Shown here one piece after another: positions 1-64,000 of a stretch of 64,000 bases of DNA. Below the pieces are notes generated by a model, which saw only the letters and a program-made list of their open reading frames with translations, did no database searches and was not told the origin of the DNA. The stretch covers positions 766 through 64,765 of the forward strand of contig DAOSLF010000010.1 of NCBI GenBank assembly GCA_035368605.1, given 5' to 3'. The DNA comes from Candidatus Omnitrophota bacterium (GTDB lineage: Bacteria > Omnitrophota > Omnitrophia > Omnitrophales > Aquincolibacteriaceae). Both the position numbers and the translations under genes were made by a program. Each line of letters starts with the position of its first letter. Position 1 is the stretch's first letter.

Positions 1-576
1 GTCGGGATGGTCATCCGTCACTCCGAGGCGTTTTCGATTTCCGAACGGCTGACGGTGTGGCGAAACAACAAGGCCGTATACCGCCCGACGGTGCATTACG
101 TCTACATGCCCTGCGACAGCACGCTCGCGTCCCTTCACGAGCTCCGGTGCCGCAACTACGACCTCCAGCCTTCTCTGCGGATCATCACGGATGAGATCAT
201 TAAAGGCAGGGATGCCTTGGGAGCCCTGATCATGGGACACCCGTACACTTCCTGGTGGACGGGAAGCATTCTGGACATCCGGGAAGCCCGAAAACTCGTT
301 CCGCACCAGAACGCTACCACCATCCAGGTTGCCATCGGAGTCGTGGCGGCCGTCACATGGATAATCAAGAATCCGAACCGGGGTGTCTGCCAGCCGGACG
401 ATCTCCCCCACGATGAGGTGCTTAAGGTCGCAAAGCCTTATCTGGGAACTTTTGTTTCGGAACCGAGCGACTGGACCCCGATCAAGAACTACCAGTCTTT
501 TTTTCCGAAAAATCCCCAGGCAAAGCTGGACAGGAAAAACCCCTGGATCTTTCAAAACTTTCTGCACAGAGACTAA
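1..576 (+). CDS. C-terminal fragment of a saccharopine dehydrogenase-family protein (homospermidine synthase-like?), truncated by window start
   Basis: ORF is open to position 1 (no upstream stop in window). Weak recollection of similarity to the C-terminal region of homospermidine synthase/saccharopine dehydrogenase; no strong motif. Confidence 0.3.
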   Translation, partial: VGMVIRHSEAFSISERLTVWRNNKAVYRPTVHYVYMPCDSTLASLHELRCRNYDLQPSLRIITDEIIKGRDALGALIMGHPYTSWWTGSILDIREARKLVPHQNATTIQVAIGVVAAVTWIIKNPNRGVCQPDDLPHDEVLKVAKPYLGTFVSEPSDWTPIKNYQSFFPKNPQAKLDRKNPWIFQNFLHRD

Positions 577-597
577 CGATACAGGAAAAGGATTCAT

Positions 598-1093
598 GAT
601 GCAGACCGACCGCCTCCGCGGAGTCGTCGTTCCGGAGACCCTGAAGATCGTCCCGGCGGGCAGCAAGGGCTTCTCGCTTGTCGCGAATCGAAGATTCCGG
701 TCGGGGGAAAAGGTCTGCTTCCTGGCCGGGGAACTTGTCGACGCCGCCGTTTCAACCCCGGAGGCAGTCCAGGTCTCCGAAACCCAGTTCATCGATACGG
801 ATTATCTGGTGGCTGAGGATTTCATAAACCATAGCTGCTCACCCAACACACGGCTTGATATCGAAAGCCGGTGGTTTATCGCCCTCCGGGATATTTCCCG
901 GGGCGAAGAGATCACGTATCACTATCTGACCACCGAATGGGACATGGAGGTCTGGGGGGCTGATTTCCGGTGCGCCTGCGGCTCCCCCCATTGCCTCGGA
1001 CATATCCGGGGTTTTAAATATCTGACCCGAGACGAAAAACTCCGGATAAAACCGTTTTTATCCCCTTTGCTCCGGGGAAAATGCGAAGCCTGA
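598..1093 (+). CDS. SET-domain protein (putative lysine methyltransferase)
   Basis: NHSCSPN motif, ELxF/Y-containing SET core and Cys-rich post-SET (CACGSPHC). ATG at 598 is preceded by AGGAAAAGGA. The longer upstream ORF from 383 overlaps the preceding gene. Confidence 0.75.
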
Positions 1094-1220
1094 TACCTTT
1101 TCAGGTCATCACCGCCCTTTTCTTCCGGTAGCAACTTTTGCTCCCGGACAATCTTTTTTCGTTCCCGGGTATAAAAACTATTTCTCGCCATTTGAGCCAA
1201 TTACCCCTATACTGGCACGC

Positions 1221-2471
1221 ATGCATCAACATCCCGCAAGTGAACCGCCCTCCCAAGCCAGCTTTTCCGGTCTCGGAATAGCGCCCCGGATTCTCGATAC
1301 CCTGTGCCGGCTCGGGTTCAGGGTGCCGACCCCGATCCAGCAGAAGGCCATCCCCATAGCTATCGAAGGGCATGACGTGATCGGCATCGCGCAAACCGGT
1401 ACCGGCAAGACCATGGCCTTCGGAATTCCGATGATCCAGCGCCTGGCAACCGGGGAGGGCCGCGGCCTGATCCTGGTCCCGACCCGCGAGCTCGCGCTCC
1501 AGGTCCATCAAAGTCTTCGCAAGATCGCCCCGCAGAAGAAATTCGCCGTCCTGATCGGCGGCGCCTCGATGCACAAGCAGATCCAGGAACTCCGCCAGCA
1601 CCCGCGTATCATTATCGCGACACCGGGCCGCCTGATCGACCATATGGAACAGCGGTACGTGTTCATAAACGACGTCAAAATCCTCGTTCTCGACGAAGCG
1701 GACCGGATGCTCGACATGGGCTTCGCGCCGCAAATCAACCAGATCCTGCGGAAGCTCCCCCGCGAGCGCCAGACAATGCTCTTCTCCGCCACGATGCCGG
1801 ACCAGATCATGAAGATCGCCTCCCGGCACATGAAACTTCCCGTCTCGGTCGAAATCGCGAAATCCGGCACAGTCGCGGAAAAGATCACGCAGGAGGTCTT
1901 CATCGTCAAAAAAGAAGCGAAACGGCAGCTGCTTCAGAAGCTTCTCGCGCAGTACCACGGAACCGTCCTCATTTTCTCGCGCACCAAGATCAACGCCTGG
2001 AAGATCAACAAGGCGGTCCGCGATATGGGTCACAAATCTGCCGAGATCCACGCGGACCGATCGCTCAACCAGCGCAGGGAAGCTCTCGACGGTTTCAAGA
2101 GCGGCCGTTACCGCATCCTCGTCGCGACCGATATCGCCGCGCGAGGCATCGACGTCGACGGAATCGAGCTCGTCATCAATTACGACCTGCCTGACGAGGC
2201 GGAAAATTACATCCACCGGATCGGCCGTACCGGCCGGATCGGCCACAAGGGACACGCCATTTCCTTCGCGACGCCGGAGCAGGGCAAAGAGGTCAAGAAC
2301 ATCGAAAAGCTCATGCGGATGGCCCTTCCCGTCTCGGAACATCCCGAGATGCCGCTCGAAAAATTCATTGCGGTCAAACCCCAGATCGTTGCCTCTTTCT
2401 CCGGCCGCCATTTCAGCCGGGGCCGTCGCTCCCGCGGATTCATCTCCTCCGCTTTTCGCAGGGCCCGGTAA
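1221..2471 (+). CDS. DEAD-box ATP-dependent RNA helicase with RG-rich C-terminal tail
   Basis: Q-motif (PTPIQ), Walker A AQTGTGKT, DEAD, SAT, HRIGRTGR motifs. Confidence 0.9.
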   Translation: MHQHPASEPPSQASFSGLGIAPRILDTLCRLGFRVPTPIQQKAIPIAIEGHDVIGIAQTGTGKTMAFGIPMIQRLATGEGRGLILVPTRELALQVHQSLRKIAPQKKFAVLIGGASMHKQIQELRQHPRIIIATPGRLIDHMEQRYVFINDVKILVLDEADRMLDMGFAPQINQILRKLPRERQTMLFSATMPDQIMKIASRHMKLPVSVEIAKSGTVAEKITQEVFIVKKEAKRQLLQKLLAQYHGTVLIFSRTKINAWKINKAVRDMGHKSAEIHADRSLNQRREALDGFKSGRYRILVATDIAARGIDVDGIELVINYDLPDEAENYIHRIGRTGRIGHKGHAISFATPEQGKEVKNIEKLMRMALPVSEHPEMPLEKFIAVKPQIVASFSGRHFSRGRRSRGFISSAFRRAR

Positions 2472-2755
2472 AATCAAATCCGCGGACGCTCACCGATAAA
2501 CGCAAAACAAGTGTCCCTGTTTCTGGCCGGCGGAACTCCGCTCTCTTCGAGGAACAGAAAGGTTGGAGGTCATGTGTCAGTCCCGCAGAAAAGAAAGGCT
2601 GAAACGCGGGTCGTGCGGTTTTTGCAGACGGATTTTTTATTTCCCTGCCAGAAGGATAGTGTTACACTATCGCTCTTCTATCATAAAAAGAACGGGGGCA
2701 CTCGTTTTTTGCCCATAGCAGGAGCGGCCCCGTATTCCCCAGGGAGGGTTTGGTA

Positions 2756-3505
2756 ATGTACAAGCTCGTTCTGATTCGTCACGGCGAAAGCATCTGGAAC
2801 AAGGAGAACCGGTTCACCGGCTGGTATGACGTGGACCTCTCCGAAAAAGGTCTTCAGGAGGCCAGGGACGGCGGCGCCCTTCTCAAAAAAGAAGGCTACA
2901 CCTTCGACGTCGCCTTCACCTCCGTTCTCAAACGCGCGATCCGCACCCTGTGGAACGTCCTCGATCAGATGGACCTGATGTGGATCCCTGTCATCCGGGA
3001 CTGGCGGCTGAACGAGCGTCATTACGGGGCGCTGCAGGGTCTCAACAAATCCGAAACGGCCATCAAGTACGGCGAGGCGCAGGTCAAGATCTGGCGCCGC
3101 AGTTACGACACGCCGCCCCCAAAGCTTGAACCGAACGATCCACGGAGCCCGGCGTTCGACCCGCGCTACAAGAACCTCAAGCCGAACGAACTGCCGCTCA
3201 CGGAATGCCTCAAGGACACCGTCGCGCGCGTGATCCCCTTCTGGAACGATACGATCGCGCCGGCCATCAAATCCGGCAAGAAGGTCCTCGTCGCGGCGCA
3301 TGGCAACAGCCTCCGCGCGATGGTAAAATTCCTCGATAATATCCCCGAAAGCGAGATCGTGGAGCTCAACATCCCGACCGGCATGCCGCTCGTCTACGAG
3401 CTCGACAAGGACCTGAAGCCGATCAGACATTACTATCTCGGCGATCCGGAAAAGATCAAGGCGGCGATGGAAGCCGTCGCGAACCAGGGGAAGGCGAAGA
3501 AATAA
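2756..3505 (+). CDS. gpmA: 2,3-bisphosphoglycerate-dependent phosphoglycerate mutase
   Basis: LIRHGESxWN catalytic His motif, RHYG and full-length dPGM similarity. ATG at 2756 preceded by GGGAGGG. Confidence 0.9.
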
Positions 3506-3700
3506 TCGCCACGCGTGCCGCGCCGCACGAAGAAGATCCTTCTCTCGCGGCATGTGCTGTGCGGCTTTTTGTCCGGTTTGAACAGAAAGGAAAAATAACG
3601 CGTCTCGGGTTCATGGCGACCCGCCGGCCCTTCATCTTCGGCGTGAGTTTTCCGCTTTCCGGCATCGCCGTCGCTTGAGCCTGTTCGCCGAAGAACCGTC

Positions 3701-4828
3701 TTATTCTTTCCGAAGCAGGAACCCGAAAACGTCTTCCGAGAGAAATTTCCCCCGCGTCGTGAGTCTCAGCGAATCACCGGCCCATTCCAGAAATCCCCCG
3801 TCGAGAAGTTCCCGGACCCTGTCCTTGATCCTCTCGTAGAGAACCGGAAAACGGGATGGGGCCGCACCTCCGCAAAGCCTCAGCCGCATCGTGAAACTTT
3901 CGGTCTCCTTGTCTTCCTCGCTCAAGACATCTTCGACATCGTTCGTCCACTCACCGGTCTCGCACTTCCTGAAATAGCCTTCGAGGTCATGCGCGAATCC
4001 GGAACGGACACCGGCAAGATAAGAGAATGAACCGGGCCCCAGGCCGAGATATTCCTCGTTGCGCCAGTAGATGAGGTTGTGCCGCGAGGCGAAACCCGGC
4101 CGTGCGAAGTTCGAGATCTCATAATGCTCGTACCCGGCGCCGGTGAGCGTGCGGATCGCGGCTTCATACATCGCCGCGTGTACCTGTTCGGCCGGTAAAT
4201 CGAGCTTTTGCTCGCGTTGCATGCGCCCGAAGACCGTCTCCTCGTGGATTTCGAGGTCGTAAAGGGAAACCTGGGAAACGCCGAGCCCGACCGCGCGGCA
4301 GAGCGAATCCCGGAAATCCACGACCGTTTGTCCCGGGAGGCGCAACATGAGATCCAGGCTGACATTGGTGATCCCGGCGCCGCGGATCCGGTCGAGCGTC
4401 ACGATCGTGTCATGGGCCGTATGCCGTCGTCCGAGCCTTTGGAGGATATCATCCCGGAATGACTGGGCACCGAGGCTGATCCGGTTCGCGCCGAGCGCCG
4501 AAAAGGCCCTCAGTTTTTCTTCATCGCCATCGCCGGGGTTCCATTCGCAGGTGATCTCCGCCCCCGGCCGGACCCCGAACGCCGCGCGGATCCTGTTTGC
4601 AATCTCCGTCATTTCGTCCTCGGTCAAAAGCGAGGGCGTGCCGCCTCCGAAATAGATCGTATCAAATTCAATCGCGCCGTGTTCCGCGCGCGCGTGGTCA
4701 AGCTCCCTGAAAAGACAGTTAAAGAATCTCCGCCGCACATCCGGCCCGGGGTCCGCGATCGAGATAAAATGGCAGTAATGGCACCTCGACTTGCAGAATG
4801 GGATGTGGATGTATAAACCTTTTTTCAT
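3701..4828 (-). CDS. hemW: radical SAM HemN-family protein (HemW-like heme chaperone / oxygen-independent coproporphyrinogen oxidase-like)
   Basis: N-terminal YIHIPFCxxxCxYC radical-SAM cluster motif and HemN C-terminal domain length. Confidence 0.8.
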   Translation of the reverse strand: MKKGLYIHIPFCKSRCHYCHFISIADPGPDVRRRFFNCLFRELDHARAEHGAIEFDTIYFGGGTPSLLTEDEMTEIANRIRAAFGVRPGAEITCEWNPGDGDEEKLRAFSALGANRISLGAQSFRDDILQRLGRRHTAHDTIVTLDRIRGAGITNVSLDLMLRLPGQTVVDFRDSLCRAVGLGVSQVSLYDLEIHEETVFGRMQREQKLDLPAEQVHAAMYEAAIRTLTGAGYEHYEISNFARPGFASRHNLIYWRNEEYLGLGPGSFSYLAGVRSGFAHDLEGYFRKCETGEWTNDVEDVLSEEDKETESFTMRLRLCGGAAPSRFPVLYERIKDRVRELLDGGFLEWAGDSLRLTTRGKFLSEDVFGFLLRKE

Positions 4829-4903
4829 GATGGATTATAGCCCCTTCTCCGGCCGCAGGGGCGATATCTTGCGGGAAGGCGCCTGTGGGATTGCCGGATC
4901 CGG

Positions 4904-5581
4904 CTATTCCTTTTTCAGCCGCCCGAGCAATCTCAAGAATCCGTCGAGGATGGTCATCGGATGCGGCGGGCAGCCGGGAATATAAAGGTCCACCGGGATT
5001 ATCGTGTCCAGGCCCCGGGACACTTCGGGACTCCGGGAAAAGATTCCCCCCGAGATCGCGCAGGCGCCCACGGCGATCACGATTTTGGGGTCCGGCACCG
5101 CCTCATAGGTCTTGAGGAGCGCCTCTTTCATATTACGCGTCACGGGGCCCGTGACGAGGACTCCGTCGGCATGACGCGGCGAGGCCACGAACTGGATACC
5201 GAAGCGGCTGAGGTCGAAAACGGGGGTGTTCAGGACGTTCGTATCCGCCTCGCAGGCATTACACCCCCCCGCTGAAACCTGCCTCAATTTGAGAGACCTG
5301 CCGAACAACTTCACGATCTTTCGATTCACCGCGCGCGCCAAGGCATACGTTTCGCCCTGAAGGACGAGATCCTGCCGGCGGCATGTCGCCATACGGAAGT
5401 CGTTGGAATGACGGATGCTGCTGTCCGGAACAAAGGTTATCTTTCCGAGATCGATCTCCTCCTCCGGGCCTGCCACGAGGGGACGACCGCGGTAGCGGGC
5501 GGGCAGAACCGGCGGTTTTCGTTTGGGAAAAGCCATCGTCCGGCACCCCTGCCTGAAACGCGTCATCAAGATCTTCAGCAT
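4904..5581 (-). CDS. group-4 hydrogenase small-subunit-like / NuoB-like protein (EhrS-like)
   Basis: Four Cys of the proximal FeS cluster are retained (GGCNAC, GACAISGG, GCPPHP). GAGG RBS upstream of the start at 5581. Confidence 0.75.
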   Translation of the reverse strand: MLKILMTRFRQGCRTMAFPKRKPPVLPARYRGRPLVAGPEEEIDLGKITFVPDSSIRHSNDFRMATCRRQDLVLQGETYALARAVNRKIVKLFGRSLKLRQVSAGGCNACEADTNVLNTPVFDLSRFGIQFVASPRHADGVLVTGPVTRNMKEALLKTYEAVPDPKIVIAVGACAISGGIFSRSPEVSRGLDTIIPVDLYIPGCPPHPMTILDGFLRLLGRLKKE

Positions 5582-5612
5582 ACCGGGACCTCGTTTTCAT
5601 TCGCGGCGCGGA

Positions 5613-7124
5613 TCATAGATCGTGCCCGCTGTAGGACAAATTAAAGCTCTTGTTGCACAATGGAAAATCCGAAATCTCCTGACCGCGCATGGCAAGAGTC
5701 AGCGCGAACCAGTTATGGAACGAGGGGTCCTTGATCTTGTAACGGCGCAGGCCTCCCCGGCCGTCGGTGAACGCCACATGCATGATTTCACCACGCCATC
5801 CTTCGACCATGGAAACAGCCAGCGCGCCCGGCGCGAGAGGCCCGGGGGCGGAAAAAATCGCACCCTGGGGCAAAGAGGCGAGAATCCTCTGCAGGAATTC
5901 CAGGGAGCGCATCACCTCCTGCCGTCGCACCAGCGCCCGGGCGTAAACGTCCCCGGTGACCGCGAGCGAAATGGGAACATGATAAAACCGCCAGATCCCG
6001 GAAGAATGATCGACGCGCGCATCACGCTCCACCTGACTCGCGCGCGCGGCGGGCCCGACCATCCCCATCTTTTTCGCGTCATCGGGGGAAACGGTTCCAA
6101 TGCCTTCAAACCGCGCGAGGACCGAGGGTCGGCTAAAAAGCAGATCGCTCACCTCTTCAAACTCCTTTTGATAACGTCGAAGCTTCCGGCGAAAATCTTC
6201 GGCCATGGAGGCCTCCATATCAAAAAGGACCCCGCCGGGGCGGCATAACCCTTTACCGAAGCGGTTCCCCGTCAACTCAAGCAGCAGATTCAGATAATCA
6301 CCCCGCATGCGGCCAAAATACGCGCTGGTCGGAAGAAACCCCGCGTCCATCCCGAGCGCGCCCAAATCCCCCACGTGGTTTGTGAGCCGCTCCAGTTCGA
6401 GCGCGATCGCGCGGATGGCCTGCGCCTTGAGCGGCACCGCGCAGCCCGCAAGGGATTCGACGGCCTCGCAGAAGGCCAGGGAATGTCCGATGGAGGTATC
6501 CCCCGCGACGGATTCGCTCAAAAGCACACTCCGGTTCAGGTCCCGCCCGCACATCATCGGTTCGATCCCGCGGTGCTGGTAGCCCAACTGGATCTCAAGA
6601 TGCATCACCTCTTCGCCGTGACACTGGAAACGGAAATGCCCCGGTTCGATAATGCCGGCATGCACGGGGCCCACACCCACTTCATGGACCTCTTCGCCGT
6701 CTACCGCATAAAAAGGATAGACCCCGGGGATCGTCCGCTTCGCGATCTCATCCCAGAGGTCGGGGCCGCCCCGGTAATTCACATGATAGCGGACGGGTTT
6801 GAGCCAGGGATGCCCTTCCGGGAGAACCGCCCATTGTTCCGCGATCTCGCGCTCGAAAAGATGCGCTTCGGGAAGCTCCGGCGTCAACGCGACATACCGG
6901 GGAGATCCCGGGGAGACCCTCATCGACAACACCTCAAGCTCCGGGTTCTCGTCCGCCGCGAGAATCGCGGCCAAACGAATATCCCCTCCCTCTTCCGGGA
7001 TCCCGAACAGATTGGCAAGCCGCGCGCCCTCACGACAGCGAAGGATCACTGTCTCGCGAAACTCTTTTTCCGCGAGAAGCGGGACATCCTTCCAGAAACT
7101 ACGCACACCGTTAAACAGTTCCAT
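5613..7124 (-). CDS. fused NuoC-like/large-subunit-like protein of an energy-converting hydrogenase-related complex (EhrL-like), lacking NiFe ligands
   Basis: HycE/NuoCD-like fold. The N-terminal RxCGxCxxxH site reads ...ESVAGDTSIGHSLAFC... (no CxxC). The C-terminal DPCxxCxxH site reads DFPLCNKSF (single Cys). Confidence 0.75.
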   Translation of the reverse strand: MELFNGVRSFWKDVPLLAEKEFRETVILRCREGARLANLFGIPEEGGDIRLAAILAADENPELEVLSMRVSPGSPRYVALTPELPEAHLFEREIAEQWAVLPEGHPWLKPVRYHVNYRGGPDLWDEIAKRTIPGVYPFYAVDGEEVHEVGVGPVHAGIIEPGHFRFQCHGEEVMHLEIQLGYQHRGIEPMMCGRDLNRSVLLSESVAGDTSIGHSLAFCEAVESLAGCAVPLKAQAIRAIALELERLTNHVGDLGALGMDAGFLPTSAYFGRMRGDYLNLLLELTGNRFGKGLCRPGGVLFDMEASMAEDFRRKLRRYQKEFEEVSDLLFSRPSVLARFEGIGTVSPDDAKKMGMVGPAARASQVERDARVDHSSGIWRFYHVPISLAVTGDVYARALVRRQEVMRSLEFLQRILASLPQGAIFSAPGPLAPGALAVSMVEGWRGEIMHVAFTDGRGGLRRYKIKDPSFHNWFALTLAMRGQEISDFPLCNKSFNLSYSGHDL

Positions 7125-7132
7125 CGATCCTC

Positions 7133-8560
7133 TCAGGCCCCGATCAGGGCCGCCGCTTCATGCAAAAGACCGCTCAAGGGGGCCGGCATCCAGAGTCCCA
7201 GCCCGACAAGCAGCGCGGCGGCGGCCGCTATGGTGATATTCATGAATAAATTCTCGCGCGGGGCCGGGGCCGGTTCTACCGGTTTGCCGTAGACGAGATC
7301 CAGCACGAGCCTCGAAATCCCCATGAAAATGACGGCCAGACACACAATGATGATCCCGGCCAGGACGTAATGCTCCGAGATAACGGAGGCGTTGATAATC
7401 AAAAGTTCGCTGTGAAAGGTCGCAAACGGGAACATCCCGGTCCCCGCCAGAAGCGCCACGAGCAGAAAAACGCCTGTCACGGGATAGAGATGAATGACCC
7501 CCCGGACCTCCGGGGCGCGGGACGATCCGTATTTCTGGGCAAGGGACCCCGCCGTGAGGAACATCACCACCTTGGCAAGGGCATTATTGATCATGTGGAA
7601 CAAGGCGCCGAAGACCCCGACTCCGCCCATGCCGAGCCCGAGGACCAGCAATCCCACATGCTCGACCGAGGAGAACGCGAAGGACCGCTTGAGGCTCTTC
7701 TCATCCAGGAGAAATACCGCGGGAACCACGAGCGACAGAACACCGGCCACGATCAAGATCGATCCGTAGAAATCGCCGAGCCCTGTTTTGTGACAGATCT
7801 GGCTCACGCGCATCAACGCGAGGAAAGAGCACTGGGTCAATCCCCCCGCCATCAGGACCGACACCATACCCGTCGCCTGGCCATAGGCCTCCGGCTTCCA
7901 GCTGTGCATTGGGGCAAGCCCCATCTTGCAACCGTATCCCACGAACAGGAAAATAACGCTCAATTTCAGCCAGCTGGTTGAAAGCAGGGGCGCGTTGTTC
8001 AGGATCGCGGGCAGGAGAAGCGTACGCGTCTCGTGGGCCGCGATCGCAAGGAAGAACGTTCCCATGAGCGCGAGCGCGATCCCGACGGAGCAAACCAGCA
8101 GATATTTCCAGGTAGCCTCCAGGCTTTTCCAGTTCCGGTGAAAGCTGATCAAAGGCGCGCTGAAAAGCGTGGTCGTTTCGATCGCCACCCACATCAGCCC
8201 GAGATGATAGCTCACCGACACCATCGTCGTCATCGAAAGCAGGCACAGGATGCAGGCCGTGAACGTGCGGTTGTTCCGGTGCTCGCGTTCGAAATAACCA
8301 ATCATGAAGAAAGACGTCGCCAGGAAAAGAAGGTCCAGGATCGAAAGGAGGAGGAGGCCGAGAGGATCGAGCACGAAATAGCCCTGAAGTTCCGGACCCG
8401 GCCGCCGCCACCAGAAGGACGCCACGACTGAGGCGTGGAAGAGCGAAACCGCGCACAGGAGCCGGACCCTGAAGATGTTTTTCGCCGGCAACAGGACAAT
8501 CAGAGCGGCGATCAGCGGGACCGCGATCAGAAGGATCAGCGTCATCAGCTCTCCCCCCAC
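7133..8560 (-). CDS. NuoM/N-like antiporter-type membrane subunit (HyfF-like)
   Basis: 475 aa, about 14 TM helices, PF00361-like conserved core. Confidence 0.7.
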   Translation of the reverse strand: MGGELMTLILLIAVPLIAALIVLLPAKNIFRVRLLCAVSLFHASVVASFWWRRPGPELQGYFVLDPLGLLLLSILDLLFLATSFFMIGYFEREHRNNRTFTACILCLLSMTTMVSVSYHLGLMWVAIETTTLFSAPLISFHRNWKSLEATWKYLLVCSVGIALALMGTFFLAIAAHETRTLLLPAILNNAPLLSTSWLKLSVIFLFVGYGCKMGLAPMHSWKPEAYGQATGMVSVLMAGGLTQCSFLALMRVSQICHKTGLGDFYGSILIVAGVLSLVVPAVFLLDEKSLKRSFAFSSVEHVGLLVLGLGMGGVGVFGALFHMINNALAKVVMFLTAGSLAQKYGSSRAPEVRGVIHLYPVTGVFLLVALLAGTGMFPFATFHSELLIINASVISEHYVLAGIIIVCLAVIFMGISRLVLDLVYGKPVEPAPAPRENLFMNITIAAAAALLVGLGLWMPAPLSGLLHEAAALIGA

Positions 8561-9195
8561 CTGGGCCGCCGCCCCGTGGAACGGGTGCGTTCGAACTCCT
8601 CGTTGATATGGTTGAGGACGATGGCCATGACAAAGACCGCGACAAAGATATCCAGCAGGATGCCCATTTCGATCGGCACCGGCATCGTGTCAAAGAGCGA
8701 CAGCGCGAAAAGGAAAATGCCGTTTTCGATCACCATGTAGCCCAGGACCTGCGTGACCGCGCGGGTCCGCGTCACCATCGTCATGAAACCGAGAAGGATC
8801 GTCGCCAGCGAACAAGGCAGGACCAGGCTCGACTCAAGCTTCCCGGGAAGTTTCATCGCGAGCGAGATCCAGAAGGCCACGGCGATCAGCACCGCTCCGC
8901 AGAGGATCGAAGCGCCGAGGCCCAGGATTGGCCTGACCTCGGAACGCATCGAAATGTGCCGGAGCTCCCAGAAAAGGACAGCGGGTACGAGCCCGGCCTT
9001 GAGCACCATCGTCACAAGCGAAACGGCGAGATCGCGTCCCGCAATAATGCCCCCGTGAAGGAAAAGCGGGACAAGACCCAGGAAAAACGACTGGACGGCA
9101 AATATCTTGATCATCCCCACAATGCGGTGCGTCGCGAGCAGAGTCAACGACAGGAACACCGCCAGGATACAGATCACATCGATCCAGGGCGTCAT
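8545..9195 (-). CDS. HyfE-like small polytopic membrane subunit
   Basis: 216 aa hydrophobic protein at the hyfE-equivalent position in the operon. Confidence 0.5.
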   Translation of the reverse strand: MTPWIDVICILAVFLSLTLLATHRIVGMIKIFAVQSFFLGLVPLFLHGGIIAGRDLAVSLVTMVLKAGLVPAVLFWELRHISMRSEVRPILGLGASILCGAVLIAVAFWISLAMKLPGKLESSLVLPCSLATILLGFMTMVTRTRAVTQVLGYMVIENGIFLFALSLFDTMPVPIEMGILLDIFVAVFVMAIVLNHINEEFERTRSTGRRPRWGES

Positions 9196-9199
9196 CGCT

Positions 9200-10135
9200 T
9201 CAGTTCCTCCATAGAGTGACGATCAGGCTGAAGAAGGCCAGGGCGAACGCGATCAGGAGAAGCAGCCTTACCCGATTGAGACGCAGGCGCGCCATAATGG
9301 ACTCCACGATCCCCACGAGAACCGCCATCGCGAACACCCCGCCAAGGAAGATCCCGGTGTCGACCGCCGGATGCCCCGTCCGCACGGGGATGATGATCGA
9401 AACCAGGATCGCGAAAAAGAGAAACAACTTCATCGCTGAGGCATAGAGCAGATAACCGAGGTCGACCCCGCTGTGATCCAGGATCATCACTTCATGGATC
9501 ATCGTGAGTTCCAAATGAGTGTCCGGATCGTCGACCGGGATACGGCAATTTTCCGCAAGGAGCACGATAAAAAAACTCCCCACCACGAGCAGCAGCACCG
9601 GATCCAGGCCTTTCCACGACATCGGGATATCGGCACCGATCATCCGGGAGAGCGAAAGACTCTCGGAAAGCAGCGACAGCGTGATGAAATTCATGAAAAG
9701 GGCCAGCTCCGACAGACACGAAAAAAAAGCTTCGCGGCTCGCTCCCATACCCTCGAAGCTGGACCCGGTATCCAGGGCGGCCAGGATCATGAAGAACCGG
9801 CCCAGCGCCAAAAGGTAGGCGACCAGCAGGATGTCTCCGGGAAACTGCACCGGGGCCCGGAACCTTCCGAAGGGAACCATCAGGGACAGGATCAACATGA
9901 CCGCGAGAGAGACGACCGGGGACGCGCGAAAAATCCACGTCGTCGTGGAACTGTAGACACATTTCTTGCGAAAGAGCTTCGCCAGGTCGAAGTAGGGCTG
10001 AAGGAGCGAAGGCCCCTTTTTCCCCGCGAAAAACGCCTTCACCCTGGCGATCACGCCGAAGAGCGCCGGCGACAACGCGCCGATGACCAGCCAGTGGAGC
10101 AGGAACGTGACCGCCTTATTGAACAGTAGACTCAC
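9200..10135 (-). CDS. NuoH/HycD-like membrane subunit
   Basis: 311 aa polytopic membrane protein with NuoH-like conserved charged loops, at the hyfC-equivalent position. Confidence 0.7.
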   Translation of the reverse strand: MSLLFNKAVTFLLHWLVIGALSPALFGVIARVKAFFAGKKGPSLLQPYFDLAKLFRKKCVYSSTTTWIFRASPVVSLAVMLILSLMVPFGRFRAPVQFPGDILLVAYLLALGRFFMILAALDTGSSFEGMGASREAFFSCLSELALFMNFITLSLLSESLSLSRMIGADIPMSWKGLDPVLLLVVGSFFIVLLAENCRIPVDDPDTHLELTMIHEVMILDHSGVDLGYLLYASAMKLFLFFAILVSIIIPVRTGHPAVDTGIFLGGVFAMAVLVGIVESIMARLRLNRVRLLLLIAFALAFFSLIVTLWRN

Positions 10136-10149
10136 ACGCCGCCTCGATT

Positions 10150-11973
10150 TTATTTAAGTTTCCAGATCAGCAAAAACACCAGAAACAAAAGAATATACAT
10201 CAGGTAAAGCTGGGTATAGCGGATGCGGCTATGCCCCAGTTTTTTGGAGATCTCGTTCGACAAGGCCAGTCCGGGCCGGAATATCATTTCTTCGGAAGCA
10301 TCGTGCACCGAGGACTTCATGTGCGCCTTGCCCGGGAAAACGCCGGTCACCTGTCCCCCGCGCCTCCGGAAAAGCAGGATGTTTTTCATCAGTTCGACGA
10401 TCATCCGGGCAAAGGAAGCGGACGTGTACTGGATTCGCGACGATACCGCCACAAAACCGCAACTCCATGTCTCCCGGACCGGCAGGGGCTTCGTCCCGAG
10501 GAAAAGACGCCGGAGGAGGACGAGTCCCAGGATCAGCGCGAGGAAAAGGAGCGCCATCCGGACCACCGTCGCGAGCGGACCAAGGACAGTCCCGAGCCTG
10601 ACCGCAAAGGCATCGGTATGCGCGAGATAAGTTCCGCCGCCAAAGATCAGGCTCGTCACGGACTGCGGCACAAGACCGATCCAGAGGCATAAGGCCGCGA
10701 GGATCGCCATAGGAAGGAGCATTGAAAACGGCGTGCCCTCGGGCGCGCCGTCCGTTTTGATATCGGTCCGGGGCTTGCCCAGGAAAACAATCCCGTAGAC
10801 CTTGCTGAAACAGGCCAGCGCAAGCGCCCCCATCAGCGCAAGCGAAAGGATCCCGAGCGAACAGGCGACCACCCCCTCGGGCGGAAGTTCCCGGAGCCCG
10901 GTGAAAAGACCGAAATAAATGAGAAACTCGCTCACGAAACCGTTAAAGAGCGGCAGTCCGCAGATCGACAAGGCCCCCGCGAGAAAGAAACCGGCGGTCC
11001 AGGGCATCGTCTTCGCGAGGCCCCCGAGGTGATCCATCTCGCCGGAATGCGTCCGGTGGATGACGGACCCCGCCCCGAGGAAAAGAAGACCCTTGAAAAG
11101 GGCGTGATTCACAACATGCAAAAGCGCCCCGCCGAACCCCAGGACCGCAAGAAACGGGACCTGATGGCTGCGACCCAACAGTCCGACGCCAAGTCCGACC
11201 GCGATGATGCCGATATTCTCGATGCTGTGATAGGCGAGCAACCGTTTCAGCTCGTGCTGGCCGAGCGCGTACAGAACGCCCATCAGACCGGAAACGATGC
11301 CGAGGGCCAAAAGCGTGTAACCACACCAGCCGGGAAGGGTCTTCACGATCCAGAGGACCCGGCAAATCCCGTAGATCCCCATCTTGATCGCGATCCCCGA
11401 CAAAAGCGCGGAGATATGCGCCGGGGCCGCCGGGTGCGCGTACGGCAGCCAGATATGCGTCGGAAGGAATCCCGCCTTGACGCCAAAACCGGCCAGCGCC
11501 AGGAGGAAGGCCAGCGCCGCGACGGCCTGCGGGAAATCCGTTCGCGCCATCACGTCAAAATCCATCGAACCCGCCGCGTGGGCCATTAAAAAGAACATCA
11601 GAAAAAGGAAGAACGTCGCACAATGGGACGCGATCAGATAGATGAATCCCGCCTGCCGCACCGCCGGTTTTTCATCGTCGAAAATAATCAGAAAGAACGT
11701 CGAAAGGGTCATAACCTCCCAGGCGCCGAGAAAAAGAATCGCGTTCCCGGCGGTGACGATAAGGACCATAGCCGCCATAAAAACCAGATAGAAAAACGCG
11801 TGGATCCCGAGAGGCTTCTTTCCCCGGTAAGGACGCAGGTAACCTGTGCCATAGATGGCGCTCGACAAAACGAGAACCACGATCGCCGCGAGGAAGACGA
11901 GGTTCAGGGGATCCAGGCGGAGCGAACATTCGCCAAACGGAACCGTCCAAGGGCCCCGGAAGATTTTTTCCAC
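10150..11973 (-). CDS. NuoL/HyfB-like antiporter-type membrane subunit
   Basis: 607 aa, more than 15 TM helices, proton-pumping antiporter-like core. Confidence 0.8.
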   Translation of the reverse strand: MEKIFRGPWTVPFGECSLRLDPLNLVFLAAIVVLVLSSAIYGTGYLRPYRGKKPLGIHAFFYLVFMAAMVLIVTAGNAILFLGAWEVMTLSTFFLIIFDDEKPAVRQAGFIYLIASHCATFFLFLMFFLMAHAAGSMDFDVMARTDFPQAVAALAFLLALAGFGVKAGFLPTHIWLPYAHPAAPAHISALLSGIAIKMGIYGICRVLWIVKTLPGWCGYTLLALGIVSGLMGVLYALGQHELKRLLAYHSIENIGIIAVGLGVGLLGRSHQVPFLAVLGFGGALLHVVNHALFKGLLFLGAGSVIHRTHSGEMDHLGGLAKTMPWTAGFFLAGALSICGLPLFNGFVSEFLIYFGLFTGLRELPPEGVVACSLGILSLALMGALALACFSKVYGIVFLGKPRTDIKTDGAPEGTPFSMLLPMAILAALCLWIGLVPQSVTSLIFGGGTYLAHTDAFAVRLGTVLGPLATVVRMALLFLALILGLVLLRRLFLGTKPLPVRETWSCGFVAVSSRIQYTSASFARMIVELMKNILLFRRRGGQVTGVFPGKAHMKSSVHDASEEMIFRPGLALSNEISKKLGHSRIRYTQLYLMYILLFLVFLLIWKLK

Positions 11974-12657
11974 TTAGGAGCCCCCGCCTGTTTTTGCTTC
12001 CGCAACCTGGAACGCGGTAAGGATTTCTTCGGGACTTGCGCGGCGGTCCAGGGCCGTTTTCACGGAGAGGTCCTGAAGACAAAAAGCCAACCGGGAGAGA
12101 AGCGACAGATGCCCCCTGAAGGAACCGGACAGGATCACGAACAGGGTGTGAACCCGCTCTCCGTCCGGCGCGGCAAAATTCACCGGCTTTTCGAGAAAAA
12201 AAAGTCCCACGATCGGATCCAGGCCGGCAAAGATCACGGGATGTTTGACGTGCGGGATGGCAATACCGTTCCCGATGCCCGTCGTGCCGACCTGCTCGCG
12301 GGAGATGAGCATCGCCTTCAGGGAAAGCTTGTCGACGGAGGCCGGAAGCGGAAGGGCGTTCAGAACTTCCCCGAAGATCTCGTCGCGTCGCTCCCCTTTA
12401 ACACCGGTATGAACCCCGCCGCGGAGGAGGGCGGGCGTCAGGATATCCTGGCCCGGGCGATTCCTTTCGCAGAGTTTCAGGGCCCCAAGGGTCAGGGGGA
12501 TGCGGTGTTTGAGGGCCCATTCCAGGACTTCCACGGAATTGAACAGGTATTGTCCGTTGGCCTTGACCGCCGGCATACCCCGGTCGTTGAGCCACTGGTA
12601 GAGCGTTTTCTCATCGACCTCGAAAGCCTTTTCAATCTTGCGGAAAGTCAGCTGCAT
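11974..12657 (-). CDS. HTH (excisionase/MerR-like) DNA-binding domain fused to a PTS EIIA type-2 (PtsN-like) domain
   Basis: N-terminal HTH-like segment. C-terminal GIAIPH phospho-His motif of PTS EIIA-2. Its stop abuts the start of the NuoL-like gene (first gene of the cluster). Confidence 0.7.
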   Translation of the reverse strand: MQLTFRKIEKAFEVDEKTLYQWLNDRGMPAVKANGQYLFNSVEVLEWALKHRIPLTLGALKLCERNRPGQDILTPALLRGGVHTGVKGERRDEIFGEVLNALPLPASVDKLSLKAMLISREQVGTTGIGNGIAIPHVKHPVIFAGLDPIVGLFFLEKPVNFAAPDGERVHTLFVILSGSFRGHLSLLSRLAFCLQDLSVKTALDRRASPEEILTAFQVAEAKTGGGS

Positions 12658-13026
12658 ATCATTTCCTGTCCGGTGAGAGACCCGAAAAACAAGGCTCCCC
12701 GGCCCGGTGTTACTTCATGGCACAAAATGATTTGATACAAGGTTGGAGACGCCGCGGACCCTGAACGATCCGTTCACTCATGTTAATCTCATCACAGACA
12801 GCCGATCATTTGCCAAGCTGGCTTTGCGGGCTGATGAAGCGGACATTACAGATCGTAAGACCAAAAGATTTCTTGCCATACGCGTCTACGTGTATTCACG
12901 CATACTAGAGCAAATATAAAAACTGTCAATGCCCCCTCATGGCTTTTCGCGGTATGCGCCGTGTGGCGTATGGCATGTCATACATTCTATTTGATTCCCC
13001 TGTTAAAATCAGTAAGCTTTGTTGCC

Positions 13027-14241
13027 ATGAACTCCCCAAAAAGCAAGGCACTTCGTCTCATCCTCCTCTTCGGATGCGTCAGTCTCTTTGGTGACATCAT
13101 TTATGAGGGCGCGCGCAGCGTCAACGGTCCCTACCTCAAGGTCCTCGGCGCAAACGCTCTTCTCGTCGGCGTCATCGCGGGGATCGGTGAGTTCCTCGGG
13201 TACACGATCCGTCTTTTTTCCGGCTATCTTTCCGACAAGACGCGTTCCTACTGGTTCTTCACGATCCTCGGCTACGCGTTGATCGTCTCGGTGCCGCTCC
13301 TCGCGTTCACGTCCCTCTGGCACGTCGCGGCGCTCCTGATCGTGGCGGAACGGATCGGGAAGGCCCTCCGCAGCCCGGCCAAAGACACGATCCTGTCACA
13401 GGCCACCAAACAGGTCGGCACCGGCTTCGGCTTCGGGCTGAACGAGATGATGGATCAGATCGGCGCGCTCGCCGGTCCGCTCATCTTCACGTTTTTCTTC
13501 CTGTCGAAAGGCGCGGGGGATCGGACGCTCGCGGACTACCAGCACGGCTACGGTCTCTTTTGGATCCCCTTTGCGCTCCTGATGCTCTGCGTGCTCTTCG
13601 CGTGGCGGAGTGTCCCTGACCCCGCGGCGCTCGAGCCTGCGAAAACGAACGAGCCGGACAAGCTCCCGAAGGTCTTCTGGACCTATACAGTGTTCAGTTT
13701 TCTCACAACCATGGGTTTCGTGAACTTCGTCCTGCTCGCCTTCCACTACAAAACACGGCAGGTACTCTCGGACATGGAGATTCCGCTCTATTACGCGATC
13801 GCGATGGGCGTGGACGGCGCCGCGGCGCTCGGCGTCGGAAAACTCTACGATATCCTGAAAGAAAAGAACGGCCACGATCACGGAGGACTCGCGACGCTCA
13901 TCGTGATCCCGGTCCTTTCGGCCCTGATCCCCTTCCTCGCTTTCTCGGGATCGCGGTGGGTCGTGGCCGCCGGGATCATCCTCTGGGGCATCGTCATGGC
14001 CTGCCATGAGACCATCATGAAATCCGCGATCGCAGATATCACGCCGCTCCGGAAAAGAGGCACGGGTTACGGGGTTCTCAATACTGCCTACGGCCTCGCG
14101 ATGCTGACGGGAGGTGTCTTGACGGGTTATCTGTACGACCGGTCCCTCCCTCTTCTGATCGGCGCGACGGTCACACTGCAGATATTCTCTCTTCCCTTCT
14201 TCATGTCGATCCAAAAAAGCGTTGCCGAAACGAAGACGTAA
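13027..14241 (+). CDS. MFS transporter
   Basis: 12 predicted TM helices and the MFS loop motif (GxLSDKxxR-like). Confidence 0.7.
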   Translation: MNSPKSKALRLILLFGCVSLFGDIIYEGARSVNGPYLKVLGANALLVGVIAGIGEFLGYTIRLFSGYLSDKTRSYWFFTILGYALIVSVPLLAFTSLWHVAALLIVAERIGKALRSPAKDTILSQATKQVGTGFGFGLNEMMDQIGALAGPLIFTFFFLSKGAGDRTLADYQHGYGLFWIPFALLMLCVLFAWRSVPDPAALEPAKTNEPDKLPKVFWTYTVFSFLTTMGFVNFVLLAFHYKTRQVLSDMEIPLYYAIAMGVDGAAALGVGKLYDILKEKNGHDHGGLATLIVIPVLSALIPFLAFSGSRWVVAAGIILWGIVMACHETIMKSAIADITPLRKRGTGYGVLNTAYGLAMLTGGVLTGYLYDRSLPLLIGATVTLQIFSLPFFMSIQKSVAETKT

Positions 14242-14431
14242 CCGCCAAACGGTGATTTTCCGGTCGGGAATCCTCCCGGGGAACCGCGGGACCTTCCTGA
14301 AAGCAGGCGGGGGATTTCGGGGAGGCTTTGGCTTTCACAAGGACAGAGACGGCCCGGCCAGCCGCGCCCAGGGCGCTTTTCGCATTCATCTCCGGAAGCG
14401 ATAAGGATGGGACAGCTCGGGATAAAAACGT

Positions 14432-16216
14432 TCAGCTGTTCTGAATGGCGGTCTGGTTCTTGCCGGAAGCCTTGGCTTTGAGCAGGGCCTCCCGGGCCCG
14501 CTGGACAACTTTATCCGGATTTTTTTCACCCGGCTTCAGTACCGCGACGCCGGCACTGACCGTGACATGGAAGGAAGGGTCACCGGCCTTGTCCGTCCTG
14601 AATTCGATCCGCTCAAGCGATTTCCGGATCCGCTCGGCGATGCCGAACGTGACTGTCGCGAGGTTGTATCCCGCGAGAAGCACGATGAATTCTTCGTCTC
14701 CGTAGCGGCCCGCGACATCGGGGACAACGCGGCCTTTCGTCCGGATCGCACCGCGGATCACCTCCGCCACGCGCTTGAGAACGATATTACCCATGCGGTA
14801 CCCGTAAACGTCATTGACTTTTCTGAAATCGTCGATGTCGAGGAGGATGACGGCGAACGGCTTGCGAAAGGTTTGAGCATAACGCATGGCCTGAACCAGA
14901 AATGTCGAGACATAACGCATCACGTAGAGCCCGGTCAGTTCGTCGCGCGCGGCCAGGTTGAGAAAATACATGCGCTCACGACGTTCGGCGATCTTGCCGG
15001 TCACCCCCGAGATCAGGAGAAACAGCGCGATCAAAAGGATCTGCGGGACAACACCGAACCACACGTTCGCTCCGCTGAAAAGCCAGAAAGACAGAAGCGC
15101 CCAGAGGGCCGCCAGGGCCGCCGCGGCGAGCATGGCATAAACACCCCGGATCGAGAGCATCACGGCCCCCGCGGCCAGCGCGACAAGGATCAGGCCGGCG
15201 GCCGCCTCGGCGGACGACGGAATCCGGATGAAATCCTCCGTCAGGATCATGTTGATGATGTTGCCGGTCACGCCGATCCCCGGTGTCGCGGCATCAAGGG
15301 GGGTTCTTTTGAAATCGGAAGCGGTCAGACCGATCAGGCATATCCTGTTCTTGAAATCTTCCGGCCGGATCGGGCTCGTCTGGCCCTTCTGGATTGCCGC
15401 GTACCCGTTCAGGATATCCGCGAAGGGATAATACCCCGAAAGGGCGTTCCATTTTTTCGTCCAGCGAATCATGAGATTGTTATTCCGGTCGAGGGGCAGC
15501 GCGCATTCCGCGGGCGGCGGCACGCTCTTCCCGAGATGGTCATAAGCGACGCGGAAACCAAGGTGCGGCAGCAGGTTCCGGTTGAACTTCACGTAGGGGT
15601 AGGCGCGACGGATCACCCCGTCGGGGTCTGGCGTGTAATTGATGTGGCCGATGCCCCGGGCTTCCGCGGCGTAGAGAGAATCCGACTGGTTCACGTAATA
15701 GTAGTTCCGGAAACCTTCCGATTCAAAGGAAAGGGGCAGGTAGATGTTCCCGGACCTATTGAACTCCGCGAGCAACGCCTCGTTGTCCTCCTGCGAGTCC
15801 CCGGCCTGCGAAAAGAAAAGATTAAAGACGACCGTCTTCGCGCCCCACTCCCGGAGGATGCGGGCCATGGCCGCATAGTAGCGCTTGGGCCAGGGAAACT
15901 GTTTGACGGACTGCAGGCTTTTGCGGTCAATCCCGATGTAAACAATGTCCGGACTGACGGGAGAGTCTCCCTGCGCCTTCAAGAAAATATCGAAAACACG
16001 ATTATCGAGATTCTGCACCCACGCGGTCTGTGAATGCCCGAGGAAGCAGATGAGAACCAGAAGGAAGGAAAGCAGCTGGATCAGACGGAGCGGCGTAAAA
16101 AAAACGACAATCCGCCGCAGCAGCTCGGTCGCGTATCCCTGCCGCCGGCGGACGAGACCTTGGGGCGTCTTTTCCATGAATCCGATACCGCCTTTCCTAG
16201 CTATGGGGTTCTCCAA
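14432..16216 (-). CDS. membrane sensor with periplasmic CHASE2-like domain and C-terminal GGDEF domain (motif reads GDEEF)
   Basis: N-terminal TM, long periplasmic segment, 3-TM block, then a GGDEF fold (DxFKxxND, RYGDEEF). Confidence 0.8.
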   Translation of the reverse strand: MENPIARKGGIGFMEKTPQGLVRRRQGYATELLRRIVVFFTPLRLIQLLSFLLVLICFLGHSQTAWVQNLDNRVFDIFLKAQGDSPVSPDIVYIGIDRKSLQSVKQFPWPKRYYAAMARILREWGAKTVVFNLFFSQAGDSQEDNEALLAEFNRSGNIYLPLSFESEGFRNYYYVNQSDSLYAAEARGIGHINYTPDPDGVIRRAYPYVKFNRNLLPHLGFRVAYDHLGKSVPPPAECALPLDRNNNLMIRWTKKWNALSGYYPFADILNGYAAIQKGQTSPIRPEDFKNRICLIGLTASDFKRTPLDAATPGIGVTGNIINMILTEDFIRIPSSAEAAAGLILVALAAGAVMLSIRGVYAMLAAAALAALWALLSFWLFSGANVWFGVVPQILLIALFLLISGVTGKIAERRERMYFLNLAARDELTGLYVMRYVSTFLVQAMRYAQTFRKPFAVILLDIDDFRKVNDVYGYRMGNIVLKRVAEVIRGAIRTKGRVVPDVAGRYGDEEFIVLLAGYNLATVTFGIAERIRKSLERIEFRTDKAGDPSFHVTVSAGVAVLKPGEKNPDKVVQRAREALLKAKASGKNQTAIQNS

Positions 16217-16317
16217 GAAACAAAACCCCGGCAGCAGTGAACAACGGCAAAAAACTCCCCCGGCTTTACGGAAGTTTTTTCAAAAAAGAGCTATGTGTTC
16301 AGCCTCGCACGCGGAAC

Positions 16318-16347
16318 GTAAATATAACCCCCAAAAGGGCGGGGGCG
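16318..16347 (-). terminator. rho-independent-like terminator after the 130-aa membrane protein gene
   Basis: On the minus strand: GCCCCCGCCCTTTTGGGGG hairpin followed by TTATATTT. Confidence 0.35.
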
Positions 16348-16360
16348 TGGCGGCGCACGG

Positions 16361-16753
16361 CTAGAAAATCATCCCCATCGTCAGGAGCGCCGCGCCGACC
16401 GCCGCTGACGACAGCATGACCACCCGCAGGGCGAGGGGTTCTTCCATGAGCGCGAGGACCATCTCCCGGCATCGCTTCCAGAAAAGGACCCCGGCGATGA
16501 CCTTGAAGAGGGTGAGAAGCATCATAAAGGTCACGACGAACGCGGCCGGAGTCGGAGCGCGGAAGAGCATCCCGATCGTCACGAGGAAGAGGACGGTCCA
16601 GAGGATACCGACATGGAGGACCCATCGCGGCCGGTCCTCTTTCGTGACCGCAAGCGCCATCCGTTTCCGGGCCGCCGGCCGAAAGACGACCCAAAGCCCG
16701 GTGAGGACCATCCAGCTGCCGATCGCGATGCCCAGAATCCTGAAGTAAGTCAT
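16361..16753 (-). CDS. hypothetical 4-TM membrane protein
   Basis: Hydrophobic 130-aa ORF with terminator-like hairpin downstream. Confidence 0.4.
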   Translation of the reverse strand: MTYFRILGIAIGSWMVLTGLWVVFRPAARKRMALAVTKEDRPRWVLHVGILWTVLFLVTIGMLFRAPTPAAFVVTFMMLLTLFKVIAGVLFWKRCREMVLALMEEPLALRVVMLSSAAVGAALLTMGMIF

Positions 16754-16756
16754 GCT

Positions 16757-16823
16757 TAGCCCCCGGTACCGGGTACGGGGTACGGAGCTTGCGTCGACGA
16801 GTTGCTTCCGTGCTCCGTACGCG
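16757..16823. repeat. GC-rich hairpin repeat (GGTACGGAG ... CTCCGTACG inverted units)
   Basis: ggtaccgggtacggggtacggagc ... gtgctccgtacgcgtac. Related copies at 30262-30316 and 37921-37995. Confidence 0.45.
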
Positions 16824-16825
16824 TA

Positions 16826-17038
16826 CTATTCCTTTTTCTTTTTCCGTCCTTCAATGATAAGCGCTACGCCGACCGTGAAGAATGACAGGAATCCGGCGAG
16901 TGAAAGAATCATGTTCTCCATCGTCCCCGCCCAGAATGCGGCCGCGATCAGCGCGATGCCCGGCAGAAACCATTTAAGCCAATAGCTTGATCGAAACATG
17001 CCTCCAGTTTCCTCCATTTCCTCCTCCCCTTCAACCAA
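16826..17038 (-). CDS. small hypothetical membrane protein
   Basis: 70-aa ORF with two hydrophobic helices; weak. Confidence 0.3.
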   Translation of the reverse strand: MVEGEEEMEETGGMFRSSYWLKWFLPGIALIAAAFWAGTMENMILSLAGFLSFFTVGVALIIEGRKKKKE

Positions 17039-17039
17039 T

Positions 17040-17060
17040 ATCCAACCTCGTAGGTTGGAT
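17040..17060. repeat. REP palindrome ATCCAACCTCGTAGGTTGGAT (copy A)
   Basis: 9-bp inverted arms around a 3-bp centre, immediately 3' of the RAYT gene. Confidence 0.7.
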
Positions 17061-17065
17061 ACCGG

Positions 17066-17725
17066 TCATTCCATCATCAAACCCTTGAGAATGGCTGTTT
17101 CCCTTTGAGCATCCCGATGCTTCTCCACAAAGTTTTGATATTCCGCAGATGTAAAATCAAAAACACCTTGAAACGCACAAAGCCCTGGCTCCTGGGACGA
17201 CCGGGACAAATACTCCTGATAGGAAGAGTGCTCCCATTCGCCCGGCTTGTTGACCAGACCGGCGCTCGCAGGATTCAAATGGATATAGCGTGACAAATGC
17301 AAGGCTTGTTCATTTGTTTTGACGCGAACATTTTTGAAGCGCCCCTCCCAAAGGGGTCCTTTCCGCTTATGCCTCAGATTAAAATACCGCGCATAACCAT
17401 TGAGGAGCCTTCCCATGAAAACAGATATACCGTTCGTTGCGGATTGCCTGAGAAACAAATGAATATGGGTCGGCATAAGGCAATAGGCGATAATATGAAC
17501 CAGTCGTTCTTTCTCCCGCCGCTCGGTCATCCGCGGGGTCATGTCCTTTCCAAGCCGTTTGAGCCACGAAAATTTCATGGCAGGATCCGAAACCTGGTGA
17601 AACTCCAGAAGCGATTTCATTCGGTCGAATTCGTCTTTATGGTTAAAAATGACGAATCCCGCGATACTTTTCGTATAAACATGGTAATACTCCCCCGTCG
17701 CCAACGGATCCTTGCGAACCTGCAT
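17066..17725 (-). mobile_element. REP-associated tyrosine transposase (RAYT, IS200/IS605 TnpA-like HUH enzyme)
   Basis: GEYYHVYTK N-terminal motif, HUH motif PTHIHLFL, catalytic Tyr motif YIHLNP. Flanked by inverted REP copies. Confidence 0.8.
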
Positions 17726-17749
17726 CTTTGAATCCTCGATTCCACCGCC

Positions 17750-17769
17750 TCCAACCTACGAGGTTGGAT
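17750..17769. repeat. REP palindrome (copy B, inverted orientation relative to copy A)
   Basis: TCCAACCTACGAGGTTGGAT is the reverse complement of copy A, on the other side of the RAYT gene. Confidence 0.7.
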
Positions 17770-17851
17770 ATGGTTTTAAGTAATATTTTGTTTGCTTATA
17801 ATATAATAACCGAAAGGATCCGTCCACTTTTTCTTGCGCTTCGAGACCGAA

Positions 17852-17872
17852 ATCCAACCTCACAGGTTGGAA
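17852..17872. repeat. REP-like variant ATCCAACCTCACAGGTTGGAA (copy C)
   Basis: Same arms with CAC centre, 5 bp after the stop of the 3601-aa gene. Confidence 0.55.
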
Positions 17873-17876
17873 TTGG

Positions 17877-20800
17877 TTAGGCGGCGGAGGCGAGGGAGCG
17901 GGCGGCTTCGGCAGCGATCTGGATATTCTCGGCCAGGAGGAGAATGGCACTCAGCGGCTGCACGCCCCGCGGGAGGTCCTTGTTCTCAAGCAAGGTGTTG
18001 AGGGAAGCGATCAAGCCGTAGGACCTCTGGCTCAGCGTCATCCCCTTGTCGTTATAGACCGAGAGCACCCGTTTCCCGCGGCCCGCCTTCGCGAGCGACG
18101 GCGCGAGCGAGCGCAACCCGGCCCCCTCGTCACCGCGCAGGTCATAGACCAGGCCGCCTTCGGAATTCCGTCCGAAGAATCCCGCAATTTTCATTTCGTC
18201 GGAGTCAACCGAAAGATCGATCCTCCCGCCCGCCTTGCGCGCTTTTTGCGCCATTTTCATGAGCATCCGGCTGAACTCCCCGAGCTCGGTCTTCGACACA
18301 CCCGGGATGATGATCTGAAAAAGGAATTTGCTGTTCGCGATCAGGACCACGAGCGTTTGAAGGACGGGATCGTTCGCCGCGGGGACCGCGTCAAAGATCA
18401 CCGCGACCTGCTCCCTCCCGCTCTCAAGCTTCACCGGATCCATCAGCAGGTCTTTTGCTTCCCGAGTCCCGGAACCCGGGGTCCGGATCTTCATCGTGTG
18501 TGCCGCTGGCACCAGGGAATCGAGGACTCGCCCGAGTTCCGCCCGTCCGATCGCGAGTACTCGCTCCTGCCGGAGCACATACGCCGCCGCTCGCGCCACG
18601 CCGATTTCGTTTGGATCGAGGATCCGTTTCTGGCTCTCCGCCAGGGAACGCTTTTCGCTCCGCCGGGCTGAAAGAGGAAGCCCCGCGACGTTCTTCGACA
18701 GAACGGAGCCGTCCCTTCTTTTCCCCGGCACCCCCCCCCTGTCTTCGGTCGGGGCCATCCTTTTCTCGCTGCGGGGATCTCCGGTCTCTGGTTCAAAAAC
18801 CCAGCGGAGCACGGTGACGTTATCCAGTGCCTTGTGATCGCCGGCCAGGACCACATAGTCATCGGCCATACGCCCCTTGAGAGACAAATCCCGTATCCTT
18901 CTGTCCCGCTCCACGCGTCCGCCCGGGTCATCTCCGTGTATGCCATCCGTGGCTACAAGAATCTCGATAGACTCCCGTGCGTCCGTCAGATCGATCTTCA
19001 GAATCTCGGGCTTCCGGATCAGCGTGGGCGAAAAAGCGCGGTCGCCAAAACCCCGCGTCGTGGTCGTGGACCTCCCCGTTCTCAAATTCCGGATGAAAAC
19101 GCGCCCGTCCTCCGCCGCAACCTCAAATCCGGGCGCGGGGCGCATATCCGGGTCTTCCGCGACCCCATGTTCGGGAAGCGGCACCGGCTCTCTCCGGTCC
19201 TTGAAAATGTAGACCGGCGAATCGCCGAGAATCATGACGTATGCGGTTTTCCGGTCCTTCGGGACATAGACGAGGGACAGCGTCGATCCCGAATACATCC
19301 ACGCGGTCAGTATCTGGAGGATGCGATTCGTCCCCGCGAGCGCCGATTCAATATTCCCCCGGTGCCAGAGGACCAGCACCCGGAAAAACGGAACAAGCAG
19401 GGCCCGGAGGAGATTGACCGCACCGGCGCCCCCGTGACCGTCCATCACCGCCATCATCCGCCCGCCGCCGCCCGGGAATCCCGAGATCAGAGAACCGACA
19501 TTCCTGTGGAAGAATCGGTCTTCCTGCTTCCCGCGAATCCCCTCGGCCTGGGCCGTCTCGAATTCACCGAAAATTTCGCCGAGCATGACCTTCAGGGTGC
19601 CGGCGATGATCCGTACCATCAATTTTCCGGACCAGCTCAGGACTTCGTCGGCATTCCGATCCAGGGCACGGATAAGCTCCGCCCGCGTCGGCGGCCCTTT
19701 CCCGAACCTGCGCTGCCACATGTGGAAAGAACACCAGCCGGGTTTTCGGGTATTGAACACCGTGGCGTAGGAAGGATAGATATCCAGTTCCTGCTGTCGC
19801 AGGGGACGCGGTCCGACGATCGACATTTCGCCTTTGAGGATGTTGATCGCCTGAGGGAGCTCATCGAGTCCCGTCCGGCGCAGGAATGCCCCGAAGCGGG
19901 TCGGCACCCTGTTGCCCGATACCGGCATCGTCCGGAATTTGTATATTTTGAAAAGCTTCCCTTTATAACCCGGGCGCTCTTGCGTGAAAAAAACAGGCCA
20001 TCCGATGAAAGGCGCAAAGACCGCGGTCGCGGCGGCAAGAACCGGCATAATGATAAAAAGAGACGCGACGATATCGATAGCCCTGAGCCACGGCGCCCAT
20101 TTCGCGTAAGGCGACCCCGCGAATATTTTCTCCGTGATAACTTCCGGGGCTGATTGTCCCGCAGGAGCTTTCTGCTTCGTGCCCGGTTCTGTGCGGACAC
20201 GCGGCGTGAGTTCCCAAATGCCGGGAGCTTCGAGGAGTTTTTTCCAATCTTCGATCGGAACGAACCGGTAATAGCTGATATCGCGGCCGTCCTCTCTTTC
20301 GAACTGAACGCTATGAAGCCTGGCATACGTCCCCGCCTTCAGGCTGTTTTTCGCGCCGTCCGACTCGATGAACCCGCGGAAGTGGAAGATGTCCCGCCGA
20401 TCCTGTCCCTTGCTGTCGGGAGCGTGCGGGATATAAAGTACGGCGCCGCCGGTAAGCCGCCGGGACGGGTCATCGAGCTTCTGCGAGGAAGAAACCTTCA
20501 TCAGTTCCGCGAGCGCCCCGGGATAGTCTTTGTCGTAAGAATAGATCGACCCGAGCTTCCGGAGAGCGTCATTGAAGGCCCGATGCGCGTCTTTTTCCTC
20601 AGGCCCCTTCAAAACCACCATATCCAACCTCGTAGGTTGGATGGGTTGCCGTACCTCCGGGCGGGAAACGGGAATGGATCCGTCCGTGCCTTGTGGCGAA
20701 CCGGAACGCGTCGGGTGGGCGAACTCCCGTGACAGAATCCTCTCGAAATCTTTCGGGATCATGACGCCATCGCTCATTACGAATTCAAAAGCGCCCGCGT

Positions 20801-23800
20801 TCATGTCGCTCCACGCCTGGGCATAAACCTTGATATCCGTCAGGAAAATTCTTCCGGAAGCGTCAATCGCGAATTCGATCACCAGCGGATGGCGAAAATA
20901 ATCCTGCCAGAACCGGGCAAGTTGATAAATTTCCCGGAGCTGGGGATTCCCGAGCGCGGCTTTCTGTCCGTCATTTTCCGGGATCTCTTCCGTCACAAGC
21001 CCTTCCCCGTCCGGATCGAGTGATTTTTGAGTTCTTTTTTCTCCGATATGGATCTTCGTAAAATCGTCGGGGGCATCCATCCGCACCAGATCCGTACCGA
21101 CCTCTTCCTGGGATCCCGCCGTCAAGCCGTATCCGGCACTCAGGACCATCGTCGAGCGGTTCACCGTAAGCACTCCGGAAACCTTTGCGGGGATCATCGG
21201 CTGGACAAACACGCTCATGAACCCGCCGAACATGTCCGTCCCTCTCATCTTACGCACCCCGATCGCCCGGGGCGTCCATGCGGAAGCGATCACTTCCTGG
21301 GCGGCCGCCGCAAGATTCTCCGCGCGAACCCCGATAACCGAGGCGTGAGTTCCCGGAAGAACAGCCCCGGAACTTTCCTCCTGTCCCGCCGAGCGCACGG
21401 CAAAACGCGCCTGCCGCCTGTCCCGGACAAGTTTTCCGGTCCACGCTTCCCATGGAAAATCCCTCAACCCTTTGCCGGGCCCATCAAGAAGCTGACGGAT
21501 TTTTTCGTAGCGTTTCCCGGCCGGGATATCTTCTTCCAGGATTCGCCGTATTTCGGGTTCAAAAGGCCCGACAGCCTCCTCAAAAGCCTTTCGGGTCATC
21601 ACGAACCCATCCTCGATAAAACCCGGTGCCCGGGGATCCGCCTCTTTCAGGACCAGCGCCTCTCCAAGCTCCCGGGCCTTTCCTCCGACCTCCTCCGCCG
21701 CGAAGAACGTCTGATTCAACCGCACGGCCGAAACGTCCTTGAACGGTTCTCTCTTTTCTTTGGATGTTTGTTCATAACTCTCGCGCAAATTTCGAACGGC
21801 CGGCAGATCCGTCAGTCCGAAATGTTCGGCTTCCTTTAACATCCTCGCGAGGGCGGGGAGGTCGGACGACACGATCTTTTTTTCAGTCGCGCTTTCCATT
21901 TTCGCGATTAACTTTCTGCTCAGGTCTTTCCAGCGGCGCATCACCTCTCTCTTGAAATCCCCCGTCTCCCGGACAAACCCCTGGTCCGCTTCGAAGCGCG
22001 GCCGGTCGCCTCCGAGACAGGCGTTGGCAAAAGCAACAAAGGATTCATACGCACGCATTCTCTTTTTCGTTTCCAGAAAAAGGGAAACAATCTCCTGGGG
22101 AAACGTGGTGTCGGTCACCTTCCCATGCGCCGACCGGAGCCAGTTCCGGAGTTCTTTTTCGCTCCGGGAAATATAACGGGCCAACTCCCCTTCGGAAACC
22201 CTGGCCTTGGCAAGCAAGGCCTTTTTCATATCGTCCGGGATCGTTCCGGAGGAAAGGATTTCCGACAAAAGATAGTCCCGCTGCCTCGCCGACAACGCGC
22301 CAAGATCGAATTGTTTGAGATCCCCCGCCGTCAGCAATCCGGCCTCCGCCTTTCCCAGAAGATCGAACTGCCGTCGAAACATCCTCGATGTCCCGAGAAT
22401 CTCTACTTTCCCGGTCTCATCCAGAAGCACGATCGTGTTTTCATCAGCCCGCACAAGGTCGGGAATCTCGCGGATTTGCCGCACCGAATAGCCTCCGATG
22501 TTTACGGCGGAATCTTTCTCGTATCTCCGCAACTCGAATCCGTCGGGCTGTTGCTCCCCGTTCCGGTGAATATCGATGTCCGGCAGACCGACCCGGTGCA
22601 CGCGAAGGCTTTGCAGCGAGAGATTGGTATGGCTCGTTAAATTGGCCAAACCCGACGATGTCTGCAGAATGCCGGCAATGCTGGAATCCTCCGCGCCCGG
22701 ATCTTTCGGGATCATCGCGATATCCTGATCGGAAATTTCATCGCGCAGCAGCACGTATCGCTCGTGGGAGGGCGCGTGAGAAGGCAGGCGCGTCACCAGC
22801 TTTCCCGCGCGCGGGGCAAGGCTTGGCGAAAATCCGCTCCCCTTGCAGCCATAAGTCAATTCCGGCGAAGACGTCTCAAGCCCTTGTCTTAAAGTTTCCT
22901 CTTTCACCGCCGTGTCCGCGGAGACATCAAACCTGGGGGTCATGAGCGGATAAAAAACCTCGAGCTGATCTTCGATCTCTGCGGCCAAGACCGTCCCGTC
23001 TTTTTTCTCCGCCGAAAGAACATAAACGAAAGAGCTCTGGTCCGCGTTCATCAGGGCATAGAAAACACGCGCCTGTCCCGGAAGCTCCACGGCAACCCTG
23101 ACCGCAAGAAAACGCCCGATCAGGGCAAGCGGTTTAAACCCGGAAAAATAATGCCGCGGAAGACGGTTTAAAACCTTCGCGCTTGCGAAAGACTGGTCCT
23201 GTTCGCCGACCGGCCGCGATAAAGCGTTAAGGAGCCGTTCGACCGGGGTTTTCCATTCGCTGTATTCGGGATTTTTCCCGAGAACACCGTCCCCGCCCCG
23301 GATCAGCCTTCCTTCGAGCAAGCCCTGCCGGATAGGCTCGACAAGATATTGGGCAAAAGACACCTGGTTCAGGAAAATCTCATCTTCGGGGAAAGGCTCA
23401 AGACCCAGCCCGGCAAGAATCCTGTTAAAATAATCCCGGGCTTGACCGACAGAAGATTGCGTGCGGAACATACGCATCCTTTTATCGATCTCCCCTTCAA
23501 TGTATTGAAGGGGCAGACGCGGATACCTCAGACCCATACCGGTCTTTCCGGCGGCATTCGCATCCGCTTCGGCCTGGCGGACCCTTCGGATGAGTTCCTC
23601 AAAAAGGAGATTGTCGGGGATATCCTTCAAAAGGTCCCGGCTCATTCCCAAATAGGCTCCCAGCATGGAGTCCATATTCACCAGACCCAGTCCCGAATAA
23701 AGCAGAACCGGTACCCGGCGGGACAGCGCGAAAAGCGAATGGGGCTCTTTCGCCGCGTCTTCATTTAAACGGGCTGCCACGGTCGGTTGGATCGTTGTCC

Positions 23801-26800
23801 TCAAAGTATTCCCGAGGGCCTCTCCGCCGGCATCGTTCCCTCCCGGCATCAGCAGAGCGTCCAGGTTCCCCTGGTTGCTCACGGGTCCCAGGGATAACGC
23901 CATGACCTGGTAATGCGCTCCGCGCGTCGGCTTGAATGTGAGCTTCGCCAGACTTCCGTTAAAGACCAGCGCCTCCTCGTAGGGGCCGACCAATGACGGG
24001 AAAGCCACCCCTGAAACGGGTTTCCGGTCGCGGGCCGTCCCGATCCCGTCGGCGACATAATCAGGAAGCGCGGGAGGCAAACTCTCCAGAAGAAAAGTCA
24101 GCGCCGCGGAATTCCTGCCGGAAAGCGTGTTATACGATGTCAGGTCCGTCAAATGGACGGGCGCGACCGCCTCGGTCTTTTCCGCAGGATCATACCGTAC
24201 CATCGGCGATACCACATGCAGGCCCGGATCGATAAGAACATTATAAAAACGGCTCCGCATCAACTCCTTGCGGTCGAGTCCCCGGAGCACCTCCGTCTTC
24301 CGCTGGTCTTCGGGGTCCGAAACGATGTTCCCAAAATGCGAGAGATAATAGTGGTGAAGAAAATTAACAAATTCATTCAGGATCTGCGCCCTCCGGATCC
24401 GGCTTTCCGGCCACTCGTAATCATGTTCCCACCCCGGAGAAATGGAAAGGAGGCTCGAGGGCGCGCTCGTCCGGCTCTTGCGAAACAACTCTTCCTTCTT
24501 CGCGGCAATCCGGCTGAAAAATTCGCGTTCCTTTTCCTGCCGGAACGCTCCGCGGAAGAGGTCCTTGAACGCGGAGGCGAAGGCGGTCACGGATTCCAGA
24601 AATTCATGCCGCTCCAGCTCCTTGAGGCCGGAACTTGTCGCGATAGCCTGTGCCTTTTCCCGGACTTTAAGATGCATCTTTTCAAATTCCGCCACGCGGG
24701 CGTCCAGAACGTTCCGGTTGATGGAATAAAAACCCAAATTCCAGAACGGGCCGTCTTTGCGAATATTCCTGCCTGTAAACAAAGAGGCCATATTCTCGGG
24801 AACGGCAAATCGCATCTCCTGATTCAGGAGGGCGCGCTCGTCCCCCGAAGGAACGGTGTCATCGTCAACATCTCCTTCGATGTCGGGGTCTTCATTCCGG
24901 ACAACCTTCGCTCGCTCCGGCGTTTCGGGCACAAAACTGATATAGACAATTTTCTCGAGATGAACAAGGTCGCTGAGATGCGCGCTCGTGACCGGCATCC
25001 CATAGAGTGTCCTGAAATTACGGATCACTTCCCTCAGTTTTTCAGCCCCTCCGAATTCCCGAACCGCGCGGTCGAGATTCTTTTTCATGAATTCACCCGT
25101 CAACCCCGCCCGGAGCATGAGCATGGGGTGCAGGAGCGCGCCAACGCCGGAATCCGTTTCACGGGCAATTTTCCGAAAATAATCAAAATCCTCACGGGAC
25201 ATGCCCGCGGCAACGGCCCTGCCTCTCAAATCTTCCAGAATCTCCGGCGTGACGGGGATTCTCCGCAGGTTTTCCCCGGCCAGGAATTTCAGTGAATCGG
25301 GATGAGGCCCTTTTAGCGCCCCGGCAAGAGCATCGAAGGAGTCGTGGATTTCCAGCAAGACTTCAGGGTCCTCCCGAACAAGACCGGCCAGAACGGCTCC
25401 TGCCTTTTCTTTTCCGGTTCGATCCGGGCTATGGAGCTGTCGTATCAACTCGGAGATTTGAGAACTTCTTGCCCGATTTTTATCATCCACCGGCTCGGTT
25501 CTCCGGTTTAGAAGAAGTTCCCGATCCGGGGCCGGAGGCTCCCGTTGTTCGGAACGGACGGACAAATCTTTGACGGGCTGAAGGATCGCCCGGACGCCTT
25601 TCGGAAAATATTTTTTCGCTATATCGTCCCGGACCATCAGCAACGCGATATAACGGTCCGAATGTGCGAACTCCTGGGATGTGGCCCCGGCGAGGACCGA
25701 GTAAGCTTCGCTGAAAGGCCCCATGATGTCTTCCCGCAGGGCGAAGGTCAACCCCGTGGTAATGACCATCGCGGGTTCAAGCCGTTTCACTTCCTCCAAA
25801 AAACTCATTTCCTCCCCTTCGGAATAAGCTCCGAAAACATAGGAGATGTTCATGACCACGATCGCGTCCTTCCACTCCGCGGGGTCCACCTCCCCCGAAT
25901 CCAGGGCTTTCCCGAGATATTCCACGGTCTGGTGGCGGTTCGGCTCCCAGCCGTTACGCTTGAGATTCCCAGCCAAACGGGCGCGTTTTACGGCAACAGG
26001 TTCCACAAAAAGGACTTTCGGGGAGTTCCGGAAAAACAATCCCAGTTTTCCGTCACTCGCTCCAAAATCAACGGCCGGGAAATCCTGAACGACCGGCCGG
26101 AGCTGTTGCATCAGTGCAAGAGCAACGTGAGCCGACGCGACCGGCGTTTCGGACCGCCCCATAAAGTCGGGGTTTTCCAACGCAATAAACTGCACATCCG
26201 GATACCGGGACGTCGCGGGGCCGAGGATCGCCCGAGTCGCAGGGTGATCCCGGTAATAAACGACATCTCCGTGCCGGCGAACGATCACCTGCTTTTCCCC
26301 GGATCCGTCGATGTCCGCTTCAAAATAATCCAGGGGGACCAGATCCCCATCCCGATTCGCGGAATGATAAAAATCATGTATCACGTCCGGGAATTTCTCA
26401 CGAAAGAGGGGGAAGAGCTCCCTGATAAAATCCCCCTCCACGGATCCGATCGATTCGTTGAGCGCGGCGCGGACCGCCTTGGGGAGGCTGGACATGAGAC
26501 CTTCCAGGCTCACCATCAAACGGTCCAGACATTCTCCTGCGTTAAAGTAATAGGAAGGATTCCCGATGTAGGCGGAAAGAGACGGAAAATCCCGTTTCAG
26601 ATGTTCAGTGACGCTTTTTGAACGCGCGAACGTGTCGGGAACGGCATTGTAACCGTAGGTCACTTTAAAACGATCCGGCCTTCGGACAAAATAAACCGCC
26701 CGTTGAGCCTCCGCGACACTCAGGAACGGTTTCACGTCTTCGTCCCGAAGCCTCGCCTCGGCGCGACCTTCCAACGGTTTCAACCGCGCGGGCCGACGAG

Positions 26801-28682
26801 GGTCCCGCGTAAGACCGTGGGCCGCCAGGGCCGGAGACCTGAGGGAAGCGATCAACTCACCGACAGGCGTTTTTCTCCGGCTGCTGATCACGTGAAGGGC
26901 TTCCCGGAATATTCCAAGAAGGCGATCAGCGGTGGCGGACCCAAGGTCTTGACGCAGGAGATGATATCCGGACGCGAACGAAGGAGGGCGGACATTGGAC
27001 GACCGGAATTGTCGTTCCGGCCCCGGAGACGAGGTCCGGTCTTTAAGGAGCATCGCATCCAGGTAGGCGCCGGGTTTGCCGGGTTTCGTGATGCGTGGCG
27101 TGACCCGCACGCAGGAGATCCCGGCCTTTTTCAGGAATTCCGTAACGCCGGTGGAGTGGTAACCGCCGGTAACGAGTACGGCGTTCGGCTGTTTCATTGC
27201 CTTCATCCGCGCGATCATGTTCGCAAGCAGGGCTTGCTCGCGGGCTTCAGCGGTTTCGTAAAACGCCCGGGCCTGGTTGAGCGCCGCCCGCACGGGGCTT
27301 CCGTCCGCCGGTTTTACTCCGGGCTCCGCACCCCGCACTGACTTTTGATATTCCTCACTCGTCAATTCCAGGCTGAAAAGCTTCTTCAGTATCCGGTACT
27401 CCCTGTACCGCTCGACCAGCGCCTTCTCTTCGGGCTTGCCGGCGAGTTTTTCAAGGATGCGGTCGTTCAGCCTTTCGACCTCTTCGAAAAGTTCGGGGGT
27501 CCGGAGTTCGGAGGAAAGGATCGCGCTGCCGATCTCCCTGGCCAGGACGGGATAGTCTTCGAATCTGAAACCGAGCGGTGAGGCGGATTCATAAAAACGC
27601 TCCACGGCCGTTCGGAAATCAGATGTAGTGCGGGGCGCGGAGTGCGGGGCGCGGCGTTTCAGATCATTGATAAATTCGCAAGAGTCCGGTTTGAGACCTT
27701 TCCCGCTCACCCATTCACGCAGTTTTGTTTCATCCACCCCGTGCTCCGTACGTTGTACGCCGTGCCCGGGTTTTTCAAGCTGTTGAAGTCTGAAAAATCT
27801 GACGAGTTGCGGCCAGTCATACTGTTCGTAAGGATCCGTGAGATCCAGGTCCAGATATTTCGCGGCGGCGCCGGCCATTCGATCGAGACCCGAGAACGGC
27901 TGATCCGCAACCTCGGTCCGGAAAGCCCATTCCCTGAAGAAGGTTTTGCATTCGGGGTTCAGGGTTCGGGAAGCGTCATCGGCGATCTTCTGCCGCTGAT
28001 CCCTGAGGAACGCATCGGTCCGCGGTTTGGCGGCATAGACCGCCCGGAACTGCTCGAGATTCTTTTTGTAAAGCGGAAGATCTTCCACGCCATGGACACG
28101 CCCCGGAACCTGGGCACGGGATACGGAGTACGGCTCAAGACCCGTTGACGCAGGCTCCGTGCCTCGGTCTCCGTACTCTGCACTCAAAAAAAGCTCGACG
28201 CCGCCGATCAGCCCGACCCGGTTCAATTCCTGAAGAAGCTCCCGATTGAGCTCACTGTCATCAAAGAACCGGAGCGCCTCGGGCTCCAGCTCTTGCCAGA
28301 CACCTTCGAGGTATACTGTATCAAGATTGTAATATTCGCGGAGATATTCGAGGATTCTGGCGATGTTCTCCTGCCCCTCCGGCTGCCCGTGGGCCTCCTC
28401 AATATGGACAATGAGTCCGGAAGAAGGACTCGCGGGACCGGCCGCGTAGCAAGTTTCCCGTATTGAACCGATCTCCGGGGGGATGACGATGTGATCCGGA
28501 AGCGTCAGCGACCGGATCTCCGAACTCCTTATTCCCGGCTCCGTATCGAGTGCGGGCATTCCCCACGCAATCGTGGTCGTGACAAAGCAGATCAGCGTGA
28601 ACAGACTGACCGCGCGAAGATAGTGACAAATCCTGCCTTGGTTTTTGAGCATAGCCGGACTGATAGAACGCCTTTCCTCCAA
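17877..28682 (-). CDS. giant 3601-aa multidomain protein. Order: N-terminal TM, shared ~450-aa His-motif domain, Rossmann/MTase-like segment, swivel-His-like domain, PEP-synthase/PPDK-type ATP-grasp domain, PglC-like phosphoglycosyl transferase, PP2C phosphatase, 300-aa C-terminal tail.
   Basis: Single uninterrupted ORF. Individual domain motifs are listed in the findings. Confidence 0.8.
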   Translation of the reverse strand: MEERRSISPAMLKNQGRICHYLRAVSLFTLICFVTTTIAWGMPALDTEPGIRSSEIRSLTLPDHIVIPPEIGSIRETCYAAGPASPSSGLIVHIEEAHGQPEGQENIARILEYLREYYNLDTVYLEGVWQELEPEALRFFDDSELNRELLQELNRVGLIGGVELFLSAEYGDRGTEPASTGLEPYSVSRAQVPGRVHGVEDLPLYKKNLEQFRAVYAAKPRTDAFLRDQRQKIADDASRTLNPECKTFFREWAFRTEVADQPFSGLDRMAGAAAKYLDLDLTDPYEQYDWPQLVRFFRLQQLEKPGHGVQRTEHGVDETKLREWVSGKGLKPDSCEFINDLKRRAPHSAPRTTSDFRTAVERFYESASPLGFRFEDYPVLAREIGSAILSSELRTPELFEEVERLNDRILEKLAGKPEEKALVERYREYRILKKLFSLELTSEEYQKSVRGAEPGVKPADGSPVRAALNQARAFYETAEAREQALLANMIARMKAMKQPNAVLVTGGYHSTGVTEFLKKAGISCVRVTPRITKPGKPGAYLDAMLLKDRTSSPGPERQFRSSNVRPPSFASGYHLLRQDLGSATADRLLGIFREALHVISSRRKTPVGELIASLRSPALAAHGLTRDPRRPARLKPLEGRAEARLRDEDVKPFLSVAEAQRAVYFVRRPDRFKVTYGYNAVPDTFARSKSVTEHLKRDFPSLSAYIGNPSYYFNAGECLDRLMVSLEGLMSSLPKAVRAALNESIGSVEGDFIRELFPLFREKFPDVIHDFYHSANRDGDLVPLDYFEADIDGSGEKQVIVRRHGDVVYYRDHPATRAILGPATSRYPDVQFIALENPDFMGRSETPVASAHVALALMQQLRPVVQDFPAVDFGASDGKLGLFFRNSPKVLFVEPVAVKRARLAGNLKRNGWEPNRHQTVEYLGKALDSGEVDPAEWKDAIVVMNISYVFGAYSEGEEMSFLEEVKRLEPAMVITTGLTFALREDIMGPFSEAYSVLAGATSQEFAHSDRYIALLMVRDDIAKKYFPKGVRAILQPVKDLSVRSEQREPPAPDRELLLNRRTEPVDDKNRARSSQISELIRQLHSPDRTGKEKAGAVLAGLVREDPEVLLEIHDSFDALAGALKGPHPDSLKFLAGENLRRIPVTPEILEDLRGRAVAAGMSREDFDYFRKIARETDSGVGALLHPMLMLRAGLTGEFMKKNLDRAVREFGGAEKLREVIRNFRTLYGMPVTSAHLSDLVHLEKIVYISFVPETPERAKVVRNEDPDIEGDVDDDTVPSGDERALLNQEMRFAVPENMASLFTGRNIRKDGPFWNLGFYSINRNVLDARVAEFEKMHLKVREKAQAIATSSGLKELERHEFLESVTAFASAFKDLFRGAFRQEKEREFFSRIAAKKEELFRKSRTSAPSSLLSISPGWEHDYEWPESRIRRAQILNEFVNFLHHYYLSHFGNIVSDPEDQRKTEVLRGLDRKELMRSRFYNVLIDPGLHVVSPMVRYDPAEKTEAVAPVHLTDLTSYNTLSGRNSAALTFLLESLPPALPDYVADGIGTARDRKPVSGVAFPSLVGPYEEALVFNGSLAKLTFKPTRGAHYQVMALSLGPVSNQGNLDALLMPGGNDAGGEALGNTLRTTIQPTVAARLNEDAAKEPHSLFALSRRVPVLLYSGLGLVNMDSMLGAYLGMSRDLLKDIPDNLLFEELIRRVRQAEADANAAGKTGMGLRYPRLPLQYIEGEIDKRMRMFRTQSSVGQARDYFNRILAGLGLEPFPEDEIFLNQVSFAQYLVEPIRQGLLEGRLIRGGDGVLGKNPEYSEWKTPVERLLNALSRPVGEQDQSFASAKVLNRLPRHYFSGFKPLALIGRFLAVRVAVELPGQARVFYALMNADQSSFVYVLSAEKKDGTVLAAEIEDQLEVFYPLMTPRFDVSADTAVKEETLRQGLETSSPELTYGCKGSGFSPSLAPRAGKLVTRLPSHAPSHERYVLLRDEISDQDIAMIPKDPGAEDSSIAGILQTSSGLANLTSHTNLSLQSLRVHRVGLPDIDIHRNGEQQPDGFELRRYEKDSAVNIGGYSVRQIREIPDLVRADENTIVLLDETGKVEILGTSRMFRRQFDLLGKAEAGLLTAGDLKQFDLGALSARQRDYLLSEILSSGTIPDDMKKALLAKARVSEGELARYISRSEKELRNWLRSAHGKVTDTTFPQEIVSLFLETKKRMRAYESFVAFANACLGGDRPRFEADQGFVRETGDFKREVMRRWKDLSRKLIAKMESATEKKIVSSDLPALARMLKEAEHFGLTDLPAVRNLRESYEQTSKEKREPFKDVSAVRLNQTFFAAEEVGGKARELGEALVLKEADPRAPGFIEDGFVMTRKAFEEAVGPFEPEIRRILEEDIPAGKRYEKIRQLLDGPGKGLRDFPWEAWTGKLVRDRRQARFAVRSAGQEESSGAVLPGTHASVIGVRAENLAAAAQEVIASAWTPRAIGVRKMRGTDMFGGFMSVFVQPMIPAKVSGVLTVNRSTMVLSAGYGLTAGSQEEVGTDLVRMDAPDDFTKIHIGEKRTQKSLDPDGEGLVTEEIPENDGQKAALGNPQLREIYQLARFWQDYFRHPLVIEFAIDASGRIFLTDIKVYAQAWSDMNAGAFEFVMSDGVMIPKDFERILSREFAHPTRSGSPQGTDGSIPVSRPEVRQPIQPTRLDMVVLKGPEEKDAHRAFNDALRKLGSIYSYDKDYPGALAELMKVSSSQKLDDPSRRLTGGAVLYIPHAPDSKGQDRRDIFHFRGFIESDGAKNSLKAGTYARLHSVQFEREDGRDISYYRFVPIEDWKKLLEAPGIWELTPRVRTEPGTKQKAPAGQSAPEVITEKIFAGSPYAKWAPWLRAIDIVASLFIIMPVLAAATAVFAPFIGWPVFFTQERPGYKGKLFKIYKFRTMPVSGNRVPTRFGAFLRRTGLDELPQAINILKGEMSIVGPRPLRQQELDIYPSYATVFNTRKPGWCSFHMWQRRFGKGPPTRAELIRALDRNADEVLSWSGKLMVRIIAGTLKVMLGEIFGEFETAQAEGIRGKQEDRFFHRNVGSLISGFPGGGGRMMAVMDGHGGAGAVNLLRALLVPFFRVLVLWHRGNIESALAGTNRILQILTAWMYSGSTLSLVYVPKDRKTAYVMILGDSPVYIFKDRREPVPLPEHGVAEDPDMRPAPGFEVAAEDGRVFIRNLRTGRSTTTTRGFGDRAFSPTLIRKPEILKIDLTDARESIEILVATDGIHGDDPGGRVERDRRIRDLSLKGRMADDYVVLAGDHKALDNVTVLRWVFEPETGDPRSEKRMAPTEDRGGVPGKRRDGSVLSKNVAGLPLSARRSEKRSLAESQKRILDPNEIGVARAAAYVLRQERVLAIGRAELGRVLDSLVPAAHTMKIRTPGSGTREAKDLLMDPVKLESGREQVAVIFDAVPAANDPVLQTLVVLIANSKFLFQIIIPGVSKTELGEFSRMLMKMAQKARKAGGRIDLSVDSDEMKIAGFFGRNSEGGLVYDLRGDEGAGLRSLAPSLAKAGRGKRVLSVYNDKGMTLSQRSYGLIASLNTLLENKDLPRGVQPLSAILLLAENIQIAAEAARSLASAA
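18798..19520 (-). other. PP2C-type Ser/Thr phosphatase domain within the 3601-aa protein
   Basis: RMMAVMDGHGG, ILGDSPVYIFKD, LVATDGIHGDD metal-binding motifs. Confidence 0.65.
19698..20075 (-). other. PglC-like monotopic phosphoglycosyl transferase (bacterial sugar transferase) domain within the 3601-aa protein
   Basis: Re-entrant hydrophobic helix, then FFTQERPGYKGKLFKIYKFRTM and TGLDELPQAINILKGEMSIVGPRP. This closely follows the PglC/WbaP catalytic-domain consensus, including the DE dyad. Confidence 0.8.
20622..20642. repeat. REP palindrome copy D, located in-frame inside the 3601-aa ORF
   Basis: Identical to copy A. Translates on the minus strand as IQPTRLD within ...VRQPIQPTRLDMVV... 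Confidence 0.7.
20800..21698 (-). other. PEP-synthase/PPDK N-terminal-type ATP-grasp nucleotide-binding domain within the 3601-aa protein
   Basis: AEEVGGKARELGEAL ... PGFIEDGFVMT (GGKA nucleotide-binding motif + PGF) and downstream DMFGGFMSVFVQPMI. Confidence 0.55.
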
Positions 28683-28865
28683 GGAGAGATTCCCTTATAA
28701 CCTCTTTTGGAGCAATGAGTTGATCGTTGAAGAAGGATAACATCCGGTTGCTTGCTTAGCAAATTTACTTAAAATGTTTTTATAATTTAATATAGCAAAA
28801 TATAATTATTCTTACCTTTTAAACGATTTTACAACATTTTCTATTAGAACTAAAAAATGCGTCTG

Positions 28866-28887
28866 ATTCTCGCGCATGCGCGAGAAT
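28866..28887. promoter_or_regulatory. perfect 22-bp palindrome ATTCTCGCGCATGCGCGAGAAT (candidate operator), with a second CCGCATGCGG palindrome at 28900-28909
   Basis: Perfect dyad symmetry about 150 bp upstream of sodB, in the AT-rich divergent intergenic region. Confidence 0.3.
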
Positions 28888-29035
28888 TCACGTCTTTCCG
28901 CATGCGGGACGGCAAAAGCAAAGAGGCCGGGGTTTTCAATTTACGGGAGATGTTCTCATGTTATAATGCCCTTCCCCTTTGATCGCATCTGCAGGTCAAA
29001 GCATCACTGTTGACTCAAACCCGGAGGTATTCATC

Positions 29036-29620
29036 ATGTCATTCGAACTGCCGAAGCTCCCTTATGAACTCGACGCGCTCGCCCCTGTTTTCTCGAAGGA
29101 AACGCTCGAATACCATTACGGAAAACACCATCAGACCTATGTCACGAATCTGAACAAGCTGACGGACGGAAAACCGGAAGCCGGCAAATCCCTCGAAGAG
29201 CTCATCAAGACCGCGAAGGGCGGAATCTACAACAATGCGGCACAGGTATGGAACCACACGTTCTACTGGAACTGCCTGAAACCCCGGACAGACGACAATG
29301 CCCCGGCCGGCGCGATCGCGGAGGCGATCAATCAATCTTTCGGAAGTTTCGAGGAATTCAAAAGCTTTTTTTCCAATGCCGCCGCGACCCTTTTCGGTTC
29401 CGGCTGGGTCTGGCTCGTGAAGGACGAGGATGGCTCTCTCGGTGTCGAATCCCTTTCAAACGCCGGCAATCCTCTCACGAACGGACAAAAACCCCTTTTG
29501 ACGATCGACGTTTGGGAACACGCCTACTACATCGATTACCGGAACGCGCGGGCGAAATACATCGAGGCCTTCTGGAACGCGGTGAACTGGGAGTTCGTGG
29601 CGAAAAATCTGGAGGCCTGA
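29036..29620 (+). CDS. sodB: Fe/Mn superoxide dismutase
   Basis: HHxxY N-terminal motif and DVWEHAYY metal-binding motif. GGAGGT RBS before ATG at 29036. Confidence 0.9.
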   Translation: MSFELPKLPYELDALAPVFSKETLEYHYGKHHQTYVTNLNKLTDGKPEAGKSLEELIKTAKGGIYNNAAQVWNHTFYWNCLKPRTDDNAPAGAIAEAINQSFGSFEEFKSFFSNAAATLFGSGWVWLVKDEDGSLGVESLSNAGNPLTNGQKPLLTIDVWEHAYYIDYRNARAKYIEAFWNAVNWEFVAKNLEA

Positions 29621-29753
29621 TTTTTCCGTGCGAAGCACGGAACGCGGCGCGCGGAAACTTCAGAAAAAAATCCCTGCGTAAGGGGAATTAAAAAATCCGG
29701 TCTTGCCATCAAGACCGGATTTTTTCTCCGCCCCCAAAACCCCGCGCTGCGTA

Positions 29754-30266
29754 CTAATTCAGCATCGACTCCATCCGGAGGATGGCTTTTTCGGCAAGCG
29801 TATATTGGGGATTTTGATCGAGCGCGTGCCGGTAGGCGTCGAGGGCCTTCATCCAGTTCCCCTGGTGTTCCCAGACCCTTCCCAGGTTGTACCAGGCGTA
29901 GAACCTTCCGTCATACCGCTCCGCCATCGTGGCTTTTTCGATCCAGGGAAGCGCCTCGTCCCAGCGCCCCATTTCGATCATATAAGCGCCGATGTCATTG
30001 TAGGGATTTCCGTAATCGGGGTCGAGGCGGACCGCCTTCTCACATTCACGGATCGCGTCGCCATACCGGCCTTTCAGGCTATACGCCCAACCCAAATAGC
30101 TGTGCCCCTCCGCGGTGGGGCAGAGTTCGAGCGATTTCAGATAAAGGGGAATGGCCTCATCGACCTTTCCGGTCATCTGGAGGTCGTAGGCCTGCGCCAG
30201 CAACTGCTGTGCCTGCTCGGTCTTGTCGGACGGATTGTACGGATTGTATTCTGTCATCATCGGCAC
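29754..30266 (-). CDS. TPR-repeat protein
   Basis: Four TPR-like 34-aa repeats (W-LG-Y-A-F-A-P pattern). Confidence 0.7.
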   Translation of the reverse strand: MPMMTEYNPYNPSDKTEQAQQLLAQAYDLQMTGKVDEAIPLYLKSLELCPTAEGHSYLGWAYSLKGRYGDAIRECEKAVRLDPDYGNPYNDIGAYMIEMGRWDEALPWIEKATMAERYDGRFYAWYNLGRVWEHQGNWMKALDAYRHALDQNPQYTLAEKAILRMESMLN

Positions 30267-30316
30267 GAAACACGGAGTTCGGGGTACGGCGTAAAAGATT
30301 TTACTCCGTACCGGTT
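30262..30316. repeat. GC-rich hairpin repeat (GGTACGG ... CCGTACC), same family as 16757-16823
   Basis: cggagttcggggtacggcgtaaaagattttactccgtaccgg, followed by a T-run on the plus strand. Confidence 0.4.
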
Positions 30317-30317
30317 T

Positions 30318-30917
30318 TTAAAATCGCATAAACGGATTGGTGTGTTTTTCATGCCCGATCGTCGTGCTATGCGCGTCGCCGTAGGCGTGTCCGGCGTAAA
30401 CCCTGGTCTTCTCATCGAGCTCCGCGAGACGCTTCAGGCTCTGCGCCATCTTCTCTTCATCCCCGCCCGGGAGATCACAGCGTCCGCAGGCCCCCGGGAA
30501 AAGCGTGTCGCCCGTGATTACGATGTCCCCGGTCAGGAAACACTGGGCCCCTTCGGTGTGGCCGGGCGTGTGAAGGACCGTAAGCTCAAGCCCGCCGATC
30601 CGGATATTCATTCCCTCCCGTGTCTCGACCAGGTTCCTCCTGAACTCCTTCAGGTATTTCGCCTCGTGCTCGTGAACATAAATCCTGCATCCGGTCTTCC
30701 GGATCAGCTCATCGACGCCGTTCGCGTGGTCAAAATGGGTATGTGTCAAAAGACCGGCCACGACCTTCATCCCGTCCGCTTTGGCCTGCTTCAGAACGGC
30801 ATCCACGTCCCAGGCCGGGTCCACAACCGCGCATTCCTTCGCTTCCGGGTCCCCGATCAGATAGACAAAATTGGCCATGTGTCCGACGGGGATCTGCTTC
30901 AGATAGAGCTTACTCAC
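30318..30917 (-). CDS. MBL-fold metallo-hydrolase (glyoxalase II-like)
   Basis: THTHFDHANG zinc-binding motif. Confidence 0.8.
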   Translation of the reverse strand: MSKLYLKQIPVGHMANFVYLIGDPEAKECAVVDPAWDVDAVLKQAKADGMKVVAGLLTHTHFDHANGVDELIRKTGCRIYVHEHEAKYLKEFRRNLVETREGMNIRIGGLELTVLHTPGHTEGAQCFLTGDIVITGDTLFPGACGRCDLPGGDEEKMAQSLKRLAELDEKTRVYAGHAYGDAHSTTIGHEKHTNPFMRF

Positions 30918-31404
30918 AACAACAGCATCCCGCTTTCCTCGCCTTCTCGTAATAGATGACTTCGAGAAAGGGATCGTCCTGCAGTTTCATCCGCCTCTTT
31001 TCGATAAACGTCGGCGGAACCTCGGGGTAGAGCACGTCGCCTTCGTAATCGGCATGGATGCGGGTCAGGTAAATACCGTCCACCCGGTCGATCGTGGTCC
31101 GGTAGAGCTCCGCACCCCCGATGATGAATGCGTCCCGCGTCCTGACGTGCCGGAGGGCGTCATCGAGATTCGTAAAGTAGGTCTGGCCGGGATAAGGATT
31201 CTGGCCGGTCCTGTCCAGCACGATATTGTCCCGCTTGGGGAGGGGCTTGCATCCGAGGCTTTCAAAGGTCTTGAGCCCCATGATTACAGTCTGCCCCAGC
31301 GTGGTCGCCTTGAAATGCTGCAGGTCGTTCGGAAAATGCCATGGCAGCTGGTTCGCCCTCCCGATCACACGATTATTCGCGACTGCGACGATGTGAAATA
31401 ACAT
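30910..31404 (-). CDS. folA: dihydrofolate reductase
   Basis: DHFR fold motifs (VIGR.NQLPW, TLG..VIMG). ATG at 31404 with GGAGG RBS. The longer ORF to 31446 was rejected. Confidence 0.85.
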   Translation of the reverse strand: MLFHIVAVANNRVIGRANQLPWHFPNDLQHFKATTLGQTVIMGLKTFESLGCKPLPKRDNIVLDRTGQNPYPGQTYFTNLDDALRHVRTRDAFIIGGAELYRTTIDRVDGIYLTRIHADYEGDVLYPEVPPTFIEKRRMKLQDDPFLEVIYYEKARKAGCCCCE

Positions 31405-31493
31405 GAAACCTCCGGATTTCCTGGTTGCCGAGCCATAACACCACATGCCTCATGAATCTTTTTATCTCGCAGCCTGTGGCCTTGCGGCGTGAT

Positions 31494-32288
31494 TTATACA
31501 GCGACCGGCGCCTTGATCGCCGGCCACGGATCGTAACCTTCGAGCGTAAAATCCTCGTATTTAAAAGCAAAGATGTCCTTCACCGCGGGGTTCAGATTCA
31601 TCCACGGCAGCGCCTTCGGCTCGCGGGAGAGCTGGAGGGCCACCTGCTCGCGGTGATTCAGGTAGATATGCACATCCCCGAACGTGTGGATGAATTCCCC
31701 CGGCCGGAGACCCGTCACCTGGGCCATCATCAGGGTCAGAAGCGAATACGACGCGATGTTGAACGGAACACCGAGGAACACATCCGCGCTGCGCTGATAG
31801 AGCTGGCAGGAAAGTTTCCCGCCCGCGACGTAGAAATGGAAGAACGTGTGGCAGGGCGGAAGCGCCATCTTTTCGATCTCGCCGACATTCCAGGCGCTGA
31901 CAATTATCCGCCGGCTGTCCGGGTTGTTCCTGATCGTGTCGACAACCTGTCTGATCTGGTCCACTTCCCTGCCGTCCGCCGTCTTCCACCGGCGCCATTG
32001 GGCCCCGTACACCGGCCCGAGATTCCCCTCCGCGTCCGCCCACTCATCCCAGATCGTCACGCCGTTGTCCCTGAGAAACCGGATGTTCGTGTCCCCGCGC
32101 AGAAGCCAGAGGAGTTCGTAGATCACGGATTTGAGGTGGACCTTTTTCGTCGTCAGGAGCGGAAACCCGGCGGAAAGATCAAAGCGCATCTGATAGCCGA
32201 AGGTGCTGATCGTGCCGGTACCGGTCCTGTCCTTTTTCTCCTGACCGCGGTCAAGGATGTGCCGGAGGAGGTCCAGATACGGTTTCAT
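31494..32288 (-). CDS. thyA: thymidylate synthase
   Basis: Full-length ThyA with DRTGTGT and PCH motif region. Confidence 0.9.
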
Positions 32289-33304
32289 GACGCCGCGTTC
32301 TCTTTCTCTTCCGCGGGCCCCTTCACGAATTTATCGTTCGTCACATTGAGGTCCTCAAAATAATAGCCGTTCAGGCGATAGACCTCGGGACTATCGGCCC
32401 GTTTCAGGAAATAAACGTAATCCTTCGCGTCCTTCGGACCGGCCAGAAGCGCAGTCTCTTTCCCGTCCTGCGTCACAGTCAATTTCCAGACGGGGTTCTC
32501 GAGCCCTAGGCTACGGTTCCGGGGGTTCTCGACCTTCTGGGCGCGGATGCTGTTCATCGTCGCGATGAATCCGAGAATCTTGCCGGGGTCCGCGGGGAGC
32601 GATTCTTTCGGCCCGCTCAGTTTCCAGTCGGAACTTCCCGCCGCGCTCCGTGATACCGAGGCCATCAGCGTCGTCACATCGTTCTTGACCCGGCCCACCG
32701 TTATTCGCGTCACCTTGTCGGGATCCACGCTCAGGAGGGAAAGGTCCGCCCAAAACTCATTCGCGGGCATCGCTTCTTCCAGGGCCGTAAAGAGTCCGAG
32801 CAAGCGGTCAAACGGCGTGTCCGTAAAAAAAACGTCCGCCTCGCCGCCCTCACGCATGAAGTAGCTTCCCGGACCCGCCGACCGGTTCCCGACCCGGAGA
32901 TCGAACAGCGGAGCGCCCGCGTCGTCCGCGACCTTGATGAAGAAGGCCTCGTCGTCCGTAATGGCGAAATCCCTGAAAAGCGCCTTGTCCGAACCGCGCA
33001 GGTCCCCCCGGAGCGCCGGCAGGGCCGCGAGCAGCGCCCCGACCTTGGCGGGATCGGCCTTCGCGTTCCACAGCTTCTTCACTTTCCAGGCACCGTTTTC
33101 CCTGAACAATTCCACGGAAGCGGCCCCGGACCCTTTACCGATTGCAATGAGCGACGCGCGGCCCGCGTCGAAAGACGCCATGACACGGGAAGAAACGCCG
33201 TCAGTGACCGCGGTGTCGTTTTTCCCCAGGAGGTCGCGGAAATAAACCCCTGCGATCAGAAGCGCGAGGATCACGGCGAGTGCGATAAGATGTTTTCGGT
33301 CCAT
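32285..33304 (-). CDS. DUF4340-like periplasmic protein associated with GldG-type ABC transporters
   Basis: N-terminal TM anchor, lies 3' of the permease/GldG gene. Similarity recalled, not verified. Confidence 0.45.
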
Positions 33305-33313
33305 TCGAAAAAC

Positions 33314-35824
33314 CTATGCAATGCTCTTGAGATAGCGCTGGCGGGCGCGGCCCCGGAAATAAAAATGAAGGAACCCCGCGACCGCGATCAGGAAAGGCGT
33401 CAGCAGCATCACAAAGGCCCGCCAGAAGATCTTGGTGGCGCGGGAGACCTTCGGAAGCGCGCGGCTCACGACGCTCTTGGACCGGATGCCGACCAGTTCA
33501 TCGCCCAAGGTCAGGATATCCATGGCGTTCATGAAAAAGGCCATGTGCCCCCCGCCCTGGATCAACTGCCGCTGGAACGGCGTCGCGGCGCCGATCAGGA
33601 TGAGCTTGCCGGGGGCTTCCTTGAGAGGCGCGGCTTCTTCCGCCTTCGTTTCTTTTTTGGCGTCCTCATCTTCCGGAGGAGTCCCTTCCGCGGACGGCCA
33701 GGCCGGAACCTTCAGGCCCCGGAACGCGTTCGCGAACTGTCCCCTCGCGAAGACCGCGAGCGGGAACGGCCCGGACGGACTGTTCGATTCCTTCAGCAGG
33801 TCCCGGGCGGTCATTGATTCCGGTTTGAACGGCACGGTCCAGGAGTTCCGGGTCGAGGAGATCAGGGTATCGACCGTCAGATTCCGGGCCCCGGTCTTTT
33901 TCGCATCCACAACGATGGCATTCCCCCACAGATAGAAAAAGGCCGGAAGTCTCGCCGTAATTGAAAGCCGCGAATTCATTTCCGAAGGGGTCAGGACGAT
34001 CTGGACCGGAAGGCGGACGGGAAACGTCGTCTCAAAAAGACCGGCACGGCCACCCGCCACGTTCACCGCTTCACTCTGTTCGTCCGCGAGCAAACGGGGA
34101 TCCACCTGGAACCCCCACGCGCCGAGCAGGTCGTTGATCTGCGGGGCCCTGTCGTTGGGAACAAGCTCAATGTCGTTGGGGAGAGGCCGGTAATTGAATT
34201 CCTGGTTCTGGACCGCGAGGAAGACCGAACCTCCCTGGACGAGGAACCGGTTGATCTCATATTTCTGGCGTTCATTCAAATGGGTCGGCGCGATCAGCGC
34301 GAGGGCCTTGACCCCTTCGGGAATCGGGGATGATTCCGTCAGGTCGATCCTTTCAACAGGATATCCCTCGTATTTAAGCCCCGCCTCGAGCATTTCGTAA
34401 GGGTCGTCCCTGAAGCTTTGCTGGACCTGATCGCCCGCGCCAAGCTGTTCGAGAAGCGCCTTGATGTTTGGGTCGATGGATCTGGTCTCCGACGGCGCCA
34501 CCATCGCAATCCGCGGAATCGCCGGCAGCGTCATGCGGTAGATTTTCGACAGGATCACATATTCCAGCTCGTCGAGATTGCCGAGATGCACGCGTCCGAT
34601 GACCTCTTCGGGCTTTTCCTTGTAGGCGATGCTGAGGGCGGAGTAGACCAGCTTCACGCCGAGCTCATCCGACTGCACGGATTCGACCTGGAACGGCTCG
34701 ATCCCTTTCTTCAGCAGCTGTTGCTCGGGCGTTTCTTCTTTTTTCCCGTCCTGCTCTTCCGTCACCGCGGAGGTGTCCATGTGATGGACCTTGTACTGGA
34801 AGCGTCCTTCGGAGGCGACGCGAAGCTCGTCCAGTTTGTCACGCACGTCCTGCTCGAGCGTTTTCATCGCGGTCGGCATTTTCTCGGCCGGCGAAATATA
34901 GAATTTGACCATGACGGGCGACTTGAGACTACGCAAAATATCGCGCGTCGACTTTGAAATGGTGTAGGCGCGGCCGTCGGTCAGATCGATCCTCCCGAGC
35001 GGGAGCCCCGAGACCAGCCAGTTGGTCACAAGAAAGATGGCGGCGCAGATGACAGCCGCCGTCGAAAAGATCGAAGCCGCCTTCGGCCGCATCCGTCCCT
35101 CGATCCAGAAACCGTTCAGGATGAGGCAGACCGCGGTCCCGACCGCGAAATAAGCGAGACCCCGGTTGTCAACGACGCCTTTCGAAAATGTCGTGAAATG
35201 ATCCGCCGCGCCGAGCGTACGCCGGAGAAAACTGCCGAGCCCGGCGACCCACCCGTCCAGCGAGGTCGCCGCGAAATCCGTCCCGATCAGGTAGAGGGCG
35301 AAGCAGAGCATCATGCTGAGGATGAAGGCCGTGATCTGGTCGCGGCAGAATCCCGAGACGAGAATCCCCGCCGCGAGGAAGAAGGCCCCGAGGACCGCGG
35401 CGCCGAGATAACCGCCGAGGATGGCACCGAGGTCGGGCTGGCCGAGCACGACGAGCATCACGGGGATCGACGCGGTCGACGCGAGCGCGATCAGGTAGAA
35501 ACAGAAACTTGCCAGAAATTTCCCCAGCACGAGCTCGTTCGTGGCTAGCGGGAAGGTCAGGAGAAGCTCCTGCGTATTCCCCCGTTTCTCCTCCGACCAG
35601 AGCCGCATGGAGACCGCCGGAAGAAAAACACAGAGCAGGACAGGCAGGCCGTAGAAGAACGAACGCATGTCCGCCCGGCCCATCATAAAGAACTGGGTCA
35701 TGAAGAGCCCGCAATTCAGAAGAGCGAAAACAAAAAGAAAGATATACGCGATGGCGGAATTGAAATAGGCCGCCATTTCCTTGCCGAACACGATGGAAAG
35801 CCGCCGCAGGAATCCCACGATCAC
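33314..35824 (-). CDS. ABC-2 permease (GldF-like) fused to GldG-like auxiliary domain
   Basis: N-terminal 6-TM ABC-2 permease block, then a large extracytoplasmic GldG-like domain with C-terminal TM. A probable GTG start at 35824 overlaps the ATPase stop as GTGA; the ORF remains open to 35917. Confidence 0.65.
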   Translation of the reverse strand: MIVGFLRRLSIVFGKEMAAYFNSAIAYIFLFVFALLNCGLFMTQFFMMGRADMRSFFYGLPVLLCVFLPAVSMRLWSEEKRGNTQELLLTFPLATNELVLGKFLASFCFYLIALASTASIPVMLVVLGQPDLGAILGGYLGAAVLGAFFLAAGILVSGFCRDQITAFILSMMLCFALYLIGTDFAATSLDGWVAGLGSFLRRTLGAADHFTTFSKGVVDNRGLAYFAVGTAVCLILNGFWIEGRMRPKAASIFSTAAVICAAIFLVTNWLVSGLPLGRIDLTDGRAYTISKSTRDILRSLKSPVMVKFYISPAEKMPTAMKTLEQDVRDKLDELRVASEGRFQYKVHHMDTSAVTEEQDGKKEETPEQQLLKKGIEPFQVESVQSDELGVKLVYSALSIAYKEKPEEVIGRVHLGNLDELEYVILSKIYRMTLPAIPRIAMVAPSETRSIDPNIKALLEQLGAGDQVQQSFRDDPYEMLEAGLKYEGYPVERIDLTESSPIPEGVKALALIAPTHLNERQKYEINRFLVQGGSVFLAVQNQEFNYRPLPNDIELVPNDRAPQINDLLGAWGFQVDPRLLADEQSEAVNVAGGRAGLFETTFPVRLPVQIVLTPSEMNSRLSITARLPAFFYLWGNAIVVDAKKTGARNLTVDTLISSTRNSWTVPFKPESMTARDLLKESNSPSGPFPLAVFARGQFANAFRGLKVPAWPSAEGTPPEDEDAKKETKAEEAAPLKEAPGKLILIGAATPFQRQLIQGGGHMAFFMNAMDILTLGDELVGIRSKSVVSRALPKVSRATKIFWRAFVMLLTPFLIAVAGFLHFYFRGRARQRYLKSIA

Positions 35825-36549
35825 ACTCCCTCCGGGGCAAGAAGGCTGATGAAAACCTCTTCGAGAGATGCGCCGGGTTTCCCCGCTTTCGCGGAAAGTT
35901 CCTCCCGCGTCCCGCAAGCGACAAGCCGGCCTTCATTGATGATGACGATCCGGTCGGCAAGCGCTTCGACCTCCTGAAGGATGTGCGTCGAGAAGACGAT
36001 CGTCTTGTCCTTCGAGAGGCTTTTGACGAGCTTGCGGATTCCGAGAATCTGGATCGGGTCCAGCCCCGAGGTCGGTTCGTCGAGGATCAGGACCCCGGGG
36101 TCATGGATCAGCGACTGTGCGAGGCCGACACGTTGCCCGTAACCTTTGGAGAGTTCGGCCGTCGGCTGTTTCCAGACCTTTTTGAGCTGGCAGGCATCCA
36201 TGACCCACCCAAGGCGTTTCCGGAGCTGCGCACCCGAAAGACCGCGCGCCGCGCCCACGAACCGGAGATATTCCTCGACGTTCATGAATCCGTAGAGCGG
36301 CACGGTCTCGGGAAGGTAGCCGATCCGCCTGCGGACGCCGACCGGGTCCTTGAGGATATCGAGGCCGTCGACCGAGGCAGTGCCGGAGGTCGGGTAAAGA
36401 TAGGTCGTGAGGATACGCATGGCCGTGGATTTTCCGGCGCCGTTCGGCCCGAGAAGTCCGAGAATCTCGCCCGGGTTGGCCCGGAAGGACACGCCGTCGA
36501 GCGCCGTCACGTGTCCGTAGCGCATGGTCAGATTCTTAACGTCGATCAT
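35821..36549 (-). CDS. ABC transporter ATP-binding protein (GldA-like)
   Basis: Walker A GPNGAGKST, signature LSGG-like motif, Walker B ILDEPT. Confidence 0.85.
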   Translation of the reverse strand: MIDVKNLTMRYGHVTALDGVSFRANPGEILGLLGPNGAGKSTAMRILTTYLYPTSGTASVDGLDILKDPVGVRRRIGYLPETVPLYGFMNVEEYLRFVGAARGLSGAQLRKRLGWVMDACQLKKVWKQPTAELSKGYGQRVGLAQSLIHDPGVLILDEPTSGLDPIQILGIRKLVKSLSKDKTIVFSTHILQEVEALADRIVIINEGRLVACGTREELSAKAGKPGASLEEVFISLLAPEGV

Positions 36550-36647
36550 TCAAACCTCAGTGATAAGTCCGGGGGTTAAGCGGTAAAGATTGCAAGTGCC
36601 GGACGCGGGGTCCCCTGATCACTTACAACTTGCCACTTATCACTCAT

Positions 36648-37331
36648 TTACCGCCTGCGCCCGAAAATACGCAGAAGGAACAGGAACATGTTGACGAAAT
36701 CCAGATAAAGGGCCAGCGCGCCGAGGATCGCGAGCTGGTCCGCGGCTCCTTGCGCATTCTGATGGATCCACTTGAGTTTCTGGGTGTCGTAGGCGGTCAA
36801 CCCGATGAAGACCGCGACCCCGACATACGAAAGAATCCAGTGGAAGGCCGGGGCCCGGAAGAACATTCCGACAAGGCTCGCGATCAGAACGCCCCAGATC
36901 GCCATCGCGCAAAAACTTCCGACAGAGGTCAGGTCCTGTTTTGTGACCCACCCGTAGAGGCTCACGCCCGCGAACATGGCGGCGCAGATAAAAAATGTCA
37001 CCGAAATGGACGTCGCGGTGTAGACAAGGAAGATGCTGGAGAGTGTGACGCCGTTCAGCGCCGAGTAGACCAGAAACAGCATCGTCGCGGCCGAAGCCGA
37101 CAGACGCCGGATATTGGCCGAGAGCCAGAACACGAGAAACAGTTCCACGATGAAGAAGAGCCACATCCCTCCCTTCACGAGAAACATCAGGAACCCGGCG
37201 TTCAGGACGGTCGCGAAGGCCGCGAGCCCGGTAAGACCAAGCCCCATCGCCATCCAGAAATAGACTCGTTGTATGAATGAGGAAAGCGCGGCGGCGCCGG
37301 AATAAGGCTGAGAATTGTGGTTTGGATCCAT
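36648..37331 (-). CDS. Bax inhibitor-1/YccA family membrane protein
   Basis: 7-TM protein about 225 aa with characteristic BI-1 C-terminal charged tail. Confidence 0.7.
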   Translation of the reverse strand: MDPNHNSQPYSGAAALSSFIQRVYFWMAMGLGLTGLAAFATVLNAGFLMFLVKGGMWLFFIVELFLVFWLSANIRRLSASAATMLFLVYSALNGVTLSSIFLVYTATSISVTFFICAAMFAGVSLYGWVTKQDLTSVGSFCAMAIWGVLIASLVGMFFRAPAFHWILSYVGVAVFIGLTAYDTQKLKWIHQNAQGAADQLAILGALALYLDFVNMFLFLLRIFGRRR

Positions 37332-37452
37332 GGTTCACTCCGTTGGCGACGGGCCCCGGTCAGCGGGGGCCCAAGTTGAGAGAGTCTTAATGACTTTCGT
37401 TAAAACTTCCTTCCGGGAATTGCGTATATTCTATACGAAAGGGGTCATCGCC

Positions 37453-37914
37453 TCAAGGCTGACCGAGCGAATCCGTCGTTCCCGTCGTTTCGTCCGCCGC
37501 CGGGGCTTGTCCTTCCGTTACCGAAGCCGCAGGCGCTTGCCCATCTGCCGACGACACCGCGGACACCAGGAATTCCCTGATTTTGCGGACCGGCCGGGCC
37601 AGGATCGCCCGGTCGCCCTGCTCCACGATCGGCCGCTGAAGCAGATCAGGATAGATCTCGATCAGGTCGAGATATTGGGCGTCCGTCAGGTTCTTCTCGC
37701 CGAGCCGCAGGTCCTCGTAAATCTGTTCTTTTGTGCGGAGCAATTCACGCAACGGCACTCCCATTTTCCGGGCAAGCTCGCAGAGCTTCGCCTTCGGAAT
37801 CCGCGTCACGTAATAATCGACAGATTCGATCTCGGCGCCGGCGTCTTTGAGAACCTGGCAGACCTCTTTACAGGCGGAGCAGGACGGTTTCTGATAGATC
37901 GTGATTTTTTCCAT
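37453..37914 (-). CDS. ArsC/Spx-family thioredoxin-fold protein
   Basis: N-terminal IYxKPSCSAC motif typical of the ArsC/Spx/YffB family. Confidence 0.7.
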   Translation of the reverse strand: MEKITIYQKPSCSACKEVCQVLKDAGAEIESVDYYVTRIPKAKLCELARKMGVPLRELLRTKEQIYEDLRLGEKNLTDAQYLDLIEIYPDLLQRPIVEQGDRAILARPVRKIREFLVSAVSSADGQAPAASVTEGQAPAADETTGTTDSLGQP

Positions 37915-37920
37915 GATAAC

Positions 37921-37995
37921 TCCCGGTGCGGAGTACGCGGTACGGGGTACGGCAAAAACCCTTTCGCTCCTGCTCCGTACTTCGTACGCCGTACT
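37921..37995. repeat. GC-rich hairpin repeat cluster (GTACGG/CCGTAC units)
   Basis: ccggtgcggagtacgcggtacggggtacggc ... ctgctccgtacttcgtacgccgtac. Confidence 0.4.
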
Positions 37996-38509
37996 AGCTT
38001 TTTAGAAAATACAACCCCACGTAAACTTTCGGGTCCACGAGCCGCCCGCTCTTTTCCATCGCAAGCAGCCAGGACTCCGCCTCCGCGAGCGGGACTTCAT
38101 GGACGGTGATCGACTCCGTCTCGTCCCCGCCCCCTTTATGTTTTTTGACGATCCCGGTCGCGAGATAAAAAGTGATAATTTCGGCGCTGAGACCGCTTGA
38201 GACCGGACCTTCGGCGACCCGCTCGAGCTTCCCGGCTTCATAGCCGGTCTCTTCAAGGAGTTCGCGTTTCGCCGCGGACTCCATCGATTCGGGGTCGTGA
38301 GACGTCTTGTCGTTCACGAGACCCGCGGGCCATTCGATCACGGAGGCCTTGACGGGCTTGCGGTGCTGTTCGACAAAAACGACCCTTCCGTCCTCCGTCC
38401 GCGGCACAATCACCACGATCCCGTCGCAGTTCGTCCGCCGGACATATTCCCAGTTGCCTTCACGGACCAGGTCCAGGAACTTTCCCTTATGAAGGATCTC
38501 TTGCGTCAC
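37994..38509 (-). CDS. NUDIX hydrolase (ADP-ribose pyrophosphatase-like)
   Basis: Nudix box GxxxxxExxxxxxxRELLEETG. Confidence 0.75.
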   Translation of the reverse strand: MTQEILHKGKFLDLVREGNWEYVRRTNCDGIVVIVPRTEDGRVVFVEQHRKPVKASVIEWPAGLVNDKTSHDPESMESAAKRELLEETGYEAGKLERVAEGPVSSGLSAEIITFYLATGIVKKHKGGGDETESITVHEVPLAEAESWLLAMEKSGRLVDPKVYVGLYFLKS

Positions 38510-38521
38510 CTTGTCTCTCCC

Positions 38522-40300
38522 TCAAACCGCGGCGGCGCCGTACAGGTCGCCGCGAAGATCGCTTTCCGCCACCAGCTTGCCGTTTTCTTCATCAAAACAA
38601 ACCATTTGCCCTTCGCCGAGAAAAGCCTGGCTCAGCGGCTTGTGGCCCCAAAGTTCGAGCTGAACGCGCCACGTATCCTGGTTGTAGAGCTCCTCCTCCA
38701 TGACCATAACACCATCCCGGTCAAAAACACGGGACACCTCGAGAATCCCCGCGCAGGGGACATTGAAATCCGCGCGCTGGACAAAAAGATTGAGCACCGT
38801 CTTCGCCGACTCCCGGCCGTCGGACGCGCTGAGAGCCATAACAGGACGGCCTTCCCGGAAAACAAAAAGGGGTGTAAAAAAATTCCTGGGTCGCTGACGG
38901 GGCCCCGGGATGTTCGGGAAATCGGGGTCTTTCATCGCGGCTTCGTCCGTGTCGAAATCCAGCATGAGATCGTTCAGAAAAAAACCGTATCCGGGGACCA
39001 GGATCCCGCTGCCGAAAGAATTTCCCATGGAAGCGGAATAATTCACGATATTGCCGTACCGGTCGATGATCAGGATGGAGACCGAAAGGGTATTCCTCGT
39101 TCCGGCTGAAGACCTCGTAAATGCGGAACGGCGCATGGCCTTGTTCAGGGCCACGCGGGACGCGCGTTCCCCGGTCCATTCTTTCGAAAGGATCTTCCCG
39201 ACAGGAAGGTCGAAAAAATCGGGATCTCCGATCGCCACGTCCAGCCCCCCCGTGAGTTTCATTGTCTCTGCCAGAAGATGAACGGCCTCGGGCTTTCCCG
39301 GAAAAGCGCTGAGCCCGAGCTCGTTCAGAAGATTGAGAGACGCGAACAGCATGACCCCGCCCGCGGACGGCGGGCCTGCCGTAAAAAGGTCCTGCTCGCC
39401 GTACGAGACATAGAGGGGGTCCTGTTTCACGATCGCGTAGTTTTTCAGATCGCCCGCGGTCAGGACGGATTGGGGAGCGGGCGCGGCCCCGGCAGCCTTG
39501 ACTACCGCGGCGCCGATCTTCCCTTCATAGAAAATATCGGGACCGTGTTTCTTCAAGAGCTTCAGCGTTTCGGCAAGATCGGTCTGACGAATCCGGTCCC
39601 CCGCCCCCGCGGTCAGACCGTTCCGGAAAAAGATCTCCCTGAAAGATCTCGAGGTCCCGAGCACGGACATGTTCTGCTTCAGGGCCGCGCCGAGAGGCTC
39701 CGAAACTTCCATCCCTTCTTCGGCGAACGTGATCGCCGGCGCGAGGAGGGCGCCAAAGTTCTTTTTGCCGCTCCCGTAACGGGCCTGGACCTCCGCGAGC
39801 AATTTCAAAGCGCCCGGCACCCCCACCGAAAGCCCGCTCGTTCTGACCGCGTCCGCGGAAAGAGGCCTGCCTCCCTTGTCCAGGAACATTTTCGGAAAAA
39901 GTTTCGCCGGCGAGCGGACGCTTCCGTCAAAATAAAGGACCGCCCGCGTTGCGCGATCATAATAAAGAAGCGACGCTCCACCCCCGATGCCGCTGGATTG
40001 GGGCGCGACGACGTTCAGAACGGCCTGCGCGGTGAGAAGCGCGTCCATCGCATTCCCGCCTTCGTTCAGGACTTTGAGGGCCGCTTGGGTCGCGCGCGGA
40101 TCGGGCGTCACCACTGCGGCTTTGGACCCCGTCACGGCGTGGACAACAGGGCAGGACAACATCAAGCAAGACAGGACGGGAAGGAAGGAAACGAGAAATG
40201 AAAAACGGCCGCGCCAAAACCCCCGGAGGTGATCCGCCGCACCCCGCACGACACGCGCCGCGGTACTATTTTGAGAGGATCTTCTTGGCAGCCGCAACAA
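38522..40300 (-). CDS. ggt: gamma-glutamyltranspeptidase
   Basis: Signal peptide and full-length GGT similarity (Ntn-hydrolase, catalytic Thr region). Start codon uncertain; overlaps the 3' end of tkt-C. Confidence 0.8.
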   Translation of the reverse strand: MLRLPRRSSQNSTAARVVRGAADHLRGFWRGRFSFLVSFLPVLSCLMLSCPVVHAVTGSKAAVVTPDPRATQAALKVLNEGGNAMDALLTAQAVLNVVAPQSSGIGGGASLLYYDRATRAVLYFDGSVRSPAKLFPKMFLDKGGRPLSADAVRTSGLSVGVPGALKLLAEVQARYGSGKKNFGALLAPAITFAEEGMEVSEPLGAALKQNMSVLGTSRSFREIFFRNGLTAGAGDRIRQTDLAETLKLLKKHGPDIFYEGKIGAAVVKAAGAAPAPQSVLTAGDLKNYAIVKQDPLYVSYGEQDLFTAGPPSAGGVMLFASLNLLNELGLSAFPGKPEAVHLLAETMKLTGGLDVAIGDPDFFDLPVGKILSKEWTGERASRVALNKAMRRSAFTRSSAGTRNTLSVSILIIDRYGNIVNYSASMGNSFGSGILVPGYGFFLNDLMLDFDTDEAAMKDPDFPNIPGPRQRPRNFFTPLFVFREGRPVMALSASDGRESAKTVLNLFVQRADFNVPCAGILEVSRVFDRDGVMVMEEELYNQDTWRVQLELWGHKPLSQAFLGEGQMVCFDEENGKLVAESDLRGDLYGAAAV

Positions 40301-41207
40301 TGTAGGGAGCCGTCAGGCCGTATTTTTCGAGAAGTTCTTCGGACTTGCCGGATTCGGCAAAAGTGTCCTGGATTGCGACAAAACCCATCTTGCAGGGGTG
40401 ATTCGCGGAAAGGAACGCGGCCACGGCGCTTCCAAGCCCGCCCCAGATCTGATGTTCTTCCGCCACAAGAATCCTTCCGGTTTTTTTCGCCTCTTCGAGC
40501 AAAAGCTCCTTGTCGAGAGGTTTCACGGTATGCATATCGATCACGGACGCCCGGATACCTTCCTTCGCGAGCCTTTCGGCCGCGTCAAGAGCTTCCACCA
40601 CTTCAAAACCGTTCGCCACAATCGTCAGGTCTTTCCCCTCGCGAAGACGCACGCCCTTTCCGATCCGGAACTGCGTGGAGGCCTGGTGGACGACCGCCGC
40701 TTTCGGACGACCGGTCCTCATGTAGACGGCGCCGTTATGCTTCGCCATTTCGCGGACCAGCGCGCGCGTGGATACTTCATCGGAGGGGACGATCACCGAA
40801 AAATACGGCAGGCTTGTCATCAGCGCGATGTCTTCGATCGACATCTGCGAAGCCCCGTCCTCGCCGACCGTGATGCCGCCGTGGGAACCGACGAGCTTCA
40901 CGTTGAGCTCCGAGAAGGCGATGCTCATGCGAAACTGATCGAAACCCTTGGAGACCAGGAAAGACGCGAAGCTCGACGCGAACGGGATCTTCCCGCACAT
41001 CGCGAGGCCCGCGGCCACTCCCGCGAGGTTCGCCTCCTGGATTCCGACGTTGAAGAAACGCTCCGGGAATCTTTCCGCGAACATCACGGATTTCGTCGAT
41101 TTTGAGAGGTCGGCATCGAGGACCACCACGTTGCGGTTCTCGTCCCCGATCGCGGCCAGGGTCTCCCCGTACGCGTCGCGGGTGGCTTTGCCCATTTTCC
41201 GTTCCAT
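40266..41207 (-). CDS. transketolase, C-terminal subunit
   Basis: Pyrimidine-binding and C-terminal transketolase domains; split-gene arrangement. Confidence 0.85.
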   Translation of the reverse strand: MERKMGKATRDAYGETLAAIGDENRNVVVLDADLSKSTKSVMFAERFPERFFNVGIQEANLAGVAAGLAMCGKIPFASSFASFLVSKGFDQFRMSIAFSELNVKLVGSHGGITVGEDGASQMSIEDIALMTSLPYFSVIVPSDEVSTRALVREMAKHNGAVYMRTGRPKAAVVHQASTQFRIGKGVRLREGKDLTIVANGFEVVEALDAAERLAKEGIRASVIDMHTVKPLDKELLLEEAKKTGRILVAEEHQIWGGLGSAVAAFLSANHPCKMGFVAIQDTFAESGKSEELLEKYGLTAPYIVAAAKKILSK

Positions 41208-42025
41208 TATTTCAGCTCCTCCAGCGCGCGCTTCACTTCGTCAGGCGTCGGCGCGACCCCGTGAAAGTGGTTGTTCCCTTCCATGAAGCTGACGCCCTTG
41301 CCCTTGATCGTGTGGCAGACGATCATGGCCGGCTGGTCCTTGACCTTTTTGGCGATCTCGATCGCCCTGATAACCGCGGCGAGGTCGTGACCGTCGATCT
41401 CCTGGACATGCCAGCGGAAGGACTTCCATTTGTCGATGACGGGCTCCATGTCGCAGATCTCTTTCGTGGAGCTGTCGAGCTGGTATTTGTTGTAATCGAG
41501 AAAGGCGATCAGATGATCGACCTTGTGGTGAGCGGCCATGGCTGCGGCTTCCCAGGTCTGGCCTTCGTTCATCTCGCCGTCGCTTGTCACGACATATGTG
41601 TAGTAGTCCTTTCGGTCCAGGCGCCGCGCGAGCGCAATACCGATCCCCACCGAAAGCCCCTGTCCGAGTGAACCTGTCGAGGCCTCGACACCGGGAAGCT
41701 TCCGGCGGTCGGGGTGTCCCTGGAGCGGACTGCCGAGCTTGCGGAAATCAGTCAGGGTCTCCGGATCGAAATAGCCCGACTCCGCAAGCACCGCGTAAAG
41801 CGCGGGCGACGCGTGCCCCTTGCTGAGAACCAGACGGTCCCGGTCGGCCCAGTGAGGGGCCCTGGGATCGTGGTTCATCTGGTGAAAGTAGAGCGCAACG
41901 AGAATCTCGGTGCAGGAAAGCGACCCGCCGGGGTGCCCGGAGGCGGCCGCACCGGTCATTTCGACAATGTGCCGCCGCACAAGCTTGGCTTTGGCCTCAA
42001 GTTCTTCGACGGAAAACTTACCCAT
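41207..42025 (-). CDS. transketolase, N-terminal (TPP-binding) subunit
   Basis: GHPGGSLS and TGSLGQGL TPP-binding motifs. Start set at the internal ATG 42025 (MGKFSVEELE...). Confidence 0.8.
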   Translation of the reverse strand: MGKFSVEELEAKAKLVRRHIVEMTGAAASGHPGGSLSCTEILVALYFHQMNHDPRAPHWADRDRLVLSKGHASPALYAVLAESGYFDPETLTDFRKLGSPLQGHPDRRKLPGVEASTGSLGQGLSVGIGIALARRLDRKDYYTYVVTSDGEMNEGQTWEAAAMAAHHKVDHLIAFLDYNKYQLDSSTKEICDMEPVIDKWKSFRWHVQEIDGHDLAAVIRAIEIAKKVKDQPAMIVCHTIKGKGVSFMEGNNHFHGVAPTPDEVKRALEELK

Positions 42026-42166
42026 TGATAAAAGCTGCCTTGACCGTTGAATGTGCTGGGGGAAAGGACATTGGAGTTTATCCGCTTTCCCCCGGAGCGT
42101 CAACGAATAAAACCCGACGCATGAGCGCGTTGCGGCGCCTGAGGTCTCATGGTATTCTTCTTTTCT

Positions 42167-43291
42167 ATGACGAATGAAAACCTTTTGATCCTCGGCTCGA
42201 GCGAGCGCAATGCGGATCTTTATTACGCGACGCGTTTTGCGGCGCCGGACCCGTTCGTTTTTCTCCGTCTGAAAGGCCGGGATCATATCCTCGTGAGCGA
42301 TCTCGAGATCGACCGGGCCCGGAAAGAGTCATCCGTCCGTTCGGTCCTCAGCCTTTCCGCCCTCTCAAGGGCCTTTAAAAAAAAGACGGGACGCTCCGCT
42401 TCGCTTGCCGAGCTCGTTGCCGTCCTGGTCCGGAAACATCGCGTCAAAGAGCTGACCGTTCCCCCGGATTTCCCGCTTTCTTATGCCCTGGCGTTCAAAA
42501 AAACCGGTATTCATTTGAGGTGCCGGAAAGGCCTTTTCTTCCCGGAGCGCCTGATCAAATCCCGGAGGGAGATCGCGGCAATCACACAAGCCATACGGGC
42601 CACTGAACGGTCCATGGCGAAGGCGGTGCGTATCCTGAAAAAATCCTCCGTCAGGCGCGGAAAATTGTATTTTCAAGGAACATTGCTCACGAGCGATTTT
42701 CTTCGCAAGGCGATCCACCGCGTGCTTCTGGATCACGGCTGCACGGGAGAACACACGATTGTCGCGTGCGGCCACCACTCCATCGACCCGCATGACCGCG
42801 GTTCGGGACCGCTTTTCGCGAACAAGCCGGTCCTTTTCGATATCTTCCCGCGGAACGACGCGACGTTCTATTACGGGGATTTTTCGCGAACCGTCGTCAA
42901 GGGCAAGGCCTCGCCCCGGCTCAAGGCAATGTACGAGGCGGTCAAAGAAGGTCAGGAGATCGCGTTCGGGATGATCGCAGACAACGTTCCGGCCCGAACT
43001 ATCCACGAGGCCGTTCACGGGCACTTCGAGAAACTCGGGTTCGGGACCGGGAAAAAAGCCGGCCGCATGCAGGGATTCTTCCACAGCACCGGGCACGGGC
43101 TCGGCCTTGAGATTCACGAACCGCCGCGCCTCGGACCGGGCGAGGATATCCTGAAGGCGGGGCAAGTCGTCACGGTCGAACCGGGGCTTTATTACAAAGG
43201 CACGGGCGGAGTGAGACTGGAAGATGTCGTGCTCGTGACAAAGAACGGCTGTATCAACCTCACCCGATTCCCGAAGGTGCTGGAACTATAA
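42167..43291 (+). CDS. M24-family Xaa-Pro aminopeptidase/dipeptidase
   Basis: Creatinase N-terminal domain plus pita-bread metal-ligand motifs (HSTGHGLGLEIHE). Confidence 0.8.
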   Translation: MTNENLLILGSSERNADLYYATRFAAPDPFVFLRLKGRDHILVSDLEIDRARKESSVRSVLSLSALSRAFKKKTGRSASLAELVAVLVRKHRVKELTVPPDFPLSYALAFKKTGIHLRCRKGLFFPERLIKSRREIAAITQAIRATERSMAKAVRILKKSSVRRGKLYFQGTLLTSDFLRKAIHRVLLDHGCTGEHTIVACGHHSIDPHDRGSGPLFANKPVLFDIFPRNDATFYYGDFSRTVVKGKASPRLKAMYEAVKEGQEIAFGMIADNVPARTIHEAVHGHFEKLGFGTGKKAGRMQGFFHSTGHGLGLEIHEPPRLGPGEDILKAGQVVTVEPGLYYKGTGGVRLEDVVLVTKNGCINLTRFPKVLEL

Positions 43292-43331
43292 CCCGGGGCT
43301 CATCCGGGTCCCATTATCAGGAAAGGTTTCT

Positions 43332-43607
43332 ATGAAACAGTTCATCATGCAGGTCAGCGCCCTCGCGGGCATCATCCTCCCCCTGTTCAACATCCCGCTT
43401 ATCATGAGGGTCGTGAAGCGAAAGTCCGCCGACGACATCAGCCTGGTCTGGCTCTTCGGCGTCTGGATCTGTATCCTTCTCATGTCACCCGCGGCCTTCG
43501 TATCGAACGATACTGTGTTCCGGCTCTTCGGCTACGCGAACCTTCTTTTTTTCACGGGCGTCGTTTTTGTGACTGTGAAATATCACCGTAAATTCAAAAG
43601 AAACTAG
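43332..43607 (+). CDS. PQ-loop/SemiSWEET-like 3-TM small membrane protein
   Basis: 91 aa with three helices. Pattern KRKSADDISLVWL resembles SemiSWEET KTRSARDISLGMF, but the PQ motif reads PL. Confidence 0.4.
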   Translation: MKQFIMQVSALAGIILPLFNIPLIMRVVKRKSADDISLVWLFGVWICILLMSPAAFVSNDTVFRLFGYANLLFFTGVVFVTVKYHRKFKRN

Positions 43608-43671
43608 GCGCCGGGACCCGGACCCGCAGAGTCCATGGAAACAAACGGGTTCCTGATCACGGATTTTTACC

Positions 43672-43998
43672 ATGCATCCCAAATACAAACGCATGCTGGA
43701 AGGCCTCGCAAAAAAAGAAACGATCAAAAAGAAAAAGCGCGTCGGGGACAAATGGTCGCTTTATATCCTGAAGTGCGGGGACGGGTCTCTCTACACGGGG
43801 ATCACGAACGATATCGAACGGCGCTTCCGGATGCACCAGAACGGAAAGGCGGCCCGCTACACACGGACGCGGCGACCGGTCGAACTCGTTTATCAGGAAA
43901 CCTGCGGCACGCGTTCCCGGGCACTGATCCGGGAGTGCGAGATCAAGGAATGGCCGCGAAAAAAGAAAGAGAAACTGTTTTCAGGAACTCGGGACTAG
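43672..43998 (+). CDS. GIY-YIG nuclease-family protein (UPF0213-like)
   Basis: YIL+C..G.LYTGIT.D..RR...H motif. Confidence 0.7.
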   Translation: MHPKYKRMLEGLAKKETIKKKKRVGDKWSLYILKCGDGSLYTGITNDIERRFRMHQNGKAARYTRTRRPVELVYQETCGTRSRALIRECEIKEWPRKKKEKLFSGTRD

Positions 43999-44088
43999 CT
44001 CGCCGCAAGGCATCGGATGAATCCGCCCGGGAGGTTTGGCGGATGCCCGGAAGCTCGTAAAATCCGGGGACACAAACAAATTCCGGTC

Positions 44089-44688
44089 TTAGTGGAGTTG
44101 ATCTTCGAGCTTTGCTGCCAGGGCCTCGATCTGCCTGAGGAGATGATCGGGAACGAGGTCTTCGTCTTTCAGCTGTTTTTTAGCGCCGTTCAGAAACCCG
44201 ATCAAACGCCGGATCGCGGAACTACGCTTTGCTTCCCTGGCCTCGGGCGTGTCCTTCGGCTTCCGTTCCGCGACAATCGCTTTTACCTTCGCGCGGACAT
44301 CCCTGAATTCCCTGGCTTCGTTGAGAACCTCATGGCGGAGTTCCGCAAACTCCTGGACCGGTATGTTCTTGTTCTGTTTCGCGAGACGCAGCAGGTTCAC
44401 GGCCTCGTAATCCGGGATCTTCCGGGGCTCCTCTTCGGTCGTGTATTCCGGTTTCACCATGCGCGGCTCCTCCCTTTCGAGAAACGAGTAAGATTTGAGG
44501 AGTTTTGAAGCCGTCGCCTCACGGATCTTGAGCTCCCTGACGCAGTACGCTTCGAAGGTATTGTACCCCCATTCCCTGAAAATCCTGTCCTTTGAGATGG
44601 AGAAAAGGTACTGCCCGAGCTCGATCCAGCTCGCCTTGTGTTTCCGTGCCACTTCCACCACTTTACCGCGCAATTCGTCGTTGCTCAT
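44089..44688 (-). CDS. hypothetical protein with possible N-terminal HTH and charged coiled-coil C-terminus
   Basis: No recognisable catalytic motifs. Confidence 0.3.
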   Translation of the reverse strand: MSNDELRGKVVEVARKHKASWIELGQYLFSISKDRIFREWGYNTFEAYCVRELKIREATASKLLKSYSFLEREEPRMVKPEYTTEEEPRKIPDYEAVNLLRLAKQNKNIPVQEFAELRHEVLNEAREFRDVRAKVKAIVAERKPKDTPEAREAKRSSAIRRLIGFLNGAKKQLKDEDLVPDHLLRQIEALAAKLEDQLH

Positions 44689-44785
44689 AAATTCCTTCTA
44701 TATGGAGTGAGAAGAGGTGCGGGGCACGGAGCCCGCTTTGACGGATTTTATTCCGCGCCTGAAACTCCGCATTCCGTACCGGTAT

Positions 44786-45673
44786 TTAAATGAATTCCGG
44801 TTTCACTTGATGAGGGATGATCTTCGCGGCGTACGCTTCGTCCATCAACCTGCGAAACCCCGCTTCGCCGTTCGCGCCGAGTTCAACCGTGTAGTCGTTC
44901 ACATACATCCCGACAAACCGGTCGTTTAAGTCGTCGGCAAGGCCCCGGCCGAATCGGCTCGCGTATTTTAATGCTTCTTTCCGGTGATTCAAGGCATATT
45001 GAATGCTTTCCCTGAAGAGCTCCGCGAACCGCCGCATCGTCTCCGGCCCGAGGTCCTTTCGGATGATGTCGATTCCGAGGGGAAGCGGCAGCCCCGTGTG
45101 AGCCAGCCACCATTTTCCGAGATCGGCGGCAAGCTCGAAGCCGTGTTTTTCATAGGTGATCTGGCCCTCGTGGATGATGAGACCGTAGTCCGCCTCGCCG
45201 TTTTTTACCGCATCAAAAATCTTGTCAAATGGCGTAAAAACCGCTTTGTACGGCATGCGGAGTGCGGAGTGCGGGGAATTGCTTCCGGTTTTTGCGTACA
45301 GCTGGAGGACCAGACTGGCTGTTGTCAGTTTTCCCGGAACCGCGATTTTTTTATTTTCAAAATCGGGGCCCGAACCCCGGCCCCCGGACCCGGGCTTTTT
45401 AACAAGGATCGGCCCGTAATCGTCACCGACGCTCGCACCCGAGCGCATGACGGCATATCTTTCGGAAAGATACGCGAAGGCGTGACAGGAGACGGCCGTG
45501 ACTTCGAGCTCCCCTTTCAGCGCCCGCTGATTGAGGGACTCTATGTCTTCGATCACGTGCTCCACGCGGAACCCGCGCATATCGATCTTCTCGTGCGCGA
45601 GCGCGTAGAACATGAACGCGTCGTCGGGATCGGGGCTGTGGCCGACCCGGATCAGTTGCGGGGAAGTTTTCAT
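44786..45673 (-). CDS. mqnD: 1,4-dihydroxy-6-naphthoate synthase (futalosine-pathway MqnD; MqnA/MqnD family)
   Basis: N-terminal LIRVGHSPDPDDAFMFYAL matches the MqnD SPCPNDTF motif. Start taken at the internal ATG 45673. Confidence 0.6.
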   Translation of the reverse strand: MKTSPQLIRVGHSPDPDDAFMFYALAHEKIDMRGFRVEHVIEDIESLNQRALKGELEVTAVSCHAFAYLSERYAVMRSGASVGDDYGPILVKKPGSGGRGSGPDFENKKIAVPGKLTTASLVLQLYAKTGSNSPHSALRMPYKAVFTPFDKIFDAVKNGEADYGLIIHEGQITYEKHGFELAADLGKWWLAHTGLPLPLGIDIIRKDLGPETMRRFAELFRESIQYALNHRKEALKYASRFGRGLADDLNDRFVGMYVNDYTVELGANGEAGFRRLMDEAYAAKIIPHQVKPEFI

Positions 45674-45781
45674 AGGAGCGATATTATATGCCACACACCG
45701 CATAAATCGCCACAAGTACTCTGCCGCACCCCGCATGAAAACCTTTCAGAAAGGGCGGCGATCTTGCGGCCCTGTGACAGC

Positions 45782-48700
45782 TTACGCGCTTCTCGCCGTC
45801 GCGAGGTACTCGGCCTGCATCTGTTCGACCATCTGACTCACGCCGAGACCGGCCAGGTTGAGGAAGTTCCGGAACATCTTCTGGTCGATCGTGACAACAT
45901 TGTCCTTCAACTGCTCGGCCAGAAGCGCCGCCTGCGGATTGTTCGCTCCCGCGAAAATCATGGCCTTCAGATTCAGGGAAGTGCCGCGGGCCCCGGTTTC
46001 CCGATCGGCGTCCAGGAGTTTTCTCGTCGCTTCATCCAGATCAGCGGCCGGCAGGATGGGAGGCCGGTTGGCCTGGCGGAGCCGGGCGTTGATCTTTTCA
46101 AGGAAACCAAGGTCCGCAGGATCTTCCGTCAGGACAACCGTGCGGATATTGCCAAACACATTGCGGATCACATAAACAAGACCGCGCTTGAAAGCGGTTT
46201 CGGGGTCAAGCACAAGCGCGTCGTTCGCCTGGAGCGTTTTGACCCCAAGCGACCGCCGAAGCATCCGGACGGTGAATTCGCTCTGGAATTTCTCCGGCCA
46301 GCTCGCCACCGTGACGGGCGCGGTCACCCTGGCGACCGGGGCCAGATTTTCAAGGATGATGTTTTTGATTTCATAGGAATACGCGAGAAGCGGTACGATC
46401 CCGTCCATGATCTTTTCCGTCACGGCGCGCATCGCGCGTTCGGACGCACCACTCAGGCGTTCATGATCCAGGAGAAACTCCTTATAGGTCAACACCGGGC
46501 CGGAGGCCGTGACAAGACCTCTCAATTCGCCCGCGATCTTCTGAGGCCGTGTTTCTGTCGAACGCGTTTCCGCGCGGGGGGCAGCAGAGCCGTCCAAAGG
46601 CGCCTCAGCCGCGGATTCGTTTTCCGTTTTAACGGACGGGATGACGGTAATGCCGGTCCCTTCGCGCTCGAGCTTCCAGAGACCGAGCTTCACACCCAGG
46701 GCAAGCGCGATCTCTTCCTGCGGCCGCAGCGGTCTTTCGGTGTTGTGCCCGAAAAGGTCCTTCAGGGAAATGACCGGCGGCATTCCTTGAACCGTTTTGG
46801 CCGGCGGCGGCACCAGGGCCTCCAGGATCGTCCGGATCCCGTCCTGGTTTTCTTTAATAAACCTTCCGCTAACACGGACAACGCGTTTCGTTCCGCGGAC
46901 CGTTATCCCGATCTCCGTATCTCTCGGATATTCCCTGCCGCCACGCTTGATCACGAGAGAATCCGCATAGAGCTTTTCAAAGGTCGCCGTTTCCCCGGCC
47001 GCTTCGTCTTTTTTAGCCCACTCCACGGCAGCGGCGTATTCGCCGATCGTCACGATCAGAAATGCCCGGTCGTCCTTCGAAAGCGTGAACTGTGTTTCAA
47101 AACGGTCAACAATCGCCGCAATCTCATCCTGTACCACCTCAGGGATCGCCCGTTTATTCATCGCGCCGTAGCGGCGGATAAGTTCGACATCCGGTTTCTG
47201 TTCGAGGGCAGTCACGAGGGCGGCCCGGCTCTTTTCGGCGGAGGACGGTCCTTTCGCCTTTTTCACGGAAGTCCTGGCCTCGGCGCGGACCGTCACCGGG
47301 GGTTTCAGACTTTCAAGAAAGCGGCTCGCGCGAAACAGCCCTTCAAAACCTTTGCGGCCACCCGAAACCAGTTCATGCCCGAGGAACAATTTTGCGGTCT
47401 TGCGAACGCCTTCGTCAGGATGGGAGGCGGCCACTTCCTCAAGCTCCTTGCGAACCCGGGCTTCGTCAGCCGCCGCGTTACGCAGTTCGGCCCGGGCGTG
47501 GTATTTCAGAACGCCGGCAAAAAATACGGCAAAGGACGCTGCCGGAGCCGCCGTCACCATACCCTTTGCCGCGGCCTGCGCTACTGCACGCAACTCGCTC
47601 CGCTCGCTCCACGCAGCGGGCCTTTCGCCGCTCGCTACCGGCGCGTCAGGGCGGTTTATGCCGACGGGGATCATCTGGAGCACCTGGAAACGCCATCCCG
47701 ACTGCTGAACTCCGGCAGGGTCCTTGCGCTTCACAACAGGCACGCCCACGCGCCAGCCTTCCCTGGAAAGAGAGGCTAACGTGTGTTCCCGCTCATAGAC
47801 CGTGTTCGCGGTCCAGTCACGTACTTTATAGACGGTCCCGGGAAGCAATCCCAACCGGTTGATGCTGCCCAAACCAAACCAGACCTTTCCTTCCTCTTTA
47901 TTGTAAGGCGTCTTGGCGAAATGGATCGGAATGACCACATGCCGCTTCTGTTCCGTCCCGTCCACCCTCTCGGTCACGGTGCGGGTAATGACAACGGCGG
48001 AGTCACGACTCGCATCATTGAGAAAGATGTCTCCTTTTTCAAAAAGATCTTTCATCTCCGGATCGGCCATGATCGCCTTCAGAGAGTGATACACTTCAGG
48101 ATCCCAGTCGCGCATATCTTCAAGGAATTCCGGTATCAGCCCCGCGATAAAAGCCATCACAGGACGCACGCCCTCGCTCCCGAAGCCCAGTTCCGAAACC
48201 ATTTTCCCGCGGGACAACGTAGAGATCGCCTTGAGACGCCGCTTCAGGTTTTCCGGGTCATGCCTCAAAAGATAGATCACTGTTTTTTTGAGCCAATAAC
48301 CCCGGGAGCGCTGCTGCCGGACCTGATCTTTGGGGTCCCCGGACACAAGCGCCCGGAGATCGTCGATAATGAACATTTCCTGGGATTGCTTTTGGGGACC
48401 TTCCAGTGCCATCTCCCCGGTTGGACGCAATCTCAGGATCTGAATGTCCGGTTCCGGAACGCCGATCGGAAGCGCCCCGCGGGACAGCGCCCAGAATGGA
48501 TAGGGTTTCCTGTCTTCGCCGTCACCGTAGATCTCGCCGGTGATGACGTTCGACACCTCATAGGCCATTTTCGATTCGGGGTCCGTTTGTCCGGTCAACC
48601 ACTCAAAAACCTTTTCCCCGTAGAATTGCCCCCAGGCTTTCGGCTCGCCGCCTTCCACCCCGGGATATTTCGGCTCCCCAAGGTTCAGCGCCACAATGTA

Positions 48701-51700
48701 TTTTTCCCCGTTTTCCTCGACCGCAAATCCCGCGAGGCTCTGGTTCAAAGACCCGAATTTCCGTCCCCTGGATTCCAGGTAGAAGTAAAGGTTCTGCCGG
48801 AACAGCGCGTTCCGGAAAAGTTCTTTGTAGCCTTCTCCCCGGGAGATCAAATACCCTTGCAGGATTTTCTCGGAAAGCCGGGCCACGAACAGATCCAGCA
48901 AACGAAGCGCGGCCAGATTCCCGCGCACTTTCTCCAGGGTGTTCGCCGAAGATTCAGCCTGTGCTTTCAGTGCGACCATCTCCTGATAGAGCATCGGCAA
49001 GGATTCCCTGAACGGTTCCAGATAAAAGAAGATCTTGCCAAAGATATCCCCCCGCGCCGCGTGATAAGCCACGGAACGATACCCTTCCGCGGCGTGAGTC
49101 CTCAGAAGGCGGGAACTTTCGATAAAATCCAAAACCCTGGGACCCGCAAGTTCCAGAGGCTCCGGCTTTTCCGTCCGCCAAATAAATCCGGCACGCTCAT
49201 CTTTTTCGCCTTGAGATAAAAACCTCAAAGCCTGTTCCGGAGAAAGCTGCGATTGCGCAAAGATCATCTGTTGTCTTTCTTTCTTTTGGATCACCTTTTG
49301 CCACAACTTCATATGGGCCCGGGCCTGGCTCTTTTCCATATCCACCAAGGGAGAGGAACGGAGCGCTTCCCATTCAAGGTTCATGCGTTCCGCGGGAACC
49401 TGATAACGCCCCTGAAGGTTTACGAGAGCTTCGATCATGGAGTGGGCCATCGGATAGCGTGCGTTGATTTCCACGATATTGCCGTCGGCATCCAGCGTGT
49501 TCAGGACAAATTTACGATCGCCTGTTTCGCTGTACTCCACGAGGTAACCGTTCGTAATCTTCCAATCCTTGCTATGGAGGTTTTTGACGAGCTGCTCGTA
49601 GGTCACATGTTCTTTGAAGATATCGACTTCCCGTCCGGTGGCCGTCTCAACGATCGTAAAAAGTTCGGGGCCCGCACCGCCCCAGGCCATAATCAGAACC
49701 GCTCCGTTCGGAAGCCCCTTCATCATGCTGGTCGCGGAAGCTTCCAGAACCTCGTAGGTGATCATTACGGTCGCGGAGTCTCCCTGGAAAAGGATCGGGG
49801 CGACTTCGATGTTGTAGTTTTCGATGGTCGCAAATTTGTCCTCGAGACCCAGCTCTTTGACAAGACCCTGAATCTCGAGGAATACGTCGTGTGCGTCCTG
49901 GCCGAATTCACGCCCCCCAAGGATCGCCCGGGCGGCGTGCTTTTTGTACCAGGCGAGTTTCGCGGGATCCGCCTTCAGGGAATACAGAATCTCCCGCCAT
50001 TTGTCCGGCCCCTTGTAGGAAACCTGCCGGCGCACGTTGGAAACAATCGCGGTCTTCAGAAATTCCCTTCTCAAGACCCGGATTTTTGTATCACCTGAAA
50101 TATCCTTCCACGCGTTCTCATTCACGAGCGCCACCTGGATCGCCCGGTAAAGGTCCCCGAGAACAGCGGCATCATCCACGGACTCCATCCCCAGCTCGCG
50201 GCGATAAGCTTCCATGGCTTTGTCGTACCAGGCGGGACGATTCTGACTTTGTTTCAGCCAAAGCATCAGCCGGCCTGTGAGATAAGCCTTGATCACATCG
50301 AATCGCTCCTGAAATTCTCCCAGAACCGCTTTACGGGCGGGATCGTTCAGTTTGGCGAAGAAATCCCGGTCGTCGACTTCATCCATTCCGAGTTTCCGTT
50401 TGTACGAATCGACAAGAGACCTGAAAAGCGGCGATTGCCATTGCTCAAAAAGGACCCCGTTCGTGCTACGAAGCCCGTCCCCGTTGTAGCTGTCAACAAT
50501 ATCCACATATCCGGGGGCCACTCCGCCGGCAACCGCCGGCGTATGTTCGTACAGGGCCACTCCGGTAATCATGTCGAAGATCATCCCGATCGCTTTCACC
50601 ACGTTAATCTTCCCCTTCTGAACGATGTAACGCCACAGGGAAACGGCATAACCCAAAAGCCTGGCTGAAACGGCCGCGGGCCCGTAAATCGTCGGTTCGA
50701 ACACCGAATGATTCATGTGATGATGGATCGCGTCGGGCAGAAGAGGCGTCGGAATACTGACAAAAACCTCATTGTCCACGAAGAGAATCTTCTTTTTGGC
50801 GAGACCCTTTTCCTGCAGCTTGAGGGTTAGAAGCTCCGTAATCCTTCCATAGACCGCCATTTGAAGATCGCGCCAGAGATTCGGGCCGCCATAGGGAGCG
50901 TCCGGATACACTTCGTCAAAAATCTGTACTTTCGCACCGTATTCATCGATGTAAAAGGCCTCCACGTAAAAGTTCGGCATCCCCCCGACTGATGTTTCCG
51001 TGGGGTAAACCTTGATCCGGATCTCGCGATCGGAAGCTTCCCGCGCCTGCTGAAGCCTTTTCCGGTAAAGCGTCCAATCCTTTTTTTGAGCTTCCAGTCC
51101 CGCGCGCGCGTTCGCGTCCCCCGATCCGGAGATCCGGCCGTCTATATCCGCGATGATCCCTTCCGCGCGTGAAATCCATTCTTCCGCGCCGGAGCGATAT
51201 TCACTTCCGGGTTCCATGAAAGTCTCCAGACGAAGACCGGGGTCTTCGCTGAGAACATCCCGCAAATAATCTCCCAGAGTCCTTTTGCCCTCTTTAACTT
51301 CTTCCGGAACGTCCTTGGCAAAACGCTGTCCCTTAATCTCATCATAGATCACGTTCACGGTAAACGCGTCATAGGCTTTCGCCTTGGGCCTCCCGAAGTT
51401 TTTTTGCCAGGAAGGGAAAAGATCGTGCATCAAGGCGCCAAGACCGCCGGTCACTGTCGTTGCAGCCACAAGACCCGCGATCGTTTCCCCAAACTTTTGA
51501 ATAAGCCTGTCGAGAATATCTCTTGAAAGCCCCGCTTCAAGCTGACGCGATACAACCGTATACTTCCCCAGTTCCGCGGGCTTTTTCGCCCAAGCGCGTG
51601 ATTCGGAGCGGGCAAAAACCCCGGGAGCAGATTCCGGCGCTTTTTTCCACATACGCGTCATTATCCGCACAGGACGCTCTTCCCGGACTTCGCTCCGGAC

Positions 51701-54700
51701 AAATTCGTCCCCGAGACCCGTCAGTCGATCCGCAAGCGCCCTGATATTCTCTTTCTCCTTCATCATGGCCCAAGCGCCCAGGATGGTCCGGATAAGCGTC
51801 AGGGCCGCGGCCTGCGAATCTTCATAGCCTTCTTTCAGGAGCGCCGTATAACCGGTAAAAATATCATTTGTCAGGAATTGTTCCCGTCCCTGGGCGTAGA
51901 AAGCGGCCGTCAGCAGCGCCGCGATCCGTTCGCTGACGCGTTTGTTCAGGAAGCGACCAAAAATCCCGCGGTGCCCGTGTTCAAAAGCGCGGATCCGGGT
52001 CTTTAAAAGGTGGATCGTCGCGAGCGCCGATTCGACCGGCGAGTAATTCTCTCTCTGGAATTGACGGAAATACCGGAGCGTATACTGCTGCCGGAGAGCG
52101 ATCGACGCGCCATCCGCGAAAACGAACGCAAGGGCGAGCATGGCCGAAACTTCGGAGGAGATATTCTTCGCGGCAAATTGTTCATAGACATTCCGGATCC
52201 GGTTTTCTGCGGCACGCGGGTCGCGATCGCGTTCGAGAACAAGCGCCGCCGCCAAAACAGCCTCGATGAGCAACTGGTCGTTCCTCCCGGTCTTGACGGC
52301 ATCCAGTTTTTCGGACCACGGCGCCATCTGTTCGTTCAGCCACGCGGAGGACTGATAGAGAGGGCTTTCTGCAGGTTCCGACTTCATCCACGTTTTGATT
52401 AGCCCGGAAACCGTCAACGCGGCAAATCCGTCCCCTTCCAGGGACTTTCGCGCCATCGCAAGGACGTCGCCCGCGCGGTTCTCGGTCTCAAGCATCGACC
52501 GTATCCTCAGAACATCAGGCGTTTCACGGACCTCGCTGCGCGCATCCTGTCCGGTGGCTCTGAACCATCGGCTCAGCCTATCCATATCCCGATCCCGCAT
52601 CGTCTGACCTTTCCGGTCCTTACGCGGGCGATAGGTTTGATCGAGCACCGTGAACAACATCCCTTCCGGCGACTCGATCTCGATCGTTATTTTTGAACCC
52701 CCCACATCCTTTAAAAAAATCCGGACAGGCTCCTCACCCTTCCCGCGCGTCACCGTCAAAGGCGTTCCGGCATAAAGATCAAAACCATCGCCCTCCCTTG
52801 AGATCATTTTCCCGTCGACGGAAATATTCGTATTTTGCGACTGCAAAAGAACATAGGCGCCGCCCTCGCAGGGCGAATCCATCACCAACCGGAATTCTCC
52901 GGCGCCAAAAACCAAGGTCTCGTCCAGTCCCAGCTCCTGTTCTGCTTTTCGGGTTTCGGATCGCATTGAGAACCTGAACCCTTGCCGGGTGAGAAAATCG
53001 CTCAGCGCCTGCGCATGCCGAGCGGACAACAGGTAAGCCGCCTCACCGCGTCCGTTCACGATCACAGCCTTTGGTGTTTCGATCACGCCGGAAACGAGCC
53101 GATCGCGGATCAGGTCCTCAATCAGGGGATTTTCAGGATGGGAAGATAGCAGAATAATCGGCGTTTGAACCTTTCCGGTGGCAGTTGAAAGAGCTTTCCT
53201 CGTCCAGGTCTTCCACTCTTCACGTTTGCTGGCCACATCGAAATTGACCAACGCGAGATCGAACGGGCCCTTATCCAGATTTTTCCATAATTCTTCACGG
53301 TTATAGCTGTCGATCCGGGCGGAAACAACCTTGGCTTGGGGGGCAAGTTCTTTCACCAGTTGCCTAAAACCGCTGATCCCCGGCTCACCATCTGCCACCA
53401 AAACATTCTTTAAAGCCGGAAAAGTCTTCCCGGGAATTTCGGTGGATAAAACCGCAGCCACTTCCGGACGCGCCTCGAAATGAACCCGGTGTTCTCTCAT
53501 CCGGACGTCCCACCGCCTGTTCTCCTTATCAAGGCGAACCGAGACCCCGAGATTCCGGTCACCGGCCTCAAGAATCCTCACGATTTCCTCCATGAGCGGG
53601 ATATATTTCAAATCTTCTGCCGTGAAATAAACAACCTGCCCCTCAACCCGATCCCGAATATCTCCCAGAATCAGCAATTCCAAAACGCGTTTGATGGTCG
53701 AAGCATCCGTTGCTTCTGCCAGGGCGCGGGTCCAGGCCTGGTAGCGTTCCCGGTAATGTTTTTCCCGGATCTCGCGAGGCGCCAAATAGCTCGTCCCGAG
53801 AATATGTCGAAGCGCCAAAAGGACCTGGCTGTCTTGCGCTTCCGCGGGGTCCAGTCTGCCGATCGCTTCACGATAAAGGATGTGCCCGGGAAGTCGCTGG
53901 TAGCGATACCGAAGCGGGAGTATCACGAGGCGATGGATCATTGCGGACACGCTCACGAAGAAGATCATGGCGGAAGCGAGGATCAGACAATCCCTCAATT
54001 CAGACCGCCGAACCGCAGAAACCGTTTCCTCCTGTTTTGAAATCTCCAGCCATTCCAGATCTTCGATCCCCCGGACCCCGGACTGGCGTGAAAGGCTGTC
54101 CACCATCCACAATCCCTGTCTCGCGGGATTATCGTCGATCATGATCGTATAGGCGATCCGGGCTTTCGGCTTGAAAGTCACGAATGTCCCCAGAAGGGCT
54201 TCGCGCGTGACCCCCTGCTTTTCAAGAAATGCAGCGATCGAGCCTTGAGCCTCGCCGAAATTCTTCCGGGAAAAAGACCACAAAACCTCTCCCGAAGGCA
54301 ACCCCGGACTTATTTCCAAAGAGGGCCGGGTATCGAACGCGGGAAGCGCGGCGTTCGGAATCTTCGTGACCTTGGGTTCGGATTTGCGGACCGGGACCGT
54401 TCTTTTTGAAACAAAAAAACCACTGATCGCAAGACCAGCCGCGACCACAAGGGCTGTTGTCAGAAAAGCACCGGCAACAAGACCCACTGCGGCAAACGTC
54501 AACGCAAGGGATGCTTTTTCCCTGACGGACCGGAGAACGGACCGCCGGCCGGCAAAGTCACGCCCTTCCGATCGCGCGCCCATCTGCTGATTCAGAACGT
54601 CTTCGAGCATACCGGCATCGTTCCAGCGGATCCTGGCCCCGTCGAACAGGATGTTCCTCGCGTCATGCGGATCGGCCGTGACCGTGACGCCGGCAGGAAG

Positions 54701-57700
54701 CAACGTCGCGAGCTTCTCGAAGAGATCGTCCCGGTTCGCGACGACCGTGCCTTTACCGTCGATCACGAGAACAAGCTTGTGGCCGGAGATCGTCTGCACC
54801 ATCACCCGCCGGATCCCGGAACGGACGTTTTCCGTCACAAGCTTCCCGGATGAAAATCCGCTTTTGAGGAATTCGCCGAGAGACACGCCGGGTTCTTTCG
54901 AAAGATTTTCATCCTTCATCCCAACCCGAAATTCGGAACGCAGGTTGGAGTTTGCGGCATCCCGAGCCCCGAAACGGGAATCGAACGGATCACGGGACAT
55001 AAGCGGCAGGCTTCCGGCATAAACGTCTCCCGCACCGAAATCCACGGTCAAAAGATCCCCTTCACGCAACGCTCTTCCCCCGAACATCACGCTTCCGTCC
55101 CGGAGGACGTTAAGACCCTGCACGCTGACTACGGTGGGGATTTTGTCGTAGTTAGCTACCACCGCGGCATGCGAGGTCAACCCCCCTTGGGAAGTTAAAA
55201 GTATGAGCCTTTTTCCGAAGGCCCTGAGTATGCGATTGGCATTGATAAGGTCCGGAGAATCTTCGGGCGTCGGGAAAGCACTGACAAGGATCACGGCTTC
55301 CACCTTTTCCTGCCGGGCCATGCGTTCCACCAAATCTCCCCGAAGCACTTCGGAGGGTTTCAGCGCAACAATCCCCCGCAAGGCCCCCTCGTTCCCGTAG
55401 GCGACGTTGCCGTGTCCTTCCGGAGTCCGGGAAATTTTTTCATGGTCCAAAAGCGGAAAGTTTTCCGTGTTCCCGACCCTTTGATCATAGACCGTCTGGA
55501 GGAACCACGGCTTTCTGCTTTCAACGGTGAACTCCACCATTTGGGGAACACCAAAATATGCGGCCAAAAGACTGGTGCCGGCTTTTAAACTCTCATAAAC
55601 GCGGGAATCCATGGTCTCGATCGGCCGTGTCGGGACACGCCCCTGCATGTGGTTCATGCCCTGTGAAAAAGGAACCCATTCCCCGCCAAAAACCGGATCA
55701 CCCGAATAAGGGTCGTGGGATGTGGCAATCCCCGCGCCGGAATGTTCATCCCGATCCCCAAAAACATAGGCTTGCACGATCACGGGCGTTGCCCATGCGT
55801 CTGAAATGTTTTTTTCTTTCCGGTAGCGGCTTGCCTTGGAATTTCCCCAGGATTCAAAAATTTTCTCGATCAGAAAATAAAGCTGTTTGTGTACATCCTG
55901 ATGCAGGGCCTCAAACTCCTCTTTCACGCCATAATGGTCCATGATCCCATACGCTTCCCGCACCATTTCAGAAAGATCCGACTCCCGGAGATCTTCCCAT
56001 TTCAGGACTTTGCCATCGCCAAGGAATCGGTTCGCCAAAGCCTCGAATTCGTCATGCGGAACGCCCAAACTCGTAGCCATTGATTCCACAAAACCGAGAA
56101 AGGCCCTGTAACCGGATTTAGCGCCTCTCGTTTCCAGGACATACTCCAGAATCTCCGGAGTGAATCCCACCGCCACGGCCGTTTCAAAAATCCCCGGCAT
56201 GATAAAGACAGCCCCGGAACGGACCGCGAGAAAAAGAGGCTCGCCATCTTCCCTGAGCAGAGGGGTCGGGGCCATGCCATAGCGGACAGGGTGCCCCTTC
56301 TTTCCAGACCATTCTTCTTCGAGTCTTCGGAGATGTTTTTTGATGGCTGTCTGGAACTGCTCCGGAAATTGCTTGTAAAAACGATACCGCCCGACATAGG
56401 AGGGGATCACAAAAGCGCTCGGAACCGGAAGTCCCAGGGAATTCATCCTCATCAGGTAGGTCCCTTTGCCGCCATAGGTTTTTCTTTCGTGTTGCCGGTA
56501 GTCGTAATGAGAATCCCGGTAATCATCAATGTGGGCGATCTCCCCGAACGGATCCTGTTCTTTTTGCCTGATAAAATTCCGGTGCGCCTCGGGGTTAACC
56601 GGTTTATCGGGATTCTGGTTCACCTGGACCTGCGTTCTGCTTTTGAGTTGTTCGAGAAGATCGATGGCAGCCACCGAGGCGAATTTTTCCTTGCGGATCA
56701 GGGCAATGGCACGTTCGTGCCTTTCATGGTCTTCGCCGTAAAGGAATTTTCCGGCCAGATGATATTGGGAAATCCACCGGGAGAATTCCCTCTGGATCCC
56801 TTTTTGCATGACATTGATCACATCCAGAAGTTGGCTATAACTCAGCTCCGAATCATTCAACAAATCGGACCACTGAGCCGCGTACCTTGTGATGAATCCG
56901 CTGTCAAACAGCTCGTCGGTCAGTTCCGCCATCAGCGTCAGCGCATCCTGAAAATCGGCGTCAGCCTCCCCCCATTCTTTCAGAAAGGTTCCGAGCGACA
57001 AACTCAACATTTGCCCCAAGGAACGGTCGATCACATAGAGCTTGTGCATAAGCAGGGGGTTATTCACGCTTTCCAGGATTTCTGTGACTGTCCGCCGCGC
57101 GGCAATGATTTTCCTTGTCCTTTCAAAAGAGGATTGATCATAAGCCTCCACAACAAGCTGTAGCGCTTTCTCCAGAGAGGGAAGCTCCTTGACGGTTTGG
57201 GTCTGAAGCCAGCGTTCAAAAAGGTCAGGCCTGGAAGTCCCTTCAAAAAGTGCGACCAGGGCCTGCTCCAATTGTCTGATTTGAGAATAAATTTCGTTCT
57301 TGTTCCGTCCGCCGTCGGTCATGGCAACCAGCTCGTCCCGAAGCTCCCGGTCCCGTTCCTCCAGAAAGAGCCGTTCGCGCTGGAGCCCGCCAGTGTCGCC
57401 CGTGTTCAGAAATTCCAGATAGGCCTGAACTTTGGAGAGTACCCCGTAAGAGAAAGAAGCCCCGTGAAGAGTCTGGCGGATTTCCGCCGCAAACTTGGTA
57501 CGCAATAATCGCTCGTCGAGATCCTCCGCAATTCCCCACAGAACGCTCCTGAGATCGAAGAAGGTATCGGCCGCCCCGTAGGGTAATGAGAGTACAAGCT
57601 CTTTAACAGGCCGTCTCAGGGATTTCGGGGTTTTAGCAAAAATCTGCGCGGCAAGGTTCCCGGACTGATCAACAAGATCGTCAGGATACTGTTCATAATC

Positions 57701-59710
57701 ACGCGAGTGGTTGAGGCGGAGCGTTTTTTTCTTTTCTCTCAAAAGAAGACTCAGCTGAAAGATCATATCCAGGTGGGCGCTCAGATCCTCCTGTTTCAGA
57801 ATCCACCGGATCACCGCAAACGCATCGCCCCAGGTTCTGATCTCCCGAAAATCCGGCGTATCTCCCCTCGCCTCGGAGCGTCGATGGGAAGAATCGGCAT
57901 CATCGGGACCGCTCCTTGTTTTCGAGTCCTGGAGAAATGCCGCGGGCGGCGATGCCTTGAGCCGGTCGACCCGATCGCCAACGGCATTCACGGCGGTTGT
58001 CACTTCTTTTGATCCGGAGCGAAAAGAAGCCGCGGCGGCGATAAAATTGCGGCGGACGGCGGCGACACCTTCCGGGGAAACCTGCCGGACGATCCCGGCA
58101 ACACGCTCGCCGGCCGCGGCAAAATCACGGTGCCAGGTCCGGGGAGACGTTTCCTGCCAAAACCGTATTTCGCTTCGGACTACGGGAGCCATGTGGGACT
58201 TCCCTGTCAATTCCTGTCCGAGCAGTGCGGCAAGATAGTTCTTCCGGGAATCTGCCGGAACCTCACCGATATGGGGCGTGATCCCGATGTAGGCATTGCC
58301 CGAACGCGTGATTCTCTCTTTAAGTCCGTCGGTGTGAAAACCGCCGGTAATAAGCACGGCCCTGGTCCGCTTGCGTTCTTTCATTCGCGCGAGAGACTTT
58401 TCCATCATGAAATCCTCGCGGCGAATCGCGCCGGCGTAGAATTCCAGCGCTGTTTGATAGAGGGTTTGCAAGGCGGGCGATACATCTGCCGCCAAATGTT
58501 CCGGAACGATTTTCCTCGAAACCACCTGCTGGTATTCTTCCCGGGAAAGCTCCAGATGAAAAAGTTTTTTGAGCAACAGATATTCCCGCAGCAACGCCAC
58601 GTGCCCGCGTTCGCTTTCGGTCCCGGTGGTCGCGACAACGATTTGCTTCGAAAGTTCCCGGATCTCTTGCTGCAGCGCCTCACCCTGAAGCTCGGACATG
58701 AGGACCAACTGCTGGATATGAAGGCGAAAGTTCGGATAAACGGCAAAAGAAAAATCGTTCGGCAAAGCGTCCATCATGCGTTCAAAGACAAACCGGGTTT
58801 CATAGACCGGAAGGGATCCGGTCTTCGCTGAGGCGAAAACCCGCTCCACCTCGCCCGCCACGGAGGATGAAAGGCCGGTTTCCGCAAAGAATTTCTTTTT
58901 CTCGATTTCGCTTTTGGCGAGGTCGATCCCGGCGCCCGCCTTTTTCAAACGGAAATAGCGGACCAGGGTCGGCCAGGCGACCTGTGCCGACGCGTCCAGA
59001 AGATCCAGATCCAGCGAGGAGAACGCCTTCTTCTTCAACGTTTCCAGCCAATCGGTGAGCGGACTTTGCCCTGTCTCGTAGGAAACATAACGGCTGAGGA
59101 ATTCCCGAAGGCCCTTATTCAAAACCGATGCGGCCTGGCCCTGCCACCGGAGATAAGCCTTGTCGAGAAAAGCGTTCCCGATCTCACGGCCTTTAAAAAC
59201 GGCCTTGAAAGCTTCGCGGTCCGCACGATACGCCGCAGCGTCTTCAACCCCCCAACCTTCTGCCCCTCGGGGCGCATCCATCAAAAAGACCTCCGCGCCG
59301 GTAAGTTCGCCGGCCTCCATCAACTTGCGATTTGCCTCGTGCTGCAATTTGGCGTCGGCGGGAAAAAAACGGAACAGCTTCGGTTCGAGCTTGTATCCGG
59401 CCCCTTCCATGAGAACCAGGTCAACGCCATAGTCCCTGGAAAGATACTGCAAAATACCCCGGATATTCTTTTGGGCGTCATAATTGGCGTGAGCTTCCTG
59501 AATATGGATCAGGACCGGTGATTGCGGAGCGGCCGGAATGATCTCATGCACTCGACCGAATGCGTCGGGGATTTTGAACGAGGAAACAAAAGAAGGCGCT
59601 TCCACACCCCGGGCATGGGCGAGCGGGGAAGGAGTCAGAGTGTTGGTCGCGAAGAAAGTGACAACAACGAAACCTGCCAGAAGTCTGTTAAGCTTCTTCA
59701 GAGAATACAT
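45782..59710 (-). CDS. giant 4642-aa multidomain protein. Order: N-terminal TM, shared ~450-aa His-motif domain, PEP-synthase/PPDK-type ATP-grasp + swivel-His dikinase module, internal TM block, REC-like + PilZ-like pair, GT35-like alpha-glucan phosphorylase region, ~1100-aa C-terminal region of unknown function.
   Basis: Single uninterrupted ORF with non-repetitive sequence. Domain motifs are listed in the findings. Confidence 0.8.
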   Translation of the reverse strand: MYSLKKLNRLLAGFVVVTFFATNTLTPSPLAHARGVEAPSFVSSFKIPDAFGRVHEIIPAAPQSPVLIHIQEAHANYDAQKNIRGILQYLSRDYGVDLVLMEGAGYKLEPKLFRFFPADAKLQHEANRKLMEAGELTGAEVFLMDAPRGAEGWGVEDAAAYRADREAFKAVFKGREIGNAFLDKAYLRWQGQAASVLNKGLREFLSRYVSYETGQSPLTDWLETLKKKAFSSLDLDLLDASAQVAWPTLVRYFRLKKAGAGIDLAKSEIEKKKFFAETGLSSSVAGEVERVFASAKTGSLPVYETRFVFERMMDALPNDFSFAVYPNFRLHIQQLVLMSELQGEALQQEIRELSKQIVVATTGTESERGHVALLREYLLLKKLFHLELSREEYQQVVSRKIVPEHLAADVSPALQTLYQTALEFYAGAIRREDFMMEKSLARMKERKRTRAVLITGGFHTDGLKERITRSGNAYIGITPHIGEVPADSRKNYLAALLGQELTGKSHMAPVVRSEIRFWQETSPRTWHRDFAAAGERVAGIVRQVSPEGVAAVRRNFIAAAASFRSGSKEVTTAVNAVGDRVDRLKASPPAAFLQDSKTRSGPDDADSSHRRSEARGDTPDFREIRTWGDAFAVIRWILKQEDLSAHLDMIFQLSLLLREKKKTLRLNHSRDYEQYPDDLVDQSGNLAAQIFAKTPKSLRRPVKELVLSLPYGAADTFFDLRSVLWGIAEDLDERLLRTKFAAEIRQTLHGASFSYGVLSKVQAYLEFLNTGDTGGLQRERLFLEERDRELRDELVAMTDGGRNKNEIYSQIRQLEQALVALFEGTSRPDLFERWLQTQTVKELPSLEKALQLVVEAYDQSSFERTRKIIAARRTVTEILESVNNPLLMHKLYVIDRSLGQMLSLSLGTFLKEWGEADADFQDALTLMAELTDELFDSGFITRYAAQWSDLLNDSELSYSQLLDVINVMQKGIQREFSRWISQYHLAGKFLYGEDHERHERAIALIRKEKFASVAAIDLLEQLKSRTQVQVNQNPDKPVNPEAHRNFIRQKEQDPFGEIAHIDDYRDSHYDYRQHERKTYGGKGTYLMRMNSLGLPVPSAFVIPSYVGRYRFYKQFPEQFQTAIKKHLRRLEEEWSGKKGHPVRYGMAPTPLLREDGEPLFLAVRSGAVFIMPGIFETAVAVGFTPEILEYVLETRGAKSGYRAFLGFVESMATSLGVPHDEFEALANRFLGDGKVLKWEDLRESDLSEMVREAYGIMDHYGVKEEFEALHQDVHKQLYFLIEKIFESWGNSKASRYRKEKNISDAWATPVIVQAYVFGDRDEHSGAGIATSHDPYSGDPVFGGEWVPFSQGMNHMQGRVPTRPIETMDSRVYESLKAGTSLLAAYFGVPQMVEFTVESRKPWFLQTVYDQRVGNTENFPLLDHEKISRTPEGHGNVAYGNEGALRGIVALKPSEVLRGDLVERMARQEKVEAVILVSAFPTPEDSPDLINANRILRAFGKRLILLTSQGGLTSHAAVVANYDKIPTVVSVQGLNVLRDGSVMFGGRALREGDLLTVDFGAGDVYAGSLPLMSRDPFDSRFGARDAANSNLRSEFRVGMKDENLSKEPGVSLGEFLKSGFSSGKLVTENVRSGIRRVMVQTISGHKLVLVIDGKGTVVANRDDLFEKLATLLPAGVTVTADPHDARNILFDGARIRWNDAGMLEDVLNQQMGARSEGRDFAGRRSVLRSVREKASLALTFAAVGLVAGAFLTTALVVAAGLAISGFFVSKRTVPVRKSEPKVTKIPNAALPAFDTRPSLEISPGLPSGEVLWSFSRKNFGEAQGSIAAFLEKQGVTREALLGTFVTFKPKARIAYTIMIDDNPARQGLWMVDSLSRQSGVRGIEDLEWLEISKQEETVSAVRRSELRDCLILASAMIFFVSVSAMIHRLVILPLRYRYQRLPGHILYREAIGRLDPAEAQDSQVLLALRHILGTSYLAPREIREKHYRERYQAWTRALAEATDASTIKRVLELLILGDIRDRVEGQVVYFTAEDLKYIPLMEEIVRILEAGDRNLGVSVRLDKENRRWDVRMREHRVHFEARPEVAAVLSTEIPGKTFPALKNVLVADGEPGISGFRQLVKELAPQAKVVSARIDSYNREELWKNLDKGPFDLALVNFDVASKREEWKTWTRKALSTATGKVQTPIILLSSHPENPLIEDLIRDRLVSGVIETPKAVIVNGRGEAAYLLSARHAQALSDFLTRQGFRFSMRSETRKAEQELGLDETLVFGAGEFRLVMDSPCEGGAYVLLQSQNTNISVDGKMISREGDGFDLYAGTPLTVTRGKGEEPVRIFLKDVGGSKITIEIESPEGMLFTVLDQTYRPRKDRKGQTMRDRDMDRLSRWFRATGQDARSEVRETPDVLRIRSMLETENRAGDVLAMARKSLEGDGFAALTVSGLIKTWMKSEPAESPLYQSSAWLNEQMAPWSEKLDAVKTGRNDQLLIEAVLAAALVLERDRDPRAAENRIRNVYEQFAAKNISSEVSAMLALAFVFADGASIALRQQYTLRYFRQFQRENYSPVESALATIHLLKTRIRAFEHGHRGIFGRFLNKRVSERIAALLTAAFYAQGREQFLTNDIFTGYTALLKEGYEDSQAAALTLIRTILGAWAMMKEKENIRALADRLTGLGDEFVRSEVREERPVRIMTRMWKKAPESAPGVFARSESRAWAKKPAELGKYTVVSRQLEAGLSRDILDRLIQKFGETIAGLVAATTVTGGLGALMHDLFPSWQKNFGRPKAKAYDAFTVNVIYDEIKGQRFAKDVPEEVKEGKRTLGDYLRDVLSEDPGLRLETFMEPGSEYRSGAEEWISRAEGIIADIDGRISGSGDANARAGLEAQKKDWTLYRKRLQQAREASDREIRIKVYPTETSVGGMPNFYVEAFYIDEYGAKVQIFDEVYPDAPYGGPNLWRDLQMAVYGRITELLTLKLQEKGLAKKKILFVDNEVFVSIPTPLLPDAIHHHMNHSVFEPTIYGPAAVSARLLGYAVSLWRYIVQKGKINVVKAIGMIFDMITGVALYEHTPAVAGGVAPGYVDIVDSYNGDGLRSTNGVLFEQWQSPLFRSLVDSYKRKLGMDEVDDRDFFAKLNDPARKAVLGEFQERFDVIKAYLTGRLMLWLKQSQNRPAWYDKAMEAYRRELGMESVDDAAVLGDLYRAIQVALVNENAWKDISGDTKIRVLRREFLKTAIVSNVRRQVSYKGPDKWREILYSLKADPAKLAWYKKHAARAILGGREFGQDAHDVFLEIQGLVKELGLEDKFATIENYNIEVAPILFQGDSATVMITYEVLEASATSMMKGLPNGAVLIMAWGGAGPELFTIVETATGREVDIFKEHVTYEQLVKNLHSKDWKITNGYLVEYSETGDRKFVLNTLDADGNIVEINARYPMAHSMIEALVNLQGRYQVPAERMNLEWEALRSSPLVDMEKSQARAHMKLWQKVIQKKERQQMIFAQSQLSPEQALRFLSQGEKDERAGFIWRTEKPEPLELAGPRVLDFIESSRLLRTHAAEGYRSVAYHAARGDIFGKIFFYLEPFRESLPMLYQEMVALKAQAESSANTLEKVRGNLAALRLLDLFVARLSEKILQGYLISRGEGYKELFRNALFRQNLYFYLESRGRKFGSLNQSLAGFAVEENGEKYIVALNLGEPKYPGVEGGEPKAWGQFYGEKVFEWLTGQTDPESKMAYEVSNVITGEIYGDGEDRKPYPFWALSRGALPIGVPEPDIQILRLRPTGEMALEGPQKQSQEMFIIDDLRALVSGDPKDQVRQQRSRGYWLKKTVIYLLRHDPENLKRRLKAISTLSRGKMVSELGFGSEGVRPVMAFIAGLIPEFLEDMRDWDPEVYHSLKAIMADPEMKDLFEKGDIFLNDASRDSAVVITRTVTERVDGTEQKRHVVIPIHFAKTPYNKEEGKVWFGLGSINRLGLLPGTVYKVRDWTANTVYEREHTLASLSREGWRVGVPVVKRKDPAGVQQSGWRFQVLQMIPVGINRPDAPVASGERPAAWSERSELRAVAQAAAKGMVTAAPAASFAVFFAGVLKYHARAELRNAAADEARVRKELEEVAASHPDEGVRKTAKLFLGHELVSGGRKGFEGLFRASRFLESLKPPVTVRAEARTSVKKAKGPSSAEKSRAALVTALEQKPDVELIRRYGAMNKRAIPEVVQDEIAAIVDRFETQFTLSKDDRAFLIVTIGEYAAAVEWAKKDEAAGETATFEKLYADSLVIKRGGREYPRDTEIGITVRGTKRVVRVSGRFIKENQDGIRTILEALVPPPAKTVQGMPPVISLKDLFGHNTERPLRPQEEIALALGVKLGLWKLEREGTGITVIPSVKTENESAAEAPLDGSAAPRAETRSTETRPQKIAGELRGLVTASGPVLTYKEFLLDHERLSGASERAMRAVTEKIMDGIVPLLAYSYEIKNIILENLAPVARVTAPVTVASWPEKFQSEFTVRMLRRSLGVKTLQANDALVLDPETAFKRGLVYVIRNVFGNIRTVVLTEDPADLGFLEKINARLRQANRPPILPAADLDEATRKLLDADRETGARGTSLNLKAMIFAGANNPQAALLAEQLKDNVVTIDQKMFRNFLNLAGLGVSQMVEQMQAEYLATARSA
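49200..51615 (-). other. GT35-like alpha-glucan phosphorylase region inside the 4642-aa protein
   Basis: Four GT35-type motifs in order: TGGLGALMHD (vs SGGLGVLAGDH), HHHMNHSVFE (vs HLNEGHAAF), EHTPAVAGG (vs THTPVPAGH), STNGVLFEQW (vs TNGVHxxTW). Confidence 0.5.
52675..53413 (-). other. REC-like (pseudo-receiver?) domain followed by PilZ-like c-di-GMP-binding domain inside the 4642-aa protein
   Basis: VLVADGEP ... FDLALVNFDV ... PIILLSSH (receiver-like). Then MRSETRK (RxxxR) and, 24 aa later, MDSPCEGGAYVLL (PilZ DxSxxG-like box). Confidence 0.4.
55000..56490 (-). other. PEP synthase/PPDK/rifampin-phosphotransferase-type dikinase module (ATP-grasp nucleotide-binding domain + phosphohistidine swivel domain) inside the 4642-aa protein
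   Basis: YGGKGTYLMRMNSLGLPVPSAFVI, LAVRSGAVFIMPGIFETAV, GIATSHDPYSGDPVFGGEWVPFSQGMNHMQGRVP, then LILLTSQGGLTSHAAVVANYDKIPTVV (TSH catalytic His). Confidence 0.75.
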
Positions 59711-59990
59711 AGCCTCAGCTTTTTTCCTTTTTGAACCGGATGAGAGAAAACTCCCCTAGAAAGTAACACAAACCTTTCAAATTTCAAGGCGTTAAAAAAG
59801 ATTTTATCAATCTTTGTTTTGTTATTTTCTTTTTAGCGCTTATTCGAGGGCTATTACTATTTTTTGCTATTTTTTACAATTTGCGACATCTGGTTTTTTA
59901 GTCAGCCGGTTTCTCCTGAAAGGCTTGATTATCGGGGGGCATCATGTTCCGGGTTGCTTCTCATGAATTTCTGGGCTATATATCTCAGAT

Positions 59991-62183
59991 ATGAAACGGT
60001 ATCTCCCGATTCTCGTCGCTTGTTTGATCCTGTCAGGCGGCTCGATCAACAGCTTCTCTCAGCAAACCACGGCATCGCAAGCCGGTACGATCAGCGTTGA
60101 TTGCCTTTCGGTTCCTGAAGAAATCGGAAAGATCAAAGAACGCTTCAAAGGCAACACCGGACGGACGGTCATCCAGATCCAGGATGTCCATGCCCACACC
60201 GTTGCCCAGGAGAACATCGCGGCAATCCTTGAGCGTCTTCGCGCGGTGTTCAATGTTGATCGGGTTGCGCTGGAAGGCGCCTGGTCAACCACCGCGCTCT
60301 CCGCAAGTCAGGCTATCCCCTCCTCGCGCGACAAGCAGCTCCTGGCGCGGTCACTCCTTGAAGAGGATCTCATTTCGGGGCCTGTTTACGCCGCCGTCCT
60401 TTCTCCCGGGCCGATCACGCTGGCCGGGATCGAGGAAGAGGCCGCGTATGAAAAGAACCGGCAAATCTATCTCGACCATCAGGGCGCGATCCCTCTTATT
60501 AAAGAAAAGATCGCGGCGTACTTCGACCGGCTGAAGCACTCGCAAAAGACACTCTGGAACCCCGGCCTGTTCACTTTCGGAAATTCCCTGGCGGCCTTTC
60601 GGGAGCGCGGGGACGTCGCGACCTATCTCGCCTCCGCCATCAAGACCGCGGACGCCCATGCGACGGACCTCTCAGACCTGGCGCAGATCTCCCTGATCCG
60701 GGAGATCATCACCCTCGAAAATCAGGTCGATCGCAGTCGACTCAAAACGGAGATCGATCAGCTGATCCGGAAATACAAGAACACGCCTTACACGCTTGAA
60801 GAATTGATCCGCGGCGGGATGATTCCGGAAGAAACGACCGGTCTCTATCCCGAGGTCAAAAAGATACGGCATCTGACCGAACTCCGGGACAGGATTTCGA
60901 TCAGCGAATTCCAGCGGGAACTCGAGATCATGACCCGGCGGATCATGGAAACTCTTGCCGTGAACGACGATGAGTCGGCGCTTTGGGACAGGACCGGGAG
61001 GTTCTACCTGGGACAAAGCGTTCTGTCGCTTCAGGCAACGCCGGACATTCTCGATGCGTTCGAAAAAGAGCTCCCGGCAGCCAAAGAGGAATTCGCGGCC
61101 GCCGGGCTCGCGAAAGAACTGGATCGGGCCCTTGATTTCTATGCCACCGTTAAAGAAAGGGATTCGTTTTTCGCGAAAAAGATTCTCGAAGGTCCGCGCT
61201 TTCAGGGAACGGTCGCCGTCGTCACCGGAGGTTTTCACACGGATGGTCTTTCCCGCAAGCTGCGGGAGGCCGGCGTTTCCTTCATCACGATCGCGCCGGA
61301 ACTGGGGGACGGCAAAGTGAACGAGGAACTTTATGAAAAAAGAATGGCGGAAGACCTTCGGCAAGGTCCCGCTTTAAACAAGGTTCAGGATCAGGCACGA
61401 AGCAACGCGGACAGTCAGACCCTTTCCGAACTCCGGAACAGGCTTGAAATCGTCGATGAGCGGTTCCCGGTCAGTCTCGGTGTCCTTTCGGCCACCAAAA
61501 ACATCCTGAGCGCGGTCGCCGTCTATCAAGGCGAGTCGCCCGCCGCCCTGCAAAGCTCCGCCGCGGCACCCAACACCCCGGCAAGACCCCATCGTCAAGC
61601 CGCAGGGGTACCCGTCACACCACCGCTCTCTTTTTCGATCGAGCCGTTTATGAGAGCGGCGCGCGAGTCCCAATTGGCCGAGGTCCGCGCGTGGATGGAA
61701 CAGGTCGGGAAGGCGGATGCGCGGGCAATGCTGGTGGCGGAAGCGGACGCGATGAAAAGGCTTCTTGAGGATAAGGCGGGCGCCCGGGCTCTCAAACGGC
61801 TCCTGGACGAGGGCGATATTCTCGCTCTCGCGCAAAACATCCCCTCCCGGGACCTTCCCGAAGACCTTCTTTTCGCGCATGGCATCGAACGTTTTGAGAT
61901 CAAAAACGAGGACCCTTCCCTTGCGGATATCGAAGTCCTGCTTCAGGGAACACCGCGCTTCAAACGATTCGCCAGGAAATATCCGTTCGTGATCATGAAA
62001 AACGGTTATGAGAACCCGACATTCGTTGTGTTGCCGGAGTCCCCCGTCTCGCTGGTTCTGTACCGGCTGATCGCCCTGAACGCGGAACTCTGCAGGGCGG
62101 CGAAGAACGCTGAATTCCTGAAACTTCTGGAAGGTCTGACGGCGGAAATCCTGTCCCGGCAGGCTGCGGGGCAAGCGGCCTGA
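59991..62183 (+). CDS. 730-aa secreted/membrane-anchored paralog carrying only the shared N-terminal His-motif domain plus a 250-aa C-terminal extension
   Basis: Signal/TM segment. IQIQDVHAHTVAQENI near the N-terminus and VAVVTGGFHTDGLSRKLREAGVSFITIAP at aa 409-437. Both motifs are conserved in the two giant proteins. Confidence 0.7.
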   Translation: MKRYLPILVACLILSGGSINSFSQQTTASQAGTISVDCLSVPEEIGKIKERFKGNTGRTVIQIQDVHAHTVAQENIAAILERLRAVFNVDRVALEGAWSTTALSASQAIPSSRDKQLLARSLLEEDLISGPVYAAVLSPGPITLAGIEEEAAYEKNRQIYLDHQGAIPLIKEKIAAYFDRLKHSQKTLWNPGLFTFGNSLAAFRERGDVATYLASAIKTADAHATDLSDLAQISLIREIITLENQVDRSRLKTEIDQLIRKYKNTPYTLEELIRGGMIPEETTGLYPEVKKIRHLTELRDRISISEFQRELEIMTRRIMETLAVNDDESALWDRTGRFYLGQSVLSLQATPDILDAFEKELPAAKEEFAAAGLAKELDRALDFYATVKERDSFFAKKILEGPRFQGTVAVVTGGFHTDGLSRKLREAGVSFITIAPELGDGKVNEELYEKRMAEDLRQGPALNKVQDQARSNADSQTLSELRNRLEIVDERFPVSLGVLSATKNILSAVAVYQGESPAALQSSAAAPNTPARPHRQAAGVPVTPPLSFSIEPFMRAARESQLAEVRAWMEQVGKADARAMLVAEADAMKRLLEDKAGARALKRLLDEGDILALAQNIPSRDLPEDLLFAHGIERFEIKNEDPSLADIEVLLQGTPRFKRFARKYPFVIMKNGYENPTFVVLPESPVSLVLYRLIALNAELCRAAKNAEFLKLLEGLTAEILSRQAAGQAA

Positions 62184-62249
62184 TCTCCGGCCACAGAGGT
62201 ACACGCCACAAGACGAAAAGCTTTTCACGTAACATGCGGCTTGTGGCGA

Positions 62250-62690
62250 TTATGCTTTCTCGACTCTTTCTTTCCAGTTCAGAAGTGTCTGCTCGAAGCT
62301 CGTCTCGAGAATCTCAAAAACCTTCCGCTCACCGAGCAACATCCCCGCGATCCCGAGGTCCCATTTCGCGTTGACCTTCACTTCGACGCCGTCCGGCGTT
62401 CGGGAGAATTCCAAGGTGCGGTCCATCCATCCGTTCATGGGAAGCGATGTCTTGATGCGCGCACGCGACATCGGCTCCCACTCGATAAACTCATGTTCCA
62501 TTTCGATGTTCTGGTTCTTGAAAAGGGAACGCTCCCGCCAGCAAAGCCCCTTACCCTCCGAGACTTCCCCCGTCCGCTCGCTTTCCTGGACGCCATCGAC
62601 CCATTCGGGCGTGCGCCGCGTATCGGCCATGAGAGCCCAGACCTTTTCGAGCGAAGCGTTGATTAAAACAGATTTAATGAGCGAGTTCAT
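62250..62690 (-). CDS. SRPBCC-family (START/Bet v1-like) protein
   Basis: About 146 aa with SRPBCC-like hydrophobic pattern; weak assignment. Confidence 0.4.
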   Translation of the reverse strand: MNSLIKSVLINASLEKVWALMADTRRTPEWVDGVQESERTGEVSEGKGLCWRERSLFKNQNIEMEHEFIEWEPMSRARIKTSLPMNGWMDRTLEFSRTPDGVEVKVNAKWDLGIAGMLLGERKVFEILETSFEQTLLNWKERVEKA

Positions 62691-62774
62691 AGCCTCCGCC
62701 ACAAGGCCACAACGGCGCAAAACGCCACAAGACGGAAAATCTTTCGTGTGGTGCGCGGCGCACGGCTTCGTGTC

Positions 62775-63536
62775 CTATTTTAATTGTATCTCCACCGGCG
62801 CATGATCCGACCCCGCCACATCCTTCAGGATCGTCGCCGATTTTACTTTGGGCACAAGAGTTTCAGTCACAAAGTGATAATCGATCCGCCATCCGACATT
62901 CCGCTCCCGCGCCCCTGATTTCAGGTCCCACCACGAATAGTGCCCGGGTCCTTCATGAAACTTCCGGAAAACATCGATCTGTCCGTCCGCGACCCATTTG
63001 TCGAGCCAGGCCCGTTCAACCGGAAGGAATCCCGAAACGTCCTCATTCTCCTTCGGCCGCGCGAGATCGATTGGCTTATGCGCGGTATTGTAGTCACCGC
63101 AAACGATAATGTTGGGCTGTTTTTTCTTGAGCTTGCGGACGAACTCAAGCGTCTCTTCGTAAAAATCCATCTTGTACCGAAGCCGTTCGTCGCTTGCTTT
63201 CCCGTTGGGGAAATAAACCGTGAGGAACGCGAACTCCGGATATTCGGCCGTAATCACGCGGCCTTCGTCATCGAATCGCTTGATCCCGAACCCGTTCGTC
63301 ACCTTGAGCGGACGCTCACGCGTAAAAAGAGCGACGCCGCTGTACCCGGGCCGCACCGCGGAATTCCAGTAGGTGTGATAACCCTCGGGGTGCATGAGAA
63401 AGATGTCGAGCTGTTCGGGCTTCGCTTTCGTCTCCTGGACACCGAGAATGTCCGGCTTCTCCCGCCTGAGCCACTCGAGAAAACCTTTTTTCTGGACGGC
63501 CCGAATGCCGTTCACGTTCCAGGAAAGAATTTTCAT
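62775..63536 (-). CDS. xth: exodeoxyribonuclease III (AP endonuclease)
   Basis: MKILSWNVNGIRA N-terminus and C-terminal SDHAPV catalytic motif. Confidence 0.85.
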   Translation of the reverse strand: MKILSWNVNGIRAVQKKGFLEWLRREKPDILGVQETKAKPEQLDIFLMHPEGYHTYWNSAVRPGYSGVALFTRERPLKVTNGFGIKRFDDEGRVITAEYPEFAFLTVYFPNGKASDERLRYKMDFYEETLEFVRKLKKKQPNIIVCGDYNTAHKPIDLARPKENEDVSGFLPVERAWLDKWVADGQIDVFRKFHEGPGHYSWWDLKSGARERNVGWRIDYHFVTETLVPKVKSATILKDVAGSDHAPVEIQLK

Positions 63537-63542
63537 CGGACT

Positions 63543-63935
63543 TTATCTGGAAAGGAGTTCCTGCGCGCGCTCGGGCTGGTCGGTGCGAAGGACAAGGCAC
63601 CCGCCCTCCTGGCTCAAGGTCGCGGTGCAATAGGCGTAAAAAATATTGATGTCCGCCTCGGCAAGCGACTGGGCGATCCTGGCCAGCGCGCCGGCTTTAT
63701 TCTCAAGCTCGATCACGAGAACATCCTGCTCCGTCACATAGAACTCTTCCTGTTCCAGGAGAAGGATCGCCTTGGTCGGCTGGTCCACGATCAAGCGGAT
63801 CACGCCGCTATCCACAGTGTCATGGACCGCCATCGCCAGGATATTGACCCCCGCCCCGGAAAGGATGGCGCAGGTCCGTCCAAGAACCCCCGGACGGTTC
63901 GGAAGGAACACGGAAAGCTGCTTCTGGATCGGCAT
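63543..63935 (-). CDS. ACT-domain protein
   Basis: Two ACT-like beta-alpha-beta-beta-alpha-beta units (NRPGVLGR...GVNI). Confidence 0.55.
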   Translation of the reverse strand: MPIQKQLSVFLPNRPGVLGRTCAILSGAGVNILAMAVHDTVDSGVIRLIVDQPTKAILLLEQEEFYVTEQDVLVIELENKAGALARIAQSLAEADINIFYAYCTATLSQEGGCLVLRTDQPERAQELLSR

Positions 63936-64000
63936 AAGATTTTCTCCCTTAAGGCAAAAATACTAGCATGCATCCCGGGAAGGGGCAAATCCTTTACCCT

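What the first reader, a model, noticed from the sequence alone, without database searches (positions are those of the whole stretch)
45782..59710. 4642-aa single-ORF protein combining a dikinase module, REC-like+PilZ pair and a glucan-phosphorylase-like region
What the sequence shows:
- One uninterrupted 13.9-kb ORF encodes a non-repetitive polypeptide. It is not an adhesin or RTX-like repeat protein.
- In order it carries: an N-terminal TM anchor; a ~450-aa domain shared with two paralogs; a complete PEP-synthase/PPDK-type dikinase module (ATP-grasp GGKG... then swivel GGLTSHAAVV); a 35-residue hydrophobic block (aa ~1733-1767); a REC-like + PilZ-like pair; an ~800-aa region with four GT35 alpha-glucan phosphorylase signature motifs in the correct order; and ~1100 aa with no recognisable domains.

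Established knowledge: the dikinase architecture is that of PEP synthase, PPDK, rifampin phosphotransferase and plant glucan-water dikinase.

Inference: this is a membrane-anchored, possibly c-di-GMP-regulated, polysaccharide (glucan) phosphorylating/processing assembly line. I know of no described protein with this architecture.
Basis: partly seen in the sequence, partly recalled or inferred. Interest (0 to 1): 0.9.

Follow-up and report, generated by a model that had tools for sequence, protein, structure and literature searches.

The report
Omnitrophota giant modular multi-enzyme protein
This 4,642-residue open reading frame is a real gene of an Omnitrophota bacterium and belongs to that phylum's known giant multi-enzyme proteins; it strings a phosphate-transfer enzyme and a glycogen-phosphorylase-like enzyme behind an exported hydrolase-like head, with a short R-S-E-x-R sequence marking nearly every module boundary.

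Summary
The ORF (45782..59710, minus strand, 4,642 aa) is real, uninterrupted and non-repetitive. Relatives in more than 20 Omnitrophota genomes also carry uninterrupted ORFs of over 3,000 aa.

**Confirmed**
- A signal-peptide-like N-terminus.
- A ~500-aa head domain shared with two paralogs in the window. Its predicted fold belongs to the Tiki/TraB/ChaN/erythromycin-esterase superfamily.
- A PPDK-type dikinase: ATP-grasp plus swivel domain with His1514. The PEP/pyruvate domain is absent.
- Hydrophobic blocks.
- A divergent glucan phosphorylase/synthase-type GT-B domain carrying the GT35 PLP-lysine signature.

**Revised**
- The "REC-like" region is homologous to receivers but lacks the acceptor Asp and the conserved Lys.
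- "PilZ" is not supported. Its RxxxR is one copy of a linker motif, R-[SA]-E-x-R. That motif occurs 13 times here (0.38 expected) and 517 times in 128 related giant ORFs (24 expected), at module junctions.

**Other points**
- Modules are shuffled between lineages. The closest relative has a subtilase where this protein has the dikinase.
- The protein is a small member of the known Omnitrophota giant multi-enzyme class (Archaeovorin-like).
- The linker motif, head domain and conserved C-terminal domain were not mentioned in the three papers I read.
- Function, topology and any proteolytic processing remain inferred.

The parts
45782..59710 (-). Whole ORF, 4,642 aa plus stop codon
   Evidence: Same-species second assembly L001 is co-linear over the full length. 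Orthologous ORFs are uninterrupted for >3,000 aa in more than 20 Omnitrophota MAGs.
59609..59710 (-). aa 1-34: signal-peptide-like N-terminus (K5, K6, R9; hydrophobic core; ...PLAHA|RG)
   Evidence: Read from the sequence. All family members inspected show the same pattern with AxA-type sites. AlphaFold helix aa 2-25 followed by a disordered stretch. No signal-peptide predictor was available.
58211..59593 (-). aa 40-500: family-defining head domain A. Tiki/TraB/ChaN/erythromycin-esterase-like core with a ~300-aa helical insertion. Invariant H74, Q80, E102, R431, H459.
56501..57865 (-). aa 616-1070: helical region of unknown fold. It travels with the dikinase as one module (module B = aa 611-1590).
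   Evidence: Conserved together with the dikinase in L019 and L010 (80%), L012, L015 and L039. No Pfam or PDB relative.
55472..56494 (-). aa 1073-1413: PPDK-type ATP-grasp nucleotide-binding domain (GGKG, VRSGA..MPG, GEW..SQG..GR)
   Evidence: PF01326 46.2 bits, above the cut-off. TIGR01828 E 5e-57 but below the equivalog cut-off. PPDK structures E 2e-38 with alignment shown.
55001..55393 (-). aa 1440-1570: phosphohistidine swivel domain, GGLTSH(1514)AAVV
   Evidence: PF00391 31.4 bits, above the cut-off. Aligned to the PPDK His domain. Residue numbering. No PEP/pyruvate TIM-barrel domain follows.
54575..54925 (-). aa 1596-1712: small module C, unknown function
   Evidence: Found in different positions in L002, L010, L012 and L019.
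54407..54517 (-). aa 1732-1768: 37-residue hydrophobic block (one long helix or a helical hairpin), basic residues on both flanks
   Evidence: Kyte-Doolittle scan.
53909..53998 (-). aa 1905-1934: second hydrophobic segment, immediately after RSELR at aa 1902
53066..53416 (-). aa 2099-2215: degenerate receiver (REC)-like domain. Asn2156 at the phospho-acceptor position, Thr2212 at the conserved Lys position.
   Evidence: hhalign 96.4%, P 1.4e-9, 106 columns. Controls 1% or less. No Pfam or PDB sequence hit. Relatives aligned.
Fold not determined. Bounded by RSETR (2250) and RSEVR (2391).
   Evidence: No PilZ hit. Conserved only in L002/P0002. L010 and L022 diverge right after the RSExR.
51698..52525 (-). 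aa 2396-2671: region specific to this species (helical by my reading of the sequence, not computed), between two RSEVR motifs
   Evidence: Only the same-species contig L001 matches it. Weak sub-threshold TPR-like Pfam hit only.
49271..51595 (-). aa 2706-3480: GT-B glucan phosphorylase/synthase-type catalytic domain with GT35 signatures. TGGLGALM 2754-61, NH(3001)SV, STN(3084)GV, RRQVSYK 3227-33, GGR 3265-67, EASATSMMK(3331).
47603..49270 (-). aa 3481-4036: helical plus beta region that travels with the GT-B domain (module F = aa 2701-4036). Unknown function.
   Evidence: Conserved with the GT-B domain in most relatives. Confidently modelled up to aa 3900. No PDB sequence relative.
47507..47563 (-). 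aa 4050-4068: third hydrophobic segment, flanked by RSELR (4037) and RAELR (4073)
47288..47479 (-). aa 4078-4141: ~65-aa mini-module bounded by RAELR and RAEAR
   Evidence: Found at other positions in L010, L012, L019 and P0002.
45785..46561 (-). aa 4384-4642: conserved C-terminal domain G, ending ...EYLATARSA-COOH
   Evidence: Always at the C-terminus in L004, L008, L013, L024, P0003-5 and P0039. No Pfam or PDB relative.
58163..58177 (-). RSEIR, aa 512-516 (linker motif)
   Evidence: Lies in a pLDDT<50 segment of the head-domain model.
57866..57880 (-). RSEAR, aa 611-615; start of module B
   Evidence: alignment ends at aa 610/611/611
54926..54940 (-). RSEFR, aa 1591-1595; end of module B
   Evidence: alignment ends at aa 1590/1592
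54560..54574 (-). RSEGR, aa 1713-1717; end of module C
53993..54007 (-). RSELR, aa 1902-1906
52949..52963 (-).
52526..52540 (-). RSEVR, aa 2391-2395
51683..51697 (-). RSEVR, aa 2672-2676
51596..51610 (-). RSESR, aa 2701-2705; start of module F
   Evidence: seven alignments start at aa 2700/2701. pLDDT<50 in the model.
47588..47602 (-). RSELR, aa 4037-4041; end of module F
47480..47494 (-). RAELR, aa 4073-4077
47273..47287 (-). RAEAR, aa 4142-4146
46562..46576 (-). RAETR, aa 4379-4383; start of C-terminal domain G
59991..62183 (+). Divergently transcribed 730-aa paralog carrying head domain A; lipobox-like LVAC at aa 9-12
   Evidence: An equivalent divergent ~720-790-aa partner is present in 20 of 24 loci L002-L025, plus L060 and the same-species L001.

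Best explanation
This is a genuine gene of a Candidatus Omnitrophota bacterium. It encodes a small member of that phylum's giant, membrane-associated, mosaic multi-enzyme proteins.

**Build, as shown by the analyses**
- A Sec-type signal-peptide-like N-terminus.
- A ~460-aa head domain with a Tiki/TraB/ChaN/erythromycin-esterase fold and an invariant His/Glu/Arg/His set.
- A chain of self-contained modules, each delimited by a short, probably disordered R-[SA]-E-x-R linker.
- A family-specific C-terminal domain.

**Modules in this protein**
- A PPDK-type dikinase: an unknown ~455-aa helical region, then an ATP-grasp domain, then a His1514 swivel domain. It lacks the PEP/pyruvate domain.
- A receiver-like domain that cannot be phosphorylated at the canonical Asp.
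- A divergent glycogen phosphorylase/synthase-type GT-B enzyme. It keeps the GT35 pyridoxal-phosphate lysine motif (EASATSMMK, K3331) and the basic phosphate-site residues.

**Inferred**
- The dikinase takes the beta-phosphate of ATP onto His1514 and passes it to an acceptor bound by its own N-terminal helical region. That acceptor is not pyruvate.
- The GT-B module phosphorolyses or elongates an alpha-glucan-like polymer.
- The modules act as independent enzymes held together at the membrane, or released by cleavage at the linkers, rather than as an obligate pathway. The reason is that lineages swap them freely.
For: **Gene reality**
- Intact ORF.
- An independent assembly of the same species is co-linear over the full length.
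- Orthologs have uninterrupted ORFs of more than 3,000 aa.

**Taxon and family**
- 237 head-domain relatives, nearly all in Omnitrophota MAGs.
- The head domain always sits at the N-terminus of long ORFs.

**Dikinase.**

**GT-B module.**

**Receiver-like domain.**

**Linker motif**
- 13 observed against 0.38 expected.
- 517 against 24 in 128 giant ORFs, compared with 32 against 18 in 1,139 ordinary ORFs.
- In an unbiased pentapeptide scan it is the only enriched pattern that can recur several times per protein: 421 against 5.3, in all 64 motif-rich proteins. Only HHH.N (16 occurrences, one per protein) has a higher fold-enrichment.
- Alignment end-points pile up on the motifs.
- Codons at the motifs are diverse, so selection acts on the peptide.
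- The two motifs covered by models lie in pLDDT<50 segments.

**Mosaicism**
- Against L002: head 84%, module F 93%, dikinase absent and a subtilase in its place.
- Against L019 and L010: head 48%, dikinase module 80%.
- Module order differs in L010 and L012.

**Literature.** The class and its domain content (PPDK-type, starch-synthase-type, receiver, TM helices) are described in 10.1101/2023.11.21.568195, 10.64898/2026.06.07.730766 and PMC10066038.
Against: - No activity, expression or processing data exist for this protein.
- Topology is unresolved and awkward. A signal-peptide-like N-terminus is followed by 1,700 aa with no hydrophobic segment. That would put an ATP-dependent enzyme outside the cytoplasm.
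- The dikinase acceptor is unknown.
- The ED pair in the PPDK GEDVV stretch reads MN here.
- Mapping of phosphorylase catalytic residues partly rests on my recollection of rabbit muscle phosphorylase numbering.
- 42 related giants, many with the head domain, have no RSExR at all.
Confidence: 0.6

Rival explanations
1. Polyprotein precursor. The giant chain is cut at the R-[SA]-E-x-R linkers into separate enzymes. The cutting enzyme would be the Tiki-like head domain, the divergently encoded head-domain lipoprotein, or in relatives an S8 subtilase module. The modules then act as free or membrane-tethered proteins.
For: - The motif is a tight peptide-level signal in probably disordered linkers at module junctions, including junctions whose neighbours differ between proteins.
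- The head-domain fold family includes proteases: Tiki, and the RRSP hit 5w6l (the protease role is from my own knowledge).
- The closest relative carries a subtilase module.
- The natural C-terminus ...TARSA resembles the first half of the motif.
- The literature proposes cleavage of Omnitrophota giants but states that cleavage points are unknown.
Against: - There is no proteomic evidence.
- The same fold family also includes esterases and a haem-binding protein.
- 42 related giants with the head domain lack the motif.
- The window paralog at 17877..28682 has only 4 motifs in 3,601 aa.
Confidence: 0.25
2. A single integrated, c-di-GMP-regulated glucan phosphorylating and processing assembly line, in which the dikinase phosphorylates the same glucan that the GT35 domain then processes (as glucan-water dikinase and phosphorylase do in plants).
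For: - Both enzymes are real and look catalytically competent.
- They co-occur in three species: window, L012 and L015.
- Sugar-metabolism modules are common in the family.
Against: - No PilZ domain.
- The receiver-like domain lacks the acceptor Asp.
- The dikinase has PPDK domain order and no detectable carbohydrate-binding module.
- The closest relative lacks the dikinase. None of about 57 long proteins (>=1,500 aa) recovered with the aa 2701-3900 query has it.
Confidence: 0.12
3. Exported surface or predation factor of the Archaeovorin type. The signal peptide sends the head and following modules out of the cytoplasm. The enzymes then act on prey or host envelope polymers, or inside a prey cell where ATP is available.
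For: - Signal peptides with AxA sites are conserved across the family, and the small partner has a lipobox-like sequence.
- Omnitrophota giants are proposed to act in attachment and predation, and many are predicted to have a signal peptide plus TM helices.
Against: - ATP-, NAD- and UDP-sugar-dependent modules are hard to reconcile with an extracytoplasmic site: the dikinase here and the UDP-glucose dehydrogenase in L013.
- No adhesin, dockerin or SecA-like domains were detected.
- The lifestyle of this organism is unknown.
Confidence: 0.25
4. Module F is a nucleotide-sugar-dependent glucan synthase (GT5-like), not a PLP-dependent phosphorylase.
For: - TGGLGAL and YKGPD resemble the GT5 KTGGL and QKGxD motifs (my own knowledge).
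- Starch-synthase-type domains are the commonest sugar domain reported in Omnitrophota giants.
- One intermediate homolog has a weak Glyco_transf_5 hit.
Against: - The sequence profile hits only GT35 in the PDB: 48 of 48.
- Only PF00343 and TIGR02094 are detected.
- EASATSMMK, including the PLP lysine, is invariant or nearly so in the family.
- GT35 alignments are longer: 529-547 residues against 425-447.
- The Foldseek top 50 are all GT35.
Confidence: 0.2
5. Artefact. The ORF is an assembly chimera, or several genes fused by sequencing errors.
For: The low-coverage same-species contig L001 shows the region broken into about 10 ORFs.
Against: - L001 has 2.5x coverage. It is 99% identical and co-linear, and its breaks are frameshifts.
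- More than 20 independent MAGs have uninterrupted orthologous ORFs of 3,000 to over 3,900 aa.
- Exhaustive search finds relatives of 2,000-7,900 aa.
Confidence: 0.02

Closest known systems
Giant multi-domain proteins of Omnitrophota ('Archaeovorins'; West-Roberts et al. 2023 bioRxiv 10.1101/2023.11.21.568195; Nielsen & Lui 2026 bioRxiv 10.64898/2026.06.07.730766; Seymour et al. 2023 PMC10066038)
   Same: - Same phylum.
- A single very long ORF with a signal peptide and/or a few TM helices.
- A non-repetitive string of divergent metabolic domains, reported to include PPDK-type, starch-synthase-type, receiver and other sugar-metabolism domains.
- Peptidase modules occur in some members, and cleavage has been suspected.
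   Different: - At 4.6 kaa it is far below the size ranges those studies analysed (>=30 kaa, and a long-protein catalogue counted at >=10 kaa).
- No SecA-DEAD, C39 or HEAT domains were detected here.
- The Tiki-like head domain, the RSExR junction motif, the conserved C-terminal domain and the divergent partner gene are not mentioned in the texts I could search.
GT35 alpha-glucan phosphorylases (glycogen, starch and maltodextrin phosphorylase; PF00343, TIGR02094)
   Same: - GT-B fold.
- Ordered motifs GGLG, NHT, TNGV..W, [KR]Rxxx-YK, GG[KR], EASxTxxMK with the PLP lysine, and NG..G..GA.xE.
   Different: - About 12-16% identity.
- Below the Pfam and NCBIfam cut-offs.
- Large insertions.
- Fused to a ~550-aa extension and embedded in a giant protein.
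- Structurally as close to GT5 synthases as to GT35.
PEP-utilising His-dikinases: pyruvate phosphate dikinase, PEP synthase, rifampin phosphotransferase, plant glucan-water dikinase
   Same: ATP-grasp nucleotide domain plus swivelling phosphohistidine domain with a GGxTSHAA motif. Domain order is as in PPDK and PEP synthase.
   Different: - There is no PEP/pyruvate TIM-barrel domain, so it is not a PPDK or PEP synthase.
- No CBM was detected and the order is not His-then-ATP, so it is not a glucan-water dikinase.
- The presumed acceptor-binding part is an uncharacterised ~455-aa helical region placed N-terminal to the ATP-grasp domain.
Tiki/TraB/PrgY/GumN, ChaN, erythromycin esterase and RRSP superfamily
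   Different: - A ~300-aa helical insertion.
- No significant sequence match. The best Pfam hit is E 0.002 in 2 of 18 members.
- Always the N-terminal head of giant proteins.
- Activity (protease, esterase or binding) unknown.
Viral and eukaryotic polyproteins; modular NRPS/PKS megasynthases
   Same: Many independent functional units in one reading frame. Short conserved junction sequences. Modules exchanged between lineages.
   Different: - No evidence yet of cleavage, unlike polyproteins.
- No carrier domains or vectorial chemistry, unlike NRPS/PKS.
- Module sets look like loosely related sugar-metabolism enzymes.

Membership tests
GT35 alpha-glucan phosphorylase | GT-B two-Rossmann fold of phosphorylase type | tested here: met
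GT35 alpha-glucan phosphorylase | PLP-binding lysine in the E-A-S-G-x-[GS]-x-M-K signature | tested here: met
   EASATSMMK, K3331. E, A, T and K are invariant in 14 relatives. Aligned to EASGTSNMK of Arabidopsis PHS2 and of E. coli MalP/GlgP. G changed to A at position 4.
GT35 alpha-glucan phosphorylase | Basic phosphate-site residues (rabbit K568/R569/K574) and His377/Asn484 equivalents | tested here: inconclusive
   RRQVSYK (3227-3233), NH3001, TN3084GV are invariant or nearly invariant. NHT and TNGV were aligned by hhalign. The RRxxxYK equivalence rests on motif spacing and on my recollection of the rabbit sequence; hhalign placed it a few columns off.
GT35 alpha-glucan phosphorylase | Score at or above the curated family cut-off (PF00343 27 bits; TIGR02094 191.7) | tested here: not met
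   15.0 bits for the whole protein and 19.9 for the slice. TIGR02094 15.9. Intermediate homologs P0057, P0095 and P0073 pass with 52-57 bits.
GT35 alpha-glucan phosphorylase | Closer to GT35 than to the sister family GT5 | tested here: inconclusive
GT35 alpha-glucan phosphorylase | Phosphorolysis of alpha-1,4-glucan with bound PLP | not testable with these tools
   Requires biochemistry.
Pyruvate phosphate dikinase / PEP synthase | ATP-grasp nucleotide-binding domain (PF01326) | tested here: met
   46.2 bits against 27. PDB PPDK E 2e-38.
Pyruvate phosphate dikinase / PEP synthase | Swivel domain with catalytic His (PF00391) | tested here: met
   31.4 bits against 23.1. GGLTSH1514AAVV aligned to GGMTSHAAVV.
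Pyruvate phosphate dikinase / PEP synthase | C-terminal PEP/pyruvate-binding TIM barrel (PF02896) | tested here: not met
   No hit. The PPDK match stops at chain residue ~511 of 874. Equivalog cut-offs are missed by a wide margin: 193.5 against 843.
Glucan, water dikinase (plant GWD/PWD) | Starch-binding module (CBM45/CBM20) and order CBM - His domain - C-terminal nucleotide domain | tested here: not met
   No CBM hit. The order is nucleotide domain then His domain. The definition of the family is from my own knowledge.
Response-regulator receiver (REC, PF00072) | Homology to the CheY-like fold | tested here: met
   hhalign 96.4%, P 1.4e-9, strands 1-5 aligned. Controls 1% or less.
Response-regulator receiver (REC, PF00072) | Pfam cut-off | tested here: not met
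   No hit at E<=10 in the window protein or in three relatives.
Response-regulator receiver (REC, PF00072) | Phospho-acceptor Asp at the end of strand 3, and conserved Lys after strand 5 | tested here: not met
   DLALVN2156 (Gly in L010 and L022; Asp only in L002). ET2212P where relatives have EKP.
PilZ c-di-GMP receptor (PF07238) | Family profile match | tested here: not met
   No Pfam hit at E<=10. No PDB profile hit.
PilZ c-di-GMP receptor (PF07238) | RxxxR followed by [DN]xSxxG | tested here: not met
   RSETR is one of 13 RSExR linkers. DSPCEGG has Pro where Ser is required, and reads DSPYEAG in the closest relative.
Tiki/TraB/ChaN/erythromycin-esterase superfamily (head domain) | Shared fold | tested here: met
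Tiki/TraB/ChaN/erythromycin-esterase superfamily (head domain) | Conserved His...Glu...Arg...GxxH active-site set | tested here: inconclusive
   H74, E102, R431 and H459 are invariant in 18-30 sequences. Their superposition on the catalytic residues of the hits was not available from the tools.
Tiki/TraB/ChaN/erythromycin-esterase superfamily (head domain) | Significant sequence-profile match | tested here: not met
   Best result is Cofac_haem_bdg at E 0.002 in 2 of 18 members. No PDB sequence hit.
Omnitrophota giant proteins (Archaeovorin type) | Omnitrophota origin; very long single ORF; membrane association; mixed sugar-metabolism and PPDK-type domains | tested here: met
   Literature.
Omnitrophota giant proteins (Archaeovorin type) | Length >=30,000 aa, numerous TM regions, SecA-DEAD-like domain (as defined by West-Roberts et al.) | tested here: not met
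   4,642 aa. Three internal hydrophobic segments (a fourth KD peak at aa 2521-2539 and the signal peptide not counted). No SecA hit.

The most novel reading that the evidence does not exclude
R-S-E-x-R could be the long-sought processing and junction code of Omnitrophota giant proteins. On this reading the giant ORFs are bacterial polyproteins. Their enzyme cassettes are delimited, exchanged between lineages, and perhaps released at this motif. The releasing enzyme would be the exported Tiki-like head domain or its divergently encoded lipoprotein partner, or subtilase modules in relatives. If so, these giants could be cut computationally into their functional units, and a polyprotein strategy would be documented in cellular prokaryotes.
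Probability: 0.2. Interest if true: 0.85.

Novelty: new variant of a known kind. Interest (0 to 1): 0.6.

Why it matters
Giant Omnitrophota proteins are an acknowledged knowledge gap. Their functions are unclear, their topology predictions are implausible, and published work says the lack of known cleavage or junction points blocks their dissection.

This locus shows three things:
- A mid-sized family of such proteins shares a recognisable head domain and tail domain.
- Its enzyme modules are swapped between lineages.
- The module borders carry a simple, strongly enriched peptide motif.

That gives a concrete rule for splitting these proteins into testable units, and a specific proteomic prediction: termini at RSExR. 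It also adds a very divergent branch of the glycogen phosphorylase/synthase fold, and a PPDK-type dikinase with an unknown acceptor.

Tried and rejected
**Searches that failed or were blocked**
- The whole-protein word-index search timed out.
- Word-index searches with the GT35-like slice and with a 14-sequence profile returned only one fragment of the same species. The exhaustive search found 102 relatives, including one at 91% identity.
I rebuilt the alignments from accepted protein ids.
- The afdb50 fold library was unavailable.

**Searches that ran and found nothing**
- Profile searches against the PDB found nothing for the REC/PilZ region, the head domain, the C-terminal domain, the helical part of the dikinase module, or the extension after the GT-B domain.
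- Pfam on slices found nothing for 7 of 9 slices.

**Ideas rejected**
- PilZ or c-di-GMP control. See the membership test.
- Assembly chimera.
- A DNA-level repeat or recombination site as the origin of the linker motif. Codons at the 13 sites are diverse.
- The motif as mainly a TM-flanking topogenic signal. Only 7% of motifs lie next to a hydrophobic segment, although such segments are enriched threefold for an upstream motif.
- An analogous junction motif in the 42 motif-free relatives. None was found.
- A true PPDK or PEP synthase. There is no TIM-barrel domain.

Full report

The window contains one uninterrupted minus-strand ORF at 45782..59710. It has an ATG start and encodes 4,642 aa. 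Self-comparison finds no internal repeats, so it is not an adhesin or RTX-type repeat protein.

Its first ~480 residues are shared with two other ORFs in the window:
- the 3,601-aa ORF at 17877..28682(-): 31% identity, E 2e-55;
- more weakly, the 730-aa ORF at 59991..62183(+).

A hydrophobicity scan confirms the block at aa 1732-1768 and finds further segments at 1905-1934 and 4050-4068. It also gives two weaker peaks, at 2521-2539 and 3035-3053.

The gene is not an assembly artefact:
- A contig of essentially the same organism from another sample (L001, 2.5x coverage) is co-linear and ~99% identical over the whole length. It is broken only by frameshifts, which the low coverage plausibly explains.
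- The orthologous ORFs in more than 20 other metagenome-assembled genomes run uninterrupted for 3,000 to over 3,900 aa, often to the end of the DNA I could fetch.

**2. Where does it come from?**

I searched one genome per species with an alignment of the shared N-terminal domain. This returned 237 relatives. Nearly all are in Candidatus Omnitrophota MAGs, and a few are labelled Elusimicrobia.

The flanking genes are conserved in L001: a menaquinone-biosynthesis gene (Pfam VitK2_biosynth), an M24 peptidase and a split transketolase.

Giant ORFs are a known hallmark of Omnitrophota (PMC10066038). Two preprints describe their mixed domain content:
- 10.1101/2023.11.21.568195 states that 'Archaeovorins' frequently contain pyruvate-phosphate-dikinase-type domains and many sugar-metabolism domains.
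- 10.64898/2026.06.07.730766 lists starch-synthase-type, GT1, phosphoglucomutase and receiver domains, and reports signal peptides or TM helices in 94% of 916 long proteins.

The present protein is a small representative of this class.

**3. Anatomy, module by module**

(a) *N-terminus, aa 1-34.*
- It has basic residues, a hydrophobic core and ...PLAHA|RG.
- All family members I inspected have the same Sec-signal-peptide look with AxA-type sites.
- This is read from the sequence. No predictor was available.

(b) *Head domain A, aa ~40-500.*
- It always lies at the N-terminus of long ORFs.
- Sequence methods barely recognise it. The best result is Cofac_haem_bdg (Tiki superfamily) at E 0.002 in 2 of 18 members, and there is no PDB sequence hit.
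- An AlphaFold model built on 30 sequences has pLDDT 86.7.
- H74, Q80, E102, R431 and H459 are invariant.
- The core is interrupted by a ~300-residue helical insertion.

(c) *Module B, aa 611-1590.*
- It begins with a ~455-aa helical region that has no detectable relatives.
- A PPDK-type ATP-grasp domain follows (PF01326, 46.2 bits against a cut-off of 27).
- Then comes the swivel phosphohistidine domain (PF00391, 31.4 bits against 23.1) with GGLTSH1514AAVV.
- PPDK crystal structures align from chain residue 15 to ~511, E 2e-35 to 2e-38. The PEP/pyruvate TIM barrel that follows in PPDK is absent.
- The GGKG, VRSGA..MPG and GE..QG..R motifs are kept. The ED of the PPDK GEDVV stretch reads MN.

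(d) *Small modules and two hydrophobic segments, aa 1596-2098.*

(e) *Receiver-like domain, aa 2099-2215.*
- Pfam and PDB sequence searches are negative, even for a four-sequence profile.
- A profile-profile comparison with a receiver profile gives 96.4% probability, P 1.4e-9, across strands 1-5. Five other modules used as controls give 1% or less.
- The acceptor position is Asn2156 and the conserved lysine position is Thr2212. It is best called a pseudo-receiver.

(f) *aa 2255-2390, the supposed PilZ.*
- No profile support at any threshold.
- The second PilZ motif is not met and is not conserved.
- The first, RSETR, is explained in section 4.

(g) *Module F, aa 2701-4036.*

Evidence pointing to GT35:
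- Alone, it scores below the Pfam cut-off for Phosphorylase (15-19.9 bits against 27).
- A 14-sequence family profile finds 48 PDB sequences, all of them GT35 phosphorylases, best E 2e-8.
- An exhaustive search of 1.84 billion representatives finds only 102 relatives, mostly 2,000-7,900-aa proteins. The more distant ones (for example P0057, E 8e-13 to the query) pass the PF00343 cut-off.
- The AlphaFold model of aa 2701-3900 is confident (pLDDT 90.5, pTM 0.87).
- The 50 best Foldseek hits are all glycogen, maltodextrin or alpha-glucan phosphorylases (E ~5e-14).

Evidence that blurs the assignment:
- The fold is therefore the shared synthase/phosphorylase GT-B fold.

What tips it towards GT35:
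- The family-invariant motifs are of GT35 type: EASATSMMK with K3331 aligned to the PLP lysine, NH3001, TN3084GV..W, RRxxxYK and GGR.
- I therefore favour a PLP-dependent phosphorylase, but I cannot exclude synthase-like chemistry.
- The following ~550 aa travel with this domain in most relatives. They are modelled confidently up to aa 3900 and have no known relatives.

(h) *C-terminal part.*
- It holds a hydrophobic segment (4050-4068), a ~65-aa mini-module and a species-specific stretch.
- It ends with a conserved C-terminal domain (aa 4384-4642) finishing ...EYLATARSA.

**4. The junction motif**

The pentapeptide R-[SA]-E-x-R occurs 13 times in this protein. Composition-preserving shuffles give 0.38 on average, with a maximum of 4 in 1,000 shuffles.

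The sites are aa 512, 611, 1591, 1713, 1902, 2250, 2391, 2672, 2701, 4037, 4073, 4142 and 4379. These are the places where similarity to other family members starts or stops:
- alignments to module B begin at aa 610/611/611 and end at 1590/1592;
- seven alignments to module F begin at 2700/2701 and end at 4037/4042;
- the mini-module spans 4072-4146;
- the tail starts at 4379/4382.

Family-wide figures:

| Sequence set | Observed | Expected |
|---|---|---|
| 128 giant ORFs | 517 | 24 |
| 1,139 ordinary ORFs from the same DNA | 32 | 18 |
| RSE.R in 64 motif-rich proteins, unbiased pentapeptide scan | 421 | 5.3 |

Further properties:
- In the unbiased scan RSE.R is present in all 64 proteins. 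It is the only enriched pattern that can recur several times per protein. Only HHH.N, with 16 occurrences at one per protein, has a higher fold-enrichment.
- The variable position is mostly V, L, M, A or I.
- Small residues precede the motif and acidic residues follow it.
- Codons at the 13 sites differ, so the constraint is on the peptide.
- The two copies covered by structure models lie in low-confidence, probably disordered linkers.
- Only 7% of motifs sit next to hydrophobic segments.
- Forty-two related giants, including the Elusimicrobia-labelled ones, lack the motif entirely.

The texts of the two preprints on Omnitrophota giants do not mention such a motif. One of them states that missing information on cleavage points prevented splitting the proteins.

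**5. Mosaic evolution**

Module content and order vary among orthologous loci.

| Relative | Head domain identity | Other modules |
|---|---|---|
| L002 / P0002 (closest, 5,675 aa) | 84% | Module F 93% (L002; 86% over the longer P0002 alignment). No dikinase; an S8 subtilase in the corresponding slot |
| L019 and L010 | 48-49% | Dikinase module 80% |
| L013 | 48% (tblastn) | A complete UDP-glucose/GDP-mannose dehydrogenase |
| L004 | 50% (tblastn) | A methyltransferase and an aldose epimerase-like region |
| Window paralog 17877..28682 | 31% | A PPDK_N domain and a Bac_transf sugar transferase |

- The dikinase and module F occur together only in the window, L012 and L015.
- None of about 57 long proteins (>=1,500 aa) recovered with the aa 2701-3900 query contains the dikinase module.

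This argues that modules are independent functional cassettes rather than steps of one fixed pathway.

**6. Most likely mechanism**

*Shown:*
- a genuine, conserved, modular giant protein with the parts listed above;
- conserved catalytic motifs in the dikinase and in the GT-B enzyme.

*Inferred:*
- The dikinase autophosphorylates His1514 from ATP and transfers the phosphate to an acceptor bound by its private helical region.
- The GT-B module acts on an alpha-glucan-like polymer.
- The pseudo-receiver has a structural or interaction role.
- The modules work side by side while tethered to the membrane, or after release at the linkers.

The polyprotein idea is attractive. Supporting it are the disordered junction motif, a head fold shared with known proteases, subtilase modules in relatives, and a natural C-terminus (ARSA) that resembles a half-motif. 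It is unproven, and it is weakened by motif-free relatives that keep the head domain.

**7. Unresolved**

Topology is paradoxical. The signal peptide, and the lipobox-like LVAC in the small partner, imply an exported head domain. No hydrophobic segment separates that head from the ATP-dependent dikinase. The same kind of implausible localisation was noted for larger Omnitrophota giants. Either the prediction rules fail for these proteins, or the enzymes act somewhere ATP is available, for example inside a host or prey cell. Nothing here tests that.

**8. Verdict**

- sugar-polymer enzymes at the membrane are supported;
- c-di-GMP regulation and the idea of a unique architecture are not.

The protein is a new variant within a known kind. 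The additions not mentioned in the papers I read are the Tiki-like head domain, the RSExR junction motif, the conserved tail, and the conserved divergent partner gene.

Noticed in passing
window 17877-28682 (-): A second giant ORF (3,601 aa from the first listed TTG start; probably shorter from Met11). It has the same head domain, a PPDK_N domain (aa 2330-2614, 90 bits) without a detected swivel domain, and a Bac_transf sugar-phosphate transferase domain (aa 2867-3034, 109 bits). It contains only 4 RSExR motifs and ends ...SLASAA.
   Followed up: partly
window 59991-62183 (+); e.g. L002:2107-4335(-), L005:7580-9757(-), L023:7532-9796(-): A ~720-790-aa paralog of the head domain is transcribed divergently from the giant gene. 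It occurs in 20 of the 24 loci L002-L025, plus L060 and the same-species contig L001. The window copy has a lipobox-like LVAC at aa 9-12. This is a conserved gene pair of unknown meaning.
   Followed up: partly
C-termini of giant ORFs: window 45785-45826; P0002-P0101; L004, L013, L024 and others: Most complete family members end in a similar tail whose last residue is Ala (ARSA, ATMA, SSMA, SASA, TQA, TAA). This holds even where the preceding domain differs. It may be a C-terminal sorting, secretion or protease-recognition signal.
   Followed up: partly
L002:6273-10715 (closest relative; same protein as P0002 aa ~580-2060): Where the window protein has the dikinase module, the closest relative has ~1,480 aa containing a Peptidase_S8 subtilase (53 bits). 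This is a clean example of a module swap between near-identical flanks.
   Followed up: partly
L013:5729-16879 (aa 2966-3346); L004:5014-16242 (aa 2959-3397): Orthologous giants carry a complete UDP-glucose/GDP-mannose dehydrogenase (three Pfam domains), or a SAM methyltransferase plus an aldose-1-epimerase-like region that scores below the cut-off. These cofactor-dependent cytoplasmic-type enzymes sit in signal-peptide-bearing proteins.
   Followed up: no
window aa 1-1731 of the ORF (54518-59710): A signal-peptide-like N-terminus is followed by 1,700 aa with no hydrophobic segment, yet this stretch contains an ATP-grasp dikinase. The predicted exported location conflicts with the need for ATP.
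   Followed up: partly
L047, L050, L053, L056, L072, L074, L075, L079-L081; P0010, P0012, P0072, P0091 and others: 42 related giant ORFs have no RSExR at all, and no alternative enriched junction pentapeptide was found. Many of them have the head domain, and several come from MAGs labelled Elusimicrobia. The motif is therefore clade-specific.
   Followed up: partly
window 44786-45736 (-), 42149-43291 (+), 40266-42286 (-), 38522-40300 (-): Downstream neighbours are housekeeping-type genes: a menaquinone-biosynthesis gene (Pfam VitK2_biosynth), an M24 peptidase, a split transketolase and a gamma-glutamyltranspeptidase. The first three are syntenic in L001. There is no obvious polysaccharide or secretion operon around the giant gene.
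   Followed up: partly
method (versus 38): The word-index protein search missed all giant relatives, including a representative at 91% identity, while the exhaustive HMMER search found 102. Very long proteins seem to escape the indexed search, so 'no homologs' from that tool is unreliable for giant ORFs.
   Followed up: no
L051:9878-21478 (aa 3433-3554), L014:3652-14463 (aa 3397-3521), L006:5857-17580 (aa 780-852): Canonical-looking receiver domains occur inside other giant ORFs of the family. They were detected with a small local REC profile at E 4e-22 to 1e-7. This contrasts with the degenerate one in the window protein.
   Followed up: no

Follow-up and report, generated by a model that had tools for sequence, protein, structure and literature searches.

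A very divergent homolog of GT35 glucan phosphorylases in a modular giant protein of an uncultured Omnitrophota bacterium, and its probable independence from a co-resident dikinase module

The 64,000-nucleotide stretch of DNA analysed here (the window) contains an ORF in which motifs of GT35 phosphorylases and a dikinase module reside in one polypeptide. Does this co-residence echo the biology of glucan-water dikinase (GWD), as the initial annotation proposed, or are these unrelated parts of a modular protein? The product, labelled by NCBI as 'PEP/pyruvate-binding domain-containing protein' (HOE68986.1), comes from an uncultured Omnitrophota bacterium and is probably membrane-associated. Five independent intact copies of the full 4,642 aa were found (NCBI, ENA, JGI, Logan). 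For its N-terminal head domain the PDB and NCBIfam gave no match and Pfam no significant one; this head is common to a second giant ORF of the window and to most giants with the GT35-like domain. Hydrophobic, transmembrane-like segments separate the dikinase from the GT35 cassette. The features are collected in Table 1.

Table 1. Features of the giant ORF, with positions in the window; rabbit phosphorylase residues are presumed equivalents.
Feature	Residues (aa)	Nucleotides	Strand	Basis or remark
Giant ORF, 4,642 aa, uninterrupted		45782..59710	-	Candidatus Omnitrophota MAG
N-terminal signal-peptide-like sequence and ~570-aa 'head' domain		57992..59710	-	
Dikinase cassette, from RSEAR (aa 611) to RSEFR (aa 1591)	611-1591	54926..57880	-	
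PPDK-type nucleotide-binding (ATP-grasp) domain	1073-1413	55472..56494	-	PF01326, TIGR01828
Phospho-histidine swivel domain, GGLTSHAAV, catalytic His1514	1504-1567	55010..55201	-	PF00391
Hydrophobic transmembrane-like segments	1732-1766 and 1905-1930	53921..54517	-	Hydropathy scan
RSESR, junction at start of GT35 cassette	2701-2705	51596..51610	-	Low-pLDDT linker of model
GT35-like (glycogen/maltodextrin phosphorylase-type) catalytic domain	~2710-3499	49214..51583	-	
GGLG, inside invariant TGGLGALMxD; canonical Gly134-Gly137 loop	2755-2758	51437..51448	-	
HHHMNHSV; N3000/H3001 = canonical Asn376/His377 (T-N-H-T)	2996-3003	50702..50725	-	
EHTPAVAGG; E3055/H3056 invariant	3055-3063	50522..50548	-	
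STNGVLFEQW; N3084 = Asn484, W3091 = Trp491	3082-3091	50438..50467	-	Aligned to TNGITFRRW of PDB phosphorylases
RRQVSYK; R3228, Y3232, K3233 = phosphate-site Arg569, Tyr573, Lys574	3227-3233	50012..50032	-	
ENYNI...EASATSMMK	3297-3331	49718..49822	-	Residue-by-residue alignment to PDB GT35 chains
'Post' domain, two units, each a helical bundle and a beta-sandwich	3520-4036	47603..49153	-	
RSELR, junction at end of GT35 and post cassette	4037-4041	47588..47602	-	Low-pLDDT tail, post-domain model

The four motifs that the initial annotation had listed (GGLG, HxN..H, HTP..AGG and TNGV...W) do occur in that order in one minus-strand frame of the single ORF. They are far beyond chance, being invariant or nearly so in an alignment of 17 family sequences sharing 29-48% identity. 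The HHHMNH part of the second motif covers nt 50708-50725, HTPAVAGG starts at aa 3056 (nt 50522-50545), and TNGV...W spans aa 3083-3091 (nt 50438-50464) within an invariant STNGVLFEQW. All 17 sequences retain GGLG, N3000/H3001 (N301/H302 in family alignment A2), E3055/H3056, R3081/T3083/N3084/G3085, W3091, R3227/R3228, Y3232/K3233, GGR, E3323/A3324, T3327 and K3331 (E624, T628 and K632 in A2 for E3323, T3327 and K3331), with Y3299 close to invariant (at least 90%). The equivalence to rabbit residue numbers is taken from motif spacing and the established numbering; W3091, as the Trp491 equivalent, presumably packs against PLP. HTP..AGG as a GT35 signature needs correction, as it is probably not the counterpart of the canonical T-H-T-P-V-P-A-G. 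That counterpart is the second motif (HHxNHTVxxPG), which in Pfam-positive intermediates reads HHYNHTVVPAGMP and is also given as HHYNHTVVPAG. LYEHT, with E3055-H3056, aligns with the canonical GVAxxH459 position.

The most diagnostic motifs, VRRQVSYK, GGR, ENY and EASATSMMK, had gone unlisted in the initial annotation and are present as well. VRRQVSYK (aa 3226-3233) aligns with VRRxVxYKR of PF00343-positive phosphorylases, its RRQVSYK part is invariant in the family, and its spacing to GGR (aa 3265-3267) and to the PLP lysine is that of the canonical enzyme. ENY occupies aa 3297-3299, and Y3299, E3323 and T3327 correspond to Tyr648, Glu672 and Thr676. The PLP Schiff-base lysine, Lys680, for which a check had been proposed, was found as the invariant K3331 of EASATSMMK, aligned to the lysine of EASGT(G/S)NMK in PDB chains. 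In this motif the canonical G675 and G677 (EASGTGNMK) are replaced by Ala and Ser. In four internal spacings the domain agrees with rabbit phosphorylase (R-to-K 5, Y-to-K 32, E-to-K 8, N-to-W 7). The distance from GGLG to HxN had been given as about 230 aa versus about 100 in canonical enzymes, and the canonical figure was wrong: Gly134 and His377 of rabbit muscle phosphorylase lie ~242 aa apart, the window protein has ~241-245 aa and Pfam-positive intermediates have 175-200 aa. There are no extra 130 aa, and the insertion or divergent or inactive domain proposed to explain them gives way to canonical spacing and conserved catalytic residues. A lineage-specific insertion of ~42 aa (a helical hairpin) does exist relative to the relatives P0002 and P0003.

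The fold leads to the same family. The AlphaFold (AF2) model of the GT35-like domain (pLDDT 85.6, pTM 0.86) shows the phosphorylase-type GT-B fold with two Rossmann-like domains over ~800 aa. The best 50 Foldseek matches are all glycogen or maltodextrin phosphorylases (E 5.6e-15, ~920 aligned columns), matched over the full length at 12-14% identity. The fear that the motif matches were coincidental and the structure not GT-B is thus put to rest by the model, which is a phosphorylase end to end. At the sequence level, a profile of 17 family members gave 48 PDB matches, all GT35 chains (best E 1e-9), and 13 of the 14 matches of the single window sequence were GT35. For the N-terminal half, which by itself has no PDB sequence match, the case for homology comes from the motifs, the intermediates and the structure model. 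The domain falls below the PF00343 gathering cutoff (19.6 vs 27 bits, E 3e-4), and its best NCBIfam match, TIGR02094, reaches 19.4 bits against a cutoff of 191.7 (E 3.7e-4, model positions 424-504). Weak Glyco_transf_5 matches over the GGLG region in relatives prompted a glycogen-synthase (GT5) reading, which was dropped: the C-terminal motifs are those of GT35, as is every PDB and fold match. The segment aa ~2710-3499 is a genuine, very divergent homolog of GT35 phosphorylases.

At 50% identity the clade of this domain falls into about 41 clusters. It occurs in 56 species-level genomes, most of them from Omnitrophota and some from Elusimicrobia. A k-mer-indexed homolog search returned only 3 relatives, even with a profile, and an exhaustive HMMER search was needed to find the rest. 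The clade connects to recognized members of PF00343: P0003, P0002, P0047 and P0058 pass the cutoff (30-34 bits; P0003, P0047 and P0058 being short relatives), and the weak family matches P0082, P0109 and P0107 are above-threshold members. By hhalign the family profile matches the intermediates P0118, P0109, P0081 and P0092 (E 1.6e-62), among which P0109 and P0081 pass the cutoff. In relatives the domain is fused to a GDE_C debranching enzyme (E 1.7e-103), a GH77 4-alpha-glucanotransferase/amylomaltase (E 2e-34) or a GH13 alpha-amylase (E 1.6e-24), and its activity is therefore likely to be alpha-1,4-glucan phosphorolysis. Throughout the family the GT35-like domain is followed by the post domain, which was modelled with a pLDDT of 82.5 (AF2) and has no PDB sequence match; its Foldseek matches are weak and local and all belong to GH13 alpha-glucan enzymes (TreS, GlgE, TVAI; best E 3e-3). 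Nearly all family members have a signal-peptide-like N-terminus.

The window domain has in common with GT35 phosphorylases (GlgP, MalP, rabbit muscle GP, plant PHS; PF00343, TIGR02093) the two-domain GT-B fold and, at canonical spacing, the GGLG loop, N-H-T, TNG...W, RRxxxYK, GG(K/R), ENY and E-A-S-x-T-x-x-M-K. Apart from its low identity and sub-threshold scores, it differs from them in a short N-terminus with no regulatory region and in ~50 aa of extra helices between TNG and the PLP lysine, besides the 42-aa hairpin. Unlike these enzymes, the family always carries the ~500-aa accessory (post) domain and resides within proteins of 2,000-7,500 aa with signal-peptide-like N-termini. The shorter bacterial/archaeal branch, the TIGR02094 'alpha-glucan family phosphorylase' (PDB 9l6i, 20yr), likewise has Ser at Gly677, and its PDB chains are among the family-profile matches; in contrast to its canonical NEGH and THTPVPAG, the window domain has NEVF and NHSVFEPT, and scores far below its cutoff.

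The dikinase module upstream in the same ORF is also real. PPDK_N (PF01326) matches aa 1079-1338 (E 5e-12) and PEP-utilizers (PF00391) matches aa 1504-1558 (E 1.4e-7), giving the ATP-grasp domain and the T-S-H phospho-histidine (H1514) of PPDK. TIGR01828 (E 4.9e-57) covers model positions 12-340 and the His domain, with 193.5 bits against a cutoff of 843. The nearest relatives are bona fide PPDKs with 28-31% identity over 93-95% of the module, and the nucleotide-binding and His-swivel domains stand in PPDK order. The PEP/pyruvate TIM barrel (PF02896), carried at the C-terminus by every full-length PPDK match, was not found by Pfam in the giant ORF, so the module cannot be a PPDK as such. The phosphorylase motifs do not lie 1.2-2.4 kb downstream of it, as had been written, but ~3.6-4.5 kb, ~1,190-1,520 codons past the end of the His domain (aa 1567). 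The second giant ORF of the window was observed to pair PPDK_N with a sugar-active domain, Bac_transf.

The association of the two modules is not conserved. In the syntenic ortholog P0035 the segment aa 574-1629 around the dikinase has no counterpart, and a segment with Peptidase_S8 (subtilase) occupies its slot; the GT35 cassette of this ortholog is 86% identical over its whole length and 93% in the GT35-like region. The PPDK/phospho-His module occurs in none of the 89 other family representatives, screened with Pfam in full for 17 giants and for the others with phmmer, using the two window dikinases, and a phospho-His (TSH) regex. A local HMM derived from the N-terminal parts of PPDKs recovered the window dikinase and missed the PPDK_N of the second giant ORF; it is thus no general PPDK_N detector, and the absence rests on Pfam (the 17 giants), phmmer and the TSH regex.

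The most probable explanation (about 0.7) is that the region is a divergent but catalytically competent GT35 alpha-1,4-glucan phosphorylase, forming a self-contained cassette of aa ~2702-4036 in a modular giant, and that the dikinase is a separate, interchangeable cargo cassette and no functional partner of the phosphorylase. The conserved residues suggest that PLP would be bound to K3331 as a Schiff base, and that its 5'-phosphate, with R3228 and K3233, would position orthophosphate. This would attack the alpha-1,4 glucosidic bond at the non-reducing end of glycogen or maltodextrin, releasing glucose-1-phosphate. Sub-threshold Pfam and NCBIfam scores and the loss of both EASGTGNMK glycines speak against this explanation, as do the signal-peptide-like N-termini, which one would not expect if a PLP- and Pi-dependent enzyme worked on glycogen in the cytoplasm.

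A GWD-like coupling, in which the dikinase would phosphorylate an alpha-glucan, or glucan bound by the GT35 module, so that both worked on one polymer, appears quite improbable. The two modules do share one ORF, and the dikinase keeps its catalytic TSH histidine while the usual PEP/pyruvate acceptor domain is absent, leaving the acceptor open; the PPDK_N/Bac_transf pairing in the second giant ORF also fits. As in GWD and PWD, PPDK-related ATP-binding and phospho-His domains occur without a PEP/pyruvate domain and in association with an alpha-glucan enzyme. However, the best 120 dikinase homologs are PPDKs or PPDK-like fragments, with neither GWD nor PWD closest, and the ATP domain itself is of PPDK type. 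GWD has His992 followed by a C-terminal ATP domain at 1069-1387 (PMC13553574); in the window protein the order is reversed. Pfam detected no starch-binding module (CBM45, CBM20) over the whole 4,642 aa, also when sub-segments were searched with E values up to 10. The modules lie ~1,190 residues apart, with hydrophobic segments and seven RSExR junctions between them, and the fusion to a glucan enzyme is missing from P0035 and the 89 representatives. The GWD analogy of the initial annotation was abandoned on these grounds. Coincidental motifs or an artefactual 4,642-aa ORF are effectively refuted: the gene is split into frameshifted pieces in one ENA assembly (P0001, P0013, P0015, P0123), but five intact copies and a family in 56 species-level genomes stand against this, and the profile-to-PDB, Foldseek and motif evidence indicates GT35 in every case.

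A catalytically dead glucan-binding scaffold, its fold kept to hold polymer for neighbouring modules, would agree with the extreme divergence from canonical GT35, the scores below family thresholds and the scaffold-like context of a giant protein. Yet every tested residue in contact with cofactor, phosphate or glucose is invariant or nearly so in a family of such low identity, which would be unexpected without catalytic constraint, and such a role is improbable. Slightly more credible, while still unlikely, is a synthetic direction or another sugar-1-phosphate, whereby a glucan or glycan, for example of the cell surface or for attachment, would be built or remodelled from glucose-1-phosphate. 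In its favour, GT35 enzymes catalyse a reversible reaction, UDP-glucose dehydrogenase, epimerase or TreT-like glycosyltransferase modules are joined to some relatives, and starch-synthase and GT1 domains abound in the domain catalogues published for Omnitrophota giant proteins. Against this, the fusions that recur are with GDE_C, GH77 and GH13, the classical companions of phosphorylase in catabolism, and alpha-1,4-glucan phosphorylases are the only known members of GT35 in CAZy.

The boundaries of the modules are marked by the pentapeptide RSExR, found in 13 copies versus 0.4 expected. The copies are written with different codons, and on this ground a repeat or recombination site at the DNA level was dismissed; as a protein motif, RSExR is a candidate signal for junctions or for cleavage. 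The giant might be a secreted or membrane-inserted polyprotein with cassettes delimited, and possibly released, at RSExR, the phosphorylase and its accessory domain (aa 2702-4036) phosphorolysing foreign glycogen outside the cytoplasm. This is a tentative proposal, not a probable one. It would place the cassette and its product, glucose-1-phosphate, in the periplasm or inside or on a prey or host cell, and if true, this would be the first extracytoplasmic or effector-type glycogen phosphorylase. For Omnitrophota giant proteins, cleavage after translation has already been suggested (bioRxiv 10.1101/2023.11.21.568195, 10.64898/2026.06.07.730766), with cleavage points described as unknown (bioRxiv 10.1101/2023.11.21.568195). 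RSExR offers a testable answer to where they might be cut and, if the polyprotein reading holds, would be the first concrete candidate for their cleavage or junction code. Splitting giants at this motif is also a practical way to obtain foldable units for structure prediction.

The Omnitrophota giants ('Archaeovorins' and others) resemble the window protein in being very long and membrane-associated, with a signal peptide and tiled sugar-metabolism domains; at 4.6 kaa it is far shorter than the at least 30 kaa described. Their reported domains include PPDK_N, GT5 and phosphoglucomutase (bioRxiv 10.1101/2023.11.21.568195, 10.64898/2026.06.07.730766). A GT35 or phosphorylase domain is not mentioned in the former, and the two mentions of 'phosphorylase' in the latter both concern methylthioadenosine phosphorylase, with none of GT35. 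The present clade adds a previously unannotated, deeply divergent branch to a very well-studied enzyme family. Cassettes are swapped between orthologs, and the co-residence of domains in Omnitrophota giants should not be taken for functional coupling. The GT35-like domain would supply the missing degradative step from glycogen to glucose-1-phosphate, a product on which the phosphoglucomutase, ROK-kinase and starch-synthase modules known from catalogues of these giants would then draw.

The GT35-like region of the giant window protein (GT35 being the glycogen/maltodextrin phosphorylase family) scores, as a single sequence, under the curated cutoffs (PF00343, 19.6 vs. 27 bits; TIGR02094, 19.4 vs. 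191.7). Phosphorylases make up 13 of its 14 PDB sequence matches, and all 13 alignments pair ENYN...EASATSMMK...NGA with ENYN...EASGTGNMK...NGA. An exhaustive HMMER search of 1.84 billion cluster representatives returned 89 relatives (41 at E <= 1e-30), almost all within proteins of 2,000-7,500 aa; the weak tail of the list consists of proteins themselves passing PF00343, and three short relatives pass this cutoff as well. When a 17-sequence family alignment (A2; 29-48% identity to the window protein) was used as a profile against PDB at E <= 0.01, 48 sequences were matched, every one a GT35 phosphorylase (best E 1e-9). With hhalign, the family was aligned to four intermediate homologs (P0118, P0109, P0081, P0092) at E 1.6e-62 over 638 columns; P0109 and P0081 pass PF00343. 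The best 50 Foldseek matches in PDB of the AlphaFold2 model of A2 (pLDDT 85.6, pTM 0.86) are all glycogen or maltodextrin phosphorylases (E 5.6e-15, probability 1.0, ~920 columns, TM ~0.5). Coincidental motif matches in a domain without a GT-B fold would be the alternative; since profile, intermediates, model and Foldseek matches converge, fold and profile point to GT35, and the intact PLP site strengthens the assignment. As a variant of a known enzyme family, the region is new and deeply divergent, and its modular setting is unusual.

The initial annotation, which had placed four ordered GT35 motifs and a dikinase module in one polypeptide, was essentially right: all four motifs occur in that order in the same 4,642-aa ORF, and the dikinase was found there (PF01326, PF00391, TIGR01828, GGLTSHAAV). 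Its distances need correction. Downstream from the dikinase, the motifs come at about 3.6-4.5 kb (~1,190-1,520 codons) instead of 1.2-2.4 kb, and the GGLG-to-HxN interval, held to be ~130 aa too long (~230 vs. ~100) through a possible insertion, measures ~245 aa from GGLG to NH, which is canonical. In the established numbering of rabbit phosphorylase, the interval runs from Gly134 to His377. The interval is 175-200 aa in the Pfam-positive intermediates, and GGLG is separated from the PLP lysine by 576 aa in the window protein vs. ~545 aa in the rabbit enzyme.

Invariant across the 17 A2 sequences are TGGLGALMxD; N3000/H3001, for which the intermediates show HHYNHTVVPAG, corresponding to canonical T-N-H377-T; E3055/H3056, aligned with canonical GVAxxH459; R3081, T3083, N3084, G3085 and W3091, matching TNGxxxxxW; R3227/R3228 and Y3232/K3233, aligned to VRRxVxYKR of Pfam-positive phosphorylases; G3265, G3266 and R3267; and E3323, A3324, T3327 and K3331, the last within EASATSMMK. 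Y3299, which matches Tyr648, is close to invariant, being kept in at least 90% of the sequences. We take N3084 and W3091 to be canonical Asn484 and Trp491; R3228, Y3232 and K3233 to be Arg569, Tyr573 and Lys574; and E3323, T3327 and K3331 to be Glu672, Thr676 and the PLP lysine Lys680. Several spacings equal the canonical ones (R-to-K 5, Y-to-K 32, E-to-K 8, N-to-W 7, RR-to-GG 38). Because the whole cofactor, phosphate and glucose shell is kept although overall identity is just 29-48%, residue conservation argues for an active PLP enzyme rather than a dead scaffold, and the proposed inactivity appears to be wrong.

Five full-length copies from independent sources (NCBI, ENA, JGI, Logan) establish that the 4,642-aa ORF is real, although frameshifts split it in one ENA assembly. 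Its exact public match, HOE68986.1, is titled 'PEP/pyruvate-binding domain-containing protein [Candidatus Omnitrophota bacterium]'. The N-terminal head (~500 aa) is common to both giant ORFs of the window (31% identity, E 2e-55); conserved in homologs, it defines a family of modular giant proteins. No match to the head was found in PDB or NCBIfam and no significant one in Pfam, where a ChaN/Tiki-superfamily similarity is faint (PF04187, E 0.41). The second giant ORF carries a different PPDK_N at aa 2330-2614 and, at aa 2867-3034, the sugar-phosphate transferase domain Bac_transf; blastp detected no similarity between the PPDK_N modules of the two giants. The 730-aa neighbour, oriented divergently to the giant gene, is kept beside it in relatives (12-member cluster). 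At aa ~2085-2200 (window 53400-53700 approx., minus strand), VLVADGEPGISGFRQLV...FDLALVNFDV resembles by eye a CheY/receiver-like alpha/beta module, which Pfam did not detect in this stretch.

Features of the window and of its 4,642-aa giant protein
Feature	Window (nt)	Protein (aa)	Strand	Remarks
Giant ORF	45782-59710	4,642 aa	minus	one unbroken frame; encloses 49200-51615
Head domain	57992-59710	~570 aa	minus	after signal-peptide-like sequence; IQEAH, LMEGA, GGFHT; also in homologs P0035-P0071
Dikinase ATP-binding domain		1079-1338	minus	PF01326
Dikinase phospho-His domain		1504-1558	minus	PF00391
GGLG		2755	minus	motif scan
HHHMNH		2996	minus	motif scan
HTPAVAGG		3056	minus	motif scan
TNGV...W		3083-3091	minus	motif scan
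R[SA]ExR copies	45782-59710	512, 611, 1591, 1713, 1902, 2250, 2391, 2672, 2701, 4037, 4073, 4142, 4379	minus	
Hydrophobic segments		1732-1766, 1905-1930, ~4050-4068	minus	hydropathy scan
Second giant ORF	17877-28682	3,601 aa	minus	TTG start
IS200-like Y1 transposase ORF	17066-17725		minus	PF01797, E 4e-9; directly downstream of second giant gene
Divergently oriented neighbour ORF	59991-62183	730 aa	plus	no Pfam match

Coupling of the dikinase to the phosphorylase in the manner of glucan, water dikinase (GWD) had been suggested. GWD has the His domain, then the ATP domain, plus CBM45 modules (PMC13553574); the window dikinase (TIGR01828, E 4.9e-57; catalytic His H1514) has the reverse order, which is that of PPDK, and no CBM45 was detected in the window protein. 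Its best 120 homologs are almost all bona fide PPDKs, sharing 28-31% identity across 93-95% of the module; unlike the window protein, these have the PF02896 PEP/pyruvate domain. The fusion has not been conserved in the family: phmmer with each of the two window dikinases matched none of the relatives, Pfam found no PPDK_N in 17 giants of the family, and the GGxTSHAA motif occurs only in the window protein among 91 sequences (189 kaa in total). In the closest relative, P0035 (5,675 aa; CAZDVO010000012.1, 3001-20028), window aa 574-1629 have no counterpart and the corresponding slot holds a Peptidase_S8 subtilase (E 3.5e-14), with a UDP-glucose dehydrogenase module further downstream. The GWD analogy is therefore unsupported, and the dikinase is interchangeable cargo; the frequency of PPDK-type domains in such giants was noted by West-Roberts et al. 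(10.1101/2023.11.21.568195).

The P0035 locus is syntenic with the window on one flank (VitK2_biosynth, a 199-aa hypothetical and M24 genes) and on the other (the 730-aa gene, 740 aa there). Between the two proteins, identity is 84% in the head, 86% in the GT35 cassette overall and 93% in the GT35-like region alone. With head and GT35 cassette kept and the dikinase-containing segment replaced, this is a case of cassette swapping between orthologous giant genes. Their collinear blocks start at R[SA]ExR motifs. This motif occurs 13 times in the window protein vs. 0.38 expected from composition, four times in the second giant ORF, and 121 times vs. 7.1 expected in 37 homologous giants; codons vary among copies, so the signal is at the peptide level. 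The motif sits at module boundaries: one pair of copies (aa 611, 1591) encloses the dikinase cassette, and another (aa 2701, 4037) the cassette of GT35-like and following domains, the latter pair falling in low-pLDDT linkers of the models of these two domains. A copy lies <=16 aa from the projected cassette start in 19 of 20 motif-bearing homologs (chance ~9% each) and <=25 aa from the cassette end in 12 of 16. The motif is a strong candidate for marking junctions between cassettes or sites of proteolytic processing.

Nearly all family members begin with a basic stretch, a hydrophobic stretch and an AxA pattern. One 940-aa member consists solely of a putative signal peptide and the GT35-like domain, and in the short P0058, P0003 and P0047 the domain follows a signal-peptide-like N-terminus almost directly; on this ground the clade may be exported, an unusual trait for a glycogen phosphorylase. 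If the signal peptide is real, an ATP-dependent dikinase and a phosphorylase would both be extracytoplasmic, which is puzzling; the same tension has been discussed for other Omnitrophota giants (10.1101/2023.11.21.568195; 10.64898/2026.06.07.730766).

In the family comparison, a ~500-aa domain always follows the GT35-like domain. Its model (pLDDT 82.5) has two units, each a helical bundle plus a beta-sandwich, and in the fold search it drew only weak local matches (best E 3e-3, ~140 columns), all of them to GH13 alpha-glucan enzymes. Fusion partners in relatives include amylo-alpha-1,6-glucosidase GDE_C (E 1.7e-103), GH77 4-alpha-glucanotransferase (E 2e-34) and GH13 alpha-amylase (E 1.6e-24), the classical phosphorylase partners in glycogen and maltodextrin breakdown. 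In a genome scan, 56 species-level genomes contained the family; most belong to Omnitrophota, and the others are some Elusimicrobia, a few genomes labelled Planctomycetia and one of Eisenbacteria. The domains given in published surveys of Omnitrophota giants include starch-synthase (GT5), GT1, phosphoglucomutase, ROK and PPDK_N, with GT35 absent (10.1101/2023.11.21.568195; 10.64898/2026.06.07.730766). The phosphorylase module would supply G1P for phosphoglucomutase.

Follow-up and report, generated by a model that had tools for sequence, protein, structure and literature searches.

A PPDK-type dikinase module lacking the PEP/pyruvate domain in a recurrent cassette of a giant Omnitrophota protein

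Swivel-histidine dikinases and Omnitrophota giants

Pyruvate phosphate dikinase (PPDK; EC 2.7.9.1; C. symbiosum 1KBL/1DIK) combines an ATP-grasp domain that includes a helical subdomain, a swivel domain with the motif GG(L/M)TSHAAVVA, and a PEP/pyruvate TIM barrel. RPH (PMC4844700), HpeHI (PMC12167813), and GWD (PMC13553574) provide precedents for exchanged acceptor domains and for different orders of the domains. RPH and the two-component small-molecule dikinases share one principle, which pairs an ATP-grasp domain and a swivel His with an acceptor domain specific to each family. VadK (Rv1127c) is a PPDK derivative without a TIM barrel that autophosphorylates on its swivel His (PMC13400623). 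Among the multi-enzyme giants of Omnitrophota (Archaeovorins, "multi-enzyme metabolic clusters"), the giant-protein literature lists PPDK_N as one of the 20 most frequent domains and describes clusters of kinases and phosphotransferases.

Two giant ORFs in the window (the whole 64-kb stretch of DNA that was analyzed) match these Omnitrophota giants at the level of the phylum via their N-terminal cap, which is present at 79 GTDB loci, of which almost all are from Omnitrophota. At 3.6 and 4.6 kaa, the two proteins, here called G1 and G2, are well under the 10-kaa and 30-kaa thresholds of the giant-protein studies. Their features are as follows.

45782..59710, minus strand: giant ORF G2, 4642 aa, containing the dikinase cassette (ORF list and translation; continuous orthologous ORFs in the Omnitrophota loci L012, L014, and L020)
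54926..57880, minus strand: dikinase cassette, G2 aa 611-1595, RSEAR to RSEFR, ~980 aa (whole unit recurs in L020, L012, and L014)
57866..57880, minus strand: RSEAR border motif, G2 aa 611-615 (motif scan and orthologous loci)
56495..57865, minus strand: N-part of the cassette, G2 aa 616-1072, orphan all-alpha, candidate acceptor-binding domain (orthologues, dN/dS, AF2)
55466..56494, minus strand: PPDK-type ATP-grasp nucleotide-binding domain, G2 aa 1073-1415 (Pfam, PDB, and NCBIfam matches; orthologue alignment)
55001..55411, minus strand: swivel phospho-histidine domain, G2 aa 1434-1570, with catalytic His1514 at nt 55169-55171 (PF00391, PDB alignment, orthologues, signature)
54926..54940, minus strand: RSEFR border motif, G2 aa 1591-1595 (motif scan and orthologous loci)
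17877..28682, minus strand: giant ORF G1, 3601 aa (ORF list and translation; only the N-terminal cap in common with G2)
20841..21695, minus strand: ATP-grasp domain of G1, PEPS/RPH/HpeI clade, aa 2330-2614, with GGKA at aa 2333-2336 (PF01326, PDB, NCBIfam)
22317..22859, minus strand: putative "swivel-His-like" segment of G1, aa 1942-2122, with TSH at nt 22629-22637 (tripeptide only; no Pfam, PDB, HMM, signature, or homologue support)

The dikinase module of G2 and its cassette

An earlier note on this DNA had read an ATP-grasp domain followed by a swivel-His domain at nt 55000-56490 of G2. This reading is correct and maps exactly to aa 1073-1570, where aa 1079-1338 match PF01326 (PPDK_N; 46.2 bits, cut-off 27) and aa 1504-1558 match PF00391 (PEP-utilizers; 31.4 bits in the whole protein and 39 bits for the isolated segment, cut-off 23.1). 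In a phmmer search of G2 against the PDB, the PPDKs 2x0s and 1kbl were matched in two stretches, the nucleotide-binding and the His domain (E ~1e-38 to 2e-38), and the module has ~30% identity to PPDK over ~90% of its length. The ATP-grasp part, with GGKG at aa 1080-1083, aligns over residues 16-341 of the PDB PPDKs and belongs to the PPDK clade (TIGR01828, 193 bits, versus PEP_synth, 12.8 bits). The His domain matches the T/SxxGGxxxH swivel signature: its TSH (aa 1512-1514) lies within TSQGGLTSH (aa 1506-1514), which in the PDB alignment falls on GGMTSHAAVVA of PPDK, with His1514 at the position of His455. Because G2 carries another, irrelevant TSH at aa 1330, the tripeptide by itself is not diagnostic.

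The module had also been called a complete PEP-utilising dikinase. The ATP-grasp and His domains are indeed there, with the Lys and His retained, but the PEP/pyruvate domain is missing. TIGR01828, the PPDK model (193.5 bits, 5e-57), spans just positions 12-340 and the His domain, and G2 remains far under its whole-protein cut-off (843 bits). G2 has no Pfam match to PF02896 (PEP/pyruvate TIM barrel). With filters switched off, a home-built HMM for the C-terminal domain of PPDK matched none of the window's frames, and no PF02896-like sequence was found in L012, L014, and L020, the orthologous loci. The cassette itself stops ~80 aa past the His, at RSEFR. G2 therefore holds an incomplete dikinase, with ATP-grasp and phospho-His domains and without a PEP/pyruvate domain. 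The same combination, likewise derived from PPDK, is found in VadK and in short actinobacterial "PEP/pyruvate-binding domain" proteins (NF004531). Unlike the G2 module, which has its own N-domain and lies within a cassette of a 4642-aa ORF, those proteins are free-standing, ~410-530 aa long, and align to just ~53-55% of the module (P0080, P0084-P0088); NF004531 gives G2 170.5 bits (5.5e-50), under its cut-off of 456.

G2 retains the equivalents of PPDK Lys22, Arg92, the Gly-rich loop, Glu323, Gln335, and Thr453-Ser-His455 (Lys1082, Arg1164, Glu1393, and Gln1405 in the ATP-grasp domain), as do its orthologues from L020, L014, L012, and L002. Conservation of the catalytic His and of the ATP-grasp Lys and Glu, which the earlier note had proposed to check, thus holds in the orthologues, the His being present in all four that cover the His domain. 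Orthologues that are 40-80% identical show no change at the Lys, at Arg92, at the Mg ligands, in the Gly loop, or anywhere in the TxxGGxTSHAAVVA motif. The module is under purifying selection, with dN/dS values against orthologues of 0.11-0.23. On the other side of the comparison with PPDK are three residues, each at least 97% conserved among 75 canonical PPDKs, whose equivalents are replaced in the G2 module (Arg135 by Ala, Asp321 by Met or Leu, Arg337 by Val or Gln), and the Arg of VVAR in the His domain, which is Asn in G2. These derived substitutions are themselves conserved in the orthologues. Mutagenesis of the C. symbiosum PPDK has reportedly tied some of these four positions to the ATP step.

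The module makes up the C-terminal two-thirds of a cassette that runs from an orphan all-alpha N-domain through the ATP-grasp domain to the His domain. The whole cassette is found at differing positions within related Omnitrophota giants, at identities to that of G2 for which two figures per locus are given (81 and 79% in L020, 79 and 81% in L012, 48 and 55% in L014). It begins at an RSExR site in every orthologue and also ends at one in L014 and L020; in L012 the end lies beyond the locus edge, so its end border is not covered. What is shuffled is the whole cassette, and it is shuffled among orthologous giants of different genomes. In G2, the motif R[SAP]E.R occurs 13 times, versus 0.57 expected. 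We rejected RSExR as a DNA-level recombination signal because the codons at the motif vary.

The N-part (~460 aa) always precedes the ATP-grasp domain in the orthologues and is conserved (dN/dS 0.11-0.22). Profile and Pfam searches gave no Pfam or PDB match for it, and a homologue search among proteins found none. An AF2 model made without an alignment has 19 helices at pLDDT 50 and is usable only as "all-alpha"; Foldseek of this pLDDT 50 model against the PDB returned nothing below E = 0.47. In GWD1, too, a large all-alpha "central" domain adjoins the His and ATP domains (PMC13553574), and the phosphate goes to an acceptor other than pyruvate. GWD has its domains in the order central, His, ATP, the G2 cassette in the order N-part, ATP, His. 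Unlike GWD1, the cassette has no CBM45 modules, and its N-part has neither a sequence nor a fold match to any solved structure. The His domain comes last in RPH, as it does in the G2 cassette.

Two further observations concern G2 as a whole. It also holds a divergent alpha-glucan-phosphorylase-like (GT35-like) cassette (profile against the PDB, 4bqe at 1.8e-4). By crude hydropathy, its N-terminus is signal-like and the first strong hydrophobic segment comes only at ~aa 1744; on that measure, the dikinase cassette could be extracytoplasmic, in surroundings that lack ATP.

The ATP-grasp domain of G1

The ATP-grasp domain previously placed in G1 at nt ~20800-21698 was confirmed (PF01326, 90.1 bits; nt 20841-21695), as was the presence of the GGKG/GGKA motif in both giants. 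The G1 domain contains GGKA and AVRS, the equivalents of Lys22 and Arg117, whose roles are known from the RPH ATP-grasp domain (PMC4844700). Its best PDB match is HpeI (9GOJ; E = 8.6e-8), and its NCBIfam matches are to PEP synthase (PEP_synth, 56 bits) and RPH models (1e-11), with no PPDK match. It is thus of the clade of the RPH/HpeHI/CreHI/PpsAB dikinases, with HpeI as the nearest solved relative, whereas the ATP-grasp domain of G2 is of the PPDK clade and not of the RPH clade. In contrast to the RPH/HpeHI systems, neither a swivel domain nor one of the RIF-binding type is recognisable in G1.

For the swivel-His-like domain that had been proposed in G1 at nt 22560-22745, we found the TSH and nothing further of the domain. 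This TSH is the single occurrence in G1 (aa 2016-2018), so both giants do carry the tripeptide, but in G1 it stands without T/SxxGGxxxH, which is absent throughout the protein, and without domain support. The segment has no match in Pfam, PF00391 included, even at E<=10, and no PEP-utilizer protein is among its PDB matches at E<=10. A home-built His-domain HMM gives it 2.2 bits, the level of unrelated G1 and G2 stretches. The HAA(I/V) helix start is missing (PMC12167813), and the segment lies ~200-300 aa from the ATP-grasp domain, versus ~20 aa in GWD (PMC13553574). AF2 without an alignment yields pLDDT 33 and an unreadable fold. No homologue of the region turned up in searches of 1.84 billion representative proteins, of GTDB genomes, and of JGI metagenomes, and conservation of its His therefore cannot be shown. 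A word-indexed search with the G1 region matched only RPH/PEPS ATP-grasp domains. Two candidate relatives were rejected: P0093, the sole match of aa 1900-2330 in an exhaustive phmmer search of the 1.84e9 representatives, is a repetitive junk protein, and L003, from the metagenome scan, fits the search pattern only by chance and in antisense.

According to the earlier note, the two giants are paralogues, each with its own copy of one PEP-utilising dikinase module, whose order domain shuffling has permuted. Consistent with this are the PF01326 domains with GGK[GA] in both proteins, the location of the lone G1 TSH 314 aa upstream of the ATP-grasp domain within one RSExR-bounded unit, a weak collinear likeness of the G1 segment to the swivel domain in four short blocks (hhalign P = 0.035 over 40 columns), and the best local match of the His HMM across all of G1 (aa 1972-1992), which lies shortly before the TSH. 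Yet the two ATP-grasp domains, being of separate clades and without a significant match to each other (BLASTP E = 0.14), do not appear from their sequences to be copies of one module. Paralogy, moreover, is seen in the N-terminal cap, ~500 aa with 31% identity, and does not extend to the C-terminal domains and caps, which do not match (hhalign P = 0.32); because the giants share only this cap, a single module permuted between them is unsupported. With the G1 segment at background score, lacking the swivel signature, the helix start, and any homologue, we consider the proposal very improbable. A permuted order in G1 is not shown, because the upstream "His domain" cannot be verified: of a GWD-like layout, the C-terminal PPDK_N-type ATP-binding domain is present, and the upstream swivel His domain was not found. 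Even if real, the order would not be unusual, as had been stated, since His-then-ATP is normal in glucan water dikinase (PMC13553574).

Possible function of the cassette

Pyruvate/PEP interconversion has been stated for Omnitrophota giants (West-Roberts et al.), and in L049, a distant member of the family, an ATP-grasp domain of the PpsA type is accompanied by a His domain and a weak match to PEP-utilizers_C. The G2 module might accordingly be a working PPDK or PEP synthase whose PEP/pyruvate domain is supplied elsewhere. However, PF02896-like sequence is lacking from the cassette, the window, and the orthologous loci alike, the cassette border directly follows the His domain, the TIGR01828 score is 193 against 843, and nearly invariant PPDK residues are replaced, which leaves this explanation with little probability. 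The same replacements, including that of the His-domain Arg, would also fit a catalytically dead pseudo-enzyme kept for binding or scaffolding, as would a possibly extracytoplasmic location and the many enzyme-like domains of unclear role in Omnitrophota giants. Against a dead enzyme stand the invariance of the catalytic and metal-binding positions across orthologues and the dN/dS of ~0.1-0.2; Asp321 is missing, too, from the VadK relative P0080, and autophosphorylation is known for VadK itself. We regard loss of catalysis as rather unlikely.

We lean, by a small measure, toward a joint explanation, in which the G2 core is a PPDK-derived dikinase that lost its TIM barrel, was fused to the N-part within an RSExR cassette, and serves an acceptor other than pyruvate, and in which G1 carries an independent ATP-grasp domain. 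In place of the ancestral PEP/pyruvate barrel, the core would be permanently joined to the conserved ~460-aa all-alpha domain. ATP would bind in the ATP-grasp cleft, and His1514 would then be phosphorylated; the His domain would swing to a second site, most likely the N-part of its own cassette, and pass the phosphate to the acceptor. Candidate acceptors are a protein, as in VadK, or a glycan, the latter because G2 also holds the glucan-phosphorylase-like cassette. G1, with its HpeI/RPH-like ATP-grasp domain and no demonstrable swivel, would have to rely on a His carrier supplied in trans, or else it has a degenerate one. Against this explanation count the N-part, which shows no recognisable fold or ligand site, the replaced PPDK residues, and a possible extracytoplasmic site lacking ATP.

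A broader and more speculative proposal, which we hold to be doubtful, is that the giants are secreted modular polyproteins, in which swappable enzyme cassettes lie between a conserved N-terminal (ChaN/Tiki-like) and a conserved C-terminal cap and are released by cleavage at RSExR. The dikinase cassette would then be a new architectural class (acceptor domain, ATP-grasp, His) that phosphorylates a target other than pyruvate, either glucan or protein, possibly within a host or prey cell or on its surface.

Earlier work has already reported PPDK_N domains in giants of Omnitrophota. New here are the architecture and the borders of the cassette; neither RSExR borders nor the dikinase truncation is described in the Omnitrophota giant-protein papers. 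The cassette adds a fourth domain arrangement (N-domain, ATP-grasp, His) to the swivel-His dikinase superfamily and offers biochemistry a defined, expressible unit of ~980 aa. The RSExR borders mark specific candidate sites for cutting giants and for delimiting their domains, of the kind that the authors of the giant-gene study describe as missing for structural and functional dissection. The finding also corrects the assumption that the "PPDK domains" of Omnitrophota giants interconvert pyruvate and PEP: given the missing pyruvate/PEP domain, at least the G2 lineage must do something else.

A truncated PPDK-derived dikinase in a giant protein

The giant genes G1 and G2 have ordinary chromosomal genes as neighbors in the window: transketolase, MqnA-type menaquinone synthesis, SOD and ABC transporter genes, an Mrp/complex-I-like cluster, a GGDEF gene and, adjoining G1, an IS200-type transposase.

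Features of the two giants (window positions)
17066-17725, minus: IS200/Y1-type transposase ORF directly downstream of G1 (PF01797, 4e-9)
17877-28682, minus: G1 giant ORF, 3601 aa
19581-20084, minus: Bac_transf (polyprenyl-phosphate sugar phosphotransferase), G1 aa 2867-3034 (2e-31)
26766-28682, minus: N-terminal cap, G1 aa 1-639; the caps are the sole region common to G1 and G2
45782-59710, minus: G2 giant ORF, 4642 aa
47603-51610, minus: G2 aa 2701-4036, most widely conserved cassette of G2 orthologues, containing a GT35-like region
54926-57880, minus: dikinase cassette, G2 aa 611-1595
G2 aa 1079-1338, minus: PPDK_N (Pfam, 46 bits, cut-off 27)
G2 aa 1504-1558, minus: PEP-utilizers (Pfam, 31 bits; isolated segment, 39 bits; cut-off 23.1)
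58178-59710, minus: N-terminal cap, G2 aa 1-511

The segments named in the earlier note correspond exactly to G2 aa 1073-1570 and G1 aa 1979-2041 and 2328-2627. We found that the G2 region (nt 55000-56490) is a truncated PPDK-derived dikinase in a mobile cassette of a modular Omnitrophota giant protein. Besides the Pfam matches above cut-offs, a PDB search returned the pyruvate phosphate dikinases 2x0s and 1kbl as top matches (E ~2e-38). Each aligns twice, once over the nucleotide-binding domain (PPDK residues ~16-341) and once over the His domain, where GGMTSHAAVVA of PPDK is paired with GGLTSHAAVVA of G2. The NCBIfam models TIGR01828 (PPDK, 5e-57) and NF004531 (short PPDK, 5.5e-50) also match, both with scores far under their trusted cut-offs. 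The ATP-grasp domain followed by a His domain is therefore real. Contrary to the earlier claim, the module is not complete: PEP-utilizers_C is absent from the Pfam results, and an unfiltered search with an HMM made from the C-terminal domains of 75 PPDKs matched nothing in any frame of the window. The database relatives number 88. Apart from two closer ones, they are conventional PPDKs or short two-domain proteins of actinobacteria, at ~30% identity; those two are both fragments, P0001 from Omnitrophica (40%) and P0002 from L001, a 96%-identical, low-coverage contig in which the G2 orthologue is split into many ORFs.

Also in this relative (L001:1-322, contig ERZ2648042 NODE_2529), a further large gene, running off the locus and with a product of 2680 aa, is found upstream of an Exo_endo_phos gene matching window 62775-63536, in the region beyond window position 64000. 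A third giant is probably located just outside the window.

G1 and the order of dikinase domains

The second copy proposed for G1 held up for its ATP-grasp domain (PF01326, 90 bits) but could not be verified for its swivel-His domain, so the observation is confirmed in part. The ATP-grasp domain is matched by PEP synthase and RPH models and by no PPDK model, and its closest solved relative is 9GOJ. This structure is HpeI, which supplies the ATP-grasp part of the two-component dikinase HpeHI as a separate protein. The G1 domain aligns with the G2 domain only at E = 0.14 (BLASTP) and is an orphan of another clade, unrelated to that of G2. The swivel-like stretch holds the only TSH of G1 (aa 2016-2018) and four short swivel-like blocks in the correct order (hhalign P = 0.035). 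It has no Pfam match, PF00391 included, and no dikinase among its PDB matches, both at E<=10; it scores no higher than unrelated stretches with our His-domain HMM and lacks the published signature T/SxxGGxxxH (PMC12167813), whose one match in G2 falls exactly at the His domain. Searches of GTDB genomes, JGI metagenomes and 1.84 billion representative proteins returned no homologue of G1 aa 1900-2330. That this stretch is a true, degenerate swivel domain is doubtful. Given the different clades and a G1-G2 homology confined to the first ~500 residues (31% identity), the idea of order-permuted copies shuffled between paralogues is not supported as proposed. Beyond Bac_transf, at G1 aa ~3080-3300 (about 18780-19440), PP2C-like motifs (MDGHGG...ATDG) occur that Pfam does not call.

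Nor would a His-then-ATP order be unusual in itself, because the superfamily already has three documented orders: PPDK and PEPS run ATP, His, acceptor; RPH runs ATP, acceptor, His (PMC4844700); and GWD runs acceptor, His, ATP (PMC13553574). HpeHI, for its part, splits its parts over two polypeptides. The G2 cassette (N-domain, ATP, His) differs from these as a further arrangement. A distant family member (L049:11418-21371), in which RSExR is nearly absent, has a PpsA-type ATP-grasp domain, a bona fide swivel His domain ~300 aa downstream and, last, a region that PEP-utilizers_C matches weakly (E = 2e-4); it is possibly a complete PEP-synthase-like unit in normal order.

Catalytic residues and a candidate reaction

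PPDK_N has already been listed as one of the most frequent domains in Omnitrophota giants and interpreted as pyruvate/PEP interconversion (10.1101/2023.11.21.568195), a reaction that is unlikely for the G2 lineage. The likeliest reading, at somewhat better than even odds, is an active ATP-dependent dikinase that would load His1514 with phosphate and hand it to a non-pyruvate acceptor held by the stretch directly before the ATP-grasp domain (N-part, up to aa 1072). VadK, which also descends from PPDK and lacks the TIM barrel, is still able to autophosphorylate its swivel His (PMC13400623). The main alternative, a pseudo-enzyme, is rather improbable. Alignment with 75 full-length PPDKs revealed four changes at positions at least 97% conserved (Arg135, Asp321 and Arg337 are Ala, Met and Val in G2, and Asn stands in place of the VVAR Arg), alongside retained Lys22 (K1082), Arg92 (R1164), MPG loop, Glu323 (E1393) and Gln335 (Q1405), and Thr453 and His455 (H1514) of the swivel. 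Because orthologues share both kept and changed states, the catalytic His and ATP-grasp Lys/Glu included, and all sub-domains have dN/dS values of 0.11-0.23 when compared with L020 and L012, we consider this a selected, derived state and not decay.

Glucan as the acceptor is no more than a lead, prompted by the divergent GT35 alpha-glucan-phosphorylase-like region of G2. In this region the PLP-lysine motif EASATSMMK is still present, and every PDB hit of its profile is an alpha-1,4-glucan phosphorylase (E = 1.8e-4 to 1.5e-3). The N-part (~460 aa) has no relatives in Pfam or PDB; it is predicted, at low confidence, to be all-helical, and a fold search with that model gave no informative match. 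The G2 N-terminus (aa 1-25, window 59635-59710) looks like a signal sequence (…LTPSPLAHA/RG). By crude hydropathy, strongly hydrophobic segments first occur past the dikinase cassette, at aa ~1744-1762 and ~1905-1933. If this terminus is exported, the ATP-dependent domain could lie outside the cytoplasm.

Caps, borders and cassette exchange

A GTDB scan with the N-terminal cap yielded 79 loci, nearly all from Omnitrophota, with a few from Elusimicrobiota and one from a Planctomycetia MAG. Cap members (loci L004-L082) share the invariant motifs HIQ(E/D)AH, EG, R and GGxH; PF04187 (ChaN/Tiki superfamily) matches 9 of 27 members weakly (E = 5e-4 at best) and is the only family to recur among them. 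The cap may serve the giants as a hydrolase or protease head.

Every cassette border carries the pentapeptide RSExR (R[SAP]E.R), with 13 occurrences in G2 and 5 in G1 versus ~0.55 expected; RSE.R density is 1.19 per 1000 aa in the family's giant ORFs versus 0.09 in other frames and ORFs.

RSExR sites (minus strand)
G2, nt = 59710-3*(aa-1): aa 512, 611, 1591, 1713, 1902, 2250, 2391, 2672, 2701, 4037, 4073, 4142, 4379
G1, nt = 28682-3*(aa-1): aa 640, 1043, 2674, 3304, 3341

Codons at these sites vary, so the signal lies at the peptide level. The cleavage points of these giants are stated to be unknown in the giant-gene preprint; RSExR may be a polyprotein processing site.

In three other giants (L012, L014 and L020), the ~460-aa sequence of G2 aa 611-1072 always precedes the ATP-grasp and His domains. 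The cassette starts exactly at RSExR in all four (RSEAR in G2) and ends at a second one (RSEFR in G2) wherever the end is covered, L012 being truncated by the locus end. Its position varies (aa 611 in G2, 1402 in L014, 2050 in L020 and 3106 in L012), and cassettes of L012 and L020 are ~80% identical to that of G2 versus only ~50% for the caps. In L004, with a cap 85% identical to that of G2, the slot of window 54926-57880 is occupied by another sequence, 1477 aa long and containing an S8 peptidase (L004:6297-10727). Cassette order and content vary among otherwise related giants, and the identity mismatch and the L004 replacement point to the exchange of whole cassettes by recombination.
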